DNA from: a virus
Length of the DNA: 64,000 nt
Virus record (IMG/VR): IMGVR_UViG_3300006109_000424
Location: 7,617-71,616 of that record
Direction: 5' to 3' (one strand)
Shown here: in pieces, positions 1-64,000 of the stretch
Layout: the number at the start of each line of letters is the position of its first letter
Numbering within the stretch: position 1 is the first letter of the stretch
Made by a program: the position numbers and the translations under genes
Notes under the pieces: model-generated
Told to the model about the DNA's origin: nothing
Database searches by the model: none
The model's input: the letters and a program-made list of their open reading frames with translations, nothing else

Positions 1-1
1 C

Positions 2-70
2 CAAGTGCACCTTGATTGGTATTCTGAAAGTGCTATGAGTTTTTTTATATTGAAATATTTAAACGCTTAA
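2..70 (+). CDS. 3' end of small hypothetical phage protein (partial, starts before window)
   Basis: Frame 2 reads QVHLDWYSESAMSFFILKYLNA*, a C-terminus typical of small phage proteins; overlaps the endonuclease 3' end convergently. Confidence 0.5.
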   Translation, partial: QVHLDWYSESAMSFFILKYLNA

Positions 71-767
71 TCTGCCAATCCTTATAACTATCCACCTGAC
101 CGTTAATACACTTATATACGCCTGTTAGATTAAGACTATGTTGTTTACAAAACTGAACTATTGACCCATTGATAGAATATAACTGTTTACTTGGGCTAAT
201 AAATTCGTAGAACTTAGCATTGCCATTATTTTTACCAGCTCGTATATCAGGATTCTCGTTGATATACTTTTTAAGTTTTATCGATCTATCCTTGCGTATA
301 GCCTTAGCTTTTTTACCATAAATCTCTTCGTAGGTCATTCCTTTGTGAGTGCCTAGTTTGGACTTGGCGATATTCTGCTTCCGCTCATCGGTATGCGGAC
401 CATTTATACGACCTTTTAACTGTTTACTAATCTTCCTGCCTACAGATTTAAGAACAGGGGTTGTTCTAGGAATGCTTCCACCATCAGCCGCTTCGGGTTT
501 AAGATTTGCCCATACCTTCTTACCATTGCTGTCTTTTGCGTTGACAATATTCCATAAAGTGCTGTAATATTGACCTTTTATTTTTATCTCATCTTTGGAG
601 TCGGTTTCGAGTAGTATTTCAGTATCGATAGCGTAACCGTGTTTTTTAAGATGTGCCGTCCAGTAGGAGCCAGATCCTGTATATGTGTAAGGATTTCTTT
701 TGGTATAACCTAAATATTTTAACCCTGTCTTTTGATGGGTCTTTTTGTATAGATAGTAAATAATCAT
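45..767 (-). CDS. Free-standing GIY-YIG (Seg-like) homing endonuclease with NUMOD-type DNA-binding motifs
   Basis: YYLYKKTH..TGLKYLGYT..NPY.Y.GSG..W..HLKKHG N-terminus; NUMOD3-like HTDERKQNIAKSKLG; C-terminal helix-turn-helix-like FCKQHSLN...YKDW; AT-rich; SD AAGGA upstream. Confidence 0.85.
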   Translation of the reverse strand: MIIYYLYKKTHQKTGLKYLGYTKRNPYTYTGSGSYWTAHLKKHGYAIDTEILLETDSKDEIKIKGQYYSTLWNIVNAKDSNGKKVWANLKPEAADGGSIPRTTPVLKSVGRKISKQLKGRINGPHTDERKQNIAKSKLGTHKGMTYEEIYGKKAKAIRKDRSIKLKKYINENPDIRAGKNNGNAKFYEFISPSKQLYSINGSIVQFCKQHSLNLTGVYKCINGQVDSYKDWQIKRLNISI

Positions 768-836
768 GCTGATGGTTCCTTATAAACTGTTAGAGTAGTT
801 GGATATGTCCGTATCGCGAACTACACCCTTATTTAG
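768..836 (-). promoter_or_regulatory. Late-type promoter (TAAATA) and structured leader of the endonuclease
   Basis: Minus strand: TAAATA-agggt-GTAGTT cgc GATA cggaca TATC c AACTAC, followed by an imperfect second hairpin with the AAGG SD in its loop. Confidence 0.55.
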
Positions 837-842
837 CACCGG

Positions 843-871
843 TTGACCAGAAAAGACCCATTTGCTATAAT
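843..871 (+). promoter_or_regulatory. sigma70-type early promoter
   Basis: TTGACC-17 bp-TATAAT, with TG at extended -10 position. Confidence 0.85.
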
Positions 872-877
872 AGTAGT

Positions 878-1065
878 ATGTTAAGTAAGTGGTTGCGACT
901 GATCGGCGACTGGTTTGTTAGTTTGGGTGCAAGCCCGCAAACTAATCGTTTTAGTGGAAGTTCGAGTTAAACAACCATGCGCCAACCTGGGCAGACTCAG
1001 GGTCATAATGAGTAGAGTTCAAGTAGGGGCCGTCAACATACGGTAGCCTACACTATATAATTAAC
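878..1065 (+). ncRNA. Candidate structured non-coding RNA (~185 nt), family unrecognised; contains a 30-codon ORF at 878-970
   Basis: Has its own promoter; stems TTAGTTTG/CAAACTAA capped by GGT-GCAA-GCC (GNRA loop), TGGTTG/CAACCA, CCTGGG/CTCAGG, GTAGG/CCTAC plus GCCGT/ACGGT, and closing GTTAA/TTAAC. Confidence 0.55.
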
Positions 1066-1067
1066 GG

Positions 1068-1096
1068 TTGACCAGAAAAAGCATTTATTGTATAAT
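1068..1096 (+). promoter_or_regulatory. sigma70-type early promoter (near-copy of 843-871)
   Basis: TTGACC-17 bp-TATAAT; shares GGTTGACCAGAAAA and TATAATAGTAGTAT with the upstream promoter. Confidence 0.85.
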
Positions 1097-1124
1097 AGTA
1101 GTATAGTTAATAATAAGGACAGGT

Positions 1125-2411
1125 ATGAGCACAGCCACTACAGCCAACAAAAAAGAGTCAGACAAGTTCAAGGACTTGCTGGGTCCTACAGATCCTAAAC
1201 TGGATCGTGACGTCCGCGAAAAATTAATCACAGCCCGTGTGGGACTCTTACTCCGTGCCAGTTTCTTTGGTAACTTGGCCACTCGGTTGAAATTGGTCAA
1301 TGCCGACGGTTGGTGTCCTACCGCCGCAACCGACGGGCGTAATTTTTACTACAATAGCCGTTTCGTAGACATGCTCAAACCCAAAGAAATCGAGTTCCTG
1401 TTTGGGCATGAAGTATTGCATTGTGTGTACGATCACTTTGGACGTCGTGGTGATCGTGACCCACAGTTGTTCAACATTGCCAATGACTACTGTGTCAATG
1501 GTGACTTGAAAAAACATCGTGTAGGCGAGTTTATTACCACAGTTCCGTGTCTTTATGATGCCAAGTATGAAGGCATGAGCTCAGAAGAAATCTACGACAT
1601 CCTGTACGAAAACGCAGAAAAGATCGATATGAATCAGCTGATCGACAAGCTGTTGGACGAGCACCTGGATGGCGAAGGTGGTGGTTCGGGCGAAAAAGAA
1701 GGCGATGATGCTAAAAATGGCAAGGGTCGTCCCAAAATTAGTCCTGAAGAAAAGCAAAAGATCCGTGACGAGATCAAAGAAGCTGTCTTAGCAGCTGCCG
1801 CGGCAAGTGATGGTGCCGGCAACTTGCCCATGGGTGTAAAACGCATTATTGAAGACATGACAGCACCCAAGATGAACTGGCGCGAACTGCTTCGTATGCA
1901 GTTAGAGTCAACCATGAAGTCCGACTATACCTGGATGCGTAACAGTCGCAGAGGCTGGCACATGGACGCTGTCATGCCCGGTATGAAGCTGGACCCTATG
2001 ATTGATATTGCTGTCAGCATCGATGCGTCTGGATCAATTGGTGAGCGCATGCTCAAGGACTTCCTAAGCGAAGTGGCCGGTATCATGGAACAGTTTCCGT
2101 CTTATCGTATTCATGTGCTGACCTTTGATACTGAAGTTTACAATCCTTGTCAGTTTGATAGTGAGAACTTGGAAGATATCAAGGACTATGAAATTTCAGG
2201 AGGTGGTGGTACCGACTTTGATTGTGTATTCCAATACTTCAAAGATAATGAAATTGAACCCAAGCGTCATATCATGTTTACAGATGGTTATCCCAATGGT
2301 TCGTGGGGTGATGAACAGTACTGTGATACTGTGTTTATCATGCACGGTACTACTACGATTGTTCCACCATTTGGTCAATATGCTTACTACGAAGAAGAAA
2401 GTCGGCACTAA
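1125..2411 (+). CDS. DUF2201-type putative metallopeptidase with C-terminal VWA domain
   Basis: TAATDG, HEVLH (HExxH), NIANDYCVN; VWA MIDAS DASGS, GGGGTDF, FTDG; SD AAGGA. Confidence 0.85.
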   Translation: MSTATTANKKESDKFKDLLGPTDPKLDRDVREKLITARVGLLLRASFFGNLATRLKLVNADGWCPTAATDGRNFYYNSRFVDMLKPKEIEFLFGHEVLHCVYDHFGRRGDRDPQLFNIANDYCVNGDLKKHRVGEFITTVPCLYDAKYEGMSSEEIYDILYENAEKIDMNQLIDKLLDEHLDGEGGGSGEKEGDDAKNGKGRPKISPEEKQKIRDEIKEAVLAAAAASDGAGNLPMGVKRIIEDMTAPKMNWRELLRMQLESTMKSDYTWMRNSRRGWHMDAVMPGMKLDPMIDIAVSIDASGSIGERMLKDFLSEVAGIMEQFPSYRIHVLTFDTEVYNPCQFDSENLEDIKDYEISGGGGTDFDCVFQYFKDNEIEPKRHIMFTDGYPNGSWGDEQYCDTVFIMHGTTTIVPPFGQYAYYEEESRH

Positions 2412-2644
2412 TGGCATTTACCACTGCTGAATCTCCATTTGTAACTCTTAGGAAAGGTGATCCCAGCTTCCAGTTACAAGGACCTATCTCAATAGCCAAC
2501 CGTGCGTCTATTTTAATTAGAGATGATTGCCCCAATGAACATAGATGGATAATCCAACAATGTATCGAACGCAGTTGGATTGAACCTATTGCAATTGTGC
2601 CAAAAACAGATCCAACTCTAATGTGGGAGATACTAAAACAATGA
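2411..2644 (+). CDS. hypothetical protein
   Basis: 77-aa ORF, start overlaps the upstream stop (TAATG). Confidence 0.65.
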   Translation: MAFTTAESPFVTLRKGDPSFQLQGPISIANRASILIRDDCPNEHRWIIQQCIERSWIEPIAIVPKTDPTLMWEILKQ

Positions 2645-2832
2645 TTGAAGGACTAGAACATGTTGGCACGGATCACAAGTGTACGGTATGCGCCTGTGAT
2701 TTTGCCGATGACGAAGGTGGAATTCAAGGGCACTTTGGAATATTACCTGTAGCATTTTGCCCCACTTGCTACAGTTGTATGTTAGATATGGTCGGGCAAA
2801 TTTTAAATGGAGATGAAGATGAATCAAATTAA
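2641..2832 (+). CDS. small Cys-rich (zinc-finger-like) protein
   Basis: CTVC...CPTC pairs; ATGA overlap and GGAG SD support a start at 2641. Confidence 0.65.
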   Translation: MIEGLEHVGTDHKCTVCACDFADDEGGIQGHFGILPVAFCPTCYSCMLDMVGQILNGDEDESN

Positions 2833-2980
2833 ACAATTTTTTTATCGTTATAGAACTGAAATCAATTGGTTCCTAATGGGTTGGTTAACCTTGGCTGGAT
2901 TTCACAATCTTGCTCATGGCGATTATATTGGTACTGCATTCTGTTGGGGCCTGGCTTATCTTAACTTTAAACTGATCTAA
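2819..2980 (+). CDS. small hydrophobic/membrane protein, 53 aa (not in ORF track)
   Basis: MNQIKQFFYRYRTEINWFLMGWLTLAGFHNLAHGDYIGTAFCWGLAYLNFKLI*; GGAG 6 nt upstream; fills the gap before a terminator. Confidence 0.6.
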   Translation: MNQIKQFFYRYRTEINWFLMGWLTLAGFHNLAHGDYIGTAFCWGLAYLNFKLI

Positions 2981-2997
2981 TAACTATCAATTTTACC

Positions 2998-3027
2998 AAA
3001 ACACCCCATTTAGCGGTGTTTTTCTTT
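2998..3027 (+). terminator. intrinsic terminator
   Basis: AAAACACC-ccatttagc-GGTGTTTT followed by TCTTT. Confidence 0.65.
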
Positions 3028-3058
3028 ACAAAAATAAATTAACAGTTGTTATCTGTAT

Positions 3059-3064
3059 TAAATA
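3059..3064 (+). promoter_or_regulatory. late-type promoter TAAATA, 5 nt before ATG
   Basis: TAAATA-cctac-ATG; same hexamer precedes structural genes. Confidence 0.55.
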
Positions 3065-3069
3065 CCTAC

Positions 3070-3333
3070 ATGGAAAACAATACTCAACCCACACAAATCA
3101 CAATTGCAGATCTCGATACACTTAAAAACATCGTAGATCTAGCCAGCACACGCGGTGCATTCCGTGGTGCCGAACTAACCCAAGTAGGTGCTGTCTACGA
3201 CAAGTTATCAGCATTCCTTGGCGAAATAGTAGCACAGGCACAGGCGCAACAAGATACCGCAGAGGCCGATTTGGCTAGCACGGCAGATACACCTGCAACA
3301 ACTGATACCGATACAACATCCCAAGGAGAATAA
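3070..3333 (+). CDS. conserved hypothetical T4-like phage protein
   Basis: IVDLASTRGAFRGAELTQVGAVYDKL motif; ATG at 3070 preferred over upstream TTG. Confidence 0.7.
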   Translation: MENNTQPTQITIADLDTLKNIVDLASTRGAFRGAELTQVGAVYDKLSAFLGEIVAQAQAQQDTAEADLASTADTPATTDTDTTSQGE

Positions 3334-3334
3334 T

Positions 3335-4072
3335 ATGGCGTTTATGAAACACGTAGGAAAACACAGCGATCGCAAGGTTTGCGTTCTATTCCGTCAGGTA
3401 CCCGGCGAAGACCACATGTGTTTGATCATTTACCCTGAAACTATCCAGGTGGTATGGCAAGATGCTATTCAAAAGGTTATCGAAAGCGATGTAGGTCAAC
3501 AGGCTGAACAATTGGCCGATGCATTGCATCGTAGCTACTTGCCAGATGGTCGTCCGATCCTAGAAACTCTGCACCAAGAGCGCATGATCAAGAAAGTTCG
3601 TACCAGTGACATCATTATGACTCCTAACCAGGCCAGCTCAATTCGCTTGGATGAGCTCAACAAGATGTTGAACGAAATGAAGCAGGGTGAAGATGCCATC
3701 AAGCGCATGGCCGAGAATGATGCCAGCCGTGGCATGGTTGCTCCTGAGGTCAAGCGTGCTGCTGAGGCTAAGTTCAAAGCTGAGCAGGTTGCACAACAGT
3801 CTACAGCGCAGGCTCCATTTCAAGCTACACAATCGGGTGCGTTGAGTGACCGTGATCTTGCGGCCAACATGGTATTCCAGGCCAAGAAAATGGAACAAGA
3901 AGCCAAACAGATGATTGCTGAAGCTGCCCGCATGAAGAAAGACGCACAACGCATGGACCCAGGTGTAGTGGCCAAAGAAGCACCCAGCATAGTTACAGAG
4001 TCTGAACCAGTCGAACCTCAAAAGAAACGTGGTCGTCCTTCCAAGGCTGATTTAGCTAATGCCGTTAATTGA
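3335..4072 (+). CDS. hypothetical protein with coiled coil and C-terminal AT-hook-like motif
   Basis: 245 aa, SD AGGAG, KKRGRPSK near the C-terminus. Confidence 0.75.
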   Translation: MAFMKHVGKHSDRKVCVLFRQVPGEDHMCLIIYPETIQVVWQDAIQKVIESDVGQQAEQLADALHRSYLPDGRPILETLHQERMIKKVRTSDIIMTPNQASSIRLDELNKMLNEMKQGEDAIKRMAENDASRGMVAPEVKRAAEAKFKAEQVAQQSTAQAPFQATQSGALSDRDLAANMVFQAKKMEQEAKQMIAEAARMKKDAQRMDPGVVAKEAPSIVTESEPVEPQKKRGRPSKADLANAVN

Positions 4073-4361
4073 TGATTTTGTAGATCAATGGGAAAACATA
4101 CTTGCTGAAGTAAACAAAACGGATGTACCGTTAGAGTGTATTAAAAAGGTAGTAATAAAGTTGATGGGTGGTCGTCAGAAGACCATCAACATACACACTT
4201 TGCTCAAGCAAGGGCTGGATCTAGAAGAAGTAGAAACCATGCTGACCCGTTACTTTACCGAGAACGATCACGAGATACGCGACGTGGACTTTGTAGTTGA
4301 CATCCGTGCTGTGGCTAACTTAGTACAACCCGAAACTGATAAACTATTAGGCAAACTCTAG
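4059..4361 (+). CDS. hypothetical protein
   Basis: 100-aa ORF overlapping the upstream gene. Confidence 0.7.
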   Translation: MPLIDDFVDQWENILAEVNKTDVPLECIKKVVIKLMGGRQKTINIHTLLKQGLDLEEVETMLTRYFTENDHEIRDVDFVVDIRAVANLVQPETDKLLGKL

Positions 4362-4362
4362 A

Positions 4363-4391
4363 TCGCAAGATCCGGAGTTTTTGTCTATAAT
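4363..4391 (+). promoter_or_regulatory. promoter TCGCAA-17-TATAAT, leaderless geometry
   Basis: TATAAT 6 nt before ATG 4398; same -35 hexamer and spacing recur at 61126. Confidence 0.6.
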
Positions 4392-4397
4392 AGCAGT

Positions 4398-4640
4398 ATG
4401 CCCAAGATCACACTACATACCTTTACCATGGGTGATGTTGAAGACCCGTACTTGTATGCGGCCTTTCCTATATCTGAGTGGCAAAAGACTGAACAAGGCA
4501 AGTGGGTCATGGAACATGCTATAGGCGAAAGTACTTTTTATTGTAATGCAGATGCTAATACCTATGGCGTAAGAGTTGATATTGTAGGCGAGTTATCGGA
4601 TCAAGATTTAACTTATTTTAAATTACGGTGGGGCCAATGA
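4398..4640 (+). CDS. hypothetical protein
   Basis: F.MGDVEDP.LYAA.P...W..TE.G.W; ends TYFKLRW. Confidence 0.75.
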   Translation: MPKITLHTFTMGDVEDPYLYAAFPISEWQKTEQGKWVMEHAIGESTFYCNADANTYGVRVDIVGELSDQDLTYFKLRWGQ

Positions 4641-5617
4641 AAATACTCGTAACCGGTGGCTTGGGTTTCATAGGACATGGCGTAGTCGCACAGTTAGAGT
4701 CTCAAGGTCACGAAGTGGTTGTGGTGGACAATCGCAATGACTATGGTATACTCAGTGCCGACGAATTGGATCCACTCATGGCCGAGCGGCAACAACAATT
4801 CAGCACACATAGAGTATTTGACTACGATATACAAGATCAAGAAGGCATGGCCTGGGTATATAGACACTATCTACCCGAAATAGTCATACACCTAGCCAGC
4901 TTTCCACGTCAAAAAGTAGTGAACGCTCGCCCACAACTGGGTAGTCAGACCATGAGCGAAGGACTACTGAATTTGCTGGAACTAAATGCTCGATATGATG
5001 TGCGTAAATTTGTATATGTGAGTTCCAGCATGGTCTACGGCAACTTCAAAGACACCTACTTTGATGGTGTAGACGAATCACATGACTGTAGACCTTTGGG
5101 ACAGTATGGTATCATGAAGCTGGCCGGCGAATGGTTAGTTGAAGATTATGCCCGCAGGACTGGCATGGAATATACCGTTCTAAGACCCAGTGCTGTATAC
5201 GGACCCAGAGATGTTGAAGATCGTGTGGTATCTAAATTTTTCTTGGTTGCAATGCGTGGTGGCATCATACAGGTCAACGGTGAGCATGAAAGTCTAGATT
5301 TTACTTACGTGTCCGATGTAGTGGACGGCATAGTGCAAGCAACTGTAAGCGATTGCACCAACCATCAGATCTTCAACATCACTCGCGGATCTGCAAGAAC
5401 CTTGTTGGAAGCAGCAAAATTGGCAGTCAGCATTGCCGGTTCGGGTAGTATACAGATCAACGAACCTGACGGAAATTTTCCCAGTCGAGGTCAATTAAAT
5501 ATACAACAGGCCCGGACAGCGTTTGGATTCAATCCCAAAATTGATATAGAACAAGGCTTTGAAAAATACTATGAATGGCTTAAAAATAGCATTTACTGGA
5601 CTAAAAAAACAGTATAA
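4637..5617 (+). CDS. NAD-dependent NDP-sugar epimerase/dehydratase (extended SDR)
   Basis: ILVTGGLGFIG, HLAS, SSSMVYG, YGIMK (YxxxK), VYGP, DFTYVSDV; ATGA overlap start. Confidence 0.92.
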   Translation: MKILVTGGLGFIGHGVVAQLESQGHEVVVVDNRNDYGILSADELDPLMAERQQQFSTHRVFDYDIQDQEGMAWVYRHYLPEIVIHLASFPRQKVVNARPQLGSQTMSEGLLNLLELNARYDVRKFVYVSSSMVYGNFKDTYFDGVDESHDCRPLGQYGIMKLAGEWLVEDYARRTGMEYTVLRPSAVYGPRDVEDRVVSKFFLVAMRGGIIQVNGEHESLDFTYVSDVVDGIVQATVSDCTNHQIFNITRGSARTLLEAAKLAVSIAGSGSIQINEPDGNFPSRGQLNIQQARTAFGFNPKIDIEQGFEKYYEWLKNSIYWTKKTV

Positions 5618-6647
5618 CAATCTGCGCACCGAAATACTAGATGTCACCGATGAAGTGTTGCGTTCCGGTGAGCTCATGTCTGGAAACTATACAGCCGAAT
5701 TTGAGAACTGGCTGTCCCGACGCAATCATAGCAAATATGCCGTTACTTGTCACTCGGGCACACAGGCCTTGGAAATCATAGCCGAGTACTATCGTATGCA
5801 GGCCACAGCCACACCGCCCAGAGTAGTGGTGCCAGCCATGACCTATGTGGCCACAGCCAATGCTTTCATACGTGCTGGATGGGAAATTTATATTGCCGAC
5901 ACTGATGCCAACGGTCTATTAGATAAAAACAAAGTACCTCATGATCTCAGCGTGCAGGCCACAGTACTGGTTGGACTCTACGGAGCTGCTGTCAATGCTG
6001 ATCGATTCTGGGGTACCGATCTTGTGATCGAAGATGGGGCACAGCACTGGCTCAGCAACAAATGTAACAGAGTGGGCAATGCTACCGCTATTTCGTTCGA
6101 TCCCATGAAAAATCTCAATGCCTACGGCAATGGTGGTGCTGTGGTCACTGATGATCTGGACCTGTTAGAATATGCTAGAGAATGGAGCAATAACGGAAAA
6201 CCCACGCATGCCAATATAGGAACCAACAGCAGAATGAGCGAAGTAGATTGCGCACAAATGTTGGTCAAAACTGGCCACATCGATGCCTGGCAGGAACGTC
6301 GGAGAAATATCAGTTTATACTGGTTGGGACGATTAAAAAATACCGGAATCAGAAGTTTGATTAGTCCACAGAATTTTGAAACACATGCTTACCATAAATT
6401 TGTTATTGATGTGAATCAGCGAGACATCCTACAGAGGAATTTAGAAATAAAAGGAATTGAAACCAGGATTCATTACAAACAACCACTTCACGAATTAACA
6501 GCTTATGCAGATTTTGCCGGACCTGATATACTCAGTGTGGCCAGTGCATTGAGTCGGCGTGTGTTGAGTCTGCCCATTTATCCAGAATTAACTGACCTGG
6601 AAGTAGAATATATTATTGATTCGGTACTAGATTCTGCTTTATCATAG
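5571..6647 (+). CDS. DegT/DnrJ/EryC1/StrS PLP-dependent sugar aminotransferase
   Basis: SGTQAL, TYVATANA, IEDGAQ, SFDPMKNLNAYGNGG (PLP Lys), NSRMSE, LSLPIYP. Confidence 0.92.
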   Translation: MNGLKIAFTGLKKQYNNLRTEILDVTDEVLRSGELMSGNYTAEFENWLSRRNHSKYAVTCHSGTQALEIIAEYYRMQATATPPRVVVPAMTYVATANAFIRAGWEIYIADTDANGLLDKNKVPHDLSVQATVLVGLYGAAVNADRFWGTDLVIEDGAQHWLSNKCNRVGNATAISFDPMKNLNAYGNGGAVVTDDLDLLEYAREWSNNGKPTHANIGTNSRMSEVDCAQMLVKTGHIDAWQERRRNISLYWLGRLKNTGIRSLISPQNFETHAYHKFVIDVNQRDILQRNLEIKGIETRIHYKQPLHELTAYADFAGPDILSVASALSRRVLSLPIYPELTDLEVEYIIDSVLDSALS

Positions 6648-9396
6648 CATAAGTGGCCAACCAGGCCCAGTCGTAACTTTTCCGTAATTCAGTAAAATCA
6701 CCGCCCACTGTGTCATAATATTCCACAGCGTCCTGGGCGCCGCGTTGGCTCCATTTTTCTTGGGTATTATCTTGTTCTAGCCATTGACGTAATCTATATT
6801 CATTTTCGACATCGGGCAATGAATGTCTTAATTTAATACATTCTCTAAATGCTGTACGCCAACAGGTCCAAGCATCATAATGATAATTGGCAGTTCCACT
6901 CAATATAGGAACAACTTCGTGCGCCTGATCAAGCGTAAAGTCCAAGCCCGGAGCGGTATTTTCCAATACCAATTTTTTGTTGTAGGCAATAATGGCCTGA
7001 TGTCCATAGGTCAATTCATTTACTGGATTACGAGCATGAAAAATATAATGTTTAGGTTCCTGCAATCTATCAGGTTGCCAAGACCAATCAAAATCGGAAT
7101 TGGTTTCTAGCTTGGCAAACACAGCAAAAAACCAAGGTGTGGTGCTTAATTCAGCTGCGGCTCGGTATGCGGCTACACGTCCATTTACACCCGAACTGCG
7201 ATGTATTTTATTTTGATCAGATGTATGTGGTAACTGTAACCAATTTATTTCAGCAATGGGCTCGCCATTATCAATAAAAACAATATCCAGTAATTCGTCC
7301 GTAATTAAATGACGTTGACGACGATCAATATTGGCATAATCATATAATTGAGTTCGAATATATGGTACAGCCACCTTGGGAACAATAACACTTGTAGCAC
7401 CTTTTGATAAAGGCACGATGGTTTTGGTCTTTTCTCGCCATAATGGTACCGCAGGAATTTCATTTAATTCCTTTAATTCTTTTGTGGTGAAAATGGCCAA
7501 TGGTCCTGCAAAATCCATTTCTTTTACAGCCGCAACCTGTGTATCATTTGTGTGTTGAACAACCGGTAAAGGACGTCGTGGCACTGACCGATCCATGTAA
7601 TTGATATCATACCAATCCAATAATTGAATCTTTTCTGCACGATAACGGAATGTGGGCACATGCATAAAGAAAGTATCACCGAATTTCTGCCCGTCGCTGG
7701 GAAATACATGCAACATTCCGGCCTGCCATATTTCAGGATGCCAGCTAAAATCAAAATTGGTATAGTCACAAATGCTGGAGCAGATCCAAACAAATTCATA
7801 TTCGCTGGGTATATTTTTAACCAATCTGCGTAGGGTATCCAAATAATTGTCAAAATAGCGCACAGTTTTAGTGGTATTTTCTATTTGCCCAGCGTATCCA
7901 TCCAAATGATCTATTTCGTAAATGGCCGTGGCTACTCGTTCTGTGCGTATTCGTATTTGATCAATGTATTTGATTTCGGTGGCACCGGGCACATGATACT
8001 GTGGTCCACCGGTGCGTTGATGTTGGGTACCAAATTGATAAATGTAAGGTTGTTCCGTGGCGTCAGGATGCCAGGTCCAATCAAATGATTCCACATCTGC
8101 ATGTTCTGGAATAACCCAACAGGAATCTTTGGCAATCTTTTGCGCCCGTGGTTCAGTAATGTATTTGCGTTCGGTAGCACCGGGCACAGTATAAATGGGA
8201 CCACCAGTTTTTTGCCATTGTGTGCCAAATTCGTAAATGAATGCTTGTTCCGTGGCATCCGGAGTCCAGCTAAAATCAAAACTGTTGACATCAATGCCAG
8301 TAGGTACGGTCCAATTGCGATCTGTGGGCAACATGCGAGCTATTTGTGCAGTAACATACTTTATCTCGGTGGCACCCGGTACGGTGTATGTAGGGCCACC
8401 AGCACGATTCCATTGTGTAGCAAATTGGTAGATATAAGGAGTATCTCTACTATCTGGATGCCAAGTAAAGTCAAATGCCTCTAGATTAGTATTTTCTGGA
8501 ATAGTCCATAAATCGTCTATTTTAATACGCTGTGCTCTAGGCGCACTAACATATTTTACTTCCGTTGCTCCGGGTATTATATATTGTGGCCCACCCGTAG
8601 CTTGATGTTGTGTGCCAAACTGATATATGTATGGAGGATCTCCTGGGTCCGGACGCCAAGTATAATCTATATTATCAATATTATCTGGTACAACCCAATT
8701 TGTCTTATTTTCTTTTAATTCAGCTCTAGGATAAGACATATATTTTATTTCAGTGGCACCCAATACCGTATATTTAACTGTGGGCATTATTTCTGCTCGA
8801 TGCCATTGATTACCAAATATGTAAATATAAGGTGGATCTCCGGGATCCGGAACCCAAGAATAATCAAAGTTGCAGTCAACTAATATATCCCAATTGCTGT
8901 CTTTATTTTCTTTTAATTCAGCTCTAGGAGTAAAAATATACTTTATTTCGGTTGCACCAGGAATATTATATTCTACTGTGGGCATACGATTTGCTGGATA
9001 CCATTGATTTCCAAACACATAACGATAGGGCGGATCAAATGGATTGGGTGCCCAAGTATAATCAAAGATAATATCGTCTTTTAATTGAATATAATTATTA
9101 CGATTATCTCGATTTGGGATTATATTTTTGTGAAACCGATATTGTATTTCAGGATTATTTTTAGGAACTAAAAAAGTACCCGAATATTCGTGATGCTGAC
9201 TGGGCCAAGTGTGAGTATATTCACTTTCCCATGGCACAGGTTCAAATAAAAAATCAAACCCGGTATAGTCCGATAAGTATGTTATCCACCAAAAATACCT
9301 GGTAGCGCAAGATTTTTTTGCATGTTCGATATCCTGTGCTGGTCGCTCATGTGGGAAAAGATTGGGTTTGACACCAGAATAAAATACATCAAACAT
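6613..9396 (-). CDS. 927-aa protein: six ~65-aa tandem repeats plus C-terminal glycosyltransferase-like domain
   Basis: Repeat FDx(T/S)WxPD..PYIYxFGxQ...GGPxYxVPGATExKY; C-terminus aligns by eye with 27495-28433 (GVxG..AA..AAA, WRxxFRExxK). Confidence 0.75.
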   Translation of the reverse strand: MFDVFYSGVKPNLFPHERPAQDIEHAKKSCATRYFWWITYLSDYTGFDFLFEPVPWESEYTHTWPSQHHEYSGTFLVPKNNPEIQYRFHKNIIPNRDNRNNYIQLKDDIIFDYTWAPNPFDPPYRYVFGNQWYPANRMPTVEYNIPGATEIKYIFTPRAELKENKDSNWDILVDCNFDYSWVPDPGDPPYIYIFGNQWHRAEIMPTVKYTVLGATEIKYMSYPRAELKENKTNWVVPDNIDNIDYTWRPDPGDPPYIYQFGTQHQATGGPQYIIPGATEVKYVSAPRAQRIKIDDLWTIPENTNLEAFDFTWHPDSRDTPYIYQFATQWNRAGGPTYTVPGATEIKYVTAQIARMLPTDRNWTVPTGIDVNSFDFSWTPDATEQAFIYEFGTQWQKTGGPIYTVPGATERKYITEPRAQKIAKDSCWVIPEHADVESFDWTWHPDATEQPYIYQFGTQHQRTGGPQYHVPGATEIKYIDQIRIRTERVATAIYEIDHLDGYAGQIENTTKTVRYFDNYLDTLRRLVKNIPSEYEFVWICSSICDYTNFDFSWHPEIWQAGMLHVFPSDGQKFGDTFFMHVPTFRYRAEKIQLLDWYDINYMDRSVPRRPLPVVQHTNDTQVAAVKEMDFAGPLAIFTTKELKELNEIPAVPLWREKTKTIVPLSKGATSVIVPKVAVPYIRTQLYDYANIDRRQRHLITDELLDIVFIDNGEPIAEINWLQLPHTSDQNKIHRSSGVNGRVAAYRAAAELSTTPWFFAVFAKLETNSDFDWSWQPDRLQEPKHYIFHARNPVNELTYGHQAIIAYNKKLVLENTAPGLDFTLDQAHEVVPILSGTANYHYDAWTCWRTAFRECIKLRHSLPDVENEYRLRQWLEQDNTQEKWSQRGAQDAVEYYDTVGGDFTELRKSYDWAWLATYAMIKQNLVPNQ
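7940..9075 (-). repeat. six intragenic ~195-bp coding repeats
   Basis: PGATE(I/V/R)KY (one LGATEIKY) six times; DNA copy TTATTTTCTTTTAATTCAGCTCTAGGA near 8705 and 8903. Confidence 0.85.
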
Positions 9397-9397
9397 A

Positions 9398-10528
9398 ATG
9401 ATCCGTATAGACGAAATTCACGAAAATACCTTTTTTGCTTGGTTGCGAAAAAATAGATTTGGTATGAGAAGTTTTCATATGCATCCTATTGGAGCCAGTA
9501 CGCCCGAATCAATAGTTTGTCAAGGCACACAGTTGGCATGGGAACACAATTATATAACATTTTTCGATGCAGAGCCTATCAATTTGGAGCGATTCCGTCA
9601 GACCTTTGACACTGTACGCTGGGAACTGGCGGCCGATATTCACGAACGGCGCAACGCAAAAAATTTAGGGTATTTTGTAACCAGTGAATATGCCAGCGAA
9701 AATGTTGAAGAACTGTGCAGTATATATGGCTGGCAACCACTATATTATTTCTTTTGGGGCTGGGCTGCTCTGGACTGGTACAGGGGATATGATAGATCTT
9801 TTTTGATACAGCCTGCGGCACAGCGCAAAATTTCCAAGACCTTTCTTTACCCCAATAGAATCATAGGCGGAGCCCGCCGACACAGGTTAGAATTGCTGTA
9901 CTATGTGTTGGGACGAGGACTGACCAACAATTATATCAGTTGCCCGGCTGTTTGCCCGGTAGAAGGTGTTGGCATAGCAGAATTATCGGCACCGCTAGAA
10001 ACAGAATACCCGGGCATCTCGCGGATCCTTGCTGCGCAAGCCCCGCTGAATATGCCGGGCGAGTCAGGTCATCCCATGCATTCATGCTGGCTGAGCCTGT
10101 TTGAACAGGCTGAACAGAGCCTGCTTTATCTGGTGTCAGAAACAGTGGCTACCGGGCGGCGTCAACAGGTCACAGAAAAGACCTTTAAACCCATTGCCCT
10201 GGGTATGCCGTTTGTGATACATGCCTGCGCCGGCACCTTGTCATACCTGCGCGGGTATGGATTCCAGACATTTGGTGATGTTTGGGACGAAAGCTACGAC
10301 AGCATCCAGGATGATCGCGAGCGGGTGCGGGCAATAGCAGATCTGGTCACAGATCTGGATCAGGCAACACCTGAACAAAAACAGGAGTTATGGCAGGCCT
10401 GCTTGCCTGCGATCGAGCACAATCGCCAGCACTTTTACGGTGGGGCATTTGAACGGTTGTTATGGCAAGAAATGACTGGCATGTTGGGTCAAATTGGCCA
10501 GGACAGACCCGCAGAACTGGATCTATGA
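9398..10528 (+). CDS. putative glycosyltransferase (TEK-motif, GT10-like C-terminus), paralog 1
   Basis: LVSETV...VTEKTFKPIALGMPFV...YLRGYGFQTFGDVWDESYD. Confidence 0.6.
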   Translation: MIRIDEIHENTFFAWLRKNRFGMRSFHMHPIGASTPESIVCQGTQLAWEHNYITFFDAEPINLERFRQTFDTVRWELAADIHERRNAKNLGYFVTSEYASENVEELCSIYGWQPLYYFFWGWAALDWYRGYDRSFLIQPAAQRKISKTFLYPNRIIGGARRHRLELLYYVLGRGLTNNYISCPAVCPVEGVGIAELSAPLETEYPGISRILAAQAPLNMPGESGHPMHSCWLSLFEQAEQSLLYLVSETVATGRRQQVTEKTFKPIALGMPFVIHACAGTLSYLRGYGFQTFGDVWDESYDSIQDDRERVRAIADLVTDLDQATPEQKQELWQACLPAIEHNRQHFYGGAFERLLWQEMTGMLGQIGQDRPAELDL

Positions 10529-11601
10529 TCAGAATAGACGAGATATACAATCAGATTTTTGTGCCGGCTGTCAAGGGCCTGGGTGCTGAACACGGAGCAC
10601 ACTGGTTTGACCCGCCGGGCAGTACTGCGTTTGCAGATCTATGTAATCGGCCCAGGGTCTCTATTCCAACGGCACAAAGATACCTGTTTTGGGATCAAGA
10701 ACCGGTGGATCCTGACAGATTCAACAGATTTATGTCTCAATTTCAGGCTGCATACACAGGTCACCATCATGTGATCACCAGCGAATACCGTAGCAAGCCT
10801 GTGGAAACTGTGTCGGCTCAATGGGGCCTGCAGAGTCACTACTACTGGTTTCACGGTTGGGCTGCCCTGGACTGGTACAGGGGATATGATCGTGCTCGAC
10901 TGATTAGACCCGCAGATCAACGTAGAATTGAGCAGACTTTTGTGGCACCCAACAGGATCATAGGTGGTGCTAGACAGCATAGACTGCATGTGTTGTACTG
11001 GATATTTCGAGCAGGTCTTGAACAGAACAACTGGGTCAGCTGTCCGGCTGTGTGTCCTGCTGAGATGACCACCATGGCTGACTTGATTGAGCCCTTGAGC
11101 GGCACGTACCCAGATATTGTGACTGTGTTTGACCGTGTGGCCTTGCCGCTCGACATGCCGGGAGAGTCAGGACACCCTATGACGTCGTGTTGGTTGGATC
11201 TATGGAGTCAGATTGAAACCAGTCTAGTGTATGTGGTAACTGAAACCGTGGCCGACGGTGATCGACAGCACCTGACCGAAAAGATATTTAAACCCATATG
11301 CCAGCAGATTCCGTTTGTTGTGGTGGGCACCGCAGGAGCACTGGCTTACCTGCGCGGCTACGGATTTCGAACATTTGGTGATCTATGGGACGAATCATAT
11401 GATAACGAACCGGACATGGTCAAAAGAATAGCACGAATAGGTGCGCTATTGACTGATTTAAATGGCCTGAGCTGCTCAGAACGACAGGATCTTTATGAGC
11501 AGGCTATACCTGTTGTACGCCATAATTATGAGCATTTTTATTCAGGCGCATTTGAACACATATTGAGTGCAGAATTGGATGCCATGCTGGCGGAATTTTA
11601 A
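10525..11601 (+). CDS. putative glycosyltransferase (TEK-motif), paralog 2
   Basis: Starts MIRIDEI like paralog 1 (ATGA overlap); shared GWAALDWYRGYDR, MPGESGHPM, TEKIFKPI, WDESYD. Confidence 0.6.
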   Translation: MIRIDEIYNQIFVPAVKGLGAEHGAHWFDPPGSTAFADLCNRPRVSIPTAQRYLFWDQEPVDPDRFNRFMSQFQAAYTGHHHVITSEYRSKPVETVSAQWGLQSHYYWFHGWAALDWYRGYDRARLIRPADQRRIEQTFVAPNRIIGGARQHRLHVLYWIFRAGLEQNNWVSCPAVCPAEMTTMADLIEPLSGTYPDIVTVFDRVALPLDMPGESGHPMTSCWLDLWSQIETSLVYVVTETVADGDRQHLTEKIFKPICQQIPFVVVGTAGALAYLRGYGFRTFGDLWDESYDNEPDMVKRIARIGALLTDLNGLSCSERQDLYEQAIPVVRHNYEHFYSGAFEHILSAELDAMLAEF

Positions 11602-11752
11602 AGAAAAGAATGAAAAGAAATGGCGAAATGATTGAAAAGATTTCACATGAAAAGAAATGATAGAAAATTACTTTTTATAGGGGTTCCCAGGCGACTGTCA
11701 AAAATTTTGGCGTCAGACACTGTAAAATCACTGTCTAGCGGGGCCGTATAGC
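11602..11752. repeat. purine-rich repeat tract plus palindromes, function unknown
   Basis: GAAAAGA x4 (11603, 11612, 11634, 11649); ACTGT x3; imperfect palindrome GACTGTCAAAAATTTTGGCGTC. Confidence 0.5.
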
Positions 11753-12940
11753 ATGGCCTTTCACTTTGTATACGATAGAGCCTATGATCACCGTCCCTGG
11801 CCCAACCTGACACCTGTAGAACCTGTAAAAGACGGCAGCTTCCGGCGCCTGGGCGATAGTTGGCCGCGTATAGCACCCTGCAGACTGCTCATGTACTGTG
11901 AGGATCATGCTTATCCCTACACAGTGTCATATGTCACCGACACCATACCCGCCGGTGCCTGGTATCCCATTGGCCTGGCCTGGTTTGACCATGATCTGGA
12001 CTATTTTGCACTGATTCCCGAAAACACACTAGATCTAGTCCGAAACAGGCAGTTGACTGTGCTGTTTTACTATCACGAAGGTGACAATCCGGTTCGGGAA
12101 AAACAGCGGCTTGATGCCTTGTGTCGGGCGCATGGTCTTGACAGCCAGTGCTATAGATTTGTGTCGGGCAACACAGCAGCCGCCGCACTGGAAGGTTTTG
12201 TCTGGTTCTGCGATCACGAGCTGTTTTACTGGCATGCAGACCAGTCTGCACTACAGGACCTGGGGCCATTGGCACATGATCGGGTCAGACCCTATACCTT
12301 TACCCTGCTGAGTCGCGTACACAAATGGTGGCGTGCCACTGTGGTTGCACATCTGCGCGACCTGGGTCTGTTGGACCGCGCACAGTGGAGTTATGGTGTG
12401 GAATCCTGTGGTGATCTGGCCGAAAACAACCCCATTGAAACGGTTCAACTGCCAGGTCTGGATCTGTCACAATTTGTGGCTGGTGCGCCCTATCGTTGCG
12501 ACACACTCACAGCCGAGCAACACAATGATCATCGGCATCAGGTTGACTCCTTGTATACTGACTCTTACTTGAGTGTGGTCCTGGAAACTCTATATGATGC
12601 CGAACAGTCGGGTGGTGCTTTCATCACTGAAAAGACCTTTAAAGCTGTGCGCAACGGGCACCCGTTTGTGCTGTTTGGTTGTGTCAGCAGTTTGGCCGCT
12701 GTACAGAGTCTGGGCTATAGGACTTTTTCCAGCGAAATCGACGAAACCTACGACACAGTACAGCACAATAGCCAGCGTTTTGCAACCACTGTCCGGGCCC
12801 TGCTGCAGGTGTTGGCACAGGGCAATTTGCACCAGTGGTATCAGCGTTTGGGGCCTGTGATACAATATAATCAACGGCTGTTTGCTGCCAGTAAATACTC
12901 AAGACTTGAAACCCTGGAACAACAGTTACAAAACCCATGA
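11753..12940 (+). CDS. putative glycosyltransferase (TEK-motif), paralog 3
   Basis: VVLET...FITEKTFKAVRNGHPFVLFG...LGYRTF...IDETYD. Confidence 0.6.
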   Translation: MAFHFVYDRAYDHRPWPNLTPVEPVKDGSFRRLGDSWPRIAPCRLLMYCEDHAYPYTVSYVTDTIPAGAWYPIGLAWFDHDLDYFALIPENTLDLVRNRQLTVLFYYHEGDNPVREKQRLDALCRAHGLDSQCYRFVSGNTAAAALEGFVWFCDHELFYWHADQSALQDLGPLAHDRVRPYTFTLLSRVHKWWRATVVAHLRDLGLLDRAQWSYGVESCGDLAENNPIETVQLPGLDLSQFVAGAPYRCDTLTAEQHNDHRHQVDSLYTDSYLSVVLETLYDAEQSGGAFITEKTFKAVRNGHPFVLFGCVSSLAAVQSLGYRTFSSEIDETYDTVQHNSQRFATTVRALLQVLAQGNLHQWYQRLGPVIQYNQRLFAASKYSRLETLEQQLQNP

Positions 12941-13989
12941 CCCAGTTAATTATACCCATTGCCAATCAGACCGCTTACCGCACGATACCCAGAAATCGTG
13001 AGCTGGGTCATGTGATTGATCATCACTGTGACAAGCCCGCACGCAGCCTGGTCATAGACTGGAAAGGTGACTGTTTTATCTGCAGTTGTGAAGCCTGGTT
13101 GCCCATACCGGTCGGGCACATCCGGCAGTTTGAACGTCTTGAAGACATATGGCTCAGTCCGGTGGCTCGGCAGTTACAGGCCACCATCACAGATCGTAGC
13201 TATGCCGAATGTGCTGTGGATCGCTGTGGTATTCTGGACGGTGACATACTGCAGGATCACTACACTGTCAGCATCAACATAGACGAAAGTTGCAATTTGG
13301 CCTGTCCCAGCTGTAGATCTGAGTCCATCATGCTGTCTTCGGGTGCTGACTACCAAAACAAGCTGGACTGGAGTCGTCACATAGTGGGTCTGTTGGAAAA
13401 GACCGATTTGCCAGTTTGGATCATTATGAGTGGCAACGGAGACCCTTTGGCCAGTGCCATCATGCGGCCCTTGTTGCATCAGTATCGGCCCCGAGCCGCA
13501 CAACGTATTCGCTTGTATACCAATGGACTACTGTTGCAAAAACAACTGTCCAAGAATACCATTGCTGATCATATTTTTGAATACTTTATCAGTGTAGATG
13601 CCGGTACAGCAGAGGTTTATGAACAGGTCAGACTGGGCGGCAGCTGGGCACAGTTGCTGAAGAATTTTGATTTTTTAAAATCCATTACCGATCAGAATCA
13701 TGCTCAGGTCCTGCTGTTGTTTGTGCTACAACAGGCCAACTATCAAGACATGGAAAACTTCATTCTACTGTGTCAACGCTACGGATTCCGTGGCTGGATC
13801 AATCGTGTGGAAAACTGGGGAACCTGGCAGGATTTTGCTGCGCATGATGTGATTGGCAATACCGCACATGAACTGCATGTGCCCACTGTGCAAAATCTGC
13901 GCTCGGTGTATCAACGCTATGCCAGTGATCAGATCAGGTTTGAGTCAAGTCTAGAGCGGCTAGCCAAGGATAAAAGTCCGATCGTGTGA
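12937..13989 (+). CDS. radical SAM protein with N-terminal twitch/SPASM-like domain
   Basis: CNLACPSC; N-terminal C..P...L.IDWKGDCFICSC...CAVDRC; GNGDPL; YTNG; SVDAG. Confidence 0.85.
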   Translation: MTQLIIPIANQTAYRTIPRNRELGHVIDHHCDKPARSLVIDWKGDCFICSCEAWLPIPVGHIRQFERLEDIWLSPVARQLQATITDRSYAECAVDRCGILDGDILQDHYTVSINIDESCNLACPSCRSESIMLSSGADYQNKLDWSRHIVGLLEKTDLPVWIIMSGNGDPLASAIMRPLLHQYRPRAAQRIRLYTNGLLLQKQLSKNTIADHIFEYFISVDAGTAEVYEQVRLGGSWAQLLKNFDFLKSITDQNHAQVLLLFVLQQANYQDMENFILLCQRYGFRGWINRVENWGTWQDFAAHDVIGNTAHELHVPTVQNLRSVYQRYASDQIRFESSLERLAKDKSPIV

Positions 13990-14611
13990 TGTTGGTCAAT
14001 AATGGATCACCTGTTGCATGCCACTGGCCCTGTAGAGGCAAGGCCTGTTGATACAGTTGAATATCTGCATCTAAAAAGTTCTTTTCCAGGCGGTGATGAT
14101 CGTCTACATACTGCTGTTTCAAACGGTCTAGATCGAGTCTGGCCTGTTGTGTGTTTTTGCGTGCCGGATCCTGACTGAGGTTTATTCTGGGCACCGGAAC
14201 AGCAATTTCTACTCCATGGTGCCGTAGATAGTTCTTGACCAGGATTTCGTAGTTGTAGTAGGTCTGATCAATTATGAAAAATTCAGTGCGTTTGAGAATG
14301 TCAGCTGGTATCATTTGACTTACCGGATAGCTGTGTTGATCAAACACAGCCGAAACCAGTAGGCGATTGACCTGTGTATTGTACAGCAGATCACATTGAT
14401 CGGTCTGTTCCAAGTATTCAATCACACCCATGGTGTGTCTGACCGCCGGCCAGCGTAGAAACGCAAAAAACCTAAATTGTTCCAGGTCTACGTTGGGTCG
14501 TAACAGATCTGTCATTTGCCACCCCAAGTTGTCAAATACCTGAGACCAACTACGACATGCGTTCTTGGCTAGGCTTATCCAGGCTAGACGGTTGTTGTGA
14601 TGAAAGTACAT
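13934..14611 (-). CDS. sulfotransferase-family-like protein
   Basis: WISLAKNACRS (PAPS 5'-PSB-like) and FAFLRWPAVR (3'-PB-like). Confidence 0.5.
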   Translation of the reverse strand: MYFHHNNRLAWISLAKNACRSWSQVFDNLGWQMTDLLRPNVDLEQFRFFAFLRWPAVRHTMGVIEYLEQTDQCDLLYNTQVNRLLVSAVFDQHSYPVSQMIPADILKRTEFFIIDQTYYNYEILVKNYLRHHGVEIAVPVPRINLSQDPARKNTQQARLDLDRLKQQYVDDHHRLEKNFLDADIQLYQQALPLQGQWHATGDPLLTNITRSDFYPWLAALDLTQT

Positions 14612-14612
14612 G

Positions 14613-15872
14613 CTAGCTCCACTCTCGAGCTAGCCAGGGCCACAGGCTAGTCCAGTCAGTGCCGCGACGGCGATCCAGTTCAGTCAGATAGATCTTTAGA
14701 TCCTGTATGCGTTCGGGATCTCTAGGGGCCTGGCTGATCTGTTGCTGTATGCCGGCCATGTGTTCACGTGCATGACAGTGACGATCTGTGTGTGTGGGCA
14801 TGGCCGCTAGGATACGTTCAAAGGCCTGATCAAACACACCAGCGCCAAATATGTCAGGTACCAGTTCCAGGGGGTTTGTGGCCGACATAAAGCTGAAGTG
14901 TATGCCCTGTTCCGGACGAACCGCTTCCCAGGCGTTGATGCGTTCAATCAGCTCGGGCAGGGTGTCTATGGTCAAGCTGGTTATGGCCGCGTTTACACTG
15001 AGTGTGATCCAGGGTCGATCTAGACAGTAAGTGAAGTTTTCTTCCCATTCTGCCAGGTCCAGACCCCAGCGCACATATTCTTCCTGCGGGCCCCAGGCAT
15101 CTAGACTGCCGGTTATCTGCAGTCTTGACAGTTTGCCGTCGGCCACCATGCGCTCAAATCGATCTATGTAGGCACGAAAACGTGCAGGTGCTACCTTTAG
15201 ATTGGTAATCATGTTGAAGGTCAAGTCCGGATTGGCATGTGTTTCCCAGAATTCCAAGCTGGTATCAAATTCGGTCTGATAAAACGGTTCTCCGCCCAGG
15301 ATCTGATAGTAGCGTATTCGACGGTAGTTGTCGTTGGTTTCTAACCACTGCCAAAAGTCCGCCAGCATGCGTTCATAGTGCGGATTGGTACGGCCTGGGT
15401 ATCCAAACTCAACACGGCCCGATTTGAACACACCATAGCGACGGTTTTCATCGGCCCACTTGCTACTGAAGTGTTCACCACAGTACACACAGGCCATGTT
15501 GCAGGTATTGTTGAAGTAGATTTCCAGTATGGTAGGTACCACTGCTACCGCACCCGGATCAGTCCACAGTTCTGTGGGTATACGATCTGCATTGCCCGAG
15601 TCGGTCAGCTGATACTGTCGATCGCTCATGCCACCTGCGGCTTCGATGCGTTCACAGTACTGACATCCAGCCTGTGGCCAGCCGCCCTGCTTCATCAGCT
15701 CACGTGCAGCTATCTTTTCGGGTTGATTGTGGAAGTTGCCAAAGTTCTCAGGATCTATGGCATGCTGATCCACTCGATGACAGCTGCTGGTGGTGCCCTG
15801 TCCTAGATATATGGTGCTCCAGGCCCATTTGAGCACACAGGCTGTATCGCTTTTGATTGGAAATGTTTTCAT
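14613..15872 (-). CDS. N-terminal twitch-domain radical SAM protein
   Basis: CVLKW...SSCHR...GCQYC then CNMACVYC, GGEP. Confidence 0.88.
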   Translation of the reverse strand: MKTFPIKSDTACVLKWAWSTIYLGQGTTSSCHRVDQHAIDPENFGNFHNQPEKIAARELMKQGGWPQAGCQYCERIEAAGGMSDRQYQLTDSGNADRIPTELWTDPGAVAVVPTILEIYFNNTCNMACVYCGEHFSSKWADENRRYGVFKSGRVEFGYPGRTNPHYERMLADFWQWLETNDNYRRIRYYQILGGEPFYQTEFDTSLEFWETHANPDLTFNMITNLKVAPARFRAYIDRFERMVADGKLSRLQITGSLDAWGPQEEYVRWGLDLAEWEENFTYCLDRPWITLSVNAAITSLTIDTLPELIERINAWEAVRPEQGIHFSFMSATNPLELVPDIFGAGVFDQAFERILAAMPTHTDRHCHAREHMAGIQQQISQAPRDPERIQDLKIYLTELDRRRGTDWTSLWPWLAREWS

Positions 15873-17374
15873 GAGTGTACTCGCACACCATACTGTGCTT
15901 CAAAACGATCTGCATCAGATCGGTCGTTGACCATGGGTTCTCCCCTGATGTTAAGGCTGGTGTTTAGGAGCATGGGGCAGCCGGTAGCAGCGTACCAGGC
16001 TTCCAACAGTGCTCTTATTCCTGATCCATCTTCAGGTACAGTCTGTATCCTACTGGTACCATCCACGTGGGTAACAGCAGGAAACAGGTCAGGACGCCGG
16101 CAACGGCCAACGATCTGCATATACCTACTGTCAACAAAACCGCCAGGCATGTCAAAATAGTCCGCAACATGCTCCTCCAAAATGACCGGTGCAAAGGGTC
16201 TAAACTGCTGTCTACGTTTGATTCGATTTACCTGCTCCTTTATATCTGATCCCCGCGGGTCGGCCAGTAGACTTCTATTGCCCAGCGCTCGGGGTCCAAA
16301 TTCTGCCCGTCCTGACGCAACTCCACAGATCCGATCCTGTAGTAGACTGTGTACACAGGCATCAACCGGATAAGGTCCTGGAATTGTTCGTCCTAGATAG
16401 GCGTTGCGCCAATTGACAGGGCCACCAAGGGCCAGGGCAGCAGCGCCTAGGCTACTGCCGGCATCGCCTGGGCAGGGCATGATCCAGATGTTTTCAAAAT
16501 ACCTGCCCAAGTTTCTGTTGGCCAGGCAATTGAGTGCTACACCACCCTGATATACCAGGTTTGTGCTCCAGTTGAAAGCACGAGCACGTGCCATTACACT
16601 GCCAATCAGTTCTTCTGCTAGTCGCTGTGCAGCTCCCGCAATGTCCTCGGGCTCGTGTCCACACATAAAGCCGGCAGATACTCCAGCATGTAGATTCTGT
16701 CTAAAACGCACCTGTTCCACACTGTCTACCAGCTCAGCGGCCATGCCCTGGGCTAGATCTTCAGTGTTGCGTCCATAAGCGGCCATGCCCATGGTTATGT
16801 ACTCTTCGTCCAGGGGATGTAGACCCACACGTTCAGTGATGGCACTGTAAAACAGGCCTATCGAGTGCGGGTAGCGTTGTACCCATAACCGCTGGTACAC
16901 AGCACGACCCTGTCCATCATACTCAGCTCCATATATGCTCACTGTATCAAACTCGCCTATGGCGTCAATGACCACCACAGTGGCACGTTCAAATGGGCTG
17001 GTTTGAAAGCCTGCAGCTGCATGGCTCAAATGATGACTGTAACTGCGTTCATTTACGGCTTTGTGCTGATACCAGGCACCCAATTGACGCCGTATTGCAC
17101 CGCCGGTGGTCCAGGGCCCAGTGGGCCGTTGCCCAGAATATATTTGCTGTAGATTATGCATCCAGGGCCGCTCGTAGTATGCTATAGTCGCAAACTCATA
17201 GTCACACAGTTCTGCCAGTAGTCCTTCACTCAGGTTGGCATCATTCTTCCGCTTGCTGTAACGTTCTGCATGCCCGGCAAACACTATGTTACCGGCGCTG
17301 TCTAACACAGTGGCAGCAGCATCGTGAAATCCAGCACTGATGCCTAAGATATACTGATCTGTTGCCAGTTTCAT
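15869..17374 (-). CDS. O-carbamoyltransferase (NodU/CmcH/TobZ family)
   Basis: GISAGFHDAAA, HHLSHAA, VIDAIGE, GGVALNC, EFGPRALGNRSLLADPR, FRPFAP, HVDGTSRIQTV, LNTSLNIRGEP. Confidence 0.95.
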   Translation of the reverse strand: MKLATDQYILGISAGFHDAAATVLDSAGNIVFAGHAERYSKRKNDANLSEGLLAELCDYEFATIAYYERPWMHNLQQIYSGQRPTGPWTTGGAIRRQLGAWYQHKAVNERSYSHHLSHAAAGFQTSPFERATVVVIDAIGEFDTVSIYGAEYDGQGRAVYQRLWVQRYPHSIGLFYSAITERVGLHPLDEEYITMGMAAYGRNTEDLAQGMAAELVDSVEQVRFRQNLHAGVSAGFMCGHEPEDIAGAAQRLAEELIGSVMARARAFNWSTNLVYQGGVALNCLANRNLGRYFENIWIMPCPGDAGSSLGAAALALGGPVNWRNAYLGRTIPGPYPVDACVHSLLQDRICGVASGRAEFGPRALGNRSLLADPRGSDIKEQVNRIKRRQQFRPFAPVILEEHVADYFDMPGGFVDSRYMQIVGRCRRPDLFPAVTHVDGTSRIQTVPEDGSGIRALLEAWYAATGCPMLLNTSLNIRGEPMVNDRSDADRFEAQYGVRVHS

Positions 17375-17472
17375 TTATAGATAAACGGGTCTCGCTTGCG
17401 CAGTTCTCGCAGCTTTTTACGGTAGCGTATTTCCAATTGAATACGGTTGATTAGGTTTTTAATCCAAGACAT
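17371..17472 (-). CDS. 33-aa basic peptide ending RDPFIYK (not in ORF track)
   Basis: MSWIKNLINRIQLEIRYRKKLRELRKRDPFIYK*; stop overlaps the carbamoyltransferase ATG (ATGA); fills the operon gap. Confidence 0.75.
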   Translation of the reverse strand: MSWIKNLINRIQLEIRYRKKLRELRKRDPFIYK

Positions 17473-18515
17473 TGTATTTGTTGTTCCTTGTAGTTGGGAT
17501 CCGACCAATGATAATCATACACAACACTGGCTGTGCTGGTTCTAATGGCCACCACATTTAGGCGTGTATTTAACTGTCGCCAGATCTCTCGGTAATCTTC
17601 TGTGCCAAAGCTTCTGATCAAATCCACCTGGCCCACCTGGGGATGTCCTATGGTCAGACTCCGGTCATCGGGGTCAAATCCGTTGCCGATCAGCCAGGTT
17701 CTAAAGTTGTTCAAGTTGCGAGTTTGCCAGGGTGCACCTGCAGGATTCTGTGCCCACTCTATGTCAAAATCGCCGGCAGCTTCTGTTTGTGGTTTTAGTG
17801 TTGTGGTTGTTAACAAGTCAGTACGATGATCTGGATCATACTGGGCTTCGTCTACAAACACTTCCCAGTGATGCTTGCCCACGGCCTTGTTTACACCCAC
17901 AAATACTCCGCCCGTGGGTCTATTGATACTTTCGATACCAAACAGCTCGTAGTCTGCTTCTTCCAGCACAAAGCGCGGGCTGTTTAACCAGCACATGAGC
18001 TGACTGGGACGCATCCATTCAGGTTGTGTGTGTTTTTTACGCCAGCTCAAGGCCCAGGATTCAAATTCGTGACACAGACCGTTTAACTGGCGTATGTGCC
18101 ATCTTGTGCTGGCATCAGCTGCGGTGTAGAACGCACTCATGGCACCGCTTACACCCTGTAGATCTTCAAAGTAGCGATGCAGTTGATTTAATCTAGGCTG
18201 AACAATTTCAAGATTACTGTCTAGTACTGTGTCCAGGGCAAAGTGATCTGTGATGGTGTAGCCCGGTACAGCGGCATTGATTTCTGCTATGCTGGCATTG
18301 ATTTGATCCATCAGGTAAGCACCCGAGCGATCACCGTCGGCAAATCCAAAGAAGCAGTAGTTCTTTTCCAGGTGATACTGTTGATCAATCAGGTGATTCA
18401 GGGCGGCCAACCACCGGCGACTCAGGCTAGAATCCTGCACATCAATGTACACAGTCTGTACCCGGTCTGGGCGGCCCAGATCCATTTCAATAACATCAAG
18501 CAGCAATTGCGTCAT
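17451..18515 (-). CDS. hypothetical protein of the radical SAM operon
   Basis: ~354-aa ORF overlapping both neighbours; LHRYFEDLQG, CHEFESW; no family recognised. Confidence 0.75.
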   Translation of the reverse strand: MTQLLLDVIEMDLGRPDRVQTVYIDVQDSSLSRRWLAALNHLIDQQYHLEKNYCFFGFADGDRSGAYLMDQINASIAEINAAVPGYTITDHFALDTVLDSNLEIVQPRLNQLHRYFEDLQGVSGAMSAFYTAADASTRWHIRQLNGLCHEFESWALSWRKKHTQPEWMRPSQLMCWLNSPRFVLEEADYELFGIESINRPTGGVFVGVNKAVGKHHWEVFVDEAQYDPDHRTDLLTTTTLKPQTEAAGDFDIEWAQNPAGAPWQTRNLNNFRTWLIGNGFDPDDRSLTIGHPQVGQVDLIRSFGTEDYREIWRQLNTRLNVVAIRTSTASVVYDYHWSDPNYKEQQIQCLGLKT

Positions 18516-19791
18516 ACCATTCCAATATTTCGTTGTCACTGCTCAATATGTCGGCCAGTGTAAGAGTATCCCCGCGGATCTGTTCCAATCGTAGCACACG
18601 CTGTTTGCCTCGAATCAGCCCGGCTTGATACTGATCTGGCCACTGTTCTGCAAACACCGGGCGGTTTTTCAACTGTAACAGCACATCTCTTAGTGCGCTG
18701 TTATTTAAGTTGGCCACTAGACTGTCAACTTTTTTGTCCAAGACTGCTCGGGGCAGTGCCAGCGGGCTCAAGACAATATCAGGTGTAAAGCTGAATATGA
18801 CCTTGGCCAGGACATCTACTCCAAATTTGTCGGCCAACTGTTGGATGTTGGCAACCTCAAAAAGACCCGGAAGGGTGAGGGTAAAGTCGATTCGCATCTG
18901 TCGCCGGTGGGTAGATATGTTGCATCCCATCTCAAAGTTTCTACACCAGGTGTCATAGTCAAGTCCAGTTCTGATGTACTCACCTGTGGCTCCAGTACCG
19001 TCCAGACTTGCACAGATTTGCCAGTCCCTAAGATGAACCAGGATATCACTATAAAGATTAATAGACTTGTAATCAACCCTACTAAGATTGGTATTGTATC
19101 TAGCGTATACGCCATTTCCGTCTCCTTGATCTACAATTTGTTTCATATAACGCCAATGCTGTTCGTACATCAAGGGTTCGCCGCCGACCCAGTAGACTTC
19201 TTCTACACGATGTTCAGCCACAGCCTGAGCAAATTCTGCTTCAATCTGCGTGTCTTGAAACCGACTTATTTCGGCCCTTACTTCGGGTCGCATCCAGTTG
19301 TTTTTGGGATTTGTCCAGTCTATCATGTGGTGTTGCCGTTGTTCTGACTCCCATGCACTGCTCAACATGTCTCCGCAGGTACGGCATTTGAAATTGCATA
19401 GATTACTGAAACGATAATCCCAACTGACCGGCTTGACTGTGGTGTAACCAGTTGCATCGGTTGCGGCCATCACTGTTTCGTACTTGTGGCCAAACAGTTG
19501 ATTAAAATAACTGCGATAAACATCGGTGTTCAGCAGTTTGTCGTTGCAGACTGCACATTCAGGCAGGGTTTCTCCGGCCATCATGCGGCGCCGCACTGAT
19601 CGCATGTGCTCGCTGTTCCAGTGCTCATCCAGAGTCAAGGGATGATATCGTCCTGTTCCAGAATCGGTATCTATGTACTGTTCAAAGCTCTGTGCAGGTT
19701 CTCTTGATGCACAGCACATGCGTCGTTCGGTTTGTGGGCTCAAATAGGTATGAGTCCAGGCGGCCATGCACAAGGTATCGGGTTTATTCAT
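18496..19791 (-). CDS. N-terminal twitch-domain radical SAM protein
   Basis: CMAAWTH...MCCAS...CAVC then CNFKCRTC, GGEPL, YNTN. Confidence 0.9.
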   Translation of the reverse strand: MNKPDTLCMAAWTHTYLSPQTERRMCCASREPAQSFEQYIDTDSGTGRYHPLTLDEHWNSEHMRSVRRRMMAGETLPECAVCNDKLLNTDVYRSYFNQLFGHKYETVMAATDATGYTTVKPVSWDYRFSNLCNFKCRTCGDMLSSAWESEQRQHHMIDWTNPKNNWMRPEVRAEISRFQDTQIEAEFAQAVAEHRVEEVYWVGGEPLMYEQHWRYMKQIVDQGDGNGVYARYNTNLSRVDYKSINLYSDILVHLRDWQICASLDGTGATGEYIRTGLDYDTWCRNFEMGCNISTHRRQMRIDFTLTLPGLFEVANIQQLADKFGVDVLAKVIFSFTPDIVLSPLALPRAVLDKKVDSLVANLNNSALRDVLLQLKNRPVFAEQWPDQYQAGLIRGKQRVLRLEQIRGDTLTLADILSSDNEILEWYDAIAA

Positions 19792-20989
19792 ATGCAATTA
19801 ACTTTGCAAACTCAGGAGCCACAGCAACAAGATTTTCATTGCGTCTTGCATCTACCCGGCGTATTTCCTCCAGCATCTGTGTGCCCAGGTCCTGTGTGCC
19901 ACGATTCATAAAATCTAAGATATTTGCAAATTCTTGTTGATGTCTTGCACTGACCTTGGCCTGCAGCAGTCGATCAGTCACAGCCTGTTTTACCACCACA
20001 GGCAAGTTGGCAATGCTAAAATACGGAGCATCGTGCATGATGTTCCAGTAGACAAAATCAAACGCCTGGGTATCGATCCAATTGGCCAGACCTTCAAGAT
20101 ACATGACATTGAACACGTTCACAGTACTACAAACCTGTAGCTGTATATTGCTGTGCTGTTTGCGCAACAGTCGAAACAGTTCCAGATTGCGTTCAACATC
20201 GGACCAAACAGCACCGGATCTTTGATACTCAAATCGGTCTTCTACATCATCAATGCTGACAGCTATTTCAACTGTTTTAAAATGGCGCCAAATTTCAATG
20301 GCCTCGGCTGGCCAATTGGTACCATTGGTATTGTAGTGTATTTCAATACGGTCAGCATGTCCTTGATCTACAATGCGTTGCAACAAATCAAAGTGTTCTT
20401 GAATCATAAAAGGCTCACCACCGGTAAACTCAATGTATTCAAGTTGGTCCAACTGATCAGCAATTTGCTCCCAAAACACTATATTTTCTCTGGGCCAACG
20501 ACCCTGCTCCAGCATTTGATAATGAAAACTTTGTTTACCTGCACCTGATCGATCATGGGCTATTTCTTCTACAGCATAGGTCGACGACGACCACGAGCCA
20601 CAAATGCGACATTTTAGATTGCAGATATTGCCCAGTTTGAGATCAAGAAACATCAAGGGTTTGGCATCTACTGTCCATGTTTGATCGGGCAACATGTGTT
20701 TGAGCCTATTTAATGTATGCATACGTTTGCTGGTACGACCTGCATCTTCTTCATTCCAACATTTACGGCAGGTCTTGGGTTGACCGCCGGCCAAAAATTC
20801 AGACCTTAGATCCTGCATGTCTTGGCAGTTTTGCACAGCATCAAATGCAGCTGTCTTGAGATTAAACTTGTTGCCGTTGTGATCTCGCAATTCATTGTCG
20901 GCCAAACAACAGGGTCGTACTGTGCCAATAGGGCTGGTTTCTAAACTGACCCAAGGCAGTACACAAAATTTGCCATGTGGTATTTTCAT
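19784..20989 (-). CDS. N-terminal twitch-domain radical SAM protein
   Basis: FCVLPW...PCC...CRKC then CNLKCRIC, GGEPF, YNTNG; ATGA overlap start. Confidence 0.9.
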   Translation of the reverse strand: MKIPHGKFCVLPWVSLETSPIGTVRPCCLADNELRDHNGNKFNLKTAAFDAVQNCQDMQDLRSEFLAGGQPKTCRKCWNEEDAGRTSKRMHTLNRLKHMLPDQTWTVDAKPLMFLDLKLGNICNLKCRICGSWSSSTYAVEEIAHDRSGAGKQSFHYQMLEQGRWPRENIVFWEQIADQLDQLEYIEFTGGEPFMIQEHFDLLQRIVDQGHADRIEIHYNTNGTNWPAEAIEIWRHFKTVEIAVSIDDVEDRFEYQRSGAVWSDVERNLELFRLLRKQHSNIQLQVCSTVNVFNVMYLEGLANWIDTQAFDFVYWNIMHDAPYFSIANLPVVVKQAVTDRLLQAKVSARHQQEFANILDFMNRGTQDLGTQMLEEIRRVDARRNENLVAVAPEFAKLIAYE

Positions 20990-22242
20990 TGCAATGCGGC
21001 CAATTCTGGAATGACATTCAATATGTTTTGGCCACGAATTTGATCGAGTTTGTGTGTCTTGCGCCAAAAGGTATCTAACAAATGCGTGTTGTCTGTGGCC
21101 TGTAAAAAGTTGATGGCACTTTCAAATCCCACTGTGGCCCGTTGCAGTGGATCCAGCGGGCGCAACCATTCAAGATGTTTCTGATAACGTTCAATCAGCT
21201 GTTGTTTATATGCAGGTGTTGCAATGTCAATACGGAAATATGTAGGATCTTGAAGTATGTTTACATTTAAATCTTGTGGGCGGATCAATCCAGTTTCTGC
21301 CCACTGACGATGAAAGTCCGGTAAGCTCCAAGCATTCATTATGCTCAGTGTGGGACTGATATAAAAATCCACGTTGGGACAGGTTTGAATCATTTCTATG
21401 CGATTGGCAATGACCCGATGCCACTCGGTCCCTTGACGTATATATTCGGCACGACCGTGTTGATCATCTAAACTGGCTCCAACTGCTACACTTTTGAATC
21501 GTTTCCAGTAATCAAACACTGTACGATTTTTTAATTTGACATGCGTAAAGTTGGTGTTATATATGAGTCTCACATCAAAACGTCCGCGACGTTCCAATTC
21601 GTCTAGAATATTGTAGTGTTCTGCCATCATCAAGGGTTCGCCACCAGCAAAATATATCTGCTCCACATAGTCCAGGTGCGGAACCAATTGTTCCCACATG
21701 TCGGTTTCGGTGCGGCCGGCATAGTTCAACACTTGGTTACGGTCTTTCCAATCGCCTCCGGCCAACCGGGCTTGATCCTGGTACCAGCTACTACTGAATA
21801 TGTGTCCACAACTACGGCAACTTAGATTACACAAGTTACTGAAGCGTATGTCCCAGTAGCTCATGCGAAATTCGTCGTCGTCGATGCGCTTGATGTGATG
21901 TCCGTGATGTTTGTTGGCACTACGACGTCCGCTGAAGAATCCCGATTCTTCTTGCTCATAACAACGACCACATGCAGGATTAGGACGTTCGTTTAGCATG
22001 TCGTTGCGTAGCTCTCGCATGGGAGCATCGCGATAGATTTCTTCCAGGCTCTTGAATCGGGTATTGCCCACAGGATATGCCATTTCGGCATGACAACACG
22101 GGTATGCTTCGCCAGTGGGGTAAGCATGTAAGTGTATCCAGGGATAGATACAAAATGTCTTTGAATCCTTTAATAGGAATTCTTCTCGTTGGTCAAGCTC
22201 TACCGGCCGGACTAAATCTGCTGAATTATACTTGTAGGTCAT
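20986..22242 (-). CDS. N-terminal twitch-domain radical SAM protein
   Basis: FCIYPW...PCC...CGRC then CNLSCRSC, GGEPL, YNTN. Confidence 0.9.
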   Translation of the reverse strand: MTYKYNSADLVRPVELDQREEFLLKDSKTFCIYPWIHLHAYPTGEAYPCCHAEMAYPVGNTRFKSLEEIYRDAPMRELRNDMLNERPNPACGRCYEQEESGFFSGRRSANKHHGHHIKRIDDDEFRMSYWDIRFSNLCNLSCRSCGHIFSSSWYQDQARLAGGDWKDRNQVLNYAGRTETDMWEQLVPHLDYVEQIYFAGGEPLMMAEHYNILDELERRGRFDVRLIYNTNFTHVKLKNRTVFDYWKRFKSVAVGASLDDQHGRAEYIRQGTEWHRVIANRIEMIQTCPNVDFYISPTLSIMNAWSLPDFHRQWAETGLIRPQDLNVNILQDPTYFRIDIATPAYKQQLIERYQKHLEWLRPLDPLQRATVGFESAINFLQATDNTHLLDTFWRKTHKLDQIRGQNILNVIPELAALQ

Positions 22243-23569
22243 TGTACCAGTCTGCTAATGTGGGAAATGTCTTGACAAAATCTTTGCTGCGACGGGCATC
22301 GTATTGTTGGTGGAACTGACGAAAATCATTGTGTAGTTTGGGCATATCAAAGGCATCACTGTGTGGAGTTTTGACCACATCTAAATAATCAATCAAGCGT
22401 TGCACATGATTTAGTTCATGCTCGTGCAGGTAGGGATTGCGGTAGTTGCGGTTCCAAAAATCCTGCAACTGATCTCGATACCCAGTACGAAACTCTATAG
22501 GCAATATCAAGGCTGATTGGAAACTGGGGAAACGCAATATATTTAGTGTAAAATTCACACGCTCGCGCCCATACTGTTGCTTGAGTTCCAGCAACTGATA
22601 CAACAAATTGGGCAAGCGTTCTAAACACAGAGCGTTAATGGTGCACATGCAATGTACAGCCTGTATGCTGTCTTGTTCCAACAGTGTTATTACATTGTCC
22701 ATCCATTGCTGATAGTCCAGACCATCACGTATATATTCGGCTTGATCGTCTACGCTTTCCATGCTGGTGTATATTTCCAAATGAGGAATACCTGTGATCC
22801 GATCAACAAACTCTTGTAACTTTTCGGCATCCATGCCCAGGTTGCTGTTGATGGCCAACCGAGTGCTACTACGGCCTCGATTGTCTTTGAACCAATCAAT
22901 CAGCTTCCAGGTCTCGCCCGACATGAGTGGCTCACCGCCAGTGATTCTCAGCTCCTGTAGTGTTTGATGCAGGTCAGTTTCCCACCAGGCAAAGAATGCC
23001 TCCACATAGGGATTGGTTTCTCCAAAACGGTACAGCTGGGCTGAATCGTGTGGGTGCGTAAAATGATTGCGGCCGTCGCTGACAAGATTTGTGTAGGCGC
23101 CGTTGGTTTTGATATCTTTGACCCAGGTACTGGAGAACGCTGGATTGCAGTAGCTGCAAGCAAACTGACAGGTACGATCAAATGCAATTTCGAGTGTGCG
23201 CAGATTGACATCCTGCTCGGCCGGAGTTTGATAGGCCGTATCCAAGGCTTCTAGGGGATAAATTTTACTTTTGTACACACGGTCGCTGACAGCATCTCGA
23301 CCCATGTCTTCAATTTTCCAGCAGTATTCACAACCAGCGGGACGCTCTCCAGCCAACATTTTTGCACGATCCTGTTTCTTTTGTACAGTGTTGTGTATGG
23401 CTCGAGGATTTGTTTTAAGGGCCTCTGTATCTATTGAGTGTGCCGGAGGATGGTGACAACTAGTGGTTTGTCCTGATCCTAACCATATGGTAGCATTGTA
23501 CCACTTTGCAGCACAAAAACTGTCACTTTTGGTGTCTAATACTTGTTGTCGAAATTCTAAATCATTCAT
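22226..23569 (-). CDS. N-terminal twitch-domain radical SAM protein
   Basis: FCAAKW...SCHHP...GCEYCW then CQFACSYC, GGEPL. Confidence 0.9.
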   Translation of the reverse strand: MNDLEFRQQVLDTKSDSFCAAKWYNATIWLGSGQTTSCHHPPAHSIDTEALKTNPRAIHNTVQKKQDRAKMLAGERPAGCEYCWKIEDMGRDAVSDRVYKSKIYPLEALDTAYQTPAEQDVNLRTLEIAFDRTCQFACSYCNPAFSSTWVKDIKTNGAYTNLVSDGRNHFTHPHDSAQLYRFGETNPYVEAFFAWWETDLHQTLQELRITGGEPLMSGETWKLIDWFKDNRGRSSTRLAINSNLGMDAEKLQEFVDRITGIPHLEIYTSMESVDDQAEYIRDGLDYQQWMDNVITLLEQDSIQAVHCMCTINALCLERLPNLLYQLLELKQQYGRERVNFTLNILRFPSFQSALILPIEFRTGYRDQLQDFWNRNYRNPYLHEHELNHVQRLIDYLDVVKTPHSDAFDMPKLHNDFRQFHQQYDARRSKDFVKTFPTLADWYNDLQV

Positions 23570-24185
23570 TGGTCAATTCCAAATTATTTTGTTCTAATAC
23601 TCGACCACACTCAGCCAAAAAATTTTCGTAGTCTGCAGATTTATGCATGGCATTGTACGACGACTGGACCAGGTCCGATGCTACAGTTTCGTAACACAAT
23701 TCCATCTTCATAAAAGTCCTGCACTGGGTATATTCTTCGTGCAACCGAGCAAGTCTTTTTGCCTGATTAGGCAAGTAACCTATGTGTGGTGCAGTTTTGT
23801 CCTGTTGTGCTGGACAATCCTTGGGATTATGCCAGACTTCTGAGCCATAGGCTGTGGCAAAACTGGCCAATTGGGCTACTCGATCTTTTCGATAGATACC
23901 GATTATATAACTGTTGCTGAATAATGAATCAAAATAGCTGTCAGGGGGAATTTGGTCGCACATGAGTTTAACTATACAAGGTTGTGCATTGGCTCGATAT
24001 CGATCATATTCTCTACCTCTCCTGCGGAAATGAAATGCTTCGTCTAAATTTGGGTATCCAGTAATGCGATGCAGAATATTACACAAGGCTGTACTGCCGG
24101 TACGATAATTGGCCAATACAATTATACTTTGATTTTGCGGAAAAGTAAACCTGCACTGTGCCAGTTGGATCTCAAATGTATTCAT
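23562..24185 (-). CDS. Stf0-like sulfotransferase-family protein
   Basis: LANYRTGSTAL P-loop-like; YRKDRVAQLASF...WH; YE motif. Confidence 0.55.
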   Translation of the reverse strand: MNTFEIQLAQCRFTFPQNQSIIVLANYRTGSTALCNILHRITGYPNLDEAFHFRRRGREYDRYRANAQPCIVKLMCDQIPPDSYFDSLFSNSYIIGIYRKDRVAQLASFATAYGSEVWHNPKDCPAQQDKTAPHIGYLPNQAKRLARLHEEYTQCRTFMKMELCYETVASDLVQSSYNAMHKSADYENFLAECGRVLEQNNLELTNE

Positions 24186-25317
24186 TGATAAACTGAAAAA
24201 AACGGTTTGGAAATTCTTTGCGGACTCGAATCCGCATTTCTACCAAGTGTTGTTGATTGTATTTACATACATCCTCGGCAGCCTTTAGGAAACTGGCCAA
24301 ATCTTGATGGCACAAATCTTTCACCACCTGTGCGATGCGCATGATACGGTCTTGGGGATCATCAATTTGATCAAATGATTCGTCGATTAGGTGTCCCCAG
24401 GTGCGGAATCCTAAATTGTGAAAATCTCTATAGTAGCCCTGATTTGCAACAAAAATGGTAGGGTGACCCATGGCTATCGGTTTCCAAGTTTTTTCTGTAC
24501 GGAAACTGTAAGGATATTCAAATACGGTTTCGGTTACCACACTAAAATAGGTGTCAATATACGGGGCAGCTTTGAGATAGATGTCGCCCCATTCGTTGTT
24601 AAACAAGTGATATTTTACAAAAAGATCTTGATCAGTGTTGAGCGCCGGAACTCCAATTTGTGATTGATAACGATCAACTTCATATTGAATTGGTAAATGC
24701 TGCACAGGAAAAACAGTATAATCTTTTGCTCCTAATTCGTTGGGTAACTTAAATGGTCGTAGTTTGAGAGGTCTTGAATCTAAGTTGGTCCACAGGCTTT
24801 GTTCCAGTAAACCCCAATGACAAAACAATTCAAGTAGGAATTTTCTATGCGACCGGCCGCGACCATTAAGAAATAAAAATTTGTAAGGTTTTTGTATCTT
24901 GGAAAATATTTCTCGACCGCAAAACATTTCAACTAAATTTTCTTCAGGGTCTAAAATTTTAGTTAAAAAAATGTCGTACTGTAAGCATGGCCAGGTAGTA
25001 TCCATGTCACCACCGCCGATTAGCAATATCTTTTTGTTGTGCACCAAATCAGCAGTACGTGTGACCTGGTCACAATGTGTTTTCATTGTGTCGGATCCTT
25101 CCATTGGGTTGCTCAGTACTGGTAAGATTGTACCAGCTTCGGCTAATTTGCGTATGCGATCAACGTTGAGATTAAATTGTTCTCTACCGATAAGGTAGAT
25201 AGCACCAGGAATAACATCGTGAGTTGAAAATTCCCAAAATTCTGCGTCTGCATAGGATTTTATTAGATCGTATACTTCGCAAAAGGTATCCAGAACAACT
25301 TTACGATTGGCGAGCAT
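24172..25317 (-). CDS. putative glycosyltransferase (TEK-motif), paralog 4
   Basis: FLFLNGRGRSHR, VVTETV...RTEKTWKPIAMGHP...LGFRTW..LIDESFD. Confidence 0.6.
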   Translation of the reverse strand: MLANRKVVLDTFCEVYDLIKSYADAEFWEFSTHDVIPGAIYLIGREQFNLNVDRIRKLAEAGTILPVLSNPMEGSDTMKTHCDQVTRTADLVHNKKILLIGGGDMDTTWPCLQYDIFLTKILDPEENLVEMFCGREIFSKIQKPYKFLFLNGRGRSHRKFLLELFCHWGLLEQSLWTNLDSRPLKLRPFKLPNELGAKDYTVFPVQHLPIQYEVDRYQSQIGVPALNTDQDLFVKYHLFNNEWGDIYLKAAPYIDTYFSVVTETVFEYPYSFRTEKTWKPIAMGHPTIFVANQGYYRDFHNLGFRTWGHLIDESFDQIDDPQDRIMRIAQVVKDLCHQDLASFLKAAEDVCKYNQQHLVEMRIRVRKEFPNRFFQFINEYI

Positions 25318-27238
25318 AGTACTCACATTCGCGCCACCAAGCGGCCATTTCTGGAAATGTAGTTAAAAAGTCGGTGCCATGTCGCCGGTCGGCTTCTGCA
25401 AAAAAACGATAAAAATCTGCTTTTTGCTGTTTAATGTATATTGGATCTAACTTTTGTCCATCACGCATCCAAGCAATGTCTCTGTCAAGTCGAGAAATTT
25501 CGTAATCTTTGAATCCTTGAAAACGTGTGGCTTCGGTTTCGATCTGACGTATCATCCAGGCCCATAAATGTTCTAACTGTTCTACGTAACTTTCTGGCAA
25601 GATTTGTAGACTTTGCCAGGTGGGTTGCCGTAATACCGGAGTATCAAACCATACACGCTGATAGGTCTTTGAATACAACTTACGCAGGCCTAGTATGCCG
25701 GCAAACAGACTACTGAGATTGGTCACCGATAGATTGTTCATGGTCACAATAAAGGTTATGCTGTTGCGCCCTGGTATTTCTGTTAAGAATTGATTTACAC
25801 GATCCCATAATAAATTAAAATCTAAACCGTTACGGATATATTCAGCCTGTGCCCCCCAAGAATCTATACTAATGTATTGCATGAAATGTTCAATCTGTTC
25901 GCCTTCGCATAGTTGCTTGACATAGCCTTTGTATCGTTGCCACGACTTTTCGTCCACACTAAAGTTGCTGGTCACATTCAAGTGCAGGTCTGGCTTGGGA
26001 TTGGCCAACACATAGTCAAACACACGATAGGTATTTTTGTCCAGCATGGGTTCGCCGCCGGTCATTCTGAAATGTTCTAGCTCTGGATATAGTTGAGGCC
26101 ACCAAGACCAAAATGCATCTACATAGAGATTGTCCTCTCTTACCGGAATTGGTTTACGATCCCCAGTGAAATAACTAGGATCATTGTGTTGAGTGCTAGT
26201 GGGATAAGCGCCAAACTGATCCACTTCCTGTTGCCAACTTGAACTAAATTGAGGGCTACAGTAGCTACATTTAAGATTGCAAGCGTGATTAAAATTAACT
26301 TCAACATAACTAGGTGTAATATCATCGTCCCATTCTCCACTTACAATTTTTCCAAAGTCTTTGGCAGCCCAAGACTCGCCGCTGCGATAGTGTCGATCAC
26401 TTAGTTTGCCGTTGTCTTCCATGGCCCAACAATAATTACATTCACTGGGTCTTTCTCCTTTTAACATCAGCTGTCTTTGAGTTTTTTTATAGGCGGTGTT
26501 ATGCAACCCACTAGGACTACGTTGGATATCTTCTAGTTGAATTTTGTGTAAAGGAGGATGATAGCAGGAATTATTAAGTCCTGTAGTTAAATGTAGACTT
26601 ACCTGTTTCCATTTTGCTAGACACATGCTGGGACTTATTTTGTCCAAGCGTTGTTTCATTATTTCGGCGTCGTTAAGAAATTTACTCTTAAATCCATCTA
26701 CAATTTTATCTCCTGGTACCATTGATAAGTCATGTTCTATGTGTTCGGCGCTGACCTGATCGTATTCAGCAGAATCAATACTGTTTAGTTCTTTTCGCAT
26801 AATTTTGGCAAATTCCGAGTTGTCTGTGTCAATATTAATTATACTAGTAGCACCCAAGGTATCCATTGGATATTCGTTATAGTATCGACGATGATAGGCA
26901 GTGTGAGCTCGAGCATGTTCTAATTTATTAGGCATGTTTTTATTTTTATGCTGATCTGCAAGATACCATTCTCTCTTTAAACTTTTGCCTAAATCTGCTT
27001 GTAGTACAATAATTTCTCTTTGGTTAGGAAATAGTTTTTTAATCAGTGGAACATTTACGCAATGGGTCAGTATTAATTCGCAGTCTGCTAGGTCAGACTG
27101 TGTGGTCAAATATCGATAATCGGGCAATTGATTGGTTAATAAATGATCATAGGTGGTTTGTGTTTTAAAATCCCGTTGGCCGGCTAGATAACGATAATAC
27201 CTATTTCCGCCGGCGCCAGGATAAAATGCAATAACCAT
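25301..27238 (-). CDS. fusion of a sulfotransferase-like N-terminal domain with a twitch-domain radical SAM protein
   Basis: N-terminal AFYPGAGGNR; from about aa 200 MCLAKW...SCYHP...CNYCW, CNLKCSYC, GGEP. Confidence 0.85.
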   Translation of the reverse strand: MVIAFYPGAGGNRYYRYLAGQRDFKTQTTYDHLLTNQLPDYRYLTTQSDLADCELILTHCVNVPLIKKLFPNQREIIVLQADLGKSLKREWYLADQHKNKNMPNKLEHARAHTAYHRRYYNEYPMDTLGATSIINIDTDNSEFAKIMRKELNSIDSAEYDQVSAEHIEHDLSMVPGDKIVDGFKSKFLNDAEIMKQRLDKISPSMCLAKWKQVSLHLTTGLNNSCYHPPLHKIQLEDIQRSPSGLHNTAYKKTQRQLMLKGERPSECNYCWAMEDNGKLSDRHYRSGESWAAKDFGKIVSGEWDDDITPSYVEVNFNHACNLKCSYCSPQFSSSWQQEVDQFGAYPTSTQHNDPSYFTGDRKPIPVREDNLYVDAFWSWWPQLYPELEHFRMTGGEPMLDKNTYRVFDYVLANPKPDLHLNVTSNFSVDEKSWQRYKGYVKQLCEGEQIEHFMQYISIDSWGAQAEYIRNGLDFNLLWDRVNQFLTEIPGRNSITFIVTMNNLSVTNLSSLFAGILGLRKLYSKTYQRVWFDTPVLRQPTWQSLQILPESYVEQLEHLWAWMIRQIETEATRFQGFKDYEISRLDRDIAWMRDGQKLDPIYIKQQKADFYRFFAEADRRHGTDFLTTFPEMAAWWRECEYYARQS

Positions 27239-27245
27239 TTTTACT

Positions 27246-27274
27246 ATTATACACTAATTTGTTAAAAAAATCAA
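27246..27274 (-). promoter_or_regulatory. sigma70-type promoter, leaderless geometry
   Basis: TTGATT-17 bp-TATAAT, 7 nt before ATG 27238. Confidence 0.7.
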
Positions 27275-27517
27275 AAATATTTTAGATCAGAGGACAACAA
27301 TCGCACTGGGCTAATATCAGAATTGGATAATATTGAATTAGATAAATTGTTTGTCGCCCATCTTGAGTGCTCAAGTATTAATACATTCATGACAACTATT
27401 TATGGACTACTTTCAACACCTCAACCAATTAGTGGCCTGGCCCGAGACGGATTTCATTATGGACCCAAAACACATCAACAATTAGCAGAAAAAATTACCA
27501 ACCTTCTTGATTTCTAA
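27266..27517 (+). pseudogene. C-terminal remnant of an SGNH-like hydrolase
   Basis: LARDGFHYGPKTHQQLAEKI (DxxH block); frame opens after TAA at 27263; N-terminal GxS block absent. Confidence 0.5.
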
Positions 27518-28433
27518 TAACATCAATTTCTTTGATCATAACTCCACGATTATGCCAGTTACTACGGTAATGATGTTTAAAAAACTGACTTTCCTCTGGT
27601 CCTAGCATGTTAATTGGTAAATTTAATTGCGTTACTAAATCTTCGGCTACTCTCCCAGCTAATATTTCAGCGTTTGAATCTTTTACTGTAGACCACAGAT
27701 CCGCCAATGCATCAAAGCTCTGTACCTGACGATAGTCCCAAGTTGGAGTGATCATGGTCATGTAAGTGCCCATGCGACTACCCACAATTGCCCAGATACC
27801 ATTGTCCACATCTCGACCCACATTATGCCATATGGTCAAATGATCTAAATTACGATGATGTACACGATCTTGGAATTCGCTAACAGTAGGTCTAACGCCC
27901 TTGTTTAAGCACATCTTGACACCTTCGCGGAATCCAGCTCGCCAGGCTTGAAACTCACTGGCATTGGGGTATGTTGTACTATAGCAATCGTGCATAGCAT
28001 AGTAATTAGGATAAAAACAAAACTCTACATCATTTTCTGCTGTACCGTCGGATGCTTCGTGTGTGCGCATATCGTATATAAACTTTTTAGACCATACGCT
28101 CAAGCCGCCATTGCCGTACATGAGTCCATTGATATAATTACGAGCACGCCAACGATACACACAGGTAGTGTCGACATCGCCGATATTTAATGTAAGATTA
28201 AAAAATTCAGGATTGGGAATATTGTCACCGTCGATGAGCACAAAACGATCGGTTGCACTAGCATTGGCTGCTGCTTTATGTGCTGCATCCGATCCTTTAA
28301 CCCCATCTACACGTTGAGCCCAAGGAATCATATTTTTAATTTTAACCCAGTTTTCTTCTTTGTTGGGTTCATCGTATGATAGGTAAATGCAGTCTAAGTC
28401 TGCTATATCAATTGTGATCACTTCACGCTCCAT
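27495..28433 (-). CDS. putative GT-A-fold glycosyltransferase
   Basis: LSYDEP, GVKGSDAAHKAAA, VLIDGDN (DxD), YGNGG, WRAGFREGVKM. Confidence 0.65.
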   Translation of the reverse strand: MEREVITIDIADLDCIYLSYDEPNKEENWVKIKNMIPWAQRVDGVKGSDAAHKAAANASATDRFVLIDGDNIPNPEFFNLTLNIGDVDTTCVYRWRARNYINGLMYGNGGLSVWSKKFIYDMRTHEASDGTAENDVEFCFYPNYYAMHDCYSTTYPNASEFQAWRAGFREGVKMCLNKGVRPTVSEFQDRVHHRNLDHLTIWHNVGRDVDNGIWAIVGSRMGTYMTMITPTWDYRQVQSFDALADLWSTVKDSNAEILAGRVAEDLVTQLNLPINMLGPEESQFFKHHYRSNWHNRGVMIKEIDVIRNQEGW

Positions 28434-28735
28434 TTAGTATTTGATCCTAAGGCATTTACCACAACAGCAACATCTTGCGGGTGACATGTGGTGCCTATAT
28501 CTCCTGGAACCAACTTATGTACCACTACTGTTTTGATCCGAACTAATATTCCGTTGAGTATGCGGACATTGGCTGGATTATGCCAGGTATCGTAATCGAT
28601 CTCTATATAGTTACCTGGGACCGATTCCATGCTGTAAAATAAAGGCCAGCCCTGATCGTCATAATACAATCTATAGATCGGTGCAGGCGGAGCTGGAACA
28701 GGAGCTAGTGCGTTCCAAAAATCATTTTCAGTCAT
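28418..28735 (-). CDS. hypothetical protein
   Basis: 105 aa, YRLYYD; overlaps both neighbours. Confidence 0.7.
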   Translation of the reverse strand: MTENDFWNALAPVPAPPAPIYRLYYDDQGWPLFYSMESVPGNYIEIDYDTWHNPANVRILNGILVRIKTVVVHKLVPGDIGTTCHPQDVAVVVNALGSNTKWSVK

Positions 28736-29495
28736 ATGCCCATTCCTTGATATGGTAATGTACTAGTCCCCATTGTGCCACAGTGTTGATCCTAAAAGGG
28801 TCATTTTCCCAGACTAATTCATTGGTCCAGTTGTCTGTTATAGTACCAATCATGTGTTGTTTCATGTGTACTATGGTTGGACCTATACCGGCAGGTAAGG
28901 TAACATTTTCAACATTCATAATCACAGCAGCTATGGCATAGACCACGTCAGTTGTGGCCTCTTTGTCTGGAAATTGCAGTAAAGATCGATAACTGTTCCA
29001 ATTTTCAAATATGTTGCGCACCAGTTCAAAAAATTTCATAGCAGTTTCGCTGCGACGCCAATAGGTAATAGCATTGTACACATCCGGTAAGGCATTGTTA
29101 TCAAATATGCGACGATACACCCTTGATTGTCCTGGTTGATCATAAAAATCTCTGCAACCTTGGCTGATCACAACATCTCGAGACTCAAACAGGGTCCACC
29201 AATGATCAATAGGAGTGGCACATATCATATCAGCTTCTAATTTAATAGTTTGCCTATATGGGCTAGCTCTAAAACACTGCCAATCGTTGGCATAACCCCC
29301 TTGGTCACCGTAGGGCAACGGTATCACATGATCAAAAACTGGATCACTGCATTGCTTGGTCGAAATGACAGAGATTTTAGCATCGGGGTGCCATTGTTGT
29401 ATGGATTTAGCCAGCCGTACAGCACAACTCAGGTAATCTACAGATTCTGTATCAACGGCTGGTATTAGATATCCGCGTTCAGCTGTGATTGTCAA
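28728..29495 (-). CDS. putative GT-A (GT8-like) glycosyltransferase
   Basis: DYLSCAVRLAKSI, FDHVI, SPYRQTIKLEADM, TDVVYAIA, HYHIK. Confidence 0.6.
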   Translation of the reverse strand: MTITAERGYLIPAVDTESVDYLSCAVRLAKSIQQWHPDAKISVISTKQCSDPVFDHVIPLPYGDQGGYANDWQCFRASPYRQTIKLEADMICATPIDHWWTLFESRDVVISQGCRDFYDQPGQSRVYRRIFDNNALPDVYNAITYWRRSETAMKFFELVRNIFENWNSYRSLLQFPDKEATTDVVYAIAAVIMNVENVTLPAGIGPTIVHMKQHMIGTITDNWTNELVWENDPFRINTVAQWGLVHYHIKEWAYD

Positions 29496-30279
29496 TGATG
29501 GCCCCTAATTGTGCTTTGCCCATAGCATGAAAATCCTGAGCTAATGTAATCCACTTGGGCTTGCCGTCCTGTGCTACAAAATCCACACGATATTGATCTT
29601 GATCAATTTGTGCCAACTGTTGATCATGTGTCACCGTGGCCAACCCCCACGGAATACTATTGTGATTCAAAGTGTGTCCGTTTACTACACCTAATGCAAT
29701 GCTGAGTGCAAAATCATTGCGATAAGTGGCACGACCGATTGAGTACAAAGCCCGGTAGTGATCCCAGTTGTCTCGTATCATCTGCATGGTTTCAAATATT
29801 AATTGAGCCTGTTGACCACGTCGAAACATCATCACCGTGGCCCACCACATGGGCATGCGGTATTGGCCAAAGCTGTCATGCTCGTCAAAGTTTGGATGTC
29901 CGGTTACATCATAGGCCCGATTGTGTACTACAAACTCACAGTCGTTGTCTAAAATAGAAAGAAGCTGATCTGTTGCAACCACATAGTCGGCATCTAACAC
30001 TAGTGTCTGTGACCACGGCGACAGGGTGTAGGCATCTACTCTGTTGCCGTTAAACCAGGTGACTAACTCTGCCAAATCCTCAAATTTTCTTGTGTAGCTT
30101 CCTGTTGGTTTGGCCAGTATTATCTGTTCAAAACGATAATGTGGCGGAACTGCACGATCAGTAACTACGGCCACTGGTAAGTCGAGATGCCTGCGAATAT
30201 TTTGCGCTGACCAGTTGGCCATGGCAAGATAATCAATGTGTTCGTTGTTGAAGGCAAAAATTAAAACGCCAGTGGTCAT
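29479..30279 (-). CDS. putative GT-A (GT8-like) glycosyltransferase, paralog of 28728
   Basis: DYLAMA, SPWSQTLVLDADY (DxD), RNDFALSIA, HAMGK. Confidence 0.65.
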   Translation of the reverse strand: MTTGVLIFAFNNEHIDYLAMANWSAQNIRRHLDLPVAVVTDRAVPPHYRFEQIILAKPTGSYTRKFEDLAELVTWFNGNRVDAYTLSPWSQTLVLDADYVVATDQLLSILDNDCEFVVHNRAYDVTGHPNFDEHDSFGQYRMPMWWATVMMFRRGQQAQLIFETMQMIRDNWDHYRALYSIGRATYRNDFALSIALGVVNGHTLNHNSIPWGLATVTHDQQLAQIDQDQYRVDFVAQDGKPKWITLAQDFHAMGKAQLGAIIDNHS

Positions 30280-30578
30280 CTATTTTGATTAAGTTGTTGG
30301 TATTCTATAAGCCAAGCATTAAGTTGTTCTTGCCAGCGTTGCAACGCCTGCTCATAAAACTCCTCGGCATTGACCTTTACTGGGTTTTCATATAAATCTA
30401 AAATTACTGTGTCGCCGTTGCAACATTTTAATGTAGTCAACAATGCGGGCCCAGCCAACCACATACCACCAGCATGGGCAAAGGTCAACTTGCCCTGATA
30501 TTTTTCTTTTAAGGTACGTTTGGCAACTGCGTGATCAAAACGAGCACGAGCGTGAGAGATTAAATTGTCTGTGTCCAT
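30276..30578 (-). CDS. hypothetical protein (possible tail-fibre assembly helper)
   Basis: ATG 30578 lies 6 nt after TATAAT; follows the tail fibre genes. Confidence 0.6.
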   Translation of the reverse strand: MDTDNLISHARARFDHAVAKRTLKEKYQGKLTFAHAGGMWLAGPALLTTLKCCNGDTVILDLYENPVKVNAEEFYEQALQRWQEQLNAWLIEYQQLNQNR

Positions 30579-30584
30579 AGAGTT

Positions 30585-30613
30585 ATTATACTTGAAAAAG
30601 CACATAAGGTAAA
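30585..30613 (-). promoter_or_regulatory. sigma70-type promoter, leaderless geometry
   Basis: TTTACC-17 bp-TATAAT-aactct-ATG. Confidence 0.6.
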
Positions 30614-30631
30614 GCCCCTTGCGGGGCTTTT
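30611..30631 (-). terminator. intrinsic terminator (possibly bidirectional) after the tail fibre genes
   Basis: AAAGCCCC-GCAA-GGGGCTTT on the minus strand. Confidence 0.8.
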
Positions 30632-30650
30632 GGTAAAACTGTTGCAACTA

Positions 30651-31631
30651 TTAAGCTACTGTACTTGCCACAGTTGGGGTTCCCCAAGTGTTGCTGATAT
30701 TGGTAGTTTCTGGTGGATAGTAGGTAACCACAGTACTTGGTGCTGTACCCCAGGAAATACCGGTTGTTGCTGTACCACCTGTGATTTGTGCTGTTGATCC
30801 AGGGTTAGAATCGCCTGCATCATACCAAGTTGTGGTCAAAGTAACCACTGCACCAGATACGCTAGCATTGATCTGTACATAGTTGCCGCTGTAGGCACCA
30901 CCTGTATCAAACTGTTTGTAGATAGTCTGTGGTGTACCAGTCAACTGATTGTATCCAATACCGGTGGCCAATGTGGTAGGTGTTCCTGTTCCGCCAACCT
31001 TGCCTGTGCCTTGATAGCTAGTTCCAGCAATGGTCTTGCTGGTAGCATCGCTGGTAAAAATAACTTTGTTAGCTACTATTGCACCGGCGCCTGCTGCACC
31101 AACAAATACATTCCATTCTGTATCAGATACAGTACCTGTACTGCTTTTGCCAAACTGTATTTGTAAATATCCGCCTGCGCCAAAGAAATTAGTAGCAGCT
31201 GTAGCATTGGCAAAGGTGACAGTGTCAGTAAATGTAATGGTCCATGCAGAGCCACCAGATCCAGTTGCAGTTGTTTTGCTAGCTGTACCAGTCCAAGCGG
31301 TGTATTGGCTACCGACTGATGCAGCACTGAAACGATTGGTGTAGCAGTTGCCGATGTCAAGACCTACGTTGGTTAATGCTGTAATGGTATTGCCTGTAAC
31401 CGGAGCAGTCCTGGAAGTGATCACTGTGTTTGAGTGAGCACCCATGGCAGTGATGGTGTTGACCAAAGAAGCCCATTGTGTTGCCGAAACTGTAGCACCC
31501 GTGCTTACCGTGGTAAGAGCTGTTTGCCCATATGTGCTGTTCCAAGTTGCATTGATGTTTGCACCTGAAGTCGTACTGACAAAACCATTATAGTCTGTCG
31601 CTTGTATTAATCCGCCCGATGAATATGTCAT
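30651..31631 (-). CDS. Thr/Gly-rich virion structural protein (tail fibre-like)
   Basis: MTYSSGGLIQATDYN, SATQWASL, FFGAGG; very T/G/S/A-rich; in tail module. Confidence 0.65.
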   Translation of the reverse strand: MTYSSGGLIQATDYNGFVSTTSGANINATWNSTYGQTALTTVSTGATVSATQWASLVNTITAMGAHSNTVITSRTAPVTGNTITALTNVGLDIGNCYTNRFSAASVGSQYTAWTGTASKTTATGSGGSAWTITFTDTVTFANATAATNFFGAGGYLQIQFGKSSTGTVSDTEWNVFVGAAGAGAIVANKVIFTSDATSKTIAGTSYQGTGKVGGTGTPTTLATGIGYNQLTGTPQTIYKQFDTGGAYSGNYVQINASVSGAVVTLTTTWYDAGDSNPGSTAQITGGTATTGISWGTAPSTVVTYYPPETTNISNTWGTPTVASTVA

Positions 31632-31703
31632 TTTGTTTCTGTTTCCCTTTGTATTAGTTGATCAATTTCAACGCAAGTTTAATTGCTGGGGTAATCAATC
31701 TTG

Positions 31704-32975
31704 TTATTTTATTGTTACAATAGCTTCTACTGTGCCTAATCCTGCGTCTAACTTGTCTTTCAACGCACGACCAATCACATTAAATGCTGTGGCTTCGCCT
31801 GGTCGGGCAGCACGAGCCATTCCGTTACCAGCTGATACCAATCTATCACCTTTGAGCACTTGACCAATGGTTTTTACAGGTACTCGTCCAGTCATTGCAA
31901 CTGGGGGATGCGTAGCGTTTGAGCCTGCACGACCATTCATCAAATATGCCGCTTTTGTACTTATGACCCCAAACACATTTTCGCTTAGTTCTGCACCAAC
32001 TTGGGTGATTTCTGCTGTGCCACCCAGTTCGACTACAGTACCTGCGTCTAATTCTGCGTCGGCTGCAAAGCGTTCAGCTAGGTCAGCGTAGTTAGCATCA
32101 ATTTGATTGCCGGTGATTACGCCAGTTGACCCATTGATAGTCATTACTGTGGTCGGAGTTCCGCCAATATTTACACTAAAATTGATGTTGCCATTAGTGG
32201 TCTGATTTGATAGTATTACTCCAGAATTTCCCACTTGGGCTCTAAAATCACTGTTGAGTCCCACTGCAAATCCGCTGTTGTTGAGCACGCTTAGTGTACC
32301 ACTAGTTGAAGTGTTGGCATCGGTACGCATGAATTGACTAGCAGTCAACCCAGATAAACTTGTTGTATTAGTTGCTGTACCGGTAAACACAGCGTTGCCT
32401 ACTGTGGTCAACTGTATACCAGGGCTAATGGTGGCAAATCCGGCAATAGCCGAAGCAGGAGTAAAGGTAGCATCTTTGCTGACCATTCCTACAATATTGC
32501 CGCCCGAGTATAGTTCAATTACATAGTGTGTGCTGCCTACGTTATCTACAATTGATGTTGGAACTGCACCAGTGGTTCCGCCAGCTGTGTTTGTTCCGGG
32601 ACCTACCACCAACCAAGCGGATCCGGTCCAAACATTTAATTGTTGTAAAGTGGTGTTATACCAAAGGTCACCAGTTACATTGTTAGTGGGCGCTGTGCTT
32701 TGTGCTGTAGCACTGCTGATAGTTTTCCATGCCGTACCGGTGTAAACTTGCAACAAATCGTTGCCGCTATTCCACCAAAGTTGTCCTGTTAACGGAGCAC
32801 CTGGAGGAGTGGTGTTGGAAAAATTTTCCAACATTTGTATAAAATTTGTATCTAAAAAAGCTCCGTACCCGGCGTAGTTTTGACCTACCAAGGTTACTGA
32901 ACTTGATGTATTGATAGTACCGTCTGCTACTACAGCAAACAATGCACCATCAGTTAAGTTAATTGTATATGACAT
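31704..32975 (-). CDS. tail fibre protein with C-terminal intramolecular chaperone (Peptidase_G2-like) domain
   Basis: LVGQNYAGYG...LENF...P.TGQLWW, GDLWYN; C-terminal YADLAERF...GTVV.LGG...GRVPVK..G...KGDRLVS. Confidence 0.75.
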   Translation of the reverse strand: MSYTINLTDGALFAVVADGTINTSSSVTLVGQNYAGYGAFLDTNFIQMLENFSNTTPPGAPLTGQLWWNSGNDLLQVYTGTAWKTISSATAQSTAPTNNVTGDLWYNTTLQQLNVWTGSAWLVVGPGTNTAGGTTGAVPTSIVDNVGSTHYVIELYSGGNIVGMVSKDATFTPASAIAGFATISPGIQLTTVGNAVFTGTATNTTSLSGLTASQFMRTDANTSTSGTLSVLNNSGFAVGLNSDFRAQVGNSGVILSNQTTNGNINFSVNIGGTPTTVMTINGSTGVITGNQIDANYADLAERFAADAELDAGTVVELGGTAEITQVGAELSENVFGVISTKAAYLMNGRAGSNATHPPVAMTGRVPVKTIGQVLKGDRLVSAGNGMARAARPGEATAFNVIGRALKDKLDAGLGTVEAIVTIK

Positions 32976-32996
32976 TTAGGTTACTCCGTCCTTTTG

Positions 32997-33027
32997 TATT
33001 TACCACACAATAATATACTCATATTTA
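32997..33027 (-). promoter_or_regulatory. two tandem late-type promoters (TAAATA)
   Basis: TAAATA at 33022-33027 and 32997-33002 upstream of the tail fibre SD. Confidence 0.55.
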
Positions 33028-33627
33028 TGCCGCACTTAAATTTGTAAGAGTTTGGATGCGCAAAGTATAATCTATCTGTATCTGGCGATTCAAGCTCTTT
33101 TGTACCGGATGAAAAATCACGTGGGTGATCAAAGACAAATTACTAGCACTACCAAACCAACTTTGCAATCCGAGCTCATCAAATACATATTCACCATTGA
33201 AATTGGTGCTGTTGTCAAAGGCCTGCTGACCTGCAGGTTCGCCGTAGTCCAGCAAGCAAGTGGTCACAATATCAGTATAGACATTGCCTGATGTATGTAG
33301 TACTGTAAGATAATTGTTGGTAGGATCCTGATTGGCCGCTGAATATTGGTTTACCACTTTGGCATAGGTTTCATTGTACAAACTGGCATTTTGACCTGTG
33401 GTATTGGGTGGCAAATAGGTTATGACTCCAGTAGGATCTACTGCACTGCCACCGTTACCAAATGCCATGGTGTAAATCCAGCCAGTATTGTCGTTGGTAA
33501 GGCTGTTGGACATGGCAATACTCATGTTTTCGTAGTGGATAGCATTGTTTTTTTCTACAAAAACTTCACCCGAGGCCGGGTCGTATATTTTTAAAAATCC
33601 GCGGATCATGGTAGGCGCTAAAATCAT
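33025..33627 (-). CDS. virion/baseplate structural protein
   Basis: MAFGNGG, LDYGEP, FDELGL, THVIFHPVQKSLNR.I.I.YT. Confidence 0.7.
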   Translation of the reverse strand: MILAPTMIRGFLKIYDPASGEVFVEKNNAIHYENMSIAMSNSLTNDNTGWIYTMAFGNGGSAVDPTGVITYLPPNTTGQNASLYNETYAKVVNQYSAANQDPTNNYLTVLHTSGNVYTDIVTTCLLDYGEPAGQQAFDNSTNFNGEYVFDELGLQSWFGSASNLSLITHVIFHPVQKSLNRQIQIDYTLRIQTLTNLSAA

Positions 33628-33767
33628 GCTCGTTTCTCCACAAATACCTGTTTGGTTGTAGGATCAAAAATCTTTACAAATCCTTGTACCGATACTGATC
33701 CTGTTTCGTTTGGGCGCTTGGGTGTTGTTTTTGTAGTAGAAACCGGTTGTTTATTATTTTCAGTCAT
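33624..33767 (-). CDS. 47-aa protein resembling the N-terminus of the downstream gene (not in ORF track)
   Basis: MTENNKQPVSTTKTTPKRPNETGSVSVQGFVKIFDPTTKQVFVEKRA*; ATGA overlap; TAAATA 4 nt upstream. Confidence 0.75.
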   Translation of the reverse strand: MTENNKQPVSTTKTTPKRPNETGSVSVQGFVKIFDPTTKQVFVEKRA

Positions 33768-33784
33768 ACTATATTTACCTCACA

Positions 33785-36700
33785 TTATAGCCCACGCAAA
33801 AACCTTGCAGCTAGAGTATTGGTTTCTTGCAAAGGTATTCCGTTAGATGCAGTACCTGGACCTTGTTGATACCAGGTGACACCTCTGCGTACTAGCATAG
33901 TAACATCAACCCCAGCTGGCGGTGCTACATCAAAGATTATTTCTGTTGGATTAAAGTTGGCCACAACATAGCCGTCTAATACTCGTGTACCACCCACATA
34001 TACTTCTAACTGCTGACTGGGGTCGCCTTGGCCGTAGTCAAAAGATCCAGGTTCGCCAGTTACAGTACCGTGATCAAATGGAACTTCGCCAAATCCTTCG
34101 GCAGCGTTGTAGGTTAGATGTATATTATAGGCAATAAACTCGGTTGTGACTCCGTCGGCTAGGATATTATCGCTTACAATATAGTTCTGATACTCAATCG
34201 GCAACAGGTTACCTCGTCCCAGATTGTAAATTGCAGAGCCCGCAGCGTGTGCGCTAGCGGCAGTACCGGCTGTACCTCTTAATAGGTTACTCACTGTGTT
34301 GGTGTCCAGATCCCAGTTACGATACATGATACGTTCTGCACCAACTGTCAACACTCCCCACACATTATTTTGCAAATTTGGTTGCGTTAACGCAGACACA
34401 TTAGCTACATGTACTACATCATCCGTGGCCGCCAAGGCCTGAGTTAATACAGTTGTAGTAGCTGGTGTGATGCTGTAGGTAGCCTGTATTCCTCGCATGT
34501 CCTGGAAGATTCTAAAAGCCATGGCACTGGGCACAGTGTATTCTGTAAAGCTGACCACTGACAATACTGTCTGCAACGGAATAGGTGGACCGGGCAATAT
34601 AATGGTAGATCCGTTGACTGTAAATCCTATTCCGTTAAATAGCCATTTTCCGTTTAAATTTACCAACAGTCGGTCTGGATCAACAATGGTAAATCCAAGG
34701 TCAAACACATTTTGTTGTACTACAATGCCTTCGGTATAGTCATACGATCCTGAAGTGCTATTGACCACTGCTGTATCAAAATTGACTGTATCAAATCCTT
34801 CAGTAACTGTTTCGCCCTTAGTGGTAGGTCCGACAAACACGTGAATTGCAATGCCCTGTTCTTTGGTGCTATTCCAGCTGACAATCTCAACAATGTCTCC
34901 AACACTAAGTCTTACACCGGCTGAAGTTTGGAAAGTCAACTGGCCATTGGTTACCCAATATTGCGCTGCAGTCCTTACAGCAACCAGCACAGGAGCACCA
35001 GCGGCAGGAGACGAATATAGATGTACTGCACGCGGAGTTGTGCTGTTGACATATGGTGTGATTGTGAAATCGATACCCAAGATCAATGCTGTATTGTTGA
35101 CGTATACTGATACATCGTTATTAGAAATCAATGACTGACTATAGCCACCATTTTGAGGCAGATCAAACAAGGTTGTGACTCCGTCGCCCACGTAAGGAGC
35201 ACCTTCGTATGGCCGAGCCTGTACACCGTTTACAGTGACTACTAAATTTACTGGATTAGTGCCCGACATGCTATTGGTCAAGGTAACGGTCTGACTAGTC
35301 ACGATGTTAGAATTGGCCACTACAGTTTCAAACACTGGCAAACTATAGCTATAGGTAGGACCAGTAGATGGATAGCCCAAGGTGGCTAAGTTGATACGAT
35401 CAGTGGCACCGTATGTCTGAGCAAATGTGATTTCCGTTTGGGTTGATCCTGCACTAGCATAGGTATAATCTACCCCCAGTTTCAAAGGTGTTTCGCCATT
35501 GTAGATCACAAATTCATAAATGGTTCCTGGCACAGGCGGATTATTGTCAAGAGTTGTATAAGGCACAATCAGTTGTTTGCCACCGATCAGATCAGATCCA
35601 AGACAGGTATGATTGTACAACTGGTTGCCACCTCCTACACCAGTAACATAGATCACTAAGGTATCACCGGGGTTAGAGGTGTCTGGATCCACAGTCAATT
35701 CCCAATTGGCCCAATCGTATGAAAGTGGTTCTAGTGCTAGTCCTGCTGTGGCATTAAACAAGACTACTACCATAGGATTGGCTAAAATGCCGTAAAAATT
35801 CAATACTGGATTGGTAGGATCGTAGGTATAGCGTTTTGTCGCGACCGGAAATCCAGCGCCTTGCCCGGTCCAGTTTGTGCCCGGTGTGGTATAGACACGC
35901 AGATCTAAACTGTCAAATTCGCCACCAGGTATCAGTTCTTCGGGTGCATGGCTACTGAACACATCCACGTATCCGCCGCCACTTACGTTGATATCTGTAG
36001 GTCTAGTTCCTAAATAGGTATCAAGATAACTGCTAGAATATTCAGCATCCAAAATATTATAATCGTATGTGGGTCGACCATTGAGATCGATTGATATGTT
36101 GTCATATGGATTTATATCGTAGTTGCCTACATCGTAGCCGGTATTTTGATCGTAGCGTGGCGCTGTAACCTGCACACCAGGGTAATCAACACCGTCAATT
36201 AACAAAGGTAAACTGAGTCCGGGCATGTTGACGCCGGGTACATAGTAACCCATGGTGCGGTCAACTCCGCTTAAGGTACTTGCATTTACCAGACTCCATT
36301 GGGTTGGATCAAATATTGTGCTGTCTACCGTACTGTTGGCCGACCATACTTGGTTGTTCCATCGCACTTCGGCACCAGCAGGATAACTGACACCGGCTTG
36401 CCATTTGGCTATGGTAGTTTTGTATTGGTAACGATCATACCTGATGACAGTTTTAAATGACCGCACTAATCCATTTTCCATAATCGGCACTGCAACAGCA
36501 TCTTTTCCATTACCGCCAATCAGTACAATAGAAGGAGTGATAGTGTATTTTTCAGTATTGTTGGCAATTTTAACAGCTATAACCTGACCAGAACTATTGA
36601 TCACCGCGGCAAAGTTACTATCAACAACACCGTTGACCATAACCTGCGGCACAGAAGTATATCCCGATCCTGGGTTGGCAATTGTGACTGATTCAATCGA

Positions 36701-39700
36701 TAATGCGTAGTTATTATACCATTTGTTCCAAGGTTGTTCCAGCCAAATCTGCGCATTGCTAGCTGTATCGCTGACAGTATTTTCTATTAGGCTGGTTGAC
36801 AAGGTGTAAGGCGTCAACACTGGACTTATAAATTGTGGAATTTCTACGGTCGTATCCCAATGGGCCGGAACATCATAGTCAGTGGGTGATCCACCCCAGA
36901 TATCTGTGCCATCATAGATTAAATTAAAGTTTAAAACCTGTGTGTGGAAAGGTTTGACCTCTTGAAAATAGTCTTCCACAAAGGTTGAATTATCAGGTTG
37001 ATACAATTGGTATGGCAAGAGTGATCTCAGGGTATGATCAATTTCAACAAAACTAGTTTTGATCAACCAGTCAGGACTGGTAAATTCTGAATAGATATAC
37101 TGGAACATCAGGATCAAGGCCTTGTTACGCTCAATTAACAACTCGTCCGTAAACAATTCTTGATTGATAGCTTCGATTATGTAACGAGTTTCAATGGCCG
37201 GATATTGATCAAAATACTGCGCATCAAATGGTTGTACATCAAACCCAAAACCGCCTGCTGATTTAGAATAGTTCCATAACGATTCGCTGAATTTGATAGT
37301 CCCGTCCTGTAATCCAACCCGTTGCCAATCGCTGGCCGTACCGACAACAGCATTACGCAAATAAATTTCCCACTTGCCAATGCCGTTAGCTGTGACCTTG
37401 ACACTACTGCCCAGCGGAGCTTCTGCAACGCTTAAGGTCTGCAGGCCGGATACATTGGTCACTTCGGCCACGGGCTGTATACTGCTATTGTAGCCGGGCA
37501 AATACCAGTTGATATAACTCCAATATAACGGAGTATCATAATTTTGTATGCGCACCAATTGCAGTTTTGGTGGTAATACTACATTAGCGCCGGCAACAAC
37601 TTCGTAAATAGTCCAGCGACCATTTTGACTGCTGTCTGATAATACCAAATATTTCCAGCCAATGGGTACCTGGGCAAGATCTTGATAGGCTAGTATTTCT
37701 AGATTAGGAACTTCAAAGTTCCATGCTCCCGAATTGGCCTGCGGAACTGGTTCGCTGCTGTTTAATAAATTAAAGTTGCGAGTTTCACTAATGGGATATT
37801 GTGCCAGCACAGTGTTGGCTCGGCCCAAATAGTTTTGTAATGCCATAAATCTATCAGCAAACATACTCTGGCGAGGACGGAACTGTACTCCGTACTGCTG
37901 ACCCGGGCTTAATGACGGGTCGGGCACAAGATTTCCAGCGACATCCTGGCCGCAGAAACTGTCTAGTAATTTTCTATACAAATTGGCGTTGAGGAACGAG
38001 TCTGGTCGTCCGTCGGCAATAAATGTATATTCGGTATGTATGTCACTAGAACTGCCCTGGTGTTGGCGTTCATATTCTATATGCAACACAGTATCACTAG
38101 CCGACAACAAACTCTTAGCGTTATATAGGGCCACTGTGTTAGCATTTATGGCCGCAATGTATGGAATACCACTGCCTACTGGATTTAAAATATAACTAGC
38201 AATGCCGGTAGTGCTGAGTGTTTTTCCATTGGCTGTATCGATGCTGGTTAGTCCAGTTACCCAGAAATAATAATTAGTGACAAATATACCGGCACTATTC
38301 AATGAAGAATGTATGGTATAGCTAACAGTACTAAAAGGTTTGCCAGGACCAATATAACTAGCCGGTGGCACATCACTTTCTATCCATTGATAGATATCAA
38401 TGCTACTGCCCGGGAAAGTCTGTGCCCACTGGCGACTGGCGTAAGTAATATCTTCTTGATTGGGTTCAACAAATCTTACAGTGTAAGTATTCCACCAAAT
38501 TTGTCCCACATGGCCGGCGCCCCAGCTGATACCAGTATTATGTACAGCGCCCTGGTTATAGTCAGCTGGATCAACTGCACCAATATAATCTATATTCCTG
38601 CGGGCCACACCCAGTATTTTACCTTGCAAAGGATCAATAAAATCAAAATAGGTCTGAGTACTGTTCAACAATTTGTTGTACGAATAAACTGAGTTAATCA
38701 ACGTAACATCGGCCACCGGAAATTGTTTGTAAATTGTAGTCCATGACGGAGTGTCGTTGGGATTTTTAAAGATAGCCACTGACCCGTAGTTGTTGGTTCC
38801 GGGAGCTCCTACTAATAACAATCCGTTGCCGTAGTTGACCGCTGTACCAAACAGATCCAAGGTACCAATATTGGATGTATAAATTTGTTGTCCAAATACA
38901 AACTGTGGAGGATTGTTTATGGAACTGGTTGAACTAGGTAGATCATCAAAGGTATAAACTACTCCGCTGTTGTGTACAGTGTTAAAGAAGGTAGTGCTGT
39001 GTTCATCAAAATAAGTTTCGCCAGCATCAAATGTAGTGGGTTCGTAGGTGTTTCCGTTAGGTGCGCCAACGACTAAATTTGTGGCGCTGTAACTGACATC
39101 AATTGAGCTACCAAATCTAGCGTAGGTAACTGGATTAGGACTTTCAATAGTTTGCGTGTAAACAAAAGTCTTAAATCCAACGGCTTCAAATGCCGATCCA
39201 ATAACTCCGGGCAACACTGTAAGCATGTCATACTCGTCTGCAGCCAAGGCATTGATCACGCTAATAGTAATTCTACCAGCTACCACAGTAATTACACTGC
39301 CCATGGGCGGTGTGGTCACAAATGCTATTTGTTGTGTGGTGTTGTTATAGGTGTAATTTACACCGTTGGGTAATTGCAACACCGAGTCAAGGTAGACCAC
39401 TGTATTATATGCTGTAGCGGATGAATAGATGTTGCCAACGTCAAATATCTTAGTTAACCCATCTCCGTACAAGATTACATCGGGTACCAGGGTCGCTACC
39501 ACATTGGGTATACCCGATGAATTAATAGCTTCCGCAAATCCTTTTATGGTATTATTGGGTACGGCTGGCACAGCTATTTCTGAATCATTAATACGCAAGG
39601 TATCGCCAGCAGTCAGGACAGGATTGGCCACAGTACTTGTGGTCACCCCATACAGTCGAGATTGATTCAATTGCCGTTGTACCAATCCGGCTTGAGCTAT

Positions 39701-42700
39701 GATAATTTTATCCTGTTGAACATATGTCAACGGAGCACCTACATAAACACTACAATTGTGCGGACAAACAGCCACGGCCCGGCCAAACGCCGATTTGTCT
39801 ATTACAGTATCGGCTGTGAGTTTTTGCAGGAACTGGAACTGATTGGTTTCAATTTCTAAAATATCTCCCACAGTTAATACAACACTGCTGGATAATATCA
39901 AATTAGAACCTGTGACAGTAAACTGCCCGTTGATATACTGTGCTGTGTTGGTTAAAAATTGCTTGTTCAGCAACACCGCCACAGGATTGCTGATACTGCC
40001 CGGGATTGCGTAGGTGGTCTGACCGGCGTTAGACACAATGTATCTAACTGTACTTCGATCAAAAACATAGGTTGATCCAGCGGTAGCAATAATATTTCTG
40101 TCGCTGTCAATTGCGCTATCGTTGTCTGCACCAACAATTATCTGTCGGCCATCGGTGGAGCAAGTCAAGCTAACACCAAAATTGGCATCGTCGGCTAATC
40201 CTGGTACTGTGATGTCATTAATATACTGCCAATAGGATGCAGCATCCACTATGATTGTGGCGCTCGGAGCCGGCACAGTCAAGAAAGTAATATTGCCACT
40301 ATCAAATGTATAATCAATGTAGGGTCTTTGCAACACACCATTAACATACACAGTGAATGCGTCAATTGTAGTAGCTGTGTACAAATAGTTTTGCAGAGAA
40401 AATACTGCGGTGTTATTAACACCAACCCCAGCAAATGTAAAGGCTGTAATGCCGCCAGCATTAACACCAGTTACCGTAATGGTTAAATTATTGGCCGAAC
40501 TGCCTGCCGGGTCAATGTGTGTATAGTTAATTGTAAGTGTGTCACCAATTGCATATAAATTACCCGGAGCAGTTAAAGTGACATTGTACAATCCGCGAGT
40601 GTTTGTCACAGTAAATGTGGCATTTAATCCTAAACCGGTGGTGCTGTTTTGTTTAACATCGTAGTATACAGCATAATCTAATTGTGCTTGCACTCGACGA
40701 GAGATAATAACAGTTTGTCCAACGGCTGGCGCAACAAACAGTTGTACTAAATTTTCAGTCACAGTATAATCGTGTCCGTATATCAATTGAGTGCTATTGA
40801 TTCTAACCGACAACTGCAAAGGATAAGTGTTATCAATAACAATGCTGTTAACATAGCTAAATGTAGCAGTGGTGCCATCCCCGGCATAATTTATTTCCTG
40901 TGCCGGTATATCAACCAGACCATAGGCATATACGCGATTGGCTCCAGGTGCACTGATATACATCCATCGCTCGTCGTCACTTATGATCACGGCTGTTCCA
41001 AACCCTGTGGCTGAAAAATTCTGATCGGGTGCAACTAATAATTGTGTTTGTAATAGGTCGTTGGTGCCAGCAGGTTGATACAAGGTAACTGCATATCCAG
41101 CACCAGAATTACTGAGATTTGCACCAGCTACCACCCAGGTTTGATCTCCAAACGCCACACTGCTTCCGTAGCCAGCTACATCAGAGGCCAACAAGTTCAG
41201 TTTGGTATTTTGTACATACGGTGCAGAAATGCCAGGTCTATAGCTGTATACTGCACCCATACCAGAATCCGCTGTTGGGCTTCCTACCAACAAAGACAGA
41301 TTGTTACGGCTCTGTGCTACACTGGTACCATAGGACGAATCAGCTTCGGGTGTTGATGCTGCAATATTTTCAACGTTTGTGAATTGATATTGTTTTTGTA
41401 TAACCTCCCAATGTCCGTCGCCGTCGTTGTCTACCCAGACCGTGGATCCGGGCACCAAGGAATTAGCATAGGGCAAGTTGACCACATCGCTAGACTGCTT
41501 TACACGCATGGTTTGTAAGCGGAATACTAGTCCAGTTCCGGTGATTGAAGTTTTGTTTTGATTAGTAAATGCGTATTGTATTACCACCGTGTTGATTGTA
41601 GGAACACTTAAAACTCGATAAACGCCGTTGACGGCGGAATCAAATAATTTGATGATGATCAAATCACCTACTAACAATCCGGTGGTCAGACTGTTAAATT
41701 GAGCTATGCTAGTGCCGTTGAGATTGTCAGTTAACTGTGTTAATTGACCTGGAACTTCAACACACTGATAAATGTTCCAATCGTAACTATTGTCTTGTGC
41801 TACCCAAATACTGGTTCCGATGCCAACAGTTGACAAATGTGACGCAATATTGCTAGGATCATTCAAATTGTAGACTGTGATATCTACATCATTCACATTG
41901 ACATAACCTGCAGTGGGCAAGGCTGTGTCAAGATTCCTACTGTAGGTTGTAGGTAAAATATCAGTGTTGGGTATTTGGTAACTTTGAGCCCAAAGATTTT
42001 TCAAGTATATGGACTGATCGGCCTGGCTAGTGTTGCCTGGATTAATAATTTGCACTGTGCTAGGATTTCCAGTCAATTTGGCTTCATTGAGATTGACCTC
42101 AAACCAACTGCGGTTGGCGTTAGCACCGTAAGTACCAACCAACACTCCCCAATCTTGATAGATATTGTATTGACCGGCGGCCTGATTAAAGTTGACATTG
42201 GTCAGTAGTTCGGTTGCATTCAAAGTGCCCTTGTTTGCAATAAATTGCTGATAGAGATTAACCTGACTTATACTGTCTAGGTTTAGATCGGCCATGTACT
42301 GTCGTGGCACAAATCCAATCAAATTAAACGCCAGGAGATCGTTGCTATTGTTAAGATTAGCAGTTTGCACATTATAACTGTTGGCCAACTGATCAGCTCG
42401 CAATGTTAAGTTTTGCAAAAGACCTTGTTGTATACTTTGATAATTGCTCTTGTACCAGTTTGAATAAACAAATTTTGTAGATGGCTGTATAATTCCAGCG
42501 GCTTGCCAGTAGCTGTATTGATAGGTAACAATGTCACCTTTGGTGTAGCTGGTATTGGGTTGCCATTGCTTCACTGTGAGTGGGTTGTTAAGTATAAAAC
42601 CTTGTGCGTTTAATGTGCCATCCCATTGAGTTGATGTCTGCGCAGACAAGATCAAACGACTTTGTCTTTCGGCTGTGACCGGATCATATATAAGATCGTT

Positions 42701-45700
42701 AAAAACAGTACGATTGTCAAATACTACAATATCTTCAAAGTCGGTAAATTTTATTTGTACAAAACTAATGGTCTGATTACCTCCCGGGGGTGGTTTGGCC
42801 ACAAAGGTATCACCAAGACGTTGTATAATCAAATTTCCAGGATTAATAACTCGACGATTTTGATCTAGAATTACTGTTTCAGGAGTGTAATTTACTATGC
42901 TGTTGACCACAGCACCAGGACGATACACCGACAACTGTGTGGCTGCTGGATTTAAATTGATAATAGTTCCAGGCATCCATCCTTGGTTGGCAAAATACAA
43001 AAACTCCTGTGCCATCTGTATCCAGTTGAGCGTGTAGCCATTTTGCAACTGAGTGAATGTCATGCCTTGATCTGTAAGATATTGTCCATAGCTCAGAATA
43101 AAATCTACGGTGCTGGCCAGATTAGCAAAAGTATATCCATACGGAATCTGCACAATATTTTTAGAATACTGAGACGGTGCCGAAACCGAGGTGTTGCCGG
43201 CTGTGATTGTTTGTGTGGCAGAATTGATTAGGCTGGCATAGGTTGAAAAATACGGTTGATAACTGCTGTAACCATAGATGGTATATCCGGCTTCAGCGAC
43301 TTCAATCACTATTGAACTATAAATTAACTGCGAGTAAGGTTGATTCTGATACAGTTGTAAATTATAACTTTCTGACGGAATCAACAGAGTAGCATTGGTA
43401 CTTTCTGGCCCAGACCTTTCCAGATAGATGTTTACATTTTGTTGGGCAGAAAAACTAGCCATGCGATAGCACAATCTTACATCAAGATTGGACAAGTCTG
43501 TAGTCAAGGCATCGGTGCTGTTTATACCCAACAACTGATTGTAGTCCACGATCCAGTTGATATAACTAGCCTTGCTAACACCGTTTCCGTACACTTGTAT
43601 TTTACTAGGATCTATTCTGTAACGACCATTATAAAGGTATTGGTCAAACTCTGTGTTGTAACGATATAGATCGCGATCTGCAAACAAACTAAAAAATTCA
43701 GCCGGGCGGGTCAAGGCCAATAGTCTCATGATTGCAAAAGGATAGCTACTACTCATCCACCACGAAGCTTCTACTGGGCCGCCATCGCCCACCGTCCAAC
43801 TTTTAACAAATCCATAAGGATCAAATCGACCAACTACACTTTCTGTTGGTGGTATCAACTGTCCTTGATCGTCAACTGGAATTACCGATGTTAATCCTGG
43901 GCGACGATAGCTGGATCGAACATAAGGGGATATAGGATCGGCCACAAGTCCAGTTTCAAGATCTCCCCATAACACCAAATTGTCACTGGTATATGGTGCA
44001 GGTCCGTAGCGGGTGACCCACCAGTCGGGTTCCTCGCTAAATCCTAGCATTTCCCACGGAGTAAGATTTGGAGTTAAGGTATCATAAAACCAACGATAAA
44101 TGCCGCGCCAAGCGCCTAATAACGGTGTACCGTCAAGTTTATTACCAGCTTGGCTGTAATTATAAGTGTAGGGATTATCGGCAATGTAGGTTTGTGCGGT
44201 ATAATCTACTTTGTTATAACCAACCCAGGCCAGGAAACTTTCCCCTAGTATCTGAGTAACTTGTTCTTGTGTGTAATCTGTAGTTCTGAAATAGCCCGGA
44301 ATCACATCCTCGGCTGTAAGAGGAGGAGGGTTGCCGTCATTCTTTAGATTGTTATAAATGCGAGTCTCAAATTCCAATAGTACTTGATCCCGGATGTCGC
44401 CAAAGGCCACAGTGATTGATCCGTCATGTCCTTGGATAACTGGTGTGGGATTTACATAATCGGTGTCTAAGAAAATTTCTGGACAATATTTAGGATACAG
44501 GCCCAACTTGGTTGGTGTGTTGGGTACAAAATTACCAGCGGTGTTGCTGTACTCATTAATAGTGACCACATCGCCTACAATCAACGGAATGGTAATGGTC
44601 AATACCGGACTGTCAGCGGATACCACATAGTCACGACCGCGAGTTAACAATCTATTGTTGACATATACCAACAAGCCAAGGTAATTTGATTCTGTAAAAT
44701 TGTAAGTCTGAACGGTGTTAAAAACAGCCGTGGTTATTGGATTAACCGTAGTCGAGTTTGATACAGATACTAGGCCTGTAGGCAACATGTCGCTCCAATA
44801 AAACGGACTTGTGCTTGTGTCTCCTACGGTAATCTTTGTAATGGCGGCATCTAATAGTTGTGCCACTGTTTTGTTTTGATAATCACCAAGACTGAAAGTC
44901 GTAACTGCTTGCAATAGTTGTGATTTGAATTGTATGTATTGTTGGCTGTTATAGGCCAACGCATCAAAAATATTGTACCGCTGACTACGCATAAAATAAC
45001 CAGTCAAGGTCAAGGGCGAGCTTTGTTGTAAAATTTGCAGACCGTATGGAATAATATTGCCTAGATCTCTAGTGTTGTTTGCACCAATTACTGGACCTTG
45101 CAACGGAATAAGATTTTGCGCAATGGTACTGTAATGGTTGCGTATGGTTCCTAGAGTAAACCGATCACTGTTGCCATTAAACGGATTATTTTCTAAATTG
45201 ATAGGAACTTGATAGAATGCGGTGGTACTGGTTTGATCGCTCAGGACCTGTACTTCAATTAAATCTCCCGGAACATAAGTGGTCAATAAATTGATTGTAG
45301 TAGTTGTAGCTGTGGTGGTGTAGCTGTAGTTGTAGCTTTCTTGAAATGTGGCATTGACAAATATCTGCACAGCAGGAACGGTGTTGTTGGTATTGACTGC
45401 CACATCCAACAATAAGGGACCACCATCATAAGTGAATGTAAACTGCTGACGTATTAAACTTGGTGTTTTTGCAGTTTGCCAACCAATTTCTTTGATAAAA
45501 TTGGTACGGTTTTCATATTGCCGCGCGAATCCAGAACTGAGAGGCACTGTGTAACCTTGATTGTTTTGAGTGTAGTTGAACGAATCTGTGTACAGGTTGT
45601 TGTCAAACACAATATCGCCTATATTGGTCAAGCTCAAATAAGTTATAGGAAAGCCCAGCACTAGATCTGGTGCACCTGAGCTGACTGCATAGCTAAACAA

Positions 45701-48211
45701 GGCACTTCCGCGGAAATTTGAACTGGGATATTTGGCCTGGTTGCCAAAACTTACATTTTCTGCATCGTACACATCAAACAAGGGTGGTTGATTGACATTG
45801 ATTTTTTGTTGCGCCTTTATCCAGTTGATTCCGTCCCAATAGTAGCTGAGTCCTTGTTGGGTATTGCCATTTAGCACTACAGTGTTTTGGTCAATTAGAG
45901 CTGTAGCAATTGGAACTAGATAAATGATAGGTTCGGCAATTAATGGTGGTACGGTATCGGGTACGATAAATTGTACCTGATAAACCTTGTTTCTAACTAC
46001 GGGGTCTATATCATTGGCAAAAATAACAGTGGTGCCATTGACAAACTTGTAGCCGTCTATGCTGTAACCAGTAAGTCCGTTAATGTTGCGCAGGGCTTCG
46101 GTTTGTTCTGTATCAATTATGCTGACCGGTGCCAATCCTTGAGTGCCAAAGTTGTACAGTTTGGTTCCAGCTCTAAATTCTAAAATAGGACGTTGCGCAC
46201 GATATCGATTGTCCACCACCGGCACCGTTTTATTATATGCAGCACTGTCAGTAATTACTTGTATGTGGAACCAACGATTGCTACGGCACCAGGCATCTAA
46301 ATCTGGACTAGCACGATTTATGGTTAAGTAGTCGGGTATAACAGGAGCATTTTGTGAACCATCAAAACCAGTAGCATCGTAAGGAGTACTATCGTATGGA
46401 ACTGTAAGACTTTGAGTATAGGTTTCAGGAGTTACATAATTAGTAGTTGGTAATAGATGTATAGCTGTGCCTACACCTTCTACATAGTAACTATTGTTTT
46501 CGTAACTGGCCGGGACAGTGGCACCACGGAAGGTTACTTTCATTCCGTTGCTAAAGGTAACACCATTGGGACTGGTATAAGTAGCCCGGCCAATGATTGA
46601 ATCGACCTCTAATGGTGGTGTAATTTGATCTACCAGGTTGATTTGACCAAATATAGACGGGTCAGTACCATCTTGATAATATAAGGTAGTAGCTGTGGCA
46701 GTCAGTAAAGGAATTTCGTCAAATGTTCCTGAAGCATTTTTGTACCACTGAGTACTGGCCCATTCAGTTCCAAACAAAATAGTAAATTTGTTTAGATTAG
46801 GAATCTGCTCAATGCTGGACAAGGAGATAAATGGACGATTCTGACTGTCATATAGTATGCGTATTTGCCACACACTGTACTGCAATGCAGGATTTGTAAT
46901 TTCTGTAACACTAGCGAACGGAGCGGTGTCATAAGGTTGACCCGGTTCGTCAAAAAGACCATTCAGCAACCACCCGCCGGCGTTGTTGATAATCAAAGTG
47001 CGATTGTTGAGGTTAGTTATGCCGTCAATACCGCCAGGGTTTGCAGACAAGAAATCATCCAGGTACCATTGATTGATTTGATCAAACTGCAAGGTGGTGT
47101 ATAAATCAACTGTACCAAAATTGGTCAAATTGTAATAAAAATTCTGCGCTGTGCTTTGTGGCACATTGAAGGTAACTGTGCCAAGGTCTACACCGTTGTT
47201 GACTACACCTAATACTCCACGACTGCTGATATTTGGAGTAGCAGGAAGCACTCCTTTGACTCCGGGTGCGGCCTGTATCCAAAATCCCGGGCCTGTCCCA
47301 GCGGCTCCGTCGACTATGCTGAATTGTCCGCGAAAGTTAAATTCTACATCGTTGCAATAGTATAATACATCTGGCGCATCTTGAGGAACAGTAAAGGTGA
47401 TTAGACCCGTCGAGGCACCGTTGTTAACTACTCCCTGATTCCAAATATTAGTAGTACCAAAACTAAGTGCAGTTTTGATGTAAAAACGTAATGGAACTGT
47501 TTGTGTCAAATTGAATGTGTAGGTGTTTCCGCGTACCAAGGTCAATACAGGATTAGGTTCATAATCGATAGACCAGCTGGTAGAATTGTTGGTCACACGA
47601 TAATCAATGGCATCTGCGGTATTTTGTGCCACATTAAAATTGTAGCTACCACCACGTACCAGAGTTATAGTTGGATTGGTTCCAGCTTCTCCTGAAAATG
47701 TATATGATCCATTGGCTCTAGTTACTGTATAATTGTTGGTAGTAGGAACAGCTCCAGAATACACATCGACAGCCAAAGGACCTTGTGGTAACCAGTAGTA
47801 CTCGGCATAGTTTACAAATTTATCAAGATCAACAAATGGATCCCAGGTGTAGTAGTCGCTGGTGTATAGTGCTTGCGGATTAGCTGTAAACGCACCTTGT
47901 ACATTTAGAGCATCAGTAATACCAGGATAGGTGATTGTGTCTACTACCTTGTGCGAATCAGCAGGATCGACTTGTACTACTCCAGGCTCCAGTTGATAAT
48001 CAGTTCTAACAGCAGTAGGTTCAATTACATAAGGATCGTTGGCATTGACCCCGGGCCCAACCCGTTGACCAATAAATCCCTGTGTTTGTTGAAACTGGGG
48101 TTCTTGAACTAGTTGATCCAGGGTGGCGGCTAGAAACTGCCGGTTGACCGGAGTTTGAAAGATACTAGGTAAAAAATCAACAGTACTAATTTGTGAGCTT
48201 GGAATTGACAT
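33785..48211 (-). CDS. giant 4808-aa virion protein (baseplate wedge/appendage, gp7-like position)
   Basis: Follows the gp6-like gene; FG-GAP-like FG..V...VGAP blades, CBM-like WQ...Y..G..V, GDGxTxxF Ig-like repeats, EVKPFHT motif. Confidence 0.75.
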   Translation of the reverse strand: MSIPSSQISTVDFLPSIFQTPVNRQFLAATLDQLVQEPQFQQTQGFIGQRVGPGVNANDPYVIEPTAVRTDYQLEPGVVQVDPADSHKVVDTITYPGITDALNVQGAFTANPQALYTSDYYTWDPFVDLDKFVNYAEYYWLPQGPLAVDVYSGAVPTTNNYTVTRANGSYTFSGEAGTNPTITLVRGGSYNFNVAQNTADAIDYRVTNNSTSWSIDYEPNPVLTLVRGNTYTFNLTQTVPLRFYIKTALSFGTTNIWNQGVVNNGASTGLITFTVPQDAPDVLYYCNDVEFNFRGQFSIVDGAAGTGPGFWIQAAPGVKGVLPATPNISSRGVLGVVNNGVDLGTVTFNVPQSTAQNFYYNLTNFGTVDLYTTLQFDQINQWYLDDFLSANPGGIDGITNLNNRTLIINNAGGWLLNGLFDEPGQPYDTAPFASVTEITNPALQYSVWQIRILYDSQNRPFISLSSIEQIPNLNKFTILFGTEWASTQWYKNASGTFDEIPLLTATATTLYYQDGTDPSIFGQINLVDQITPPLEVDSIIGRATYTSPNGVTFSNGMKVTFRGATVPASYENNSYYVEGVGTAIHLLPTTNYVTPETYTQSLTVPYDSTPYDATGFDGSQNAPVIPDYLTINRASPDLDAWCRSNRWFHIQVITDSAAYNKTVPVVDNRYRAQRPILEFRAGTKLYNFGTQGLAPVSIIDTEQTEALRNINGLTGYSIDGYKFVNGTTVIFANDIDPVVRNKVYQVQFIVPDTVPPLIAEPIIYLVPIATALIDQNTVVLNGNTQQGLSYYWDGINWIKAQQKINVNQPPLFDVYDAENVSFGNQAKYPSSNFRGSALFSYAVSSGAPDLVLGFPITYLSLTNIGDIVFDNNLYTDSFNYTQNNQGYTVPLSSGFARQYENRTNFIKEIGWQTAKTPSLIRQQFTFTYDGGPLLLDVAVNTNNTVPAVQIFVNATFQESYNYSYTTTATTTTINLLTTYVPGDLIEVQVLSDQTSTTAFYQVPINLENNPFNGNSDRFTLGTIRNHYSTIAQNLIPLQGPVIGANNTRDLGNIIPYGLQILQQSSPLTLTGYFMRSQRYNIFDALAYNSQQYIQFKSQLLQAVTTFSLGDYQNKTVAQLLDAAITKITVGDTSTSPFYWSDMLPTGLVSVSNSTTVNPITTAVFNTVQTYNFTESNYLGLLVYVNNRLLTRGRDYVVSADSPVLTITIPLIVGDVVTINEYSNTAGNFVPNTPTKLGLYPKYCPEIFLDTDYVNPTPVIQGHDGSITVAFGDIRDQVLLEFETRIYNNLKNDGNPPPLTAEDVIPGYFRTTDYTQEQVTQILGESFLAWVGYNKVDYTAQTYIADNPYTYNYSQAGNKLDGTPLLGAWRGIYRWFYDTLTPNLTPWEMLGFSEEPDWWVTRYGPAPYTSDNLVLWGDLETGLVADPISPYVRSSYRRPGLTSVIPVDDQGQLIPPTESVVGRFDPYGFVKSWTVGDGGPVEASWWMSSSYPFAIMRLLALTRPAEFFSLFADRDLYRYNTEFDQYLYNGRYRIDPSKIQVYGNGVSKASYINWIVDYNQLLGINSTDALTTDLSNLDVRLCYRMASFSAQQNVNIYLERSGPESTNATLLIPSESYNLQLYQNQPYSQLIYSSIVIEVAEAGYTIYGYSSYQPYFSTYASLINSATQTITAGNTSVSAPSQYSKNIVQIPYGYTFANLASTVDFILSYGQYLTDQGMTFTQLQNGYTLNWIQMAQEFLYFANQGWMPGTIINLNPAATQLSVYRPGAVVNSIVNYTPETVILDQNRRVINPGNLIIQRLGDTFVAKPPPGGNQTISFVQIKFTDFEDIVVFDNRTVFNDLIYDPVTAERQSRLILSAQTSTQWDGTLNAQGFILNNPLTVKQWQPNTSYTKGDIVTYQYSYWQAAGIIQPSTKFVYSNWYKSNYQSIQQGLLQNLTLRADQLANSYNVQTANLNNSNDLLAFNLIGFVPRQYMADLNLDSISQVNLYQQFIANKGTLNATELLTNVNFNQAAGQYNIYQDWGVLVGTYGANANRSWFEVNLNEAKLTGNPSTVQIINPGNTSQADQSIYLKNLWAQSYQIPNTDILPTTYSRNLDTALPTAGYVNVNDVDITVYNLNDPSNIASHLSTVGIGTSIWVAQDNSYDWNIYQCVEVPGQLTQLTDNLNGTSIAQFNSLTTGLLVGDLIIIKLFDSAVNGVYRVLSVPTINTVVIQYAFTNQNKTSITGTGLVFRLQTMRVKQSSDVVNLPYANSLVPGSTVWVDNDGDGHWEVIQKQYQFTNVENIAASTPEADSSYGTSVAQSRNNLSLLVGSPTADSGMGAVYSYRPGISAPYVQNTKLNLLASDVAGYGSSVAFGDQTWVVAGANLSNSGAGYAVTLYQPAGTNDLLQTQLLVAPDQNFSATGFGTAVIISDDERWMYISAPGANRVYAYGLVDIPAQEINYAGDGTTATFSYVNSIVIDNTYPLQLSVRINSTQLIYGHDYTVTENLVQLFVAPAVGQTVIISRRVQAQLDYAVYYDVKQNSTTGLGLNATFTVTNTRGLYNVTLTAPGNLYAIGDTLTINYTHIDPAGSSANNLTITVTGVNAGGITAFTFAGVGVNNTAVFSLQNYLYTATTIDAFTVYVNGVLQRPYIDYTFDSGNITFLTVPAPSATIIVDAASYWQYINDITVPGLADDANFGVSLTCSTDGRQIIVGADNDSAIDSDRNIIATAGSTYVFDRSTVRYIVSNAGQTTYAIPGSISNPVAVLLNKQFLTNTAQYINGQFTVTGSNLILSSSVVLTVGDILEIETNQFQFLQKLTADTVIDKSAFGRAVAVCPHNCSVYVGAPLTYVQQDKIIIAQAGLVQRQLNQSRLYGVTTSTVANPVLTAGDTLRINDSEIAVPAVPNNTIKGFAEAINSSGIPNVVATLVPDVILYGDGLTKIFDVGNIYSSATAYNTVVYLDSVLQLPNGVNYTYNNTTQQIAFVTTPPMGSVITVVAGRITISVINALAADEYDMLTVLPGVIGSAFEAVGFKTFVYTQTIESPNPVTYARFGSSIDVSYSATNLVVGAPNGNTYEPTTFDAGETYFDEHSTTFFNTVHNSGVVYTFDDLPSSTSSINNPPQFVFGQQIYTSNIGTLDLFGTAVNYGNGLLLVGAPGTNNYGSVAIFKNPNDTPSWTTIYKQFPVADVTLINSVYSYNKLLNSTQTYFDFIDPLQGKILGVARRNIDYIGAVDPADYNQGAVHNTGISWGAGHVGQIWWNTYTVRFVEPNQEDITYASRQWAQTFPGSSIDIYQWIESDVPPASYIGPGKPFSTVSYTIHSSLNSAGIFVTNYYFWVTGLTSIDTANGKTLSTTGIASYILNPVGSGIPYIAAINANTVALYNAKSLLSASDTVLHIEYERQHQGSSSDIHTEYTFIADGRPDSFLNANLYRKLLDSFCGQDVAGNLVPDPSLSPGQQYGVQFRPRQSMFADRFMALQNYLGRANTVLAQYPISETRNFNLLNSSEPVPQANSGAWNFEVPNLEILAYQDLAQVPIGWKYLVLSDSSQNGRWTIYEVVAGANVVLPPKLQLVRIQNYDTPLYWSYINWYLPGYNSSIQPVAEVTNVSGLQTLSVAEAPLGSSVKVTANGIGKWEIYLRNAVVGTASDWQRVGLQDGTIKFSESLWNYSKSAGGFGFDVQPFDAQYFDQYPAIETRYIIEAINQELFTDELLIERNKALILMFQYIYSEFTSPDWLIKTSFVEIDHTLRSLLPYQLYQPDNSTFVEDYFQEVKPFHTQVLNFNLIYDGTDIWGGSPTDYDVPAHWDTTVEIPQFISPVLTPYTLSTSLIENTVSDTASNAQIWLEQPWNKWYNNYALSIESVTIANPGSGYTSVPQVMVNGVVDSNFAAVINSSGQVIAVKIANNTEKYTITPSIVLIGGNGKDAVAVPIMENGLVRSFKTVIRYDRYQYKTTIAKWQAGVSYPAGAEVRWNNQVWSANSTVDSTIFDPTQWSLVNASTLSGVDRTMGYYVPGVNMPGLSLPLLIDGVDYPGVQVTAPRYDQNTGYDVGNYDINPYDNISIDLNGRPTYDYNILDAEYSSSYLDTYLGTRPTDINVSGGGYVDVFSSHAPEELIPGGEFDSLDLRVYTTPGTNWTGQGAGFPVATKRYTYDPTNPVLNFYGILANPMVVVLFNATAGLALEPLSYDWANWELTVDPDTSNPGDTLVIYVTGVGGGNQLYNHTCLGSDLIGGKQLIVPYTTLDNNPPVPGTIYEFVIYNGETPLKLGVDYTYASAGSTQTEITFAQTYGATDRINLATLGYPSTGPTYSYSLPVFETVVANSNIVTSQTVTLTNSMSGTNPVNLVVTVNGVQARPYEGAPYVGDGVTTLFDLPQNGGYSQSLISNNDVSVYVNNTALILGIDFTITPYVNSTTPRAVHLYSSPAAGAPVLVAVRTAAQYWVTNGQLTFQTSAGVRLSVGDIVEIVSWNSTKEQGIAIHVFVGPTTKGETVTEGFDTVNFDTAVVNSTSGSYDYTEGIVVQQNVFDLGFTIVDPDRLLVNLNGKWLFNGIGFTVNGSTIILPGPPIPLQTVLSVVSFTEYTVPSAMAFRIFQDMRGIQATYSITPATTTVLTQALAATDDVVHVANVSALTQPNLQNNVWGVLTVGAERIMYRNWDLDTNTVSNLLRGTAGTAASAHAAGSAIYNLGRGNLLPIEYQNYIVSDNILADGVTTEFIAYNIHLTYNAAEGFGEVPFDHGTVTGEPGSFDYGQGDPSQQLEVYVGGTRVLDGYVVANFNPTEIIFDVAPPAGVDVTMLVRRGVTWYQQGPGTASNGIPLQETNTLAARFLRGL

Positions 48212-51200
48212 TAAATTACTCCACTACCCGGAGCTGTTTGTAAGTTGGCGCTGGTCAAGGCCGTTATCACTTGTATGTCATTGACCGTGGCACCGTTGCA
48301 GAAAATTTGATTAGGTGCTGACCTTATTTCGTAGAGATCACCAAAACTCTTTTGTGGGTTCAGCGGGACTAACACCACTGAACCGACTATGTCACCTATG
48401 TTCTTGTGTATGTAGGCTGCCAACTCACTAAAATAAAAAGTATCGCCAAAATTCCAAGCGGCCAAGTTAAAATAAGCGTTCATGTTGGCCACTACCAGAC
48501 TCTTGATAGTACTGGCACTGGCTGTAGACTGGCCGGATGCAATGATCTTGATTACCGCCTGTAGTGCTGGATCAGCTTTTTGACCGAACAAAGGTTGAAA
48601 ATCTACACTGTTAAGGATCACATTATCTGAAATCATTTGATAATTTTGCAAACCTGCGTAGGCTGTGGTCAATTCATCAATGGTAGGTTGCATGGGTTTT
48701 TGTACTGTACCTGTGGTATCCAACAACCAGTTTTGATAAGCAGTATAATAATCGTTAGTGACCACATATAAATCAATGATATTTGTAGATCCGGGATCAA
48801 TTCGGCTGGTCAGGGGGCTGTTGTGTCTGTATTGAAATTTCAACGTTTGGCGGCCAGGAGTTGCTAGGTATGATGTGTCAACAGTTAGAGTTGGATTGCC
48901 TAACGAATCAATGCCCAACCGATAAAATATATTTTCTTGGTAAGCATAAAACACCTGCCCGACTGCGTATTGTGTTTGTACTGCCTGGATCGCAGATAAA
49001 GAAGGATAGTTTGGGTCAATAATTCCGTTGTTAATCAGCAGATATCTCTCTAGGTTGTCAAAATCTACAGTAGCTTGGAAAAATACGTATGGCAAGGGTG
49101 TAGAATTGAACTGCGTATTGTACAAGCCCGGCCAGGCACCTGTGATAGAATGGAAGAAATCTGGATCAATTGGGGTCAACCCATTGATCTTAGAAAAACT
49201 TATCTCTACTTGAAAATCATCCACAAGCCCGTCACTCAATACTGGTTGATTAATAATATCCAACACGTTGTCGCCGGGCAAGGAACTGGTTGAATTAGGA
49301 GCAGAGTTGATGCTTAACACATTTACAAAATCTCTAATAACTGTGCCGGTACGACTGTCGTAGATCGGATCTGCTGTGTAAAAGAAAAATCTTGTATCTA
49401 ACACACTGCCAAAATAATAATTTAGCGATCTTGCAACCACGGTGTAATTGGATCCATTATATGTACACTGTATCATCCAGGATGCATCCAACCCTTGACC
49501 TGAAGTATTTTGTGCATTTGCCAGGCTAAATGGCGCATCTGTGGCTAAATTTGTGGAGGTGATCACGTACCACGTGTTGGTTAAATTGTTATAGCCAATC
49601 CCAAAATTTTGATTCAAATAAATTTGATTAAAAATACTTTGCTGTACTGTAGTGGGTAAATCAGTAATAAACACAGGAATAACCTGTACTGGTATAGCAC
49701 CGGTTGGCATATAAGTGTTGAGTACTACTGGGCCAATACCACTTGGTAAATTTCCGTAGCCCTGTGCTGTTCCGTCAACATAGATAGCAGTAGGACTGGC
49801 CCAAAGGAACAATTTTTCGCCGGGTTGAGTGGGTACTCCGGCTACTAAATTGTTGTCGTCGGCAAAATAATATCCAGCTGGAGCAGCAAATTTTACCAGG
49901 CTTCCTTCAGTAATATATTTTGCATTGTTGCTGGCATAAGCACCAACGGGAATTGGATTGCCTAGAGCATTTTGAAAATAACCCGTGGCTTCGTTGGTAG
50001 TTAAAGTGCTGTTGTGCCAAGTATAATTCAAAACTGATAGATCGGGTCTAGGAAAGTTGGCATAATAAAATTGCTCAACACCAGCTTTTGAAATTAACGG
50101 CGTGATTTGATTGGCCACTGCATTTGAAATATCTGTAGTAGTTAACCAACTAAAACGAAACACCGGCAAAGTATCTTGGTACCATAAGGCTCCGTCGTCA
50201 GCAAATATGTTGGTGCTTGAGTATTTTCCAGTGCCGTCTACTAGATCAAGATAACGACTAGTACCGATACTGGCACGATTTAAGGCTGTGCTTTTGAGAA
50301 CACTGTTGTATTGTGTGAATGGAAAATTTGAATAGTCTTCACCGTTGACCATACGATTTTGTGTGTAGTACTGGGCCGGAGCACGTTGTTTGATTTCTGC
50401 AATGGTTTCACGAGCCTGCGCATTGGTCACATTTTCGGTGAGCCCACAGGTAAATGTAACTGTTTCAATCTGTCCAGTGCGACTCACATAGCTGATTGGA
50501 ACGCTAATGCTTTGCATTTCAACTGGATTAATAGTATAAGTTAGGCCGTTGCTGGCACGCACATAGGTTCGGAAGGTGCCTACCGGAATAGTACTGAATA
50601 TGCCGTCACCAAAATTTAAGGTAATCTGGTCGTTGGTTCTGCTGGTAATGCTGTAGATATCCCTAGTGCCAGGCGCTAATTGTTCAACTGCTGCTGCGTA
50701 TACACTCTGTACCGACTTCCAAAAACTAGAAATATTTCCTGTGTTGCTCAACTGATATAACCAAACATCGGTATTATTGACGCCTTCAATGTTGATGGCA
50801 ACTGCTCGGTTGGTAATGCTTTCTGCTAAATTAAAATCTTGATTTTGCAGGATGCCTTGTTTGAAATAAAAAAAGAATCCGGTATTTGCACTGGCATAAC
50901 CCTGTTGATCATTTTTAAACAGTATATTAAATTGTCCATTGGGTACTGGCGGTGGTTCATACACATAAGTTTGACCGGCCGAGGTTGAATTAACCACTTC
51001 AAACGGCATGTTTACTGTGTCGACTGTGGCCGTAAATGGAATCACCGGAATATATCCAGGAACCAAATTTATAGTGTATTCTTGAGTATCAACTCCTTGT
51101 ATTACTTGGTCATTGCCGGGTTGACCAAACTGCTGTGCATTAATCAGGCTGGCATTTAAGATGGTGATAAACTGTTCTTGCCAGTCTAAATTGGTTGGAT

Positions 51201-51672
51201 CGGCCCAGTTTATTGTCAAATTGGCCAGGTTGATGCCATTGTAGTCAGTAAGATTTTCTGTAGTTGAAATAGAAAATACTTTAAGGAATCCGTTGGCTTC
51301 GGTATTGCGTAACGGCGTGTAACTGACCAATTGGGCCAAATTAACCACGCTGTCTCGGCGTTCGGCTGTGCTTAGATAGTTTTCTCTAGCGTTTAAATCG
51401 CCACGAAATGCTAGACTTTGGCCCATAAAGGCCATGACATCCAGCAGAGCAATAAATTCGCTGCTTTCAATATAGTCATTGAATGTTTCTGGGTAATACT
51501 GGCGCAGATAATCTACAAAAGTTTTGCGTAGAGTTTCAAAATCGTAGCTTTGGAAATCGGCTTCACTGTAGGTTTGAAAAATGCGTTTCCAATCTTCCAC
51601 ACCAAATATCGCGGTCTGTCTTGTGGTTGTTGCTGTTGTGGTTGATCCCGATGTTGTGTTTGTCGTGGCCAT
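48211..51672 (-). CDS. baseplate wedge subunit, T4 gp6-like
   Basis: DFETLR..F..YL....PE.FND...SSEF.AL.D..A..G..LAF..D..A.E..L.TA.RRDSV..LA....Y.P; FGDG.F; ET..EIK..AP..Y.TQNRMV..EDY. Confidence 0.85.
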   Translation of the reverse strand: MATTNTTSGSTTTATTTRQTAIFGVEDWKRIFQTYSEADFQSYDFETLRKTFVDYLRQYYPETFNDYIESSEFIALLDVMAFMGQSLAFRGDLNARENYLSTAERRDSVVNLAQLVSYTPLRNTEANGFLKVFSISTTENLTDYNGINLANLTINWADPTNLDWQEQFITILNASLINAQQFGQPGNDQVIQGVDTQEYTINLVPGYIPVIPFTATVDTVNMPFEVVNSTSAGQTYVYEPPPVPNGQFNILFKNDQQGYASANTGFFFYFKQGILQNQDFNLAESITNRAVAINIEGVNNTDVWLYQLSNTGNISSFWKSVQSVYAAAVEQLAPGTRDIYSITSRTNDQITLNFGDGIFSTIPVGTFRTYVRASNGLTYTINPVEMQSISVPISYVSRTGQIETVTFTCGLTENVTNAQARETIAEIKQRAPAQYYTQNRMVNGEDYSNFPFTQYNSVLKSTALNRASIGTSRYLDLVDGTGKYSSTNIFADDGALWYQDTLPVFRFSWLTTTDISNAVANQITPLISKAGVEQFYYANFPRPDLSVLNYTWHNSTLTTNEATGYFQNALGNPIPVGAYASNNAKYITEGSLVKFAAPAGYYFADDNNLVAGVPTQPGEKLFLWASPTAIYVDGTAQGYGNLPSGIGPVVLNTYMPTGAIPVQVIPVFITDLPTTVQQSIFNQIYLNQNFGIGYNNLTNTWYVITSTNLATDAPFSLANAQNTSGQGLDASWMIQCTYNGSNYTVVARSLNYYFGSVLDTRFFFYTADPIYDSRTGTVIRDFVNVLSINSAPNSTSSLPGDNVLDIINQPVLSDGLVDDFQVEISFSKINGLTPIDPDFFHSITGAWPGLYNTQFNSTPLPYVFFQATVDFDNLERYLLINNGIIDPNYPSLSAIQAVQTQYAVGQVFYAYQENIFYRLGIDSLGNPTLTVDTSYLATPGRQTLKFQYRHNSPLTSRIDPGSTNIIDLYVVTNDYYTAYQNWLLDTTGTVQKPMQPTIDELTTAYAGLQNYQMISDNVILNSVDFQPLFGQKADPALQAVIKIIASGQSTASASTIKSLVVANMNAYFNLAAWNFGDTFYFSELAAYIHKNIGDIVGSVVLVPLNPQKSFGDLYEIRSAPNQIFCNGATVNDIQVITALTSANLQTAPGSGVI

Positions 51673-51691
51673 AGTTATTCCAGTGTTGTAA

Positions 51692-51697
51692 TATTTA
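51692..51697 (-). promoter_or_regulatory. late-type promoter TAAATA
   Basis: TAAATA about 20 nt upstream of the gp6-like ATG. Confidence 0.55.
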
Positions 51698-51718
51698 GTT
51701 TATTAATAAACTGGGCAG

Positions 51719-52093
51719 TTAAACGTAGGTGGCCGAACGTTGTTGTTGATCAAAAAAGATGCTCAATCGCTGTGCATTGGTGCTGGGTACCACCGCTAAT
51801 CCCACCTGGACTAACAGTCCATTTTGTTGTGGGAACATCTGTATGCCACTGATAAAAACCCTGGGATCGCCAGCACATACTCGCTGTATTTCGTTATAGA
51901 TTAACTGCTGTGTTTCTTGTGTTTGATTCTCAAACAGATAATTCCAAATTACGGTTCCGTACCCAGGAAGACCGACCACTTCGCCCTGGTGTATATTAAA
52001 AGCATTCAGCAGGTCAACTTTAATCAACTCAAAGTCTACCAAGGTAAACTTTTTATTTTGTTTGATAGTATTGAATCCAATAAATGTAGGCAT
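51719..52093 (-). CDS. baseplate wedge protein, T4 gp25-like
   Basis: IK.DLLN.F....GE....P.YG..IW.YLFE...DPRV; TAAATA 5 nt upstream (52099-52104). Confidence 0.85.
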   Translation of the reverse strand: MPTFIGFNTIKQNKKFTLVDFELIKVDLLNAFNIHQGEVVGLPGYGTVIWNYLFENQTQETQQLIYNEIQRVCAGDPRVFISGIQMFPQQNGLLVQVGLAVVPSTNAQRLSIFFDQQQRSATYV

Positions 52094-52125
52094 AGATGTA
52101 TTTAACCTTTAAAATTATCAGTATA

Positions 52126-54000
52126 TCATATACTAAAATCTGGTATATTCTCAGATTGGCCAGAGAGATTTTGTAATTGATTTTGTGCAAAATTAATGTC
52201 TGTGGCAGCTTTTGCCGAAGCCGAATTGGGATCTGGATATTCAAAACTTGGCGCAGGGATTTTGTCACTGCCTATTATTTGATTGGTAGCTGTATCCACT
52301 GTGTCACGATTTACGGTGTTATTAAACCCAGGAGCCGGTTCCGTAGATGCAACTAACGGATCCGATGAACCACCTAGCAAACTGCCCGAATTTGATCCAA
52401 GCAGATTGGATAAGGATGATAGGTTACTTAAATTGTCCAAACTTGGTAGCTTGCCAGTCAAACTGCTCGGGTTGGGTAAACTATTGGTCAAACTGCTCAA
52501 GCTGGGCAAACTACCAGTTAGGCCGGTTAAACTGGGCAATCCTGATGTTAATCCGCCTAAACCGGGCAAGCCCGAAGTCAGGCTACTTAGGCTAGGTAGG
52601 CTATTGGTCAAGCTACTCAGGCTAGGCAAATTGATGTTACCTAAATTGCTTAAACTGGTTAAAGGATTGGTAGCGCCGGTGGCAAATTGTGCGGCTTTTC
52701 CTAACACGTTAAGGTCAGTTGCGGCCGATGTTACCGTGGCAGAAGCTCCAGAGGTCAAACTTCCTAGACTGGGCAGACCTGATATACTAGGCAAGCCAGA
52801 AGATCCAGTGATACCTGGCAGGCTAGAAGTTAGACTACCGAGACTTGGCAAACTACTGGCCCACTGGGTCGCAGCCTGTGTGCCAAATTTAGTGGCATTA
52901 GCAACTAAAGCTCCTACATCAGCTGTGACAGCGTTGGTTAGTTTTGTGGCAATTCCGCTGATATTTTGCAGACTGCCAGTTGACAAGTCATTAAGCGCAC
53001 CGGATGCCAGAGTGGTCAAATTGGTAGTGGCCGACGACAACAGGTTGCCTACAGAAGAATTAGCCAAGGACGAAGTTAATCCGCTGATGTTGGGCAAGCT
53101 GGAAGTTAGCCCGCCCAAGCTGGGTAATCCGTTTGCTAGACCACTTAAACTAGGCAGTCCACTGGTTATGTCACTTAGACTGGGCAAGTTGGGAATAGAA
53201 AACGATATTCCAGTTTCGGCACTTAACGCCGACAAGGACTGCAAACCGCTCTGTGTGTAGATCTTGCCGATCAATGTCTGCACCGAAGCTATAGGTGGTG
53301 GTGTTATAGTTCCAGAGGCCGTTAAACTATTGTAGGCCCCGCTCATTAGATTACTCATGGCTGTGTTTTGCGCCGTGGGATTGCTAAGGAAATCAGTTAC
53401 AGTGTTGATACCTCCTTGACCAGTGAAAATACCCGGAGCAGACATTACACTGGTCAAGGGTGATGGATCTGCTATAAATTGAGCCCAGGTTCCTGGTTTT
53501 ACGTAGCCAGCCTGTTCTAAATCTTGGCAACTTAATCCATATTGACCAACTCCCTTGTCATTAGTCATGACATTTGCAGGTTGGTTAACAAAATTTGCTA
53601 TCTGTGCCATAATACCTTGTACTTGTCCAGAACTCAAAGGACCGATAGCTGGAGCGGTAAAATTTGAACTTTTAATTGAAGCTATGTTGGCTGGGGTGAT
53701 GGGATTTTGTAACGGCACATTAATCAAAGACGGAATTGCACCCACCGTGGGCAGGCCATTAACTATGGACAAAATAACCGAATCAGACACTCCAGCTGTG
53801 CCGCGATCTAGCCGACTTAGTGCAAATTTGGTTGCAACAGAAGCGTTACCACCAACACTCTGACCAACAACAACTCCCACCAGTGCACCAGCAGCTACCT
53901 GACTATAAAATATGCGGTCGGCTTCAACCTGAGTGGTTCCGGCAGGTGTTGTCATGGTAAATTTAGCACCTGACGGCAAAATATAATTAAATTGGCTCAT
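52126..54000 (-). CDS. baseplate-associated protein with Ser/Leu/Gly decapeptide repeats
   Basis: Globular region GVGQYGL...LEQAGYVKPG; LPSLxxLTxx repeats; ATGA-coupled to the gp5-like gene. Confidence 0.7.
   Translation of the reverse strand: MSQFNYILPSGAKFTMTTPAGTTQVEADRIFYSQVAAGALVGVVVGQSVGGNASVATKFALSRLDRGTAGVSDSVILSIVNGLPTVGAIPSLINVPLQNPITPANIASIKSSNFTAPAIGPLSSGQVQGIMAQIANFVNQPANVMTNDKGVGQYGLSCQDLEQAGYVKPGTWAQFIADPSPLTSVMSAPGIFTGQGGINTVTDFLSNPTAQNTAMSNLMSGAYNSLTASGTITPPPIASVQTLIGKIYTQSGLQSLSALSAETGISFSIPNLPSLSDITSGLPSLSGLANGLPSLGGLTSSLPNISGLTSSLANSSVGNLLSSATTNLTTLASGALNDLSTGSLQNISGIATKLTNAVTADVGALVANATKFGTQAATQWASSLPSLGSLTSSLPGITGSSGLPSISGLPSLGSLTSGASATVTSAATDLNVLGKAAQFATGATNPLTSLSNLGNINLPSLSSLTNSLPSLSSLTSGLPGLGGLTSGLPSLTGLTGSLPSLSSLTNSLPNPSSLTGKLPSLDNLSNLSSLSNLLGSNSGSLLGGSSDPLVASTEPAPGFNNTVNRDTVDTATNQIIGSDKIPAPSFEYPDPNSASAKAATDINFAQNQLQNLSGQSENIPDFSI
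52410..53200 (-). repeat. LPSL(S/G)(S/G)LT(S/N)(S/G) coding repeats (~30 bp period) in three clusters
   Basis: e.g. LPSLSSLTNS LPSLSSLTSG LPGLGGLTSG LPSLTGLTGS LPSLSSLTNS LPNPSSLTGK. Confidence 0.85.
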
Positions 54001-55514
54001 GATGTCTTGGTGATTGTAACTCCATCCGGAACTGATGGAGCTGCCGGCGGAGCACTGGCAGAACCATTGCCTAAATTTACCGAAGCTGCTACTCCCATGT
54101 TGTGATAAGGGTATGGCTCATGGCATGGCGCACGAGTCACTATACTTTCTGTGCCGGTTGGATCAACTACCCAACCTGTGCTGGCATTGAACTGTGCGTT
54201 GGGTTGCAGATAAGTGGTCAGGCCTGCTGGAACTGCTACATCAATTCGTTGTCCGCCATTGAGCTGTAGTCTACTACCATTAAAACTTAATTCTGAACTG
54301 GCAGCCCAACTGCCTAGTTGACTGCTTATGGCCAAAGTGCCAATGGCTTTTATTCCAATGCCAGTTTGACTATACAGACTCATTTGACCTTTGTTTGATA
54401 AATTTATATCAGAGTCACTTTGTACCGTAGTGGCTTTGGTACTTTTCATGTTAACAGCGCCGCCAGCAAACATGTTGATGTCTTGGTCGGCGTGCAAATT
54501 GATAGTTCCATCAGTGCGCAAATTTATACTGTTGGTAGCATATACATCTAAGGTACCCTCTTGTCCCAATTCCACCCAGGTCTGGCCGTTGGCGTGACAA
54601 ATATAAAAACAATTGCCATCGTCACTCATGGTGATCTGATGACCTTTTGAGGTGCGTATACGTATTAGATTATCGGCACCTTGCAAATCACCATCGTCCA
54701 TTACAAAGGTATGACCGCCGCGACGACCAATCACATTGGCATCAGCTGGTTTTGCACCTGACAAGGACTTTCCATTTACATTGGCATCGCCACCTTTGAG
54801 AATACTACCTTGATAAATTGCGCGGCCTGGCGTAGAAATTCCATAGCAGTTGCTAGGACTCTCTCGTTGGCTAGTACTTCCAATGGCTCCACGCACAGTG
54901 TCATTGGCCAAGCCCTGTTGAAACAATACAGCGGCCACATACGAATGCACCGGTTTAGGCTGATCAAAATACTTGGGGTTGTCGGCAATTTTCAGATTAG
55001 CATTGTTGATTTCAGTCACCGGCAATCTAGGAGACCCAGCAAAATAACTAGCCTGGGTGGCATTTTGTGTCTGCGCCTGGCTGTTAGGAACTGATCCAAT
55101 GGCCGGAATCATATGGGTGATACCTTGATCCGGAATGCATCCCACATAGTATCCTTGTTTAGGATCACCAGCAACGAAGAAACACAACACACTGACGCCA
55201 ACGTCGGGTGGTGTGAACCACATACCATAACTCTGTTGATTGCCTTGCACAAAAGTGCCGGTACCAGCGCTGCCGCCCTTGGGTGTTGCTCCGTAAAATG
55301 GTGGACAATAATTCACATATCGCCAAAGGTCTTTGTTGTTAGGATCGGCTCCGCCAAACTGTTCAATATAAACCTGCAATCGTCCCGTACGTGTTGCGTC
55401 TACATTGTTTTTAACTATACCAATAAAAGGCCCAAATTCAGTGGGCATGCCACCACGATCAAATTTGTAATTTTTGGGTTGTCCAGTACTGCGTTGTATA
55501 TTTTCGCCGGCCAT
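53997..55514 (-). CDS. baseplate central spike, T4 gp5/VgrG-like (OB-fold plus beta-helix, no lysozyme domain seen)
   Basis: GIVKNNVD..RTGRLQVYI, YGMWF.PPDVG..VLC.F..G, GHTFVMDD, IRIRTSKGHQI.MSDD. Confidence 0.85.
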   Translation of the reverse strand: MAGENIQRSTGQPKNYKFDRGGMPTEFGPFIGIVKNNVDATRTGRLQVYIEQFGGADPNNKDLWRYVNYCPPFYGATPKGGSAGTGTFVQGNQQSYGMWFTPPDVGVSVLCFFVAGDPKQGYYVGCIPDQGITHMIPAIGSVPNSQAQTQNATQASYFAGSPRLPVTEINNANLKIADNPKYFDQPKPVHSYVAAVLFQQGLANDTVRGAIGSTSQRESPSNCYGISTPGRAIYQGSILKGGDANVNGKSLSGAKPADANVIGRRGGHTFVMDDGDLQGADNLIRIRTSKGHQITMSDDGNCFYICHANGQTWVELGQEGTLDVYATNSINLRTDGTINLHADQDINMFAGGAVNMKSTKATTVQSDSDINLSNKGQMSLYSQTGIGIKAIGTLAISSQLGSWAASSELSFNGSRLQLNGGQRIDVAVPAGLTTYLQPNAQFNASTGWVVDPTGTESIVTRAPCHEPYPYHNMGVAASVNLGNGSASAPPAAPSVPDGVTITKTS

Positions 55515-57310
55515 TAGTTGTCATCCTGTGCTATTTGTTGTGGGCTATTTAATTGTTGAATTTGTTGCTGTTCTGCCGTTAGTGGAGCTACTGTCCCATT
55601 GGCAGATGCCACCGCTGCCGCGGCATCGGCAGGAGGAGTAAACCCGCCACCGCTGGTATTATAATTAGTCTGTACCGACCGTATCGCCGTTATATCTCCA
55701 TTGCTGGTTGGATCTCCTGCAGGAGCGGCCGGTTGGGTTGTTTGCGGTTGCATAGTTGTTGCTGTGTCTGTAGAGTTATTGCCGTCGGGTGTAGGATTAT
55801 TGTTGTTGGCCGCTGTTCCGTCATTCCATAAATCTGGATTCAGCTGATCACTTAGACTGATACCCGAAGTTTGGGCTGTTGTAGATTCTCGACTGATAGT
55901 TGTTGCAGAGGATGGATTGCTAGGAGTTGGTCGGCCTGCAACAGCGGCCTGTTTGGCTGTGGCACCATCCTTGGCAAACTCAATCAATAAACGCCCTTCT
56001 AGTTGTTGCTCAAACCGACCTTTACTAAAGGTATTTTTACATTTTATAGCAGTATAGGTAAAACTTTCCTGCGGTTGTCCCGAGTTGGAATTTACATTGA
56101 CCACACCAGTATTAAAATCGTAGTCCTGTGGTGCATTAAAATTGACATCAAATACCACTTCTTGGCTGTCGTAGTTGATGGTGCCATCGGCCAGGAATGG
56201 ATTAAAATTAAATGCATTGGCCACCATGCCTAGACCAACTTCGCCCTGTTGCATCCAGGCAGGATCTCCAACAATTTTTAAATTTACTCGGGCCAAATCT
56301 GTTGGACTGTATAAAAAACTGGCAGCACTGCTCGATGCTTCGTTGGTCTGAGTTTGACTTTGACCTTGAGTATTGTTTTCACTGGTGGCCATATAGGTCC
56401 TGCGTGGCTGATCTCTAAAATCATGTGTGGTTTTGGTTGATAAATCTTTGCCCAATCCACTTAGAGTCAGTCGATAGTAGTTGTTATATTCCTGTTCAAA
56501 GTTCAAAATTTGTGTGTTAAGTCCTGTAAACCAGTAGTTGTAGCTTTTATGGCTGCCGCGATATCTGCTGTCAGGAAAATACTGGCTCATCATTTGTGTG
56601 ATTGCATAAGGTGTAACAATGAATTTCATGCTGTAAGCATGATCTTTTCTCTTGTTGTCGTATTTCAGCTGAGTGGCCTGCATGGTGATCTTGTACCAAG
56701 CTGTAGTTCCGTTACCCGGATTAGGATTGGCGGTCTGTGTGGTCAATCCAGTTTTTGGGTCGGTCACTGTGGTGACCTGTACATTTTGTTGACCAGTTAT
56801 GTAACTGCTGCTGCGCATGATTTGATCAATTAACTGCACAATCTGTGTGCCGGCGGTCACTTGCCAGATCTGACTGTTGTTGGTAACACTTTGTTTGTCG
56901 GCGACCAACTTGTCAGCAGCGGTGGTGGGATTTTTTGCGGCTGTGTTGGTAAGGTCGGTTTGACCAGGTTTAATCACAGAAAAGGCGCCTAAATTTGATT
57001 GTTGGGAAAATTCAATTGAATACACATCGGCCACTTCGTACTTGCCAGATTGTACCAGGTACTGTTGGTGTGCATTTAGGGCTTCGCATAGGCCAGTAAA
57101 CACCTTATCAGTTTTTACTGGTGCTGCAGAAGCGTTGGGCGGAGCAGAGCTGCCAGGAAGGGCTACTGATCTTTCAGATAGAGTGGATCCTCTAACCAGG
57201 ATCCCCTGTTTGGCTGCCAACTCCTCAGGAGTCGATGTTACAGCCGTGCCACCTGGGCCACCAAATCGTTTGTTGATTATATTATCTGGATTGTACGTAA
57301 TATTGGCCAT
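55514..57310 (-). CDS. baseplate hub-like protein (gp27-like C-terminal part)
   Basis: K.YNY.FTGLN..IL.F, L.IVGDP.W, F.KG.FEQ.L; position before gp5-like. Confidence 0.6.
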   Translation of the reverse strand: MANITYNPDNIINKRFGGPGGTAVTSTPEELAAKQGILVRGSTLSERSVALPGSSAPPNASAAPVKTDKVFTGLCEALNAHQQYLVQSGKYEVADVYSIEFSQQSNLGAFSVIKPGQTDLTNTAAKNPTTAADKLVADKQSVTNNSQIWQVTAGTQIVQLIDQIMRSSSYITGQQNVQVTTVTDPKTGLTTQTANPNPGNGTTAWYKITMQATQLKYDNKRKDHAYSMKFIVTPYAITQMMSQYFPDSRYRGSHKSYNYWFTGLNTQILNFEQEYNNYYRLTLSGLGKDLSTKTTHDFRDQPRRTYMATSENNTQGQSQTQTNEASSSAASFLYSPTDLARVNLKIVGDPAWMQQGEVGLGMVANAFNFNPFLADGTINYDSQEVVFDVNFNAPQDYDFNTGVVNVNSNSGQPQESFTYTAIKCKNTFSKGRFEQQLEGRLLIEFAKDGATAKQAAVAGRPTPSNPSSATTISRESTTAQTSGISLSDQLNPDLWNDGTAANNNNPTPDGNNSTDTATTMQPQTTQPAAPAGDPTSNGDITAIRSVQTNYNTSGGGFTPPADAAAAVASANGTVAPLTAEQQQIQQLNSPQQIAQDDN

Positions 57311-57313
57311 GAG

Positions 57314-58597
57314 TTAGCTAGATAATTGTGAATAATCATATCCATCTGATGCGGCCAACGGATTGTCTTGTCCGGTTACAATTGATCCTAGTGTGGGTGG
57401 CACGACCGGAGGAGGTGATGGCGGTGTTGTAGTATTTGAAGGAGCAACTGTAGATTGTCTGGCGCCTGGATCGAATTGTGCTATATCAGCGGCCGATACT
57501 GGGTTGCCTTGCAACAACTGTGCCACTGTACCCCCCGACAGGCTAAATGCAAACGGAATAGTGCCGCGATCGCTACTAGCATTGTAGTAATGTGGTATAG
57601 GCTTGGCCGAAATATGATATTCAACCGCCCGGTTGGCCACACGGAATGTTATGTTGCTAATTATGCATGGATAGTATTTTTGTATCACAGATTGGGCATT
57701 GGTACTGCCCAATTGTCCGTTGGTAGTATATTGTCCCTTGGCTGGCGCTAACAAATTGCCCTGGCTATCATAACCGTAAAATTCAATAATCAGGCAGTGT
57801 TGTGCGGTCAAATAGTTGGGTGTCTGAGATGTTTGTGTGGCTGTGCTGGAAGCTGTTCCGTTGGTTGCAGAAGTGGGTGTGGTACTCTTGTACACGTTTT
57901 GTACGGCTTGATATAGCTTTTCTATTAAAGTTATGCCATTGGGTTCAGTCACTTTGAATTTAATATCGGTAGCCGAGTTGGACATGTTGGTTCCGTGCAA
58001 AGGAACCACACTTTCAATTTCAAGATCATCCATGTAGTAATCCACAGGAAAAAACTGATTGCGAGTTCCAGTTGCGGCTCCGCCACTCTGCATTAACAAT
58101 TGCCAACCAACGGTGTTGACTCGTTGAGACGACACAAGATTATTGTATTGCGTAGGAGTCAGTAGGTACCAGGATATAGCGTAGGTATAGCTGGCATATT
58201 GATCTAGCACATTGGGCTGGGTAATGATGCGTGAATTGGTTGAAGTGCCAAAGGTTGCAGAAATCAACTGTTGTGCCGAAGCACCAGTGGAAGGCCCCGG
58301 GGTGTCGTCGGGTCCTATACTGGTGGCAGAATTTCCTGTAGTACCGGCACCAACTCCGGGATTTGTAGGTGCCTGTTGCACTGCATCATCTTGTGAGGTA
58401 AGATTCTGATTGATTTGATTTTCAGTAAATACCGGCGCCGCTAGTTGCTCGCCAGAACTTGAAGTTGCTTGACTTTCACCAATCGGCAGTGGCTTAGAAT
58501 ATAAATCTTGGATTTGTTGTTGCTCAGGAGTCAGTGAGGTCGGAACATATCCTGTGGCTTCTGCTACTGCCTTTGCATTTTCTTCTGGAGTTGCCAT
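57314..58597 (-). CDS. baseplate hub-like protein (N-terminal part)
   Basis: PNVLDQYASYTY...., DYYMDDL.I, F.VTEPNGITL, EFYGYD. Confidence 0.6.
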   Translation of the reverse strand: MATPEENAKAVAEATGYVPTSLTPEQQQIQDLYSKPLPIGESQATSSSGEQLAAPVFTENQINQNLTSQDDAVQQAPTNPGVGAGTTGNSATSIGPDDTPGPSTGASAQQLISATFGTSTNSRIITQPNVLDQYASYTYAISWYLLTPTQYNNLVSSQRVNTVGWQLLMQSGGAATGTRNQFFPVDYYMDDLEIESVVPLHGTNMSNSATDIKFKVTEPNGITLIEKLYQAVQNVYKSTTPTSATNGTASSTATQTSQTPNYLTAQHCLIIEFYGYDSQGNLLAPAKGQYTTNGQLGSTNAQSVIQKYYPCIISNITFRVANRAVEYHISAKPIPHYYNASSDRGTIPFAFSLSGGTVAQLLQGNPVSAADIAQFDPGARQSTVAPSNTTTPPSPPPVVPPTLGSIVTGQDNPLAASDGYDYSQLSS

Positions 58598-58598
58598 G

Positions 58599-58898
58599 TT
58601 AGAATCCCAACACAGATTTGAGTGTGGCTTGTTTGGGCAGGTAGATTGCTGTTCCTGCTCGAAAGTCCAAGGGCGGCTTGGTCAGGGTGTTAGGGTTGCG
58701 TTGATAAAACACCCACCACAAGGCACTATCGCCATACAGGTCATAAGCCAGGAGATCGGGTCTGTATTGGAACGTGTTGTTGATAGTGAACAGAAGATCG
58801 TCGGTGGCTTTAGGGATGGGTCTATTGACCATTACATCTAGGAAAAATTGGCTATAGCCCGTAGTATAATAAGGACTGGTTGAATCGTAAGTGGCCAT
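58599..58898 (-). CDS. baseplate wedge protein, T4 gp53-like (LysM-like)
   Basis: YRPDLLAYDLYGDSALWWVF..RN....P..DF..G..I.LP. Confidence 0.85.
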   Translation of the reverse strand: MATYDSTSPYYTTGYSQFFLDVMVNRPIPKATDDLLFTINNTFQYRPDLLAYDLYGDSALWWVFYQRNPNTLTKPPLDFRAGTAIYLPKQATLKSVLGF

Positions 58899-60088
58899 TA
58901 CCAGAATCCTCCCTTAAGTAATTGTCCATTGGCAAAGTTTTGAAGACTAAATGTCTGGCTGACCTGTGCGCGACTCTGCACCGGCAACAAGGTCAAGGTT
59001 ATGTCTATTTTTGATGGTACATAAGTTGGATTACTTATGAGACTCTGCAAGGGGGCTGGCAAACTATTCTGCGCACCCGGAGGCAAGAACGCAGTAGCCA
59101 AACGAGTCACTGTGGGCGAAATGGCATTCAGTGTGGTCGAATATAAATTCTGAAGTGGTTGTAAATTGAGTCCGGCATTGTAAGGAGTACCCGAACTGAC
59201 ATAGTCCACATCAGCCGGCAAGACATAGTTGAACTGGCTGACCACACAAGGATGATTGTTAAATTGGTAGTCGCCCAGTCCGCTGAGAAATACCAGAGGT
59301 GGCGGTGATCCACGTTTTGCATCTTGGCCATAGAACATCTTGGTCACTGACCGGAAAAAATGGATCACAGCCAGCACATAGGCTGCATCGGCGGTGCTCT
59401 GTGCTGTGAATGTTGCGGTTAGATTAACCGCATCGGTGTAGCTGTTTTGATAAAAGTATCCGCGATAATTTGAATGCGTGAGGTCGTAATTGCTGTAGTT
59501 GGCACGATAGGCCGTGCTTATACTGGGCGTGTAAGGAAATATCACACCGTTGGTTGTTTTGAGTGGTGCCAGTAATCCAGGTTGGGCATCGTTGTACAAA
59601 TAGGTAGCACCTGGTGCCAGTCTAAGCGTTACACGCCAGTCGGTGTTGGCCGCAAACTGCAGGTTGGAAATTTGCGGTTGCAGACTGGCCTGTGCGGCAC
59701 CAACTACAGCAGCCCCTGCAGCAGCCCCGGCGGCATCCAGTCCAAACAGTGCGCCACTGAAAATTCCGCCATTGGCCGCACTGGTTGCGTTGGTTATAGC
59801 GGCCGACAGTGGATCTTGGCCGGCACTAGTTTGTGATTTAGATATGAGACCCGATGCATTGGCTGTAAATCCTAACCCAGGTGTATCAGCAGGTAAATCT
59901 TCTGGAGTGTTATTAACGTCGCTAACAGGAACCGCAGGATTTTCGCCCGATCCGGCCTGCGGGTCTACCGCAGGATCAACGGGCGTCGCTGATGTGTCAA
60001 CCTCAGATTCTGGTATTTGCTGTGCCGATGAAGTGGCGTTAGTTATTTCTGCTTCGTAATCTGTATTTGGATCTACTGGATCTGCCAT
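58898..60088 (-). CDS. baseplate/tail-tube initiator, gp48/gp54-like
   Basis: GVIFPYTPSI...Y.ANY....THSNY, FTAQ, HFFRSVTKMF.G, PPP...L.G.G...F...P.VV..F; TAAATA at 60107-60112. Confidence 0.7.
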   Translation of the reverse strand: MADPVDPNTDYEAEITNATSSAQQIPESEVDTSATPVDPAVDPQAGSGENPAVPVSDVNNTPEDLPADTPGLGFTANASGLISKSQTSAGQDPLSAAITNATSAANGGIFSGALFGLDAAGAAAGAAVVGAAQASLQPQISNLQFAANTDWRVTLRLAPGATYLYNDAQPGLLAPLKTTNGVIFPYTPSISTAYRANYSNYDLTHSNYRGYFYQNSYTDAVNLTATFTAQSTADAAYVLAVIHFFRSVTKMFYGQDAKRGSPPPLVFLSGLGDYQFNNHPCVVSQFNYVLPADVDYVSSGTPYNAGLNLQPLQNLYSTTLNAISPTVTRLATAFLPPGAQNSLPAPLQSLISNPTYVPSKIDITLTLLPVQSRAQVSQTFSLQNFANGQLLKGGFW

Positions 60089-60148
60089 AATTGTTTTCCT
60101 ATTCTATATTTACCGCAAAAATAATATGCCCAGATTATGTTAAACTGG

Positions 60149-60181
60149 TTGACAGGTATGGTTTTTGTGCTACAATAAATA
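60149..60181 (+). promoter_or_regulatory. overlapping sigma70-type and late-type promoters for the late sigma gene
   Basis: TTGACA-16 bp-(TGc)TACAAT overlapping TAAATA 60176-60181. Confidence 0.6.
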
Positions 60182-60201
60182 TCATACTAGGAGACCTATA
60201 C

Positions 60202-61116
60202 GTGGCCACATCGTCCTTACCAAGAACACCAGCAAAAACTAATTATTTAAATAATCGCGATATCTTGAAGCAAATACACCTAAGTAAAAACACCTACTGT
60301 ACATATTTAGATCCAGTAACAGATCATCAATATGACATCATCCTGCCCACCCTAGCTAAGATCAACCAGCGCACCATAGCCGAAGCTCGTCGTAACAGGG
60401 CTGACAGGATCAAACGAGAAACCGGTACAGTTGTTGATCCTAAAAAAATCGCCAACACCGATCTAGTGTTCAGAATTACCTGTTGGGAGCACATACCCAT
60501 GGCACCCAAAAAGGCACCTAAAACCGTCGCAAAGAAAAAGAAAATTGAAGACATTTTTGAGTTAGATTTGCCCGAAGACGACCCCCTGGCTGAACTAATT
60601 GAGGATCCAATTTTAGACCCTAAACATGTTCGCCTAAACTTTCCTCCGTTTTATCATTATCGCCTAAACGAAAATAAGGAACCTGTCTTGGTAGGCAAGA
60701 GTCACTGGCGTGGCGATCTACATCACGGCGAGTTTTCAAAGGATCACGGGCAGGCCACCAGGACCTTGGCCACCATGTATATGAAGCTATGTGAACGCTA
60801 TGCTACACGTAGCAACTGGAGAGGATACACTTACAATGAAGAAATGCGCGGACAGGCACTCTTACAATTATCACAGATCGGACTACAGTTTGACGAGTCG
60901 AAAAGTCAAAACCCTTTTGCTTACTACACTGCTGCTATCACTAACTCTTTTACTCGCATTCTTAATCTAGAGAAAAAAAATCAAAACATACGTGATGACA
61001 TGTTAGAACAGGCCGGACTCAATCCATCATGGACACGTCAGAATGCCGGCAAGAAAGATCCCAACTTTGGTGCCACGGTTACTATTACCAGTGGTGAAGA
61101 CTACGAAGCTACCTAA
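60202..61116 (+). CDS. gp55: late-transcription sigma factor, T4 gp55-like
   Basis: YLNNRDIL; RSNWRGYTY.EEM..AL......FDESKSQNPFAYYT..I.NSF...L..EKK; GTG start with AGGAG SD; gp55-47-46 synteny. Confidence 0.85.
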   Translation: MATSSLPRTPAKTNYLNNRDILKQIHLSKNTYCTYLDPVTDHQYDIILPTLAKINQRTIAEARRNRADRIKRETGTVVDPKKIANTDLVFRITCWEHIPMAPKKAPKTVAKKKKIEDIFELDLPEDDPLAELIEDPILDPKHVRLNFPPFYHYRLNENKEPVLVGKSHWRGDLHHGEFSKDHGQATRTLATMYMKLCERYATRSNWRGYTYNEEMRGQALLQLSQIGLQFDESKSQNPFAYYTAAITNSFTRILNLEKKNQNIRDDMLEQAGLNPSWTRQNAGKKDPNFGATVTITSGEDYEAT

Positions 61117-61125
61117 CCGGACCGG

Positions 61126-61154
61126 TCGCAATCTACCAATTGTGACTGTAAACT
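61126..61154 (+). promoter_or_regulatory. promoter TCGCAA-17-TAAACT, leaderless geometry
   Basis: 7 nt before gp47 ATG; same -35 as 4363. Confidence 0.5.
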
Positions 61155-61161
61155 GTAATCT

Positions 61162-62178
61162 ATGACAAATCTATTCCGCAAGGCAGCTGTTTGTACGGAT
61201 ATCCACTTTGGACTCAAATCAAACAGCCTGGTCCACAATCAGGACTGCGAAGCATTTATCGACTGGTTCATAGCCACAGCCCGAGAGCAAGGTTGCGAAA
61301 CCGGCATGTTCCTGGGCGATTGGCATCATCATCGTGCTAGTATCAATCTGCAAACTTTACACTTTAGCCTGCGTAGCCTACAAAAACTTTCGGCGGCCTT
61401 TGAACAGTTTTACTTTATTCCCGGCAATCACGACCTATACTATCGTGACAAGCGTGACATACACGGTGCCGAATGGGCACAGCACCTACCCAATATCACA
61501 GTAGTCAACAACTGGTTCAAACAGGATGACGTGATCATTGCGCCCTGGCTTGTGGGCGACGATTACAAAAAATTGCCCAAGATGCAGGCCAAATACATGT
61601 TTGGACACTTTGAGTTACCACACTTTAAAATGAATGCCATGGTAGAAATGCCTGACCACGGTGAAGTCAAGGTAGAATCATTTGGCGGCATTGAGTCAGT
61701 GTACTCGGGTCACTTTCACTTGAGACAAAGCAAGCGTAACATCAACTACATTGGCAACTGCTTTCCACACAACTTTGCTGATGCCGGCGACGAAGCTCGT
61801 GGCATGATGATCTTAGAGTGGGGTCGACCTGAACGCTATATGGCTTGGCCGGATCAACCACTCTATCGTGTGATGAAGTTGAGTGAGGCCATTGACAACA
61901 GTGTAAATATACTCCGTCCCAACATGCATGTACGTGTAGAACTGGACATTGATATTTCATACGAAGAGGCCAACTTTATCAAAGAAACATTTGTACGAGA
62001 TCATAATCTAAGAGAAATGGCTTTGATCCCTTCAAAGCGAACCGACATAGACATTGACTTGGCACCGGGCGAAGTACGATTTGAAAGTGTGGACCAAATT
62101 GTGACCGACCAGCTGACCAATATCGAAAGTGAATTTTACGATCCCAAACTTCTGTTGAAGATCTATCAAAACCTATGA
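61162..62178 (+). CDS. gp47: recombination endonuclease subunit, T4 gp47/Mre11/SbcD-like
   Basis: TDIHFG, LGDWHH, PGNHD, GHFE, SGHFH metallophosphoesterase motifs. Confidence 0.92.
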   Translation: MTNLFRKAAVCTDIHFGLKSNSLVHNQDCEAFIDWFIATAREQGCETGMFLGDWHHHRASINLQTLHFSLRSLQKLSAAFEQFYFIPGNHDLYYRDKRDIHGAEWAQHLPNITVVNNWFKQDDVIIAPWLVGDDYKKLPKMQAKYMFGHFELPHFKMNAMVEMPDHGEVKVESFGGIESVYSGHFHLRQSKRNINYIGNCFPHNFADAGDEARGMMILEWGRPERYMAWPDQPLYRVMKLSEAIDNSVNILRPNMHVRVELDIDISYEEANFIKETFVRDHNLREMALIPSKRTDIDIDLAPGEVRFESVDQIVTDQLTNIESEFYDPKLLLKIYQNL

Positions 62179-62891
62179 AACTGTACTTCAACGGATGTAG
62201 TCATACATATGGCGATGATTTATCTAATCGCGATGCCGACTCGTGGCCAGCGGTATTGTCAGCAGTTAAAGGATGTACTTTTTTGAATGATAGCATTTCG
62301 GGTGGATCCAATGACCGCATCGTATACCGAACTTTGAAACATGCTGAGGAATTTGACAAATTTTACATTGCTTGGACCTACACTAGCCGATTTACTCGAT
62401 ATAGAGCCGATAATAATTTTGAGATCAACTTTAATAGTCAATTAAAAAATTCTTTGTATGGCAATGATACAGATTTTAAAACCTATGGAAAACTGCACTA
62501 TGCTGTTTGGCATAACGAACTTTATGCCTTTAAACTTTGGTTACAACAGATAATATTATTACAAAGATTTTTTGAGTCTATCAAGAAACCATATCTAATG
62601 ATCAATGCCGCTAACAACTTAATAGATCGGTGGACTGTTGGTTGGAGAGATTTCAATAATAGTGTAAACTCACTACTGTGCTTTGATCAAATGAATGACG
62701 AACAACTATACAACGAACATCTTGAGATACAAAAACTAGTGTCTCAAATTGATTTCAATCACTATGTTGACTGGAATTCCTGGTGGATCACCAAGCCCAA
62801 GGCAGATTATCCTTGCGGTGCTACAGGGCACCTACTCGAACAGGGACATAGGGCCATAGCCGACTTTATATTGACTCATGATACGAATTAA
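62175..62891 (+). CDS. SGNH/GDSL-like hydrolase or acyltransferase
   Basis: FNGCSHTYG, GGSNDRI, WT...R, TGHLLEQGH. Confidence 0.65.
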   Translation: MKLYFNGCSHTYGDDLSNRDADSWPAVLSAVKGCTFLNDSISGGSNDRIVYRTLKHAEEFDKFYIAWTYTSRFTRYRADNNFEINFNSQLKNSLYGNDTDFKTYGKLHYAVWHNELYAFKLWLQQIILLQRFFESIKKPYLMINAANNLIDRWTVGWRDFNNSVNSLLCFDQMNDEQLYNEHLEIQKLVSQIDFNHYVDWNSWWITKPKADYPCGATGHLLEQGHRAIADFILTHDTN

Positions 62892-64000
62892 AAATCTAAC
62901 TGTTAAAAACTTTATGAGTGTGGGCAATACCACACAGGCCATTGACTTTGATCGTACAGATCTCACGCTGGTCCTGGGCGAAAACTTGGATCTAGGCGGC
63001 GACGGTAGTCGTAATGGCACAGGCAAGACCACGATCATCAATGCACTCAGCTATGCCTTGTACGGGCAGGCTTTGAGCAACATCAGAAAAGACAACTTGG
63101 TCAACAAGACCAACGGCAAAGGCATGATGGTCAGTCTGGAGTTCGCTTCGGGCGCACAAGACTTCAAGATTGAGCGTGGTCGCAAGCCTAATGTGTTGAA
63201 ATTTTATGTGAACAACGAAGAAAAAGTCATCACTGACGAAGCGCAGGGTGACAGCAGAGAAACACAAGATGCTATTGAGTCTACCTTGGGTCTAAGTCAT
63301 GACATGTTCAAGCACATCATGGCACTCAATACCTATACAGAACCATTCTTGAGCCTAAAGGCCAATGACCAAAGAACTATTATTGAACAACTGTTGGGTA
63401 TTACACAGCTGAGTGAACGTGCTGATCGTATCAAAGAGCTCAACAAAGAAACCAAGGATGCCATACAGCAGGAAGAGTTTCGTATTCGTGCTGTTCAAGA
63501 AGCTAATAAACGTATCGAAGAGCAAATTGAAGCCTTAAAACGTAGACAAACATTATGGGTCACTAAACATGACGAAGATATCAAAGAACTTGAGAAAGCC
63601 TTATCTGCGCTACAAGAAATTAACATCGAAGCGGAGATCCAGGCTCACAAAGATCACAAGGATTGGGATCAAAAGCGAAAGGACATCAACGAGTTATCCA
63701 GCCAGATCTCACGCACGAAATTGGATATCAGCCGTGAAGAAAAAATGGTTGCCAAATTGGCAAAAGAAATTGAGACGCTCCAAGCCCATGAGTGTCATAC
63801 ATGTGGTCAGGCCTTCCACGATAGTAAGCACCAACAGGTGTTGGCGGGTAAGCAGAGTGATTTGGAAGCGGCGCGAGCGAGCTGCGCAGAGCATGGCACC
63901 TTCTTATCAGAACTGGAGACTGCCCACGAAGCCCTGGGCTCGTTAGGTCGACCACCCAAGATGTTTTACGACAAGGAGTCGGATGCTATACAACATCAAG
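62878..64000 (+). CDS. gp46: recombination ATPase subunit, T4 gp46/Rad50/SbcC-like (runs off window; not in ORF track)
   Basis: MIRIKNLTVKNFMSVGN; Walker A NGTGKTT; coiled coil; zinc hook CHTCGQ near 63793. Confidence 0.92.
   Translation, partial: MIRIKNLTVKNFMSVGNTTQAIDFDRTDLTLVLGENLDLGGDGSRNGTGKTTIINALSYALYGQALSNIRKDNLVNKTNGKGMMVSLEFASGAQDFKIERGRKPNVLKFYVNNEEKVITDEAQGDSRETQDAIESTLGLSHDMFKHIMALNTYTEPFLSLKANDQRTIIEQLLGITQLSERADRIKELNKETKDAIQQEEFRIRAVQEANKRIEEQIEALKRRQTLWVTKHDEDIKELEKALSALQEINIEAEIQAHKDHKDWDQKRKDINELSSQISRTKLDISREEKMVAKLAKEIETLQAHECHTCGQAFHDSKHQQVLAGKQSDLEAARASCAEHGTFLSELETAHEALGSLGRPPKMFYDKESDAIQHQ

Follow-up and report, generated by a model that had tools for sequence, protein, structure and literature searches.

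A small orphan stretch between two early promoters beside an endonuclease-like gene in an uncultivated freshwater jumbo phage

The stretch at 878–1065 of our window (the 64,000 nt of DNA analysed here, bases 7617–71616 of a 71.6-kb IMG/VR virus record with an estimated completeness of 21%) could well be what an early cassette bounded by promoters carries as its payload; the cassette comes with a putative GIY-YIG-type homing endonuclease gene and would give rise to a leaderless 30-codon transcript reading on into a VWA gene. The upstream promoter, P1, would be a duplicated copy within the sigma70-type family of early promoters of this phage, and transcription from it would start at the A of the ATG at 878. 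The resulting leaderless mRNA would be translated over its 30 open codons, pass a stable hairpin at 1023–1051 and continue across the second promoter, P2, to the VWA/DUF2201 gene. On this reading, the stems predicted for the stretch are incidental to an orphan sequence and do not represent a conserved RNA family. One candidate for a new RNA family is thus removed, and the promoter-to-promoter unit would be explained as the payload of a mobile cassette. The setting illustrates how uncultivated jumbo phages reshuffle early promoters together with very small orphan genes and genes for homing endonucleases.

Two promoters of one family and a ~1 kb insertion

The VWA gene downstream of the stretch (1125–2411, plus strand) encodes, according to a family scan, a DUF2201_N metallopeptidase-like and VWA-like protein of 428 aa. 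Viral contigs yielded 125 relatives of this protein, and the 80 best of them (L003–L082) make up the related loci used in this study. Contigs of 320–364 kb carry several of these loci, and the phage represented by our window therefore belongs to an uncultivated freshwater jumbo phage family. The region was found in 24 freshwater or pond sequencing runs, all of them DNA runs; no RNA run containing the locus is among these listed holders.

P1 (843–871) and P2 (1068–1096), the latter being the resident promoter of the VWA gene, lie on the plus strand, read TTGACC-17-TATAAT and each fit 11 of 12 consensus positions, with a TG before the −10 box. Both are part of a 49-nt direct repeat (840–888 and 1065–1113; 76% identical, ungapped) which includes the first transcribed bases, confirming the near-consensus sigma70 promoter and the near-identical second one reported in the preliminary description. 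The 71.6-kb record harbors seven sites that fit at least 11 of the 12 positions, compared to a mean of 2.4 (maximum 6) in 30 Markov simulations, and four of the seven are TTGACC-17-TATAAT sites on the plus strand inside 5 kb. Moreover, 79 of the 80 related loci have a promoter-like site ∼50–92 nt 5′ of the VWA gene start. Thus, P1 and P2 are real members of one sigma70-type early-promoter family.

Comparison with the closest relatives (L003–L007, L075 and L077) showed that DNA homology ends at window position ∼10–15 and restarts at 1053, with ∼45 nt between these points in the relatives. In relatives that lack the endonuclease gene, an upstream ORF of ∼100 aa stops directly against P2. Positions 1053–1067 of the window (plus strand) match the last codons of this ORF, its stop codon and a CGG abutting P2, and are a relic of the junction as it was before the insertion. 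The window carries its own version of the end of this ORF (record 7384–7686; 3′ end at 1–70 of the window, plus strand), which is colinear with the relatives codon by codon at the protein level and has diverged at the DNA level from ∼15 onwards (15–70). The break in homology and its resumption show that ∼15–1052 is an insertion of ∼1 kb, containing the replacement ORF end, a gene of 240 aa on the minus strand, the leader of that gene, P1 and the payload. The link between the stretch and the neighboring GIY-YIG gene that had been suggested earlier therefore stands as a co-insertion, both lying within the same ∼1 kb, and falls as a functional link.

A sister contig, L101, carries at the same place an endonuclease gene that is 89% identical at the amino acid level, and is 90% identical to the window over 37–884 and 84% identical over 1068–1379. 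Between P1 and P2, however, L101 has an unrelated, A/T-rich sequence of 256 nt with a 71-aa ORF behind an AGGAG motif; reading this ORF by eye, we see apparently two hydrophobic, membrane-type stretches. Homology between the two contigs stops at ∼890, the position where a Shine-Dalgarno (SD) sequence would be expected. The slot between P1 and P2 is thus variable, with a like endonuclease next to a different payload in the sister contig. Promoter-to-promoter units are also listed 5′ of the VWA gene in the relatives (25 units); most of them contain a small ORF, and many of these ORFs follow an SD-like AGGAG or AAGGA. A metagenome scan with the endonuclease protein returned seven loci, none of which provided a new P1–P2 interval (e.g., the L105 sequence begins a mere 15 nt ahead of the gene, and L106 and L101 are one and the same contig).

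The leaderless 30-codon frame

The ATG at 878 is located 6 nt after the −10 box of P1 and opens a 30-codon ORF (878–970, plus strand) without an SD sequence. We collected 229 distinct promoter instances (TTGACN-17-TATAAT with at most one mismatch) from all loci and the record, and found an ATG exactly 6 nt past the −10 box in 24 of them, including P1, while each of the offsets 1–5 and 7–15 has an ATG in 0–1 instances. Eighteen of the 24 cases open ORFs of at least 60 aa from ∼12 ORF families, among them a 77-aa family (7 instances) and a 96/97-aa pair, a count that is inflated by kinship. In L041, L042, L046 and L056, the VWA gene itself starts at this distance and has an N-terminal extension. 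Examples of TATAAT-N6-ATG are found at L040 3615, L016 2886, L056 3909 and L041 1197, and on the minus strand of the record near 33388 (∼window 25772). This suggests that leaderless early mRNAs are systematic in this jumbo phage family, with a fixed TATAAT-N6-ATG design being used repeatedly. If so, about a tenth of the family's early promoters would initiate transcription at an AUG, and mini-cassettes of this kind might travel with homing endonuclease genes.

The other six of the 24 cases open ORFs of less than 60 aa. One of these, a 7-aa ORF in L056, may be a truncated copy, since all seven of its residues are identical to the start of a 98-aa ORF found in L046. In L047 and L050 (3631), we observed a 14-codon leaderless frame whose stop codon overlaps the ATG of an SD-led 77-aa ORF (ATGA); the two versions of this frame differ by 2 residues, and it may represent an upstream mini-ORF that is coupled to the following gene.

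Using a codon model trained on the 32 long ORFs of the phage, we obtained a score of +8.4 bits for the 30-codon frame and of −15 and −40 bits for the other two frames. Among 30-codon windows taken in frame from true genes, +8.4 bits falls at the 31st percentile; the score ranks in the top 3.6% when compared with 192 spurious ATG-ORFs (at least 30 codons) and in the top 4% when compared with stop-free shuffles. From these score distributions we estimate a Bayes factor of only ∼6 in favor of coding, which for a frame of this length is no more than suggestive.

Searches with the predicted product yielded no relatives, and hence no conserved protein product for the leaderless frame. In the protein collection the 30-aa product is a singleton cluster from one contig, it has no usable match in the ESM atlas, and a phmmer search against 1.84 billion representatives returned itself and P0014, nothing else; we judged P0014 to be spurious, as its six tandem repeats inflate the score. 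Apart from the 30-aa frame, the region between P1 and P2 offers frames of 43 aa (915–1046) and 41 aa (minus strand), in agreement with the earlier statement that it has no long ORF. That the transcript might carry a leaderless 30-aa ORF had been mentioned in the preliminary description as an additional function; it is now the better-supported reading, because the ATG spacing recurs throughout the family and the codon usage is gene-like.

The lambda cI mRNA transcribed from PRM is the classic leaderless mRNA of a phage. As in leaderless mRNAs, the start codon of the P1 frame coincides with the predicted transcription start and is not preceded by an SD sequence. In contrast to them, the start site of P1 is a predicted one, and the product is an orphan of 30 aa.

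Searches for homologs, fold and alternative readings

When 768–1124 is compared to the 80 related loci, the promoter parts alone match. The 162 nt in between (891–1052) are an orphan payload without a homolog anywhere searched. BLAST searches (blastn and tblastx) gave no significant match for this inner stretch in the record of the phage itself or in the 80 related loci, nor when repeated against all loci, and the whole records of 84 relatives (50 + 34) contain merely 14–25-nt matches in unrelated contexts. Nothing was found among INPHARED phages in near and distant search modes, or in viral_contigs with three exact words. Two exact words searched against genome_contigs gave 0 matches and then a single one of 21 nt, which we attribute to chance, since it lies in a high-GC MAG with unrelated flanks. 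At the protein level, a 47-aa stop-free frame had no match among 5.8 billion proteins at near and longer lengths. We rejected a host-derived fragment because these searches gave no match, and a degraded copy of the upstream ORF family for lack of tblastx similarity. Antisense or target pairing of the payload with the rest of the 71.6-kb record amounted to merely 11–12-nt matches.

Contigs assembled from sequencing runs contain the stretch in three of the four runs examined. Run X5 has an identical copy across 1–1490 and run X8 a copy of 777–1117 with 2 differences, whereas run X18, from a pond sampled in another study and year (record 10), has an ungapped copy of 826–1105 with 12 differences (∼4% substitutions). 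The endonuclease coding region of X18 shows 16 differences in 361 nt, a rate close to that of the payload region. No joint that skips the stretch is present among the 15 of 23 joints listed, all of which derive from contigs.

The minimum free energy (MFE) fold of 878–1065 predicted by ViennaRNA consists of the stems 889–895/972–978, 909–913/951–955 and 918–925/938–945, the last with a GCAA loop, as well as 986–991/996–1001, 1023–1051 and 880–884/1061–1065. These are the very stems that had been drawn by eye in the preliminary description, which took them for a multi-stem RNA of unknown family. With an MFE of −53.9, compared to a mean of −47.65 (sd 4.45) for 200 dinucleotide shuffles, the whole fold has a z-score of −1.40, and 17 of the 200 shuffles fold as well; the minus strand of the stretch folds equally well (z −1.48). 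The fold is thus no better than that of shuffled controls, an outcome which the preliminary description had itself named as speaking against such an RNA. Among sub-windows picked after the fold was seen, the rod at 885–980 reached z −2.33 and the hairpin region at 1018–1066 z −3.62 (1 of 200 shuffles each), and 960–1022 reached z +0.51 (135 of 200 shuffles). The tip of the rod is a hairpin at 918–945 (plus strand) with 13-nt arms and the GCAA loop, and is part of the 30-codon ORF. The hairpin at 1023–1051 (plus strand; −13.5 kcal/mol) lies 16 nt 5′ of the −35 box of P2 and has no U-tract. Rfam searches, covering among others group I/II introns, hammerhead, twister and HDV-like ribozymes, riboswitches, tmRNA and SRP RNA, gave 0 matches at the gathering score in the whole window and 0 at E≤10 in 760–1130 on both strands, and ARAGORN detected 0 tRNAs or tmRNAs. 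This agrees with the earlier remark that no tRNA, SRP, tmRNA or hammerhead core can be recognized, and the Rfam comparison that had been recommended returned no family at either threshold. No terminator-like site that could mark a 3′ end was detected by a terminator scan of 871–1068.

A structured non-coding RNA of ∼185 nt that is transcribed from P1, and possibly acts with or on the neighboring nuclease, is very improbable given these data. The agreement of the drawn stems with the MFE fold, the low z-scores of the rod (885–980) and of the hairpin (1023–1051) and the GNRA-type GCAA loop would fit such an RNA, but the better sub-windows were chosen post hoc, and neither the z-score of the whole fold, which the opposite strand equals, nor the Rfam and ARAGORN results point to an RNA family. 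In addition, the 3′ end is not defined by a terminator, 0 of the 84 related records carry the stretch, and L101 has the same nuclease with a protein gene in the slot, indicating that the nuclease needs no such RNA. The early description as an RNA of unknown family is accordingly not borne out, as the whole fold (z −1.40), the empty Rfam searches and the missing homologs all argue against it. We also regard it as unlikely that the stretch is an attenuator or insulator, in which the hairpins at 918–945 (followed by UCGUUUUAG) and 1023–1051 would stop or damp P1 transcripts before they reach P2. The second hairpin is stable (z −3.62) and sits in an A/T-rich stretch 16 nt before the −35 box, and similarly placed stem-loops of the PeSL type, as far as described in the published account, lowered the expression of a reporter to a degree similar to that seen with rrnB T1 (PMC2839356). 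However, neither hairpin has a proper U-tract or is called by the terminator scan. In the 18 relatives examined, the promoter directly follows the stop of the upstream ORF and is not preceded by any consistent hairpin, and therefore this promoter family does not include a stem-loop.

Tentatively, the stretch could also be an inert relic, left behind when a small early gene was lost by replacement or deletion at the boundary between promoter and SD sequence. P1 would then do no more than supply the VWA gene with an additional, redundant promoter, and any peptide made from it would be functionless. In line with this possibility, the leader of P1 agrees with that of the family as far as ∼890 but beyond this point lacks the SD sequence (TAAGTAGGAGC in L101 vs. 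TAAGTGGTTGC in the window), which is present in L101 and at P2; the payload has no homolog at the DNA or protein level; and L056 contains a leaderless ORF that is probably truncated. Crossovers between the −10 box and the SD/ATG are likewise reported for repeated promoter cassettes of T4-type phages in the sections of PMC2839356 that deal with them. The gene-like codon usage of the 30-codon frame argues against a relic, as does the X18 contig, which keeps the stretch ungapped with ∼4% substitutions, a rate near that of the endonuclease coding region. On the other hand, a run of 30 open codons behind an ATG is no rarity even by chance, the frame contains the strong hairpin at 918–945, and the family consensus has an ATA at the position of the P1 ATG. 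Since ATA is one change away from ATG, the ATG of P1 may be accidental. Our preferred reading, a cassette payload with a leaderless 30-codon transcript, leaves room for whatever function such a peptide might have. Its more specific form, in which the P1 transcript serves both as the leaderless mRNA of a 30-aa host-takeover micro-protein and as a structured leader of the VWA gene, being one instance of a family habit, seems doubtful to us.

The endonuclease-like gene, its leader and related cassettes

The minus-strand gene of the insertion (45–767) encodes a protein of 240 aa which has no Pfam match and no PDB sequence match. In the AF2 model of this protein, the N-terminal domain is predicted with a pLDDT of ∼80 (mean of the whole model 59.6), and the top three Foldseek matches of this domain are the catalytic domain of I-TevI (1mk0, 1ln0; probability 0.99, TMt 0.60–0.63, E 0.06–0.14). 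The gene occupies one site, where it is present in the window and L101 and absent from the closest relatives. Based on these fold matches and its presence or absence among relatives, the gene fits a free-standing homing endonuclease gene with a predicted N-terminal domain that is GIY-YIG-type at the level of the fold. Independently of this, we noticed a perfect 11-nt inverted repeat in the window (ATGGGTCTTTT at 735–745 and AAAAGACCCAT at 851–861), the arms of which flank the leader and the start of the endonuclease gene. The first arm corresponds to codons 8–11 of the gene, and the second one lies in the P1 spacer and is absent from the P1 spacer of L101.

Directly 5′ of the endonuclease gene, we identified a leader module of ∼83–85 nt (757–841, minus strand) which comprises a TAAATA motif, a two-helix hairpin, CUCUAAC, an SD sequence and the start codon. 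Its start region is conserved, with ATG or ATA followed by ATATTTA in most copies. A covariance model (R1) built from 8 leader copies was searched against 685 kb and detected 11 copies, all 11 of which are located directly 5′ of endonuclease-like ORFs (window 757–841, L101 599–683, L010 5874–5956, L113–L116, L118, L102, L104 and L110). The ORFs behind the copies differ in type, being either GIY-YIG-like or HNH. In the hairpin, 99–100% of cells are paired and 6 of the 10 pairs are changed on both sides, and the covariation score was reached by 0 of 500 shuffles. Thus, the leader module is a much better structured element than the flagged stretch at 878–1065. The read depth in the metagenome contigs peaks at bins 721–880, which suggests that many more leader copies exist in the population. 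The module recalls the control of T4 endonuclease genes by a late promoter plus hairpin, as outlined in the relevant part of PMC2988022; the seg43(25) hairpin shown there is located just 5′ of a ribosome binding site that it does not sequester.

The organization of the insertion resembles that of T4-like free-standing homing endonuclease cassettes (seg/mob), as far as these are portrayed in PMC2988022. Shared properties are an intergenic gene that is present or absent among close relatives, a diverged flank beside the endonuclease gene reminiscent of co-conversion, a leader hairpin and late-promoter-like motif belonging to the gene, and promoters for downstream host genes that are associated with the insertion. 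Unlike the seg/mob genes, the putative homing endonuclease of the window is GIY-YIG at the fold level only, with no Pfam match, and its cassette adds an outward-facing early promoter and a payload.

A second point of comparison are the PeSL (promoter-early stem-loop) and ORFan cassettes of T4-type phages, in which orphan genes lie between copies of an early promoter (Arbiol et al. 2010, PMC2839356). To the extent that this account covers them, they share with the P1–P2 unit repeated strong sigma70-like early promoters around a small orphan payload, replacement of the payload between close relatives with a breakpoint in the promoter/SD zone (here, window vs. L101), and a stem-loop just 5′ of the next promoter (the hairpin at 1023–1051 before P2). 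In contrast to the published PeSL, a conserved stem-loop is missing from the motif in our phage, where it is not consistent before P2 in 18 relatives; P1 has a leaderless ATG instead of an SD sequence; and neither mini-circles nor deletion joints were seen, as judged from contigs and 15 of 23 joints listed. The hosts of PeSL in that account are also T4-type phages, whereas ours is an uncultivated freshwater jumbo phage that may or may not be T4-like. Because its promoter motif does not include a conserved stem-loop, the P1–P2 unit is PeSL-like and not a PeSL.

Upstream of the window, at record 4330–5415, we noticed an ORF of 361 aa which, judged by reading its sequence alone, is a P-loop (GPPGIGKS) ATPase-like protein. 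This ORF and the DUF2201/VWA gene are each preceded by a promoter of the P1/P2 family. Between them lie ∼3 kb of small paralogous ORFs (with C-termini like ...LKYLNN), and it is in this array that the endonuclease insertion is located. Farther downstream, the minus strand of window 33785–48211 carries a single ORF of 4808 aa followed by one of 1153 aa, and virion-protein matches adjoin this region.

Follow-up and report, generated by a model that had tools for sequence, protein, structure and literature searches.

A glycan-building and tailoring gene island beside the tail-fibre genes of a freshwater jumbo myovirus

Introduction

Mass spectrometry of the virion of the Ralstonia phage RsoM2USA identified the giant protein ORF361 and the 194-aa ORF356 as virion proteins; the accessible text of that study describes proteomics of the most abundant bands only and does not report glycosylation (PMC8504454). 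According to the accessible part of its description, a phage carbamoyltransferase makes 5-carbamoyloxymethylcytosine (PMC8670742).

The locus described here lies in a 64,000-nt stretch of DNA (the window), a fragment of the genome of an uncultivated freshwater jumbo myovirus (CheckV 21%). A block of about 25 kb adjoining the tail-fibre genes (4.4-30.6 kb here; 4637-30279 in an earlier note) had been described in that note as a tailoring island and a candidate system for decorating the virion or the DNA. The glycan-building and tailoring part of this reading is well supported, and virion proteins are the favoured target, with a candidate acceptor.

Results

General features of the island

The island encodes a short-chain dehydrogenase (SDR), a DegT aminotransferase, four GT-A-like domains, four GT-B-fold 'TEK' proteins, seven radical SAM enzymes, one NodU/TobZ-type carbamoyltransferase, one Stf0-like sulfotransferase and one SGNH remnant (Table 1). 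Ten island genes had no match in Pfam and further family searches. The gene content agrees in the main with that listed in the earlier note, including the seven radical SAM genes, a carbamoyltransferase in which both Pfam halves exceed the cut-off, and about four GT-A-like and four TEK genes, for which alignments, paralogy and predicted folds speak. An exception is the count of three sulfotransferase-like domains, only one of which was retained.

Table 1. Genes of the island and of the adjoining structural module, with positions in the window.
Position	Strand	Product	Evidence
4398..4640	+	Conserved 80-aa ORF, first of plus-strand operon	Homologue in 5/5 larger relatives
4628..5617	+	NAD-dependent NDP-sugar epimerase/dehydratase (SDR)	PF01370, E 2e-41; in 5/5 larger relatives
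5559..6647	+	DegT/DnrJ/EryC1 PLP sugar aminotransferase, closest to C3-type enzymes	PF01041, E 2.4e-55
6613..9396	-	927-aa repeat protein with C-terminal domain resembling 27495-28433	Repeats; hhalign
9398..10528	+	GT-B-fold 'TEK' glycosyltransferase-like, paralogue 1	Alignment, invariant T277-E278-K279
10462..11601	+	'TEK' GT-B-like, paralogue 2	Family alignment
11753..12940	+	'TEK' GT-B-like, paralogue 3	Family alignment; homologue in 3/5 larger relatives
12937..13989	+	Divergent radical SAM, SPASM-like N-terminal domain	SPASM 31.1 bits, residues 31-97; Radical_SAM 117-276
13934..14611	-	225-aa protein, no family assigned	In 0/5 larger relatives
14613..15872	-	N-terminal-twitch radical SAM (NF033640)	221 bits; orthologue in 1/5 larger relatives
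15869..17374	-	O-carbamoyltransferase, NodU/CmcH/TobZ family	PF16861, E 3.4e-48; PF02543, E 1.4e-34
17451..18539	-	Conserved 362-aa protein	56-76% identical in relatives whose flank extends that far
18496..19797	-	N-twitch radical SAM	NF033640, 279 bits
19784..21067	-	N-twitch radical SAM	NF033640, 350 bits
20986..22242	-	N-twitch radical SAM	NF033640, 372 bits
22226..23569	-	N-twitch radical SAM	NF033640, 306 bits
23562..24185	-	Stf0-like sulfotransferase	PF09037, 30.2 bits vs cut-off 22
24172..25326	-	'TEK' GT-B-fold glycosyltransferase-like, paralogue 4, within radical SAM series	AF2 model; 69/80 loci
25301..27238	-	645-aa protein: ~200-aa N-terminal domain and N-twitch radical SAM	NF033640, 314 bits, residues 202-634
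27495..28433	-	Core GT-A-fold glycosyltransferase	Invariant D68-G69-D70; AF2 and Foldseek
28418..28735	-	Conserved 105-aa protein amid GT-A genes	80/80 loci
28728..29495	-	GT-A-like (GT8/nucleotide-diphospho-sugar transferase-like)	Invariant E87-A88-D89; 80/80 loci
29479..30279	-	GT-A-like (GT8/nucleotide-diphospho-sugar transferase-like)	Invariant D96-A97-D98; 80/80 loci
30276..30647	-	Conserved 123-aa protein at fibre-island junction	80/80 loci
30651..31631	-	Fibre-like protein of 326 aa, rich in Ser/Thr/Gly/Ala; candidate acceptor	S+T 31%, G+A 25%; 79/80 loci
31704..32975	-	Tail-fibre-like protein, C-terminal intramolecular-chaperone-type domain	PHROG 6427, E 3e-14, and tail-fibre PHROG
33025..33627	-	200-aa structural-module protein	PHROG 11259, E 5e-68
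33785..48211	-	4808-aa giant structural protein, neighbour upstream of fibres	FG-GAP and CBM5/12 matches

Under the longest-ORF rule, 16 of the 21 same-strand junctions overlap, in line with the linkage through stop and start codons noted earlier; two others are gaps of 1-3 nt and three are gaps of 76-256 nt. The minus-strand part does adjoin the fibre genes, beginning 3 nt past the Ser/Thr-rich protein 30651-31631. No membrane helix was predicted in any island protein (maximum hydropathy 1.54).

A TATAATAGYA site precedes both the radical SAM and the epimerase operons in the window, whereas the structural genes have none, so the enzymes may follow a different expression schedule than the fibres. 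The sigma-70-like site TTGATT-N17-TATAAT (27242-27251, minus strand) lies ahead of the radical SAM gene 25301-27238, and the promoter-like site TATAATAGCA at 4386-4395 lies ahead of 4398-4640 and the epimerase operon. In most relatives the stop of the 27495 homologue is also where the first radical SAM or glycosyltransferase gene starts.

Sugar-nucleotide and glycosyltransferase genes

The solved structure closest to the SDR protein is UDP-glucose 4-epimerase (4zrm, E 9.6e-35). The DegT protein, with homologues of 58-85% identity in all five larger relatives, is closest to a glutamine-scyllo-inositol transaminase (7b0d, 1e-42), QdtB (7.5e-41), WbpE and NtdA. The adjacent gene 6613-9396, without a match in Pfam and PHROG searches, encodes about seven to eight tandem repeats of ~65 aa (FDFxWxPD...PYIYxFG...VPGATEIKY) and a C-terminal domain homologous to 27495-28433 (hhalign 96.4%, E 1e-9) in which D-G-D is replaced. 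Larger relatives align only from query residue 112, 176, 362, 369 or 414 onward, so the repeat number appears to be variable.

The AF2 model of the core GT-A protein 27495-28433 (pLDDT 72.7), whose homologue alignment has a mean column identity of 81%, retrieved predominantly GT-A-type glycosyltransferases in Foldseek, including BcsA (6.6e-4) and the PBCV-1 capsid glycosyltransferase 2p6w (8.4e-4), with prob 1.00. The products of 28728-29495 and 29479-30279 are paralogues (hhalign alignment versus alignment 98.8%, E 1e-16); as a lead only, ESM Atlas neighbours of the latter are labelled nucleotide-diphospho-sugar transferase (PF03407/PF01501 clusters, 0.95-0.96). Neither 28418-28735 nor 30276-30647 matched anything in Pfam, PHROG and further family searches.

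Genes 9398, 10462, 11753 and 24172 form a single alignable, unannotated family with an invariant T-E-K, and 9398-10528 had no match in Pfam. The AF2 model of 24172-25326 (pLDDT 89.7) has a GT-B fold, and all 50 VIA-align matches listed are GT-B-type sugar transferases and their relatives (Z 8.9-12.2), with the T4 alpha- and beta-glucosyltransferases among the tied matches listed (Z 11.0 and 11.7). Giant-virus glycosyltransferases were also found as relatives of this fold.

Radical SAM and other tailoring enzymes

Six radical SAM paralogues score 221-372 bits against NF033640, the NCBIfam model with an N-terminal twitch domain (N_Twi_rSAM; cut-off 170 bits). The seventh, 12937-13989, reaches just 29 bits and belongs to the island's variable section, with an orthologue in one of the five larger relatives. 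Scoring of 8000 candidates for 20986-22242 gave 6890 relatives at E<=1e-5. The solved relatives of the six-paralogue profile include SkfB and YydG and also BlsE, MoaA and viperin, which are sugar or nucleotide enzymes. In Vibrio phage K566 and in Bacteroidota genomes, N-twitch enzymes are likewise encoded amid glycosyltransferase genes and are thus glycan-associated.

The carbamoyltransferase is present in all five larger relatives; it is not NodU itself, because it scores 129 bits against a NodU equivalog cut-off of 1000. The PF09037 match of the Stf0-like protein covers profile positions 105-152 of 244, its best PDB match is Stf0 (E 0.2), and it occurs in some relatives only (7 of 80 loci). 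The other two domains once considered sulfotransferase-like found no support: 13934-14611 had no significant Pfam, PHROG or PDB match, and searches with the N-terminus of 25301-27238 returned nothing. The SGNH-hydrolase remnant, rightly recognised as such, is an ORF at 27323-27517 (plus strand) starting within the 256-bp gap 27239..27494; intact ORFs of 235-246 aa with GDS, GxND and DxxH blocks occupy its position in 4 of 80 relatives. Pfam, PHROGs and ESM Atlas gave no match for 17451-18539.

Conservation and the structural neighbours

The core GT-A gene is carried by 223 viral contigs, from which 80 loci were drawn for synteny. Their one-strand order is 33025 / 31704 / 30651 / 30276 / 29479 / 28728 / 28418 / 27495 / (variable GT-B) / 25301 / 24172 / 22226 / 20986 / 19784 / 18496 / 17451 / 15869, with core genes detected in 77-80 of the 80. 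The far end (epimerase / DegT / 6613 / TEK / carbamoyltransferase) is kept in all five larger relatives. The genes thus do not scatter independently among relatives that lack a conserved core, an outcome that the earlier note would have taken as a refutation; with its core in so many contigs and the order kept in all 80 loci, chance does not account for the island.

Four relatives are near-complete. None of them encodes a sugar nucleotidyltransferase, the priming transferases PF02397 (control positive in 9 of 14 genomes) and PF00953 (12 of 14) or the thymidylate-synthase family of hydroxymethylase type, PF00303 (control positive in 10 of 14). Tet_JBP was found in 0/4 as well, but its control matched nowhere, so this zero carries no weight.

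Among the structural neighbours, the N-terminus of 31704-32975 matches RsoM2USA ORF355, and its Peptidase_G2 IMC domain is below the cut-off (E 0.0052). As far as the accessible text on RsoM2USA goes, 33025-33627 corresponds to ORF356 by position only, and 33785-48211 is the positional equivalent of ORF361. The fibre proteins contain 0-1 Cys. Adjacency of enzymes and fibre genes is in itself no proof of the acceptor.

Discussion

Proposed pathway

The best reading, held tentatively, is that virion fibre proteins are glycosylated stepwise in the cytoplasm with a glycan that is edited by radical chemistry and bears carbamoyl and sulfate groups. The neighbouring virion proteins are favoured as the target by the colinearity with fibre genes in two distant lineages, by the absence of membrane proteins from the island and of priming transferases from its relatives, and by the match of the predicted core GT-A fold to a chlorovirus capsid-glycosylating enzyme. 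Against this reading stand the operon promoters that the structural genes lack, the K566 cluster lying near LpxC- and PagP-like genes and away from recognisable fibre genes, and the RsoM2USA virion study, in which no glycosylation was reported for the most abundant bands. From the enzyme families and folds, paralogy, kept order, lack of membrane components and association of radical SAM enzymes with glycosyltransferases elsewhere, we infer the order of steps, the sugars, the radical chemistry and the acceptor (30651-31631 or its neighbours) as follows. NDP-sugars would be drawn from the host pool, since the near-complete relatives encode no sugar nucleotidyltransferase, and the SDR and C3-type DegT enzymes would turn part of that pool into an amino-deoxy sugar. 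The soluble GT-A enzymes 29479, 28728 and 27495 may begin the chain directly on protein, and the TEK enzymes may lengthen it. Each conserved N-twitch paralogue would then perform one radical sugar edit, perhaps oxidation, epimerisation, deoxygenation or C-C chemistry. Finally, the carbamoyltransferase and the Stf0-like enzyme would cap hydroxyl groups, and in some relatives an SGNH enzyme may handle acyl groups.

Alternative explanations

An unlikely but serious alternative is that the soluble enzymes remodel the host envelope by acting on lipid-linked LPS, capsule or protein-O-glycan intermediates, which would alter the infected-cell surface and, for example, block superinfection or keep progeny from re-adsorbing to lysing cells. 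The setting of the K566 and Bacteroidota clusters (described below) points this way, and the sigma-70-like promoter ahead of two island operons fits early expression; the motif is, however, specific to the window, the relatives having 13 copies across 1.5 Mb. Solubility is common among the glycosyltransferases that assemble lipid-linked O-antigens, which makes the absence of membrane helices a weak discriminator, although together with the lack of priming transferases in the four near-complete relatives it counts against envelope remodelling. So does the array being colinear and mostly translationally coupled with fibre genes in the 80 loci and RsoM2USA.

SPASM/twitch radical SAM enzymes are chiefly known as peptide and protein maturases, and the solved relatives SkfB and YydG, as well as two N-twitch enzymes beside a chaperone-bearing secreted protein in one Bacteroidota cluster, are consistent with a RiPP-maturase-like action in which the fibre residues themselves are edited (epimerisation, cross-links, hydroxyl or alkyl edits) and sugars are added separately. 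This is improbable: in three phage lineages the radical SAM genes are interleaved with those for glycosyltransferases, the solved relatives include BlsE, MoaA and viperin, and neither a leader-peptide-like gene nor a recognition domain was seen. Thioether chemistry is excluded because of the 0-1 Cys in the fibre proteins.

Synthesis during infection of a soluble aminoglycoside-like or oligosaccharide metabolite acting on host or competitors is very unlikely. The transaminase closest to DegT would suit it, and the twitch-type radical SAM, GT-B and TobZ/NodU-family enzymes parallel the aminoglycoside toolkit, of which BtrN, NeoN and TobZ are the counterparts; yet none of the island genes (ten of them without a family match) was recognised as encoding a cyclitol synthase, an exporter or self-resistance, the array keeps close colinearity with the structural genes, and so many transferases better suit a polymeric or protein-linked glycan. 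Decoration of a modified base in phage DNA is highly improbable, since the near-complete relatives lack a thymidylate-synthase-family gene and the island lies in the structural rather than the replication module, even though the T4 glucosyltransferases are among the TEK matches listed and the carbamoyltransferase that makes 5-carbamoyloxymethylcytosine has, in the accessible part of its description, the same Pfam families as 15869-17374 (PMC8670742).

Comparison with other phages and bacterial clusters

RsoM2USA carries a shorter version of the island after its fibre genes, in the order GT-A / GT-A / x / GT-A / radical SAM / GT-A directly after the fibre-like ORF355. Its core GT-A is 39% identical, its ORF349 shares 34% identity with 22226-23569 and 35% with 25301-27238, and its SDR gene sits among structural genes. 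In Vibrio phage K566, N-twitch radical SAM genes are interleaved with two genes of GT8 type and one that is GT4-like; PagP- and LpxC-like genes lie within ~5 kb, and recognisable fibre genes are not nearby. In Bacteroidota, N-twitch genes lie beside GT2, GT11-like and carbamoyltransferase genes and beside genes typical of envelope glycans, namely those for a GT-C membrane transferase, a polysaccharide deacetylase and GDSL enzymes. One Bacteroidota cluster combines two N-twitch enzymes with PhyH-type dioxygenases, a WelO5-like enzyme and B12-radical SAM enzymes, and adjoins a secreted protein with an endosialidase-chaperone (S74) domain, the same C-terminal chaperone type as in phage fibres; against direct maturation, only this one of 15 S74 copies, found in three of four genomes, adjoins a radical SAM cluster. 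The alternation of radical SAM and glycosyltransferase genes is thus common to three phage lineages, and the modelled fold of the core GT-A protein is matched by an enzyme that glycosylates the capsid of the chlorovirus PBCV-1.

Organisation and conservation of the island

The IMG/VR virus record from which the window was taken is 71.6 kb long and, by CheckV, 21% complete; the window covers 64 kb of it. The window is assigned to a T4-like large myovirus on the basis of PHROG matches to proteins of the baseplate wedge and hub, to a late sigma factor and to an SbcD-like nuclease. The jumbo phages Phosso, Atu_ph07 and GAP32 have baseplate wedge proteins with 33-35% identity to that of the window. 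Where relatives have terminal repeats, their length is 337-344 kb. The window occurs, whole or in part, in 24 freshwater or lake DNA sequencing runs; no RNA run is listed among the runs containing it. Between the gene for the baseplate wedge and those for the fibres is a single 4808-aa ORF (33785-48211, minus strand) with FG-GAP and CBM5/12 matches. Two contigs of this clade (L088 and L089, 148 and 183 kb), with the full island and fibre genes, are present in a Haliscomenobacter MAG (G006). Both are plainly phage sequence that was binned with the MAG; this is an artefact of binning or else a weak pointer to a host among the Saprospiraceae.

The island is a real, strongly conserved unit. The earlier note described almost all of its genes as linked by overlapping stop and start codons, and 16 of the 21 same-strand junctions do overlap. 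As it also proposed, the minus-strand part follows the fibre genes, starting 3 nt past a protein with 31% Ser+Thr, which itself follows fibre-like proteins and then the 4808-aa structural protein. The core GT-A glycosyltransferase gene (27495-28433) was found in 223 viral contigs, and the suggested synteny comparison returned the same order in 80 retrieved loci: fibres, three GT-A genes, a series of radical SAM and GT-B genes, gene 17451 (a 362-aa conserved protein) and the carbamoyltransferase. Extra TEK-type (GT-B-like), SDR or sulfotransferase-like genes are inserted in these loci at a few fixed points. The other end is kept in five larger relatives and comprises an 80-aa ORF, SDR, DegT, a repeat protein, TEK genes and the carbamoyltransferase; the variable middle in these relatives consists of genes 12937, 13934 and 14613. 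The variable part coincides with a G+C content of about 0.50 at positions 10000-18000, against 0.39-0.45 in the flanking island parts, which suggests mosaic acquisition. This variation is like the diversification of O-antigens, except that here it is the virus that varies. The description that fits the island best is a phage locus for glycan assembly and tailoring that is joined to the tail-fibre module; none like it was found in the literature searched.

Glycosyltransferases

The most conserved island protein is the core GT-A enzyme (27495-28433, minus strand), in which D68-G69-D70 is invariant in 15 sequences. Its model, of medium quality (pLDDT 72.7), returned a Foldseek list composed mostly of GT-A-type glycosyltransferases (best E 6.6e-4), including cellulose synthase and the PBCV-1 capsid glycosyltransferase, and the protein scores 15.9 bits against Pfam GT2_3, under the cut-off of 27. 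Fold and D-G-D motif thus bear out its reading as a GT-A enzyme. For the remaining genes previously called GT-A-like the evidence differs. Genes 29479-30279 and 28728-29495 are paralogous and have no Pfam match; a GT8-like lead comes only from ESM Atlas feature neighbours (scores 0.95-0.96), and their profile reaches glycogenin in the PDB at E 0.94. The C-terminus of 6613-9396 (minus strand, 927 aa) is homologous to the core GT-A and has lost the D-G-D motif. The same protein contains 7-8 tandem repeats of ~65 aa, which look like a duplicated central segment of a 27495-type GT-A-like domain. Its relatives match from differing repeat positions, and the repeat copy number seems to vary between them.

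The four TEK genes (9398, 10462, 11753 and 24172), suspected from their sequences to be glycosyltransferases, form one family in which T, E and K are invariant in the alignment. They have no Pfam match, with only chance-level hits at E<=5, and the best 120 of the 3063 database relatives also have no Pfam domain. The model of 24172-25326 (pLDDT 89.7) has a GT-B fold. Its best Z scores, 10-12, do not separate the many GT-B families matched, among which are T4 beta-glucosyltransferase (11.7) and the GT10 fucosyltransferases FucT (5zoi) and FUT9 (both 10.9, rmsd 4.1-4.6); many families fall within about 1 Z. The TEK motif presumably resembles that of GT10, and no Glyco_transf_10 match in Pfam places the proteins there by sequence. 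The neighbours that a viral structure library gives for the model come from giant viruses, where they are glycosyltransferases, and from uncultured phages, where they are uncharacterised. The GT-A and TEK alignment profiles gave nothing usable against PDB sequences.

Radical SAM enzymes

All seven genes previously recognised as radical SAM enzymes have radical SAM matches in Pfam. In each of them the radical SAM core is preceded by a SPASM-type Fe-S domain, whereas such a domain usually comes after it. Six genes exceed the 170-bit cut-off of NF033640 (N_Twi_rSAM), with 221, 279, 350, 372, 306 and 314 bits; the seventh (12937-13989) reaches only 29 bits. The CX3CX2C motif is represented by C138, C142 and C145, which, like the N-terminal C31, C50, C91 and C94, are invariant in all six aligned N-twitch paralogues. 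The six therefore match NF033640, a family named 'twitch domain-containing radical SAM protein', in score, motif and N-terminal cysteines; compared with the family in general, they form a conserved series of specialised paralogues. Identity among the paralogues of the window is 21-28%, and that of each to the gene at its position in relatives 47-91%; the duplications are therefore old, and each copy has been kept.

One N-twitch enzyme has 6890 relatives among 8000 scored candidates. The solved relatives of the profile are all distant: the unnamed radical SAM protein 8vpo, viperin, SkfB, BlsE, MoaA and YydG. The literature searched yielded no paper addressing the function of the NF033640 enzymes and none on jumbo phages with radical SAM enzymes and glycosyltransferases. 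Nishimura et al. (PMC5332604) report 12 radical SAM genes in one T4-like genome of marine origin and, in the available part of the paper, treat these genes solely as Fe-S clients.

In gene 25301-27238 (minus strand), residues 1-200 form a domain beginning FYPGAGGNRY fused to the radical SAM enzyme. Four loci of relatives (L009, L034, L073 and L075) have a coding sequence with the same N-terminal motif after the 27495 homologue, fused or as a separate gene.

Predicted sugar-making and capping enzymes

The SDR epimerase/dehydratase (4628-5617), DegT aminotransferase (5559-6647) and two-domain carbamoyltransferase (15869-17374) named in the earlier note all have clear Pfam matches. The DegT/DnrJ/EryC1/StrS match is full-length (188.7 bits, profile positions 4-359 of 360), and the nearest solved relatives are C3-type or cyclitol aminotransferases, namely scyllo-inositol transaminase, QdtB, WbpE and NtdA. 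For the SDR protein, the nearest solved relative is UDP-glucose 4-epimerase. The carbamoyltransferase scores 120.5 bits for Carbam_trans_N (cut-off 24), a match limited to profile positions 128-345, and 163.8 bits for Carbam_trans_C (cut-off 27). It is not NodU itself, scoring 129.4 bits against a cut-off of 1000 for the equivalog NF041651.

Three sulfotransferase-like domains had also been proposed, one of which stands: 23562-24185 matches Stf0 in Pfam at 30.2 bits (cut-off 22), covering only profile positions 105-152 of 244. The other two, gene 13934 and the N-terminal domain of 25301, had no sulfotransferase match; the latter had no family match in Pfam (E<=5) or PHROGs and none in the PDB. 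What had been read as an SGNH remnant is real, as four relatives carry an intact SGNH gene at the same place. Genes 17451, 13934, 30276, 28418 and 6613 gave nothing in Pfam at E<=5 or in PHROGs, and 17451-18539 gave nothing in the ESM Atlas.

Promoter-like sites

The motif TATAATAGYA occurs four times in the window against 0.34 expected, a count reached by no shuffle. All four copies are intergenic and oriented toward the next gene, and three have TTGACC or TTGATT 17 nt upstream. At three sites an ATG lies 6-7 nt past TATAAT, suggesting, from sequence, that these may give leaderless or near-leaderless transcripts. The two copies in the gap at 768-1124 have no annotated ORF directly downstream.

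Positions of the TATAATAGYA motif in the window
Position	Strand	Feature
866-875	+	motif
1091-1100	+	motif
4386-4395	+	motif
27242-27251	-	motif

This sigma-70-like promoter stands before two operons, those of the radical SAM genes and of the epimerase, and before an unrelated gene upstream, and is absent before the structural genes, a pattern that counts against a virion-protein target or is neutral to it. Relatives do not conserve the site, and in most of them there is no gap at this place. The T4-type late promoter TATAAATA has no match in the window. Two fibre genes have GGTAAATA upstream, but its 3 matches, with 2.4 expected, are no enrichment.

Related clusters in other phages and in bacteria

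A search of 50,697 deposited phage records found the core GT-A in Ralstonia phage RsoM2USA and in no other. There the order, after a fibre-like protein, is GT-A, GT-A, small ORF, GT-A, N-twitch radical SAM gene and GT-A; the structural genes have an SDR gene in their midst. The giant protein ORF361 and ORF356 of the same module are virion proteins, and ORFs 348-353 are left without annotation in the available part of the report on this phage (PMC8504454). RsoM2USA ORF350 as query found no relative in the viral contigs. The Vibrio phages K566 and K567 carry four N-twitch radical SAM genes alternating with two GT8 genes and one GT4-like gene. Near the K566 cluster (L001, record 161.5-172.8 kb) are PagP-like, LpxC-like, PnuC and nicotinamide phosphoribosyltransferase genes.

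Tandem N-twitch genes were present in 4 of 400 Bacteroidota genomes sampled, the Haliscomenobacter MAG apart. All three annotated bacterial contexts contain GDSL/SGNH enzymes, two contain glycosyltransferases (a GT11-like gene, a GT2 fusion and GT-C), and carbamoyltransferases are represented by one full-length copy and one partial copy at 13 kb. Methyltransferases, B12-radical SAM enzymes, PhyH-type dioxygenases and a polysaccharide deacetylase are also found. The phage and bacterial neighbours together therefore identify sugar-transfer and sugar-tailoring machinery as the recurring partner of the N-twitch enzymes.

Two Bacteroidota clusters, L103 (G085:C2, about 1.213-1.233 Mb) and L106 (G289:C8), combine tandem N-twitch genes with several PhyH-type dioxygenases and a WelO5-like enzyme, along with B12-binding radical SAM enzymes, methyltransferases, GDSL enzymes and a carbamoyltransferase. 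Each of the two looks like a tailoring cluster of its own, as yet uncharacterised. In genome G085 a T9SS-secreted protein with an endosialidase-chaperone domain adjoins the cluster. S74-chaperone proteins as partners of the bacterial clusters were rejected, the single adjacent copy of 15 being anecdotal.

Possible destinations of the proposed glycan

The island probably builds a tailored glycan. The leading reading, to which we give slightly less than even weight, is that this glycan ends up on the virion fibres. In its favour are counted the array colinear with the fibre genes and mostly gapless, the recurrence of this arrangement in RsoM2USA, the Ser/Thr-rich protein at the fibre-island junction and the resemblance of the core GT-A model to a capsid-glycosylating viral enzyme. 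Also counted are the lack of a membrane helix in any island protein (no hydropathy peak >=1.6) and the absence, from all four near-complete relatives, of PF02397 and PF00953 priming phosphoglycosyltransferases and of a sugar nucleotidyltransferase. A bolder proposal, which we hold only tentatively, is that the N-twitch enzymes are a new class of carbohydrate editors writing a hypervariable glycan code on the tail fibres.

Delivery to the host envelope through a lipid-carrier-based glycan (O-antigen or capsule) is unlikely: the gene context in K566 points to the envelope and host enzymes could substitute for the absent priming and membrane functions, but the four near-complete relatives have no PF02397 or PF00953 gene, and the island has no membrane-helix protein of the kind that marks a lipid-carrier locus. 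A free aminoglycoside-like oligosaccharide, in which an amino sugar is radical-edited, carbamoylated and sulfated, is very improbable, and we rank it below the carbohydrate-editor proposal. If true, this would be a genuine case of a secondary-metabolite pathway in a lytic jumbo phage, with the product serving as a chemical weapon or signal during a long infection.

DNA hypermodification is the least probable destination, since the PF00303 hydroxymethylase of the thymidylate-synthase family is absent from the four near-complete relatives (the control matched 10 of 14 genomes; the genome of the window is 21% complete). The known carbamoyltransferase case of DNA modification depends on such a hydroxymethylase, and hydroxymethylases of this type also adjoin glycosyltransferases in unmodified contigs, according to the available part of PMC8670742. 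The Tet_JBP profile was uninformative, as its control matched no genome.

Comparison with known systems

Phage DNA hypermodification systems (T4 glucosyl-hmC; 5-carbamoyloxymethylcytosine) resemble the island in their GT-B transferases and in having a carbamoyltransferase from the same Pfam families; unlike them, the island lies among tail genes and the hydroxymethylase is missing from 4 of 4 near-complete relatives. Aminoglycoside and Nod-factor toolkits comprise carbamoylation by TobZ or NodU, sulfation, and sugar dehydrogenases and epimerases of the twitch radical SAM type. The enzyme classes that the island has in common with them are a two-domain carbamoyltransferase, a Stf0-like sulfotransferase, a DegT enzyme nearest to scyllo-inositol transaminase and twitch-type radical SAM enzymes. 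However, the island has no recognised cyclitol synthase or chitin-oligomer synthase, its twitch domain is N-terminal rather than C-terminal, and it sits in a phage structural module.

Giant viruses and a few mycobacteriophages are known to glycosylate their virions with enzymes of their own, the mycobacteriophages on capsid and tail. PBCV-1 A64R, the mimivirus fibril cluster and the mycobacteriophage systems likewise combine virus-encoded soluble glycosyltransferases with sugar-modifying enzymes, of which the aminotransferase and SDR are shared in kind with the island. The PBCV-1 A64R structures match the core GT-A model (E 8.4e-4, prob 1.00), and mimivirus L138 and a mimivirus GT10 entry match the TEK fold (E 7e-4 to 9e-4); L136 and L138 presumably act in fibril glycans. 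Compared with the PBCV-1-type systems, virion glycosylation by the island is a prediction. In these systems we know of no carbamoyltransferase, sulfotransferase or radical SAM enzyme, and to our knowledge radical SAM chemistry is new to virus-encoded virion glycosylation. Unlike the PBCV-1, mimivirus and mycobacteriophage systems, the island has seven radical SAM genes and follows the tail-fibre genes of a jumbo myovirus. It thereby ties thousands of uncharacterised enzymes of the radical SAM and GT-B families to a defined, conserved genetic context, a testable entry both to the NF033640 reaction and to whether phages diversify or shield receptor-binding fibres with glycans.

Follow-up and report, generated by a model that had tools for sequence, protein, structure and literature searches.

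Analysis of the window (the whole stretch of viral DNA, 64,000 nucleotides) showed that a 33-residue open reading frame beside a NodU/CmcH-type carbamoyltransferase (CT) is a real coding gene under strong purifying selection, and that its peptide is co-inherited with one clade of such CTs across phages and bacteria. The conserved core of the peptide is a C-terminal basic stretch followed by the tail DPFIY. From comparisons of sequence, the peptide is a candidate small accessory or adaptor that would serve the CT tailoring module through this tail, a role given slightly less than even chances. It probably acts as a small helper or in docking, and not as the target of a modification.

Position and coding evidence of the mini-protein gene

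The features of the window needed here are as follows.

14613..15872, minus strand: N-terminal-twitch radical SAM protein, directly 3' of the CT (NF033640, 2.1e-65)
15869..17374, minus strand: NodU/CmcH-type CT, 501 aa (Pfam Carbam_trans_N 1.4e-34, Carbam_trans_C 3.4e-48)
17371..17472, minus strand: mini-protein gene, 33 codons and stop (translation, start and stop located)
17451..18539, minus strand: U362, a 362-aa protein without a known family, upstream of the peptide
17485..17489, minus strand: SD-like AAGGA, 13-17 nt 5' of the peptide ATG, within the 3' end of the upstream ORF
18496..23569, minus strand: four tandem N-terminal-twitch radical SAM paralogues (18496-19797, 19784-21067, 20986-22242 and 22226-23569; NF033640, E 7e-83 to 4e-111)
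23562..24185, minus strand: Stf0-like sulfotransferase, fragment-sized, 207 aa (PF09037, 4.2e-7)
25301..27238, minus strand: 645-aa protein, first gene of the minus-strand run (NF033640, 1.3e-93, residues 202-634)
62175..62891, plus strand: DUF6071 (SGNH/GDSL-like) protein (28.8 bits, cut-off 27)

Translation of 17371-17508 (minus strand) placed the start ATG of the mini-protein at 17472-17470 and its stop TGA at 17373-17371, and the four bases ATGA were common to its 3' end and the start of the CT. The preliminary description had reported a 33-aa ORF here with its TGA overlapping the CT ATG, and both the translation and the CT ORF coordinates bore this out. Since the U362 ORF ends at 17451, it overlaps the start of the peptide gene by 22 nt, and the peptide gene fills, with slight overlap, the sole gap of the operon. 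The surrounding cassette was rich in N-terminal-twitch radical SAM enzymes (the window has 7 radical SAM genes of the twitch/SPASM type) and also contained the CT and the sulfotransferase, with an APS-kinase-like protein in related loci. In the 645-aa protein, the N-terminal-twitch radical SAM domain formed the C-terminal two thirds. The phage of the window is T4-like and from freshwater; its DNA was found in sequencing runs labelled freshwater metagenome, with no RNA run listed.

The AF2 model of U362 had a pLDDT of 90.4. No family was assigned to this protein by Pfam, NCBIfam or PHROGs, no match was obtained in the Atlas search or by Foldseek at E<=0.001, and none among PDB sequences below E 0.5. 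VIA-align showed a helical-bundle insert and cyclophilin-like barrel rows at Z 8-9 (up to 9.3), a range common for unmatched models, and this possible cyclophilin-like/helical-bundle resemblance is taken as a lead only.

The 33-residue mini-protein has a net charge of +8 (11 K+R, 3 D+E). Its N-terminus is a hydrophobic/basic stretch that includes W3, residues 16-27 form the basic stretch, and the invariant residues are Y17-R18 and D28-P29-F30-I31-Y32, followed by K33. Throughout the family, the DPFIY tail ends 0-1 residue before the C-terminus. The window peptide has no hydrophobic run, and no membrane helix was found in it or in the 150 listed relatives. The hydrophobic moment was 0.59 for residues 2-16, but 1640 of 5000 shuffles reached the observed value for residues 1-18, and an amphipathic helix is therefore not claimed.

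Conservation of the ORF beside homologous phage CTs, which the preliminary description had proposed to check by tblastn, was confirmed: the peptide matched at E<1e-3 in 75 of the 80 phage loci fetched via the CT. A small plus-strand ORF ending in the motif was present in 155 of 160 loci, and this recurrence goes well beyond chance. Among 54 distinct nucleotide versions of the gene, per-site pairwise differences were 0.239, 0.122 and 0.481 at codon positions 1, 2 and 3, respectively, with pS 0.81 and pN 0.156. Residues 14-33 gave a pN/pS of 0.086 with a pS of 0.80, a value at which synonymous sites are near saturation. Reading frame, length and start codon were unchanged throughout the homologous copies, an SD-like motif lay at -18..-4 in 130 of 154 copies, and in 128 of the 154 an ATGA overlap joined the 3' end to the following gene.

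Linkage to the carbamoyltransferase and spread of the family

The CT is the most constant companion gene of the peptide, being present in 78 of 80 peptide-centred phage loci. U362 lay upstream of the peptide in 77 of the 80, and searches of the bacterial loci did not detect it; the CT linkage persisted without U362 in at least 10 loci, including that of the cultured Ralstonia phage RsoM2USA. Phage locus counts include kin that share neighbours, so these many loci are not independent observations. Exceptions were a 141-kb phage contig (40% complete) on which the peptide and U362 were accompanied by 9 radical SAM genes and the CT was missing, and a phage lineage (5 loci) that kept the CT and radical SAM genes and had neither peptide nor U362. 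The peptide was absent beside all four more distant phage CTs checked (C48C1, HTVC008M, S-CAM8 and P-SSM2).

Among 17 bacterial or MAG loci whose CT was at least 44% identical, the peptide lay beside the CT in 9 clear cases and 1 doubtful case. Among these carriers are Streptomyces hoynatensis, Nocardia and Agromyces, as well as an alphaproteobacterial contig of 636 kb. In the CT tree, all 27 peptide-linked CTs fell within one clade of 35 rows (SH-aLRT 100), of which 8 had no peptide in the examined flanks, and all 6 DUF5989-linked CTs fell in its sister group. The 33-aa gene accompanies one CT clade in hundreds of phages and some bacteria.

An exhaustive profile search among 1.84 billion proteins returned 216 cluster representatives at E<=1e-3, nearly all of them small, and 416 relatives were found in viral contigs. 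Against genome contigs, the peptide profile found only 5 loci, all on MAG contigs, and a 3-row alignment of divergent members found one viral locus and no genome locus. Bacterial copies were found only via the CT because they are too diverged for the genome-contig profile scan. A tblastn search of the peptide against GenBank phages gave no match; the low-complexity filter may mask so basic a peptide, since only inspection of the gap preceding the CT revealed the copy in RsoM2USA, a jumbo phage in which the gene lacks annotation.

The peptide family is missing from Pfam, NCBIfam and PHROGs. PriX (PF18689) was considered and rejected: the window peptide had no match to its HMM, and the family profile had none to PDB sequences at E<=10. 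Weak PriX matches occurred in 19 of 148 relatives at profile positions of about 58-89, one of them at 25.5 bits against a cut-off of 25, and are read as a probable compositional likeness of the basic helix. The literature search returned no paper on DUF5989 or DUF6071, none matching DPFIY, and none combining carbamoyltransferase, radical SAM, bacteriophage and auxiliary metabolic.

Comparison with DUF5989 and SxtK

According to passages of two papers (PMC2679770, PMC12300590), joint action of SxtI with SxtJ and SxtK is an assumption, and the latter two are listed there without assigned function. The preliminary description had likened the peptide to DUF5989-type proteins, said to end in PFIY and to sit by carbamoyltransferases. 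This account of DUF5989 (PF19451) holds: its C-terminus is APFIY plus three residues (consensus of 20 Bacteroidota genomes), and of the 6 loci checked, 5 have a CT adjoining it. We take SxtK to be a member of PF19451, the sole support for which is that the SxtJ family adjoins DUF5989 in the loci read.

The proposed comparison with the DUF5989 HMM (cut-off 27 bits), however, gave no match in the window's own record, and neither the 33-aa nor the 45-aa version of the peptide matched even at E<=10. Only 1 of 148 family representatives matched, at 12.2 bits (E 0.2) and over the N-terminal 17 positions. The hhalign probabilities were 0.7-21%, HMM cross scores were <=4 bits, and DUF5989 itself occurred at only 2 loci in viral contigs. 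The global hhalign alignment was collinear through the N-terminus, RKK and PFIY, with the DUF5989 helix opposite an 18-column gap.

Both families are very small (49 positions in the DUF5989 model, 33 residues in the peptide), share the order N-terminal helix, RKK and then PFIY close to the end, and are encoded beside a NodU/CmcH-type CT. They differ in that DUF5989 has about 18 hydrophobic residues where the peptide has a 7-residue charged stretch and no membrane helix, and in that three residues follow the Tyr in DUF5989 against 0-1 in the peptide. DUF5989 lies downstream of its CT, whereas the peptide is usually upstream and is tied to a different CT clade with no SxtJ partner found; among the 20 window ORFs scanned, none matched SxtJ (PF19588). 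The comparisons point to an analogue or very distant relative of DUF5989 and not a member. Of the suggestion that the peptide is an SxtK/DUF5989-like accessory of the CT, the CT linkage in phages and bacteria is strongly supported and the likeness of motif stands, whereas the failed HMM match, the lack of a membrane helix and the upstream placement go against the family assignment.

Possible functions of the peptide

The preliminary description had offered, as an alternative, that the peptide is a RiPP-like substrate of the radical SAM battery. In SPASM/twitch radical SAM pathways, which include those of the PqqA, MftA, sactipeptide and cyclophane precursors, a short conserved gene likewise lies in a radical SAM-rich cluster near enzymes with auxiliary Fe-S domains, and the peptide shares with such precursors invariant aromatics near its C-terminus. 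Here the linkage tracks the CT and not the radical SAM genes. None of 28 ORFs scanned beside the bacterial peptide/CT homologues was a radical SAM gene; a phage fragment (L073) carried peptide and CT with no such gene; and a divergent phage copy (L203) kept the CT linkage with no radical SAM gene within 5 kb, the nearest being about 6 kb from the peptide and 12 lying elsewhere on the contig. Constant co-location with a radical SAM maturase was therefore not found across the relatives. Scans of the cassette ORFs with Pfam, NCBIfam and PHROGs found no RRE/PqqD-like domain, protease or exporter, several ORFs being without any family. The RiPP reading is disfavoured on these grounds and is kept in play because most peptide-carrying phage genomes also have N-terminal-twitch radical SAM genes (two contigs have 12 and 9 of them, and RsoM2USA has 2).

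A broader version, that the peptide is a substrate or carrier, for example through O-carbamoylation of Tyr32 or C-terminal processing by the CT and perhaps by radical SAM enzymes, is quite unlikely. PqqA and MftA are peptides on which a small product is built, and the mini-protein would be a scaffold in that manner. The invariant aromatics, the fixed distance of 0-1 residue from Tyr32 to the free C-terminus, an extreme conservation that fits a peptide which several enzymes must accommodate, the 7 radical SAM genes of the window cassette and the usual richness of peptide-bearing phage genomes in such genes speak for it. It is weakened by the bacterial homologues without a radical SAM neighbour, by the lack of recognition domain, peptidase and exporter in the cassette, by the absence of Cys and of a leader/core division in the peptide, and by the three further residues after the Tyr of DUF5989. 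The occurrence of the peptide as the tail of a 337-aa enzyme would be odd for a precursor, and a dozen different radical SAM enzymes for a single 33-mer are unlikely. In its most specific form, which is very unlikely, the peptide would be a ribosomal carrier: the neighbouring CT would attach an O-carbamoyl group to Tyr32, and the SGNH-like enzyme, joined in phages by the radical SAM enzymes, would act on it next. If it were true, the 'sugar-tailoring' cassette would build or decorate a peptide-borne product, and DUF5989/SxtK would be a membrane-anchored version of the carrier.

In Geodermatophilus and a Terrimicrobiaceae MAG, an SGNH/GDSL-like enzyme encoded directly upstream of the CT carried the basic helix and DPFIY tail as a C-terminal fusion joined by a linker; the two proteins were 54% identical over their full length including the tail, and a third fused copy, frameshifted, occurred in a MAG. 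The AF2 model of the fused protein was unusable (2-row alignment, pLDDT 40.7). On the evidence of the fusion, the SGNH-like enzyme is no less a candidate for direct partner than the CT. The peptide could serve the SGNH/GDSL-like (DUF6071) enzyme, as its partner or regulatory tail, and not the CT, acting in cis if fused and in trans if free, for example by gating or positioning an esterase/acyltransferase, with CT adjacency arising merely because both enzymes act on one product. Besides the fusion in two phyla, this is favoured by the two DUF6071 paralogues that flank the peptide in RsoM2USA, by the order 'DUF6071 [peptide] DUF6071 CT' as the second commonest phage architecture, and by DUF6071 lying 3' of the CT in three bacterial loci (Streptomyces, Nocardia and Agromyces). 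In the sxt cluster, as given in a passage of PMC2679770, sxtI, sxtJ and sxtK are likewise followed by sxtL, a GDSL-lipase homologue. However, a DUF6071-family gene was within the flanks of only 61 of 159 phage loci, no such gene separates U362 from the CT in the commonest architecture, and the sole DUF6071 gene of the window is 45 kb from the peptide, between SbcD-like and SbcC-like genes. The examined bacterial DUF5989 loci, too, have CT and SxtJ with no GDSL gene within 1.5 kb. The DUF6071 enzyme as exclusive partner is rather unlikely.

A function in cis, in which the nascent DPFIYK chain of a translated leader would pause the ribosome at the stop and set translation of the overlapping gene, was judged highly improbable. 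Amino-acid conservation would then reflect contacts with the exit tunnel, and the conserved part, the last ~20 residues, is about the tunnel length. The frequent ATGA overlap with the following gene, CT or DUF6071, agrees with this, as do the duplicate copies in three loci (L021, L023 and L030), each of which precedes a gene. Such overlaps are, however, commonplace where phage operons are tightly packed; in two loci (L206, clear; L216, doubtful) the CT precedes the peptide, in two bacteria the peptide forms an enzyme C-terminus, and DUF5989 lies downstream of its CT.

For the reading as an accessory or adaptor of the CT module, the DPFIY tail would be a docking element that binds the CT, either alone or jointly with the SGNH/DUF6071 enzyme, and the segment before it would set the cargo, which may be an enzyme, a membrane anchor or nothing at all. 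In the phage, the peptide would stabilise, activate or couple the CT, which would decorate a sugar-like product made by the surrounding cassette. MbtH-like proteins, the small obligate helpers of NRPS adenylation domains, offer an analogy with no relation of sequence or fold: they too are very small and conserved, occur in tailoring clusters without a catalytic motif, travel with one enzyme family and are sometimes fused to a cluster enzyme.

Since the description of the saxitoxin cluster, the SxtK/DUF5989-type small proteins encoded beside O-carbamoyltransferases have carried the label 'unknown' and have simply been assumed to assist the enzyme. The present family would be a second, membrane-free form of such a CT-side small protein, with an enzyme-fused form in two genomes, and its gene marks a phage cassette rich in radical SAM enzymes. 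Free, membrane-anchored and fused forms together point to the basic helix and DPFIY tail as the working part; with one short working element, the question may therefore be tested with a 33-residue synthetic peptide and soluble enzymes.

The peptide gene and its cassette

Translation of the minus strand of window positions 17371-17508 gave a 33-residue peptide starting at ATG 17472-17470 and ending at TGA 17373-17371. The exact peptide in the preliminary description and the overlap of its stop with the start of the carbamoyltransferase (CT) gene were confirmed by this translation, the CT ATG and the peptide stop having the bases ATGA in common.

Features around the peptide gene and elsewhere in the window
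15869-17374, minus strand: NodU/CmcH-type CT, next ORF downstream of the peptide (Carbam_trans_N 1.4e-34, Carbam_trans_C 3.4e-48)
17451-18539, minus strand: U362, 362-aa ORF upstream, with a 22-nt overlap with the peptide start
13-17 nt 5' of the peptide ATG: AAGGA
27238-13934, minus strand: gene run encoding six radical SAM proteins of the N-terminal-twitch type (NF033640), a sulfotransferase resembling Stf0, two proteins without family assignment plus another such protein of 225 aa, and the peptide and CT themselves
12937-13989, plus strand: seventh radical SAM gene, of the more ordinary SPASM type
4628-5617: epimerase
5559-6647: aminotransferase
62175-62891, plus strand: the window's only DUF6071 (SGNH-like) gene, 45 kb from the peptide

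The window is from a T4-like phage (baseplate wedge, late sigma factor and SbcCD-like genes), and its source record is a 71.6-kb virus fragment. All seven radical SAM genes (12937-27238) lie in one cassette, with a G+C content of 0.48-0.51 at 10-20 kb versus about 0.42 elsewhere. In the six NF033640 proteins the Fe-S auxiliary domain precedes the radical SAM core, and 9-12 such gene copies are carried by related phage contigs. Four proteins of about 380 aa each (U376, U379, U395 and U384; 9398-12940, plus strand, and 24172-25326, minus strand) have no Pfam or PHROGs family and are present in most related phage loci; they look like paralogues, the same regions of related loci being matched by all of them in tblastn. 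A single ORF of 4808 aa (33785-48211, minus strand) directly follows the baseplate wedge gene, two HNH endonuclease-like genes (PHROGs) occupy the left end (45-767, minus strand; 1125-2411, plus strand), and the DUF6071 gene, well away from the tailoring cassette, separates the SbcD-like gene from the SbcC-like one. The confident AF2 model of U362 (pLDDT 90.4, pTM 0.88) had no PDB match by Foldseek, and VIA-align yielded no more than a cyclophilin-like barrel and an insert of four helices, at Z 8-9, the noise range of the tool. U362 may have a new fold, or may be a highly diverged cyclophilin-like protein beside a peptide with an invariant Pro.

Conservation of the peptide gene in phages

Scanning viral contigs with the CT gave 296 relatives, of which the best 80 were kept. 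The peptide had tblastn matches (E<1e-3) in 75 of these 80 CT-centred loci, and the proposed ORF is conserved beside homologous phage CTs; a small plus-strand ORF with the motif at its end was present in 155 of 160 phage loci. Per-site differences between 54 distinct nucleotide versions came to 0.239, 0.122 and 0.481 for the first, second and third codon positions, with an overall pS of 0.81 and pN of 0.156, and pN/pS was 0.35 for residues 1-13 versus 0.086 for residues 14-33. Arg, Leu and Pro codons were swapped freely with the residues unchanged, so the constraint acts on the protein rather than on any RNA or DNA element. The peptide gene was shown to be real, in a translated frame and under strong selection. 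Identity to the window peptide was 63-88% and 45-88% in two peptide alignments (A1 and A4), and identity in the CT alignment (A3) was 53-78%; by alignment, the peptide is conserved more strongly than the adjoining CT.

When 1.84 billion representatives were searched exhaustively with the profile, 216 proteins matched at E<=1e-3, of which 28 reached E<=1e-10; almost all have 27-100 residues, and many have exactly 33-34. Divergent members kept the spacing of W3, Y17-R18 and D-P-(F/Y)-x-Y at 28-32, followed by 0-1 residue after the Tyr. The identical window peptide is recorded in a 26-member cluster whose members are "hypothetical protein" or unnamed. The peptide had no family match in Pfam, NCBIfam or PHROGs, its family was absent from the four profile libraries searched, and no mention of DUF5989, DUF6071 or the DPFIY motif was found in the literature searched.

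Some phages have two copies of the gene, each ahead of a different gene (L021/L023, 5272-5373 and 5891-5992; L030, 5114-5215 and 5897-5998). Two database proteins (P0002 and P0004) look as if two copies had fused in tandem, and one of these proteins has DPFIYK in its interior. Two others (P0064 and P0104) match the family behind other N-terminal parts, one a glutamine amidotransferase fragment (Pfam GATase_7) and the other, judged by eye, a sugar-phosphate cyclase start; both may be additional fusions, or else errors of gene calling on short contigs.

A peptide-centred scan (416 relatives, 80 kept) placed the CT 0.1-1.7 kb downstream in 78 of 80 loci and U362 upstream in 77. One CT-less locus stops 1.1 kb past the peptide; the other (L148) is on a contig of 141 kb (40% complete) that lacks a CT altogether. 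Neighbour clustering gave "rSAM rSAM U362 [peptide] CT" and "rSAM U362 F3 [peptide] F3 CT" as the commonest orders, F3 being DUF6071, a GDSL/SGNH-like family found inside the flanks of 61 of 159 phage loci. At least ten loci have the peptide and CT without U362. Among them is RsoM2USA, a cultured phage of Ralstonia (GenBank MG752970), in which an unannotated 36-codon ORF (L196:6026-6136), one gene ahead of the CT, occupies the 109-nt gap between the DUF6071 paralogues RsoM2USA_201 and _200; all 24 neighbour genes, CT and radical SAM gene included, are annotated "hypothetical protein". One lineage (5 loci) retained the CT and radical SAM genes with U362 and the peptide both gone, which looks like a single replacement. 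Near more distant phage CTs, no peptide-like ORF was found in the four checked (C48C1, HTVC008M, S-CAM8 and P-SSM2).

Bacterial copies and the carbamoyltransferase tree

The bacterial copies are the most informative result of the analysis. A CT-alignment scan of genome contigs kept 80 loci, in which all stop-to-stop frames were searched with the phage-peptide HMM. Of the 17 loci with a CT at least 44% identical to that of the window, 9 clearly encode a basic peptide that has no membrane helix and closes with DPF(I/L)Y; a further one (L216) has a doubtful peptide without Pro. Two clear copies are on phage-like MAG contigs (L204 and L205), four immediately precede the CT (Streptomyces hoynatensis, Nocardia, Agromyces and an alphaproteobacterial contig of 636 kb) and one (L206) is just after it. 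The remaining two copies, from Geodermatophilus amargosae and from a MAG of Terrimicrobiaceae, are fusions: an SGNH/GDSL-like protein of 337 or 359 aa, encoded right before the CT, has the basic helix and tail as its C-terminus. These fusion proteins align from end to end, with the tail, at 54% identity (E 1e-124). A third fused copy, frameshifted, occurs in a Verrucomicrobia MAG. Genes for glycosyltransferases, a polysaccharide pyruvyl transferase and an MFS transporter lie nearby, as do NRPS parts at one locus, and DUF6071 directly follows the CT in three bacterial loci.

A quick maximum-likelihood tree was made of 83 CTs: the window, RsoM2USA, 16 phage loci and the 65 bacterial loci left from the 80 once 15 with partial matches had been set aside. 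All 27 peptide-linked CTs fell in one 35-row clade (SH-aLRT 100), with the phage CTs nested among bacterial ones. All 6 retained DUF5989-linked CTs fell in a 38-row sister group, and none in the 10-row outgroup. The tree showed the peptide and a single CT clade to be inherited together in phages and bacteria alike; because relatives have labels in common, this is co-inheritance and not many independent events.

Relation to DUF5989 and proposed role

The preliminary description had likened the peptide to SxtK/DUF5989-type proteins. PF19451 (DUF5989; 49 positions, cut-off 27 bits) has members in 45 of 121 Bacteroidota genomes searched, with an N-terminal helix, RKK, a hydrophobic helix of about 20 residues and APFIY plus three residues. 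Of 6 loci checked, 5 have the gene directly after a CT and 4 have an SxtJ-family protein alongside, so the PFIY ending and CT adjacency given for this family were borne out. The peptide is not itself a member: it did not match the DUF5989 HMM, 1 of 148 relatives did so at E 0.2, and HMM cross-searches scored at most 4 bits. Local hhalign aligned just DPFIY to APFIY (probability 21%, E 0.0011 for a single comparison). In a global profile alignment the two were collinear, with N-terminus, RKK and PFIY coinciding, whereas the membrane helix of DUF5989 was one 18-column gap opposite the peptide. The peptide was treated, by analogy, as working like DUF5989, with homology unproven. Genuine DUF5989 was rare in viral contigs (2 loci).

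By sequence comparison, the conserved core was shown to occur by itself or joined to an SGNH-like enzyme, with a motif-level counterpart membrane-anchored beside other CTs. The reading tentatively preferred, at somewhat below even confidence, is that the DPFIY tail, near a free C-terminus, would dock onto the CT or onto a CT-SGNH pair, the portion before it would be an exchangeable handle, and the phage product would be a decorated sugar-like molecule. Such a product is suggested because the window encodes the sulfotransferase, epimerase and aminotransferase, and related loci carry APS-kinase-like, DegT, GatZ-like and HAD genes. That the peptide is instead a partner of the SGNH enzyme is unlikely.

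A role as substrate or carrier is more doubtful still. No radical SAM protein was found among 28 ORFs scanned beside bacterial copies. A divergent phage copy (L203), after a methyltransferase and 1.4 kb ahead of the CT, had no radical SAM gene within 5 kb, the nearest of 12 on its contig being about 6 kb off, and none was found in a 23.6-kb fragment (L073) with shikimate-dehydrogenase-like, HAD, GatZ-like, peptide and CT genes. The phage RiPP-type pathway suggested earlier is disfavoured, and the locus is probably not a phage RiPP system. A translated leader is very improbable, and the residual probability falls to something else.

PMC2679770 gives the functions of sxtJ and sxtK as "Unknown" and the next gene, sxtL, as a GDSL-lipase homologue; an assumed SxtI/SxtJ/SxtK complex is restated in a 2025 review (PMC12300590). 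A set made up of CT, small PFIY protein and GDSL-like enzyme thus recurs in three settings, and the peptide is most aptly described as a novel form, without a membrane helix, of the poorly understood small proteins that accompany carbamoyltransferases.
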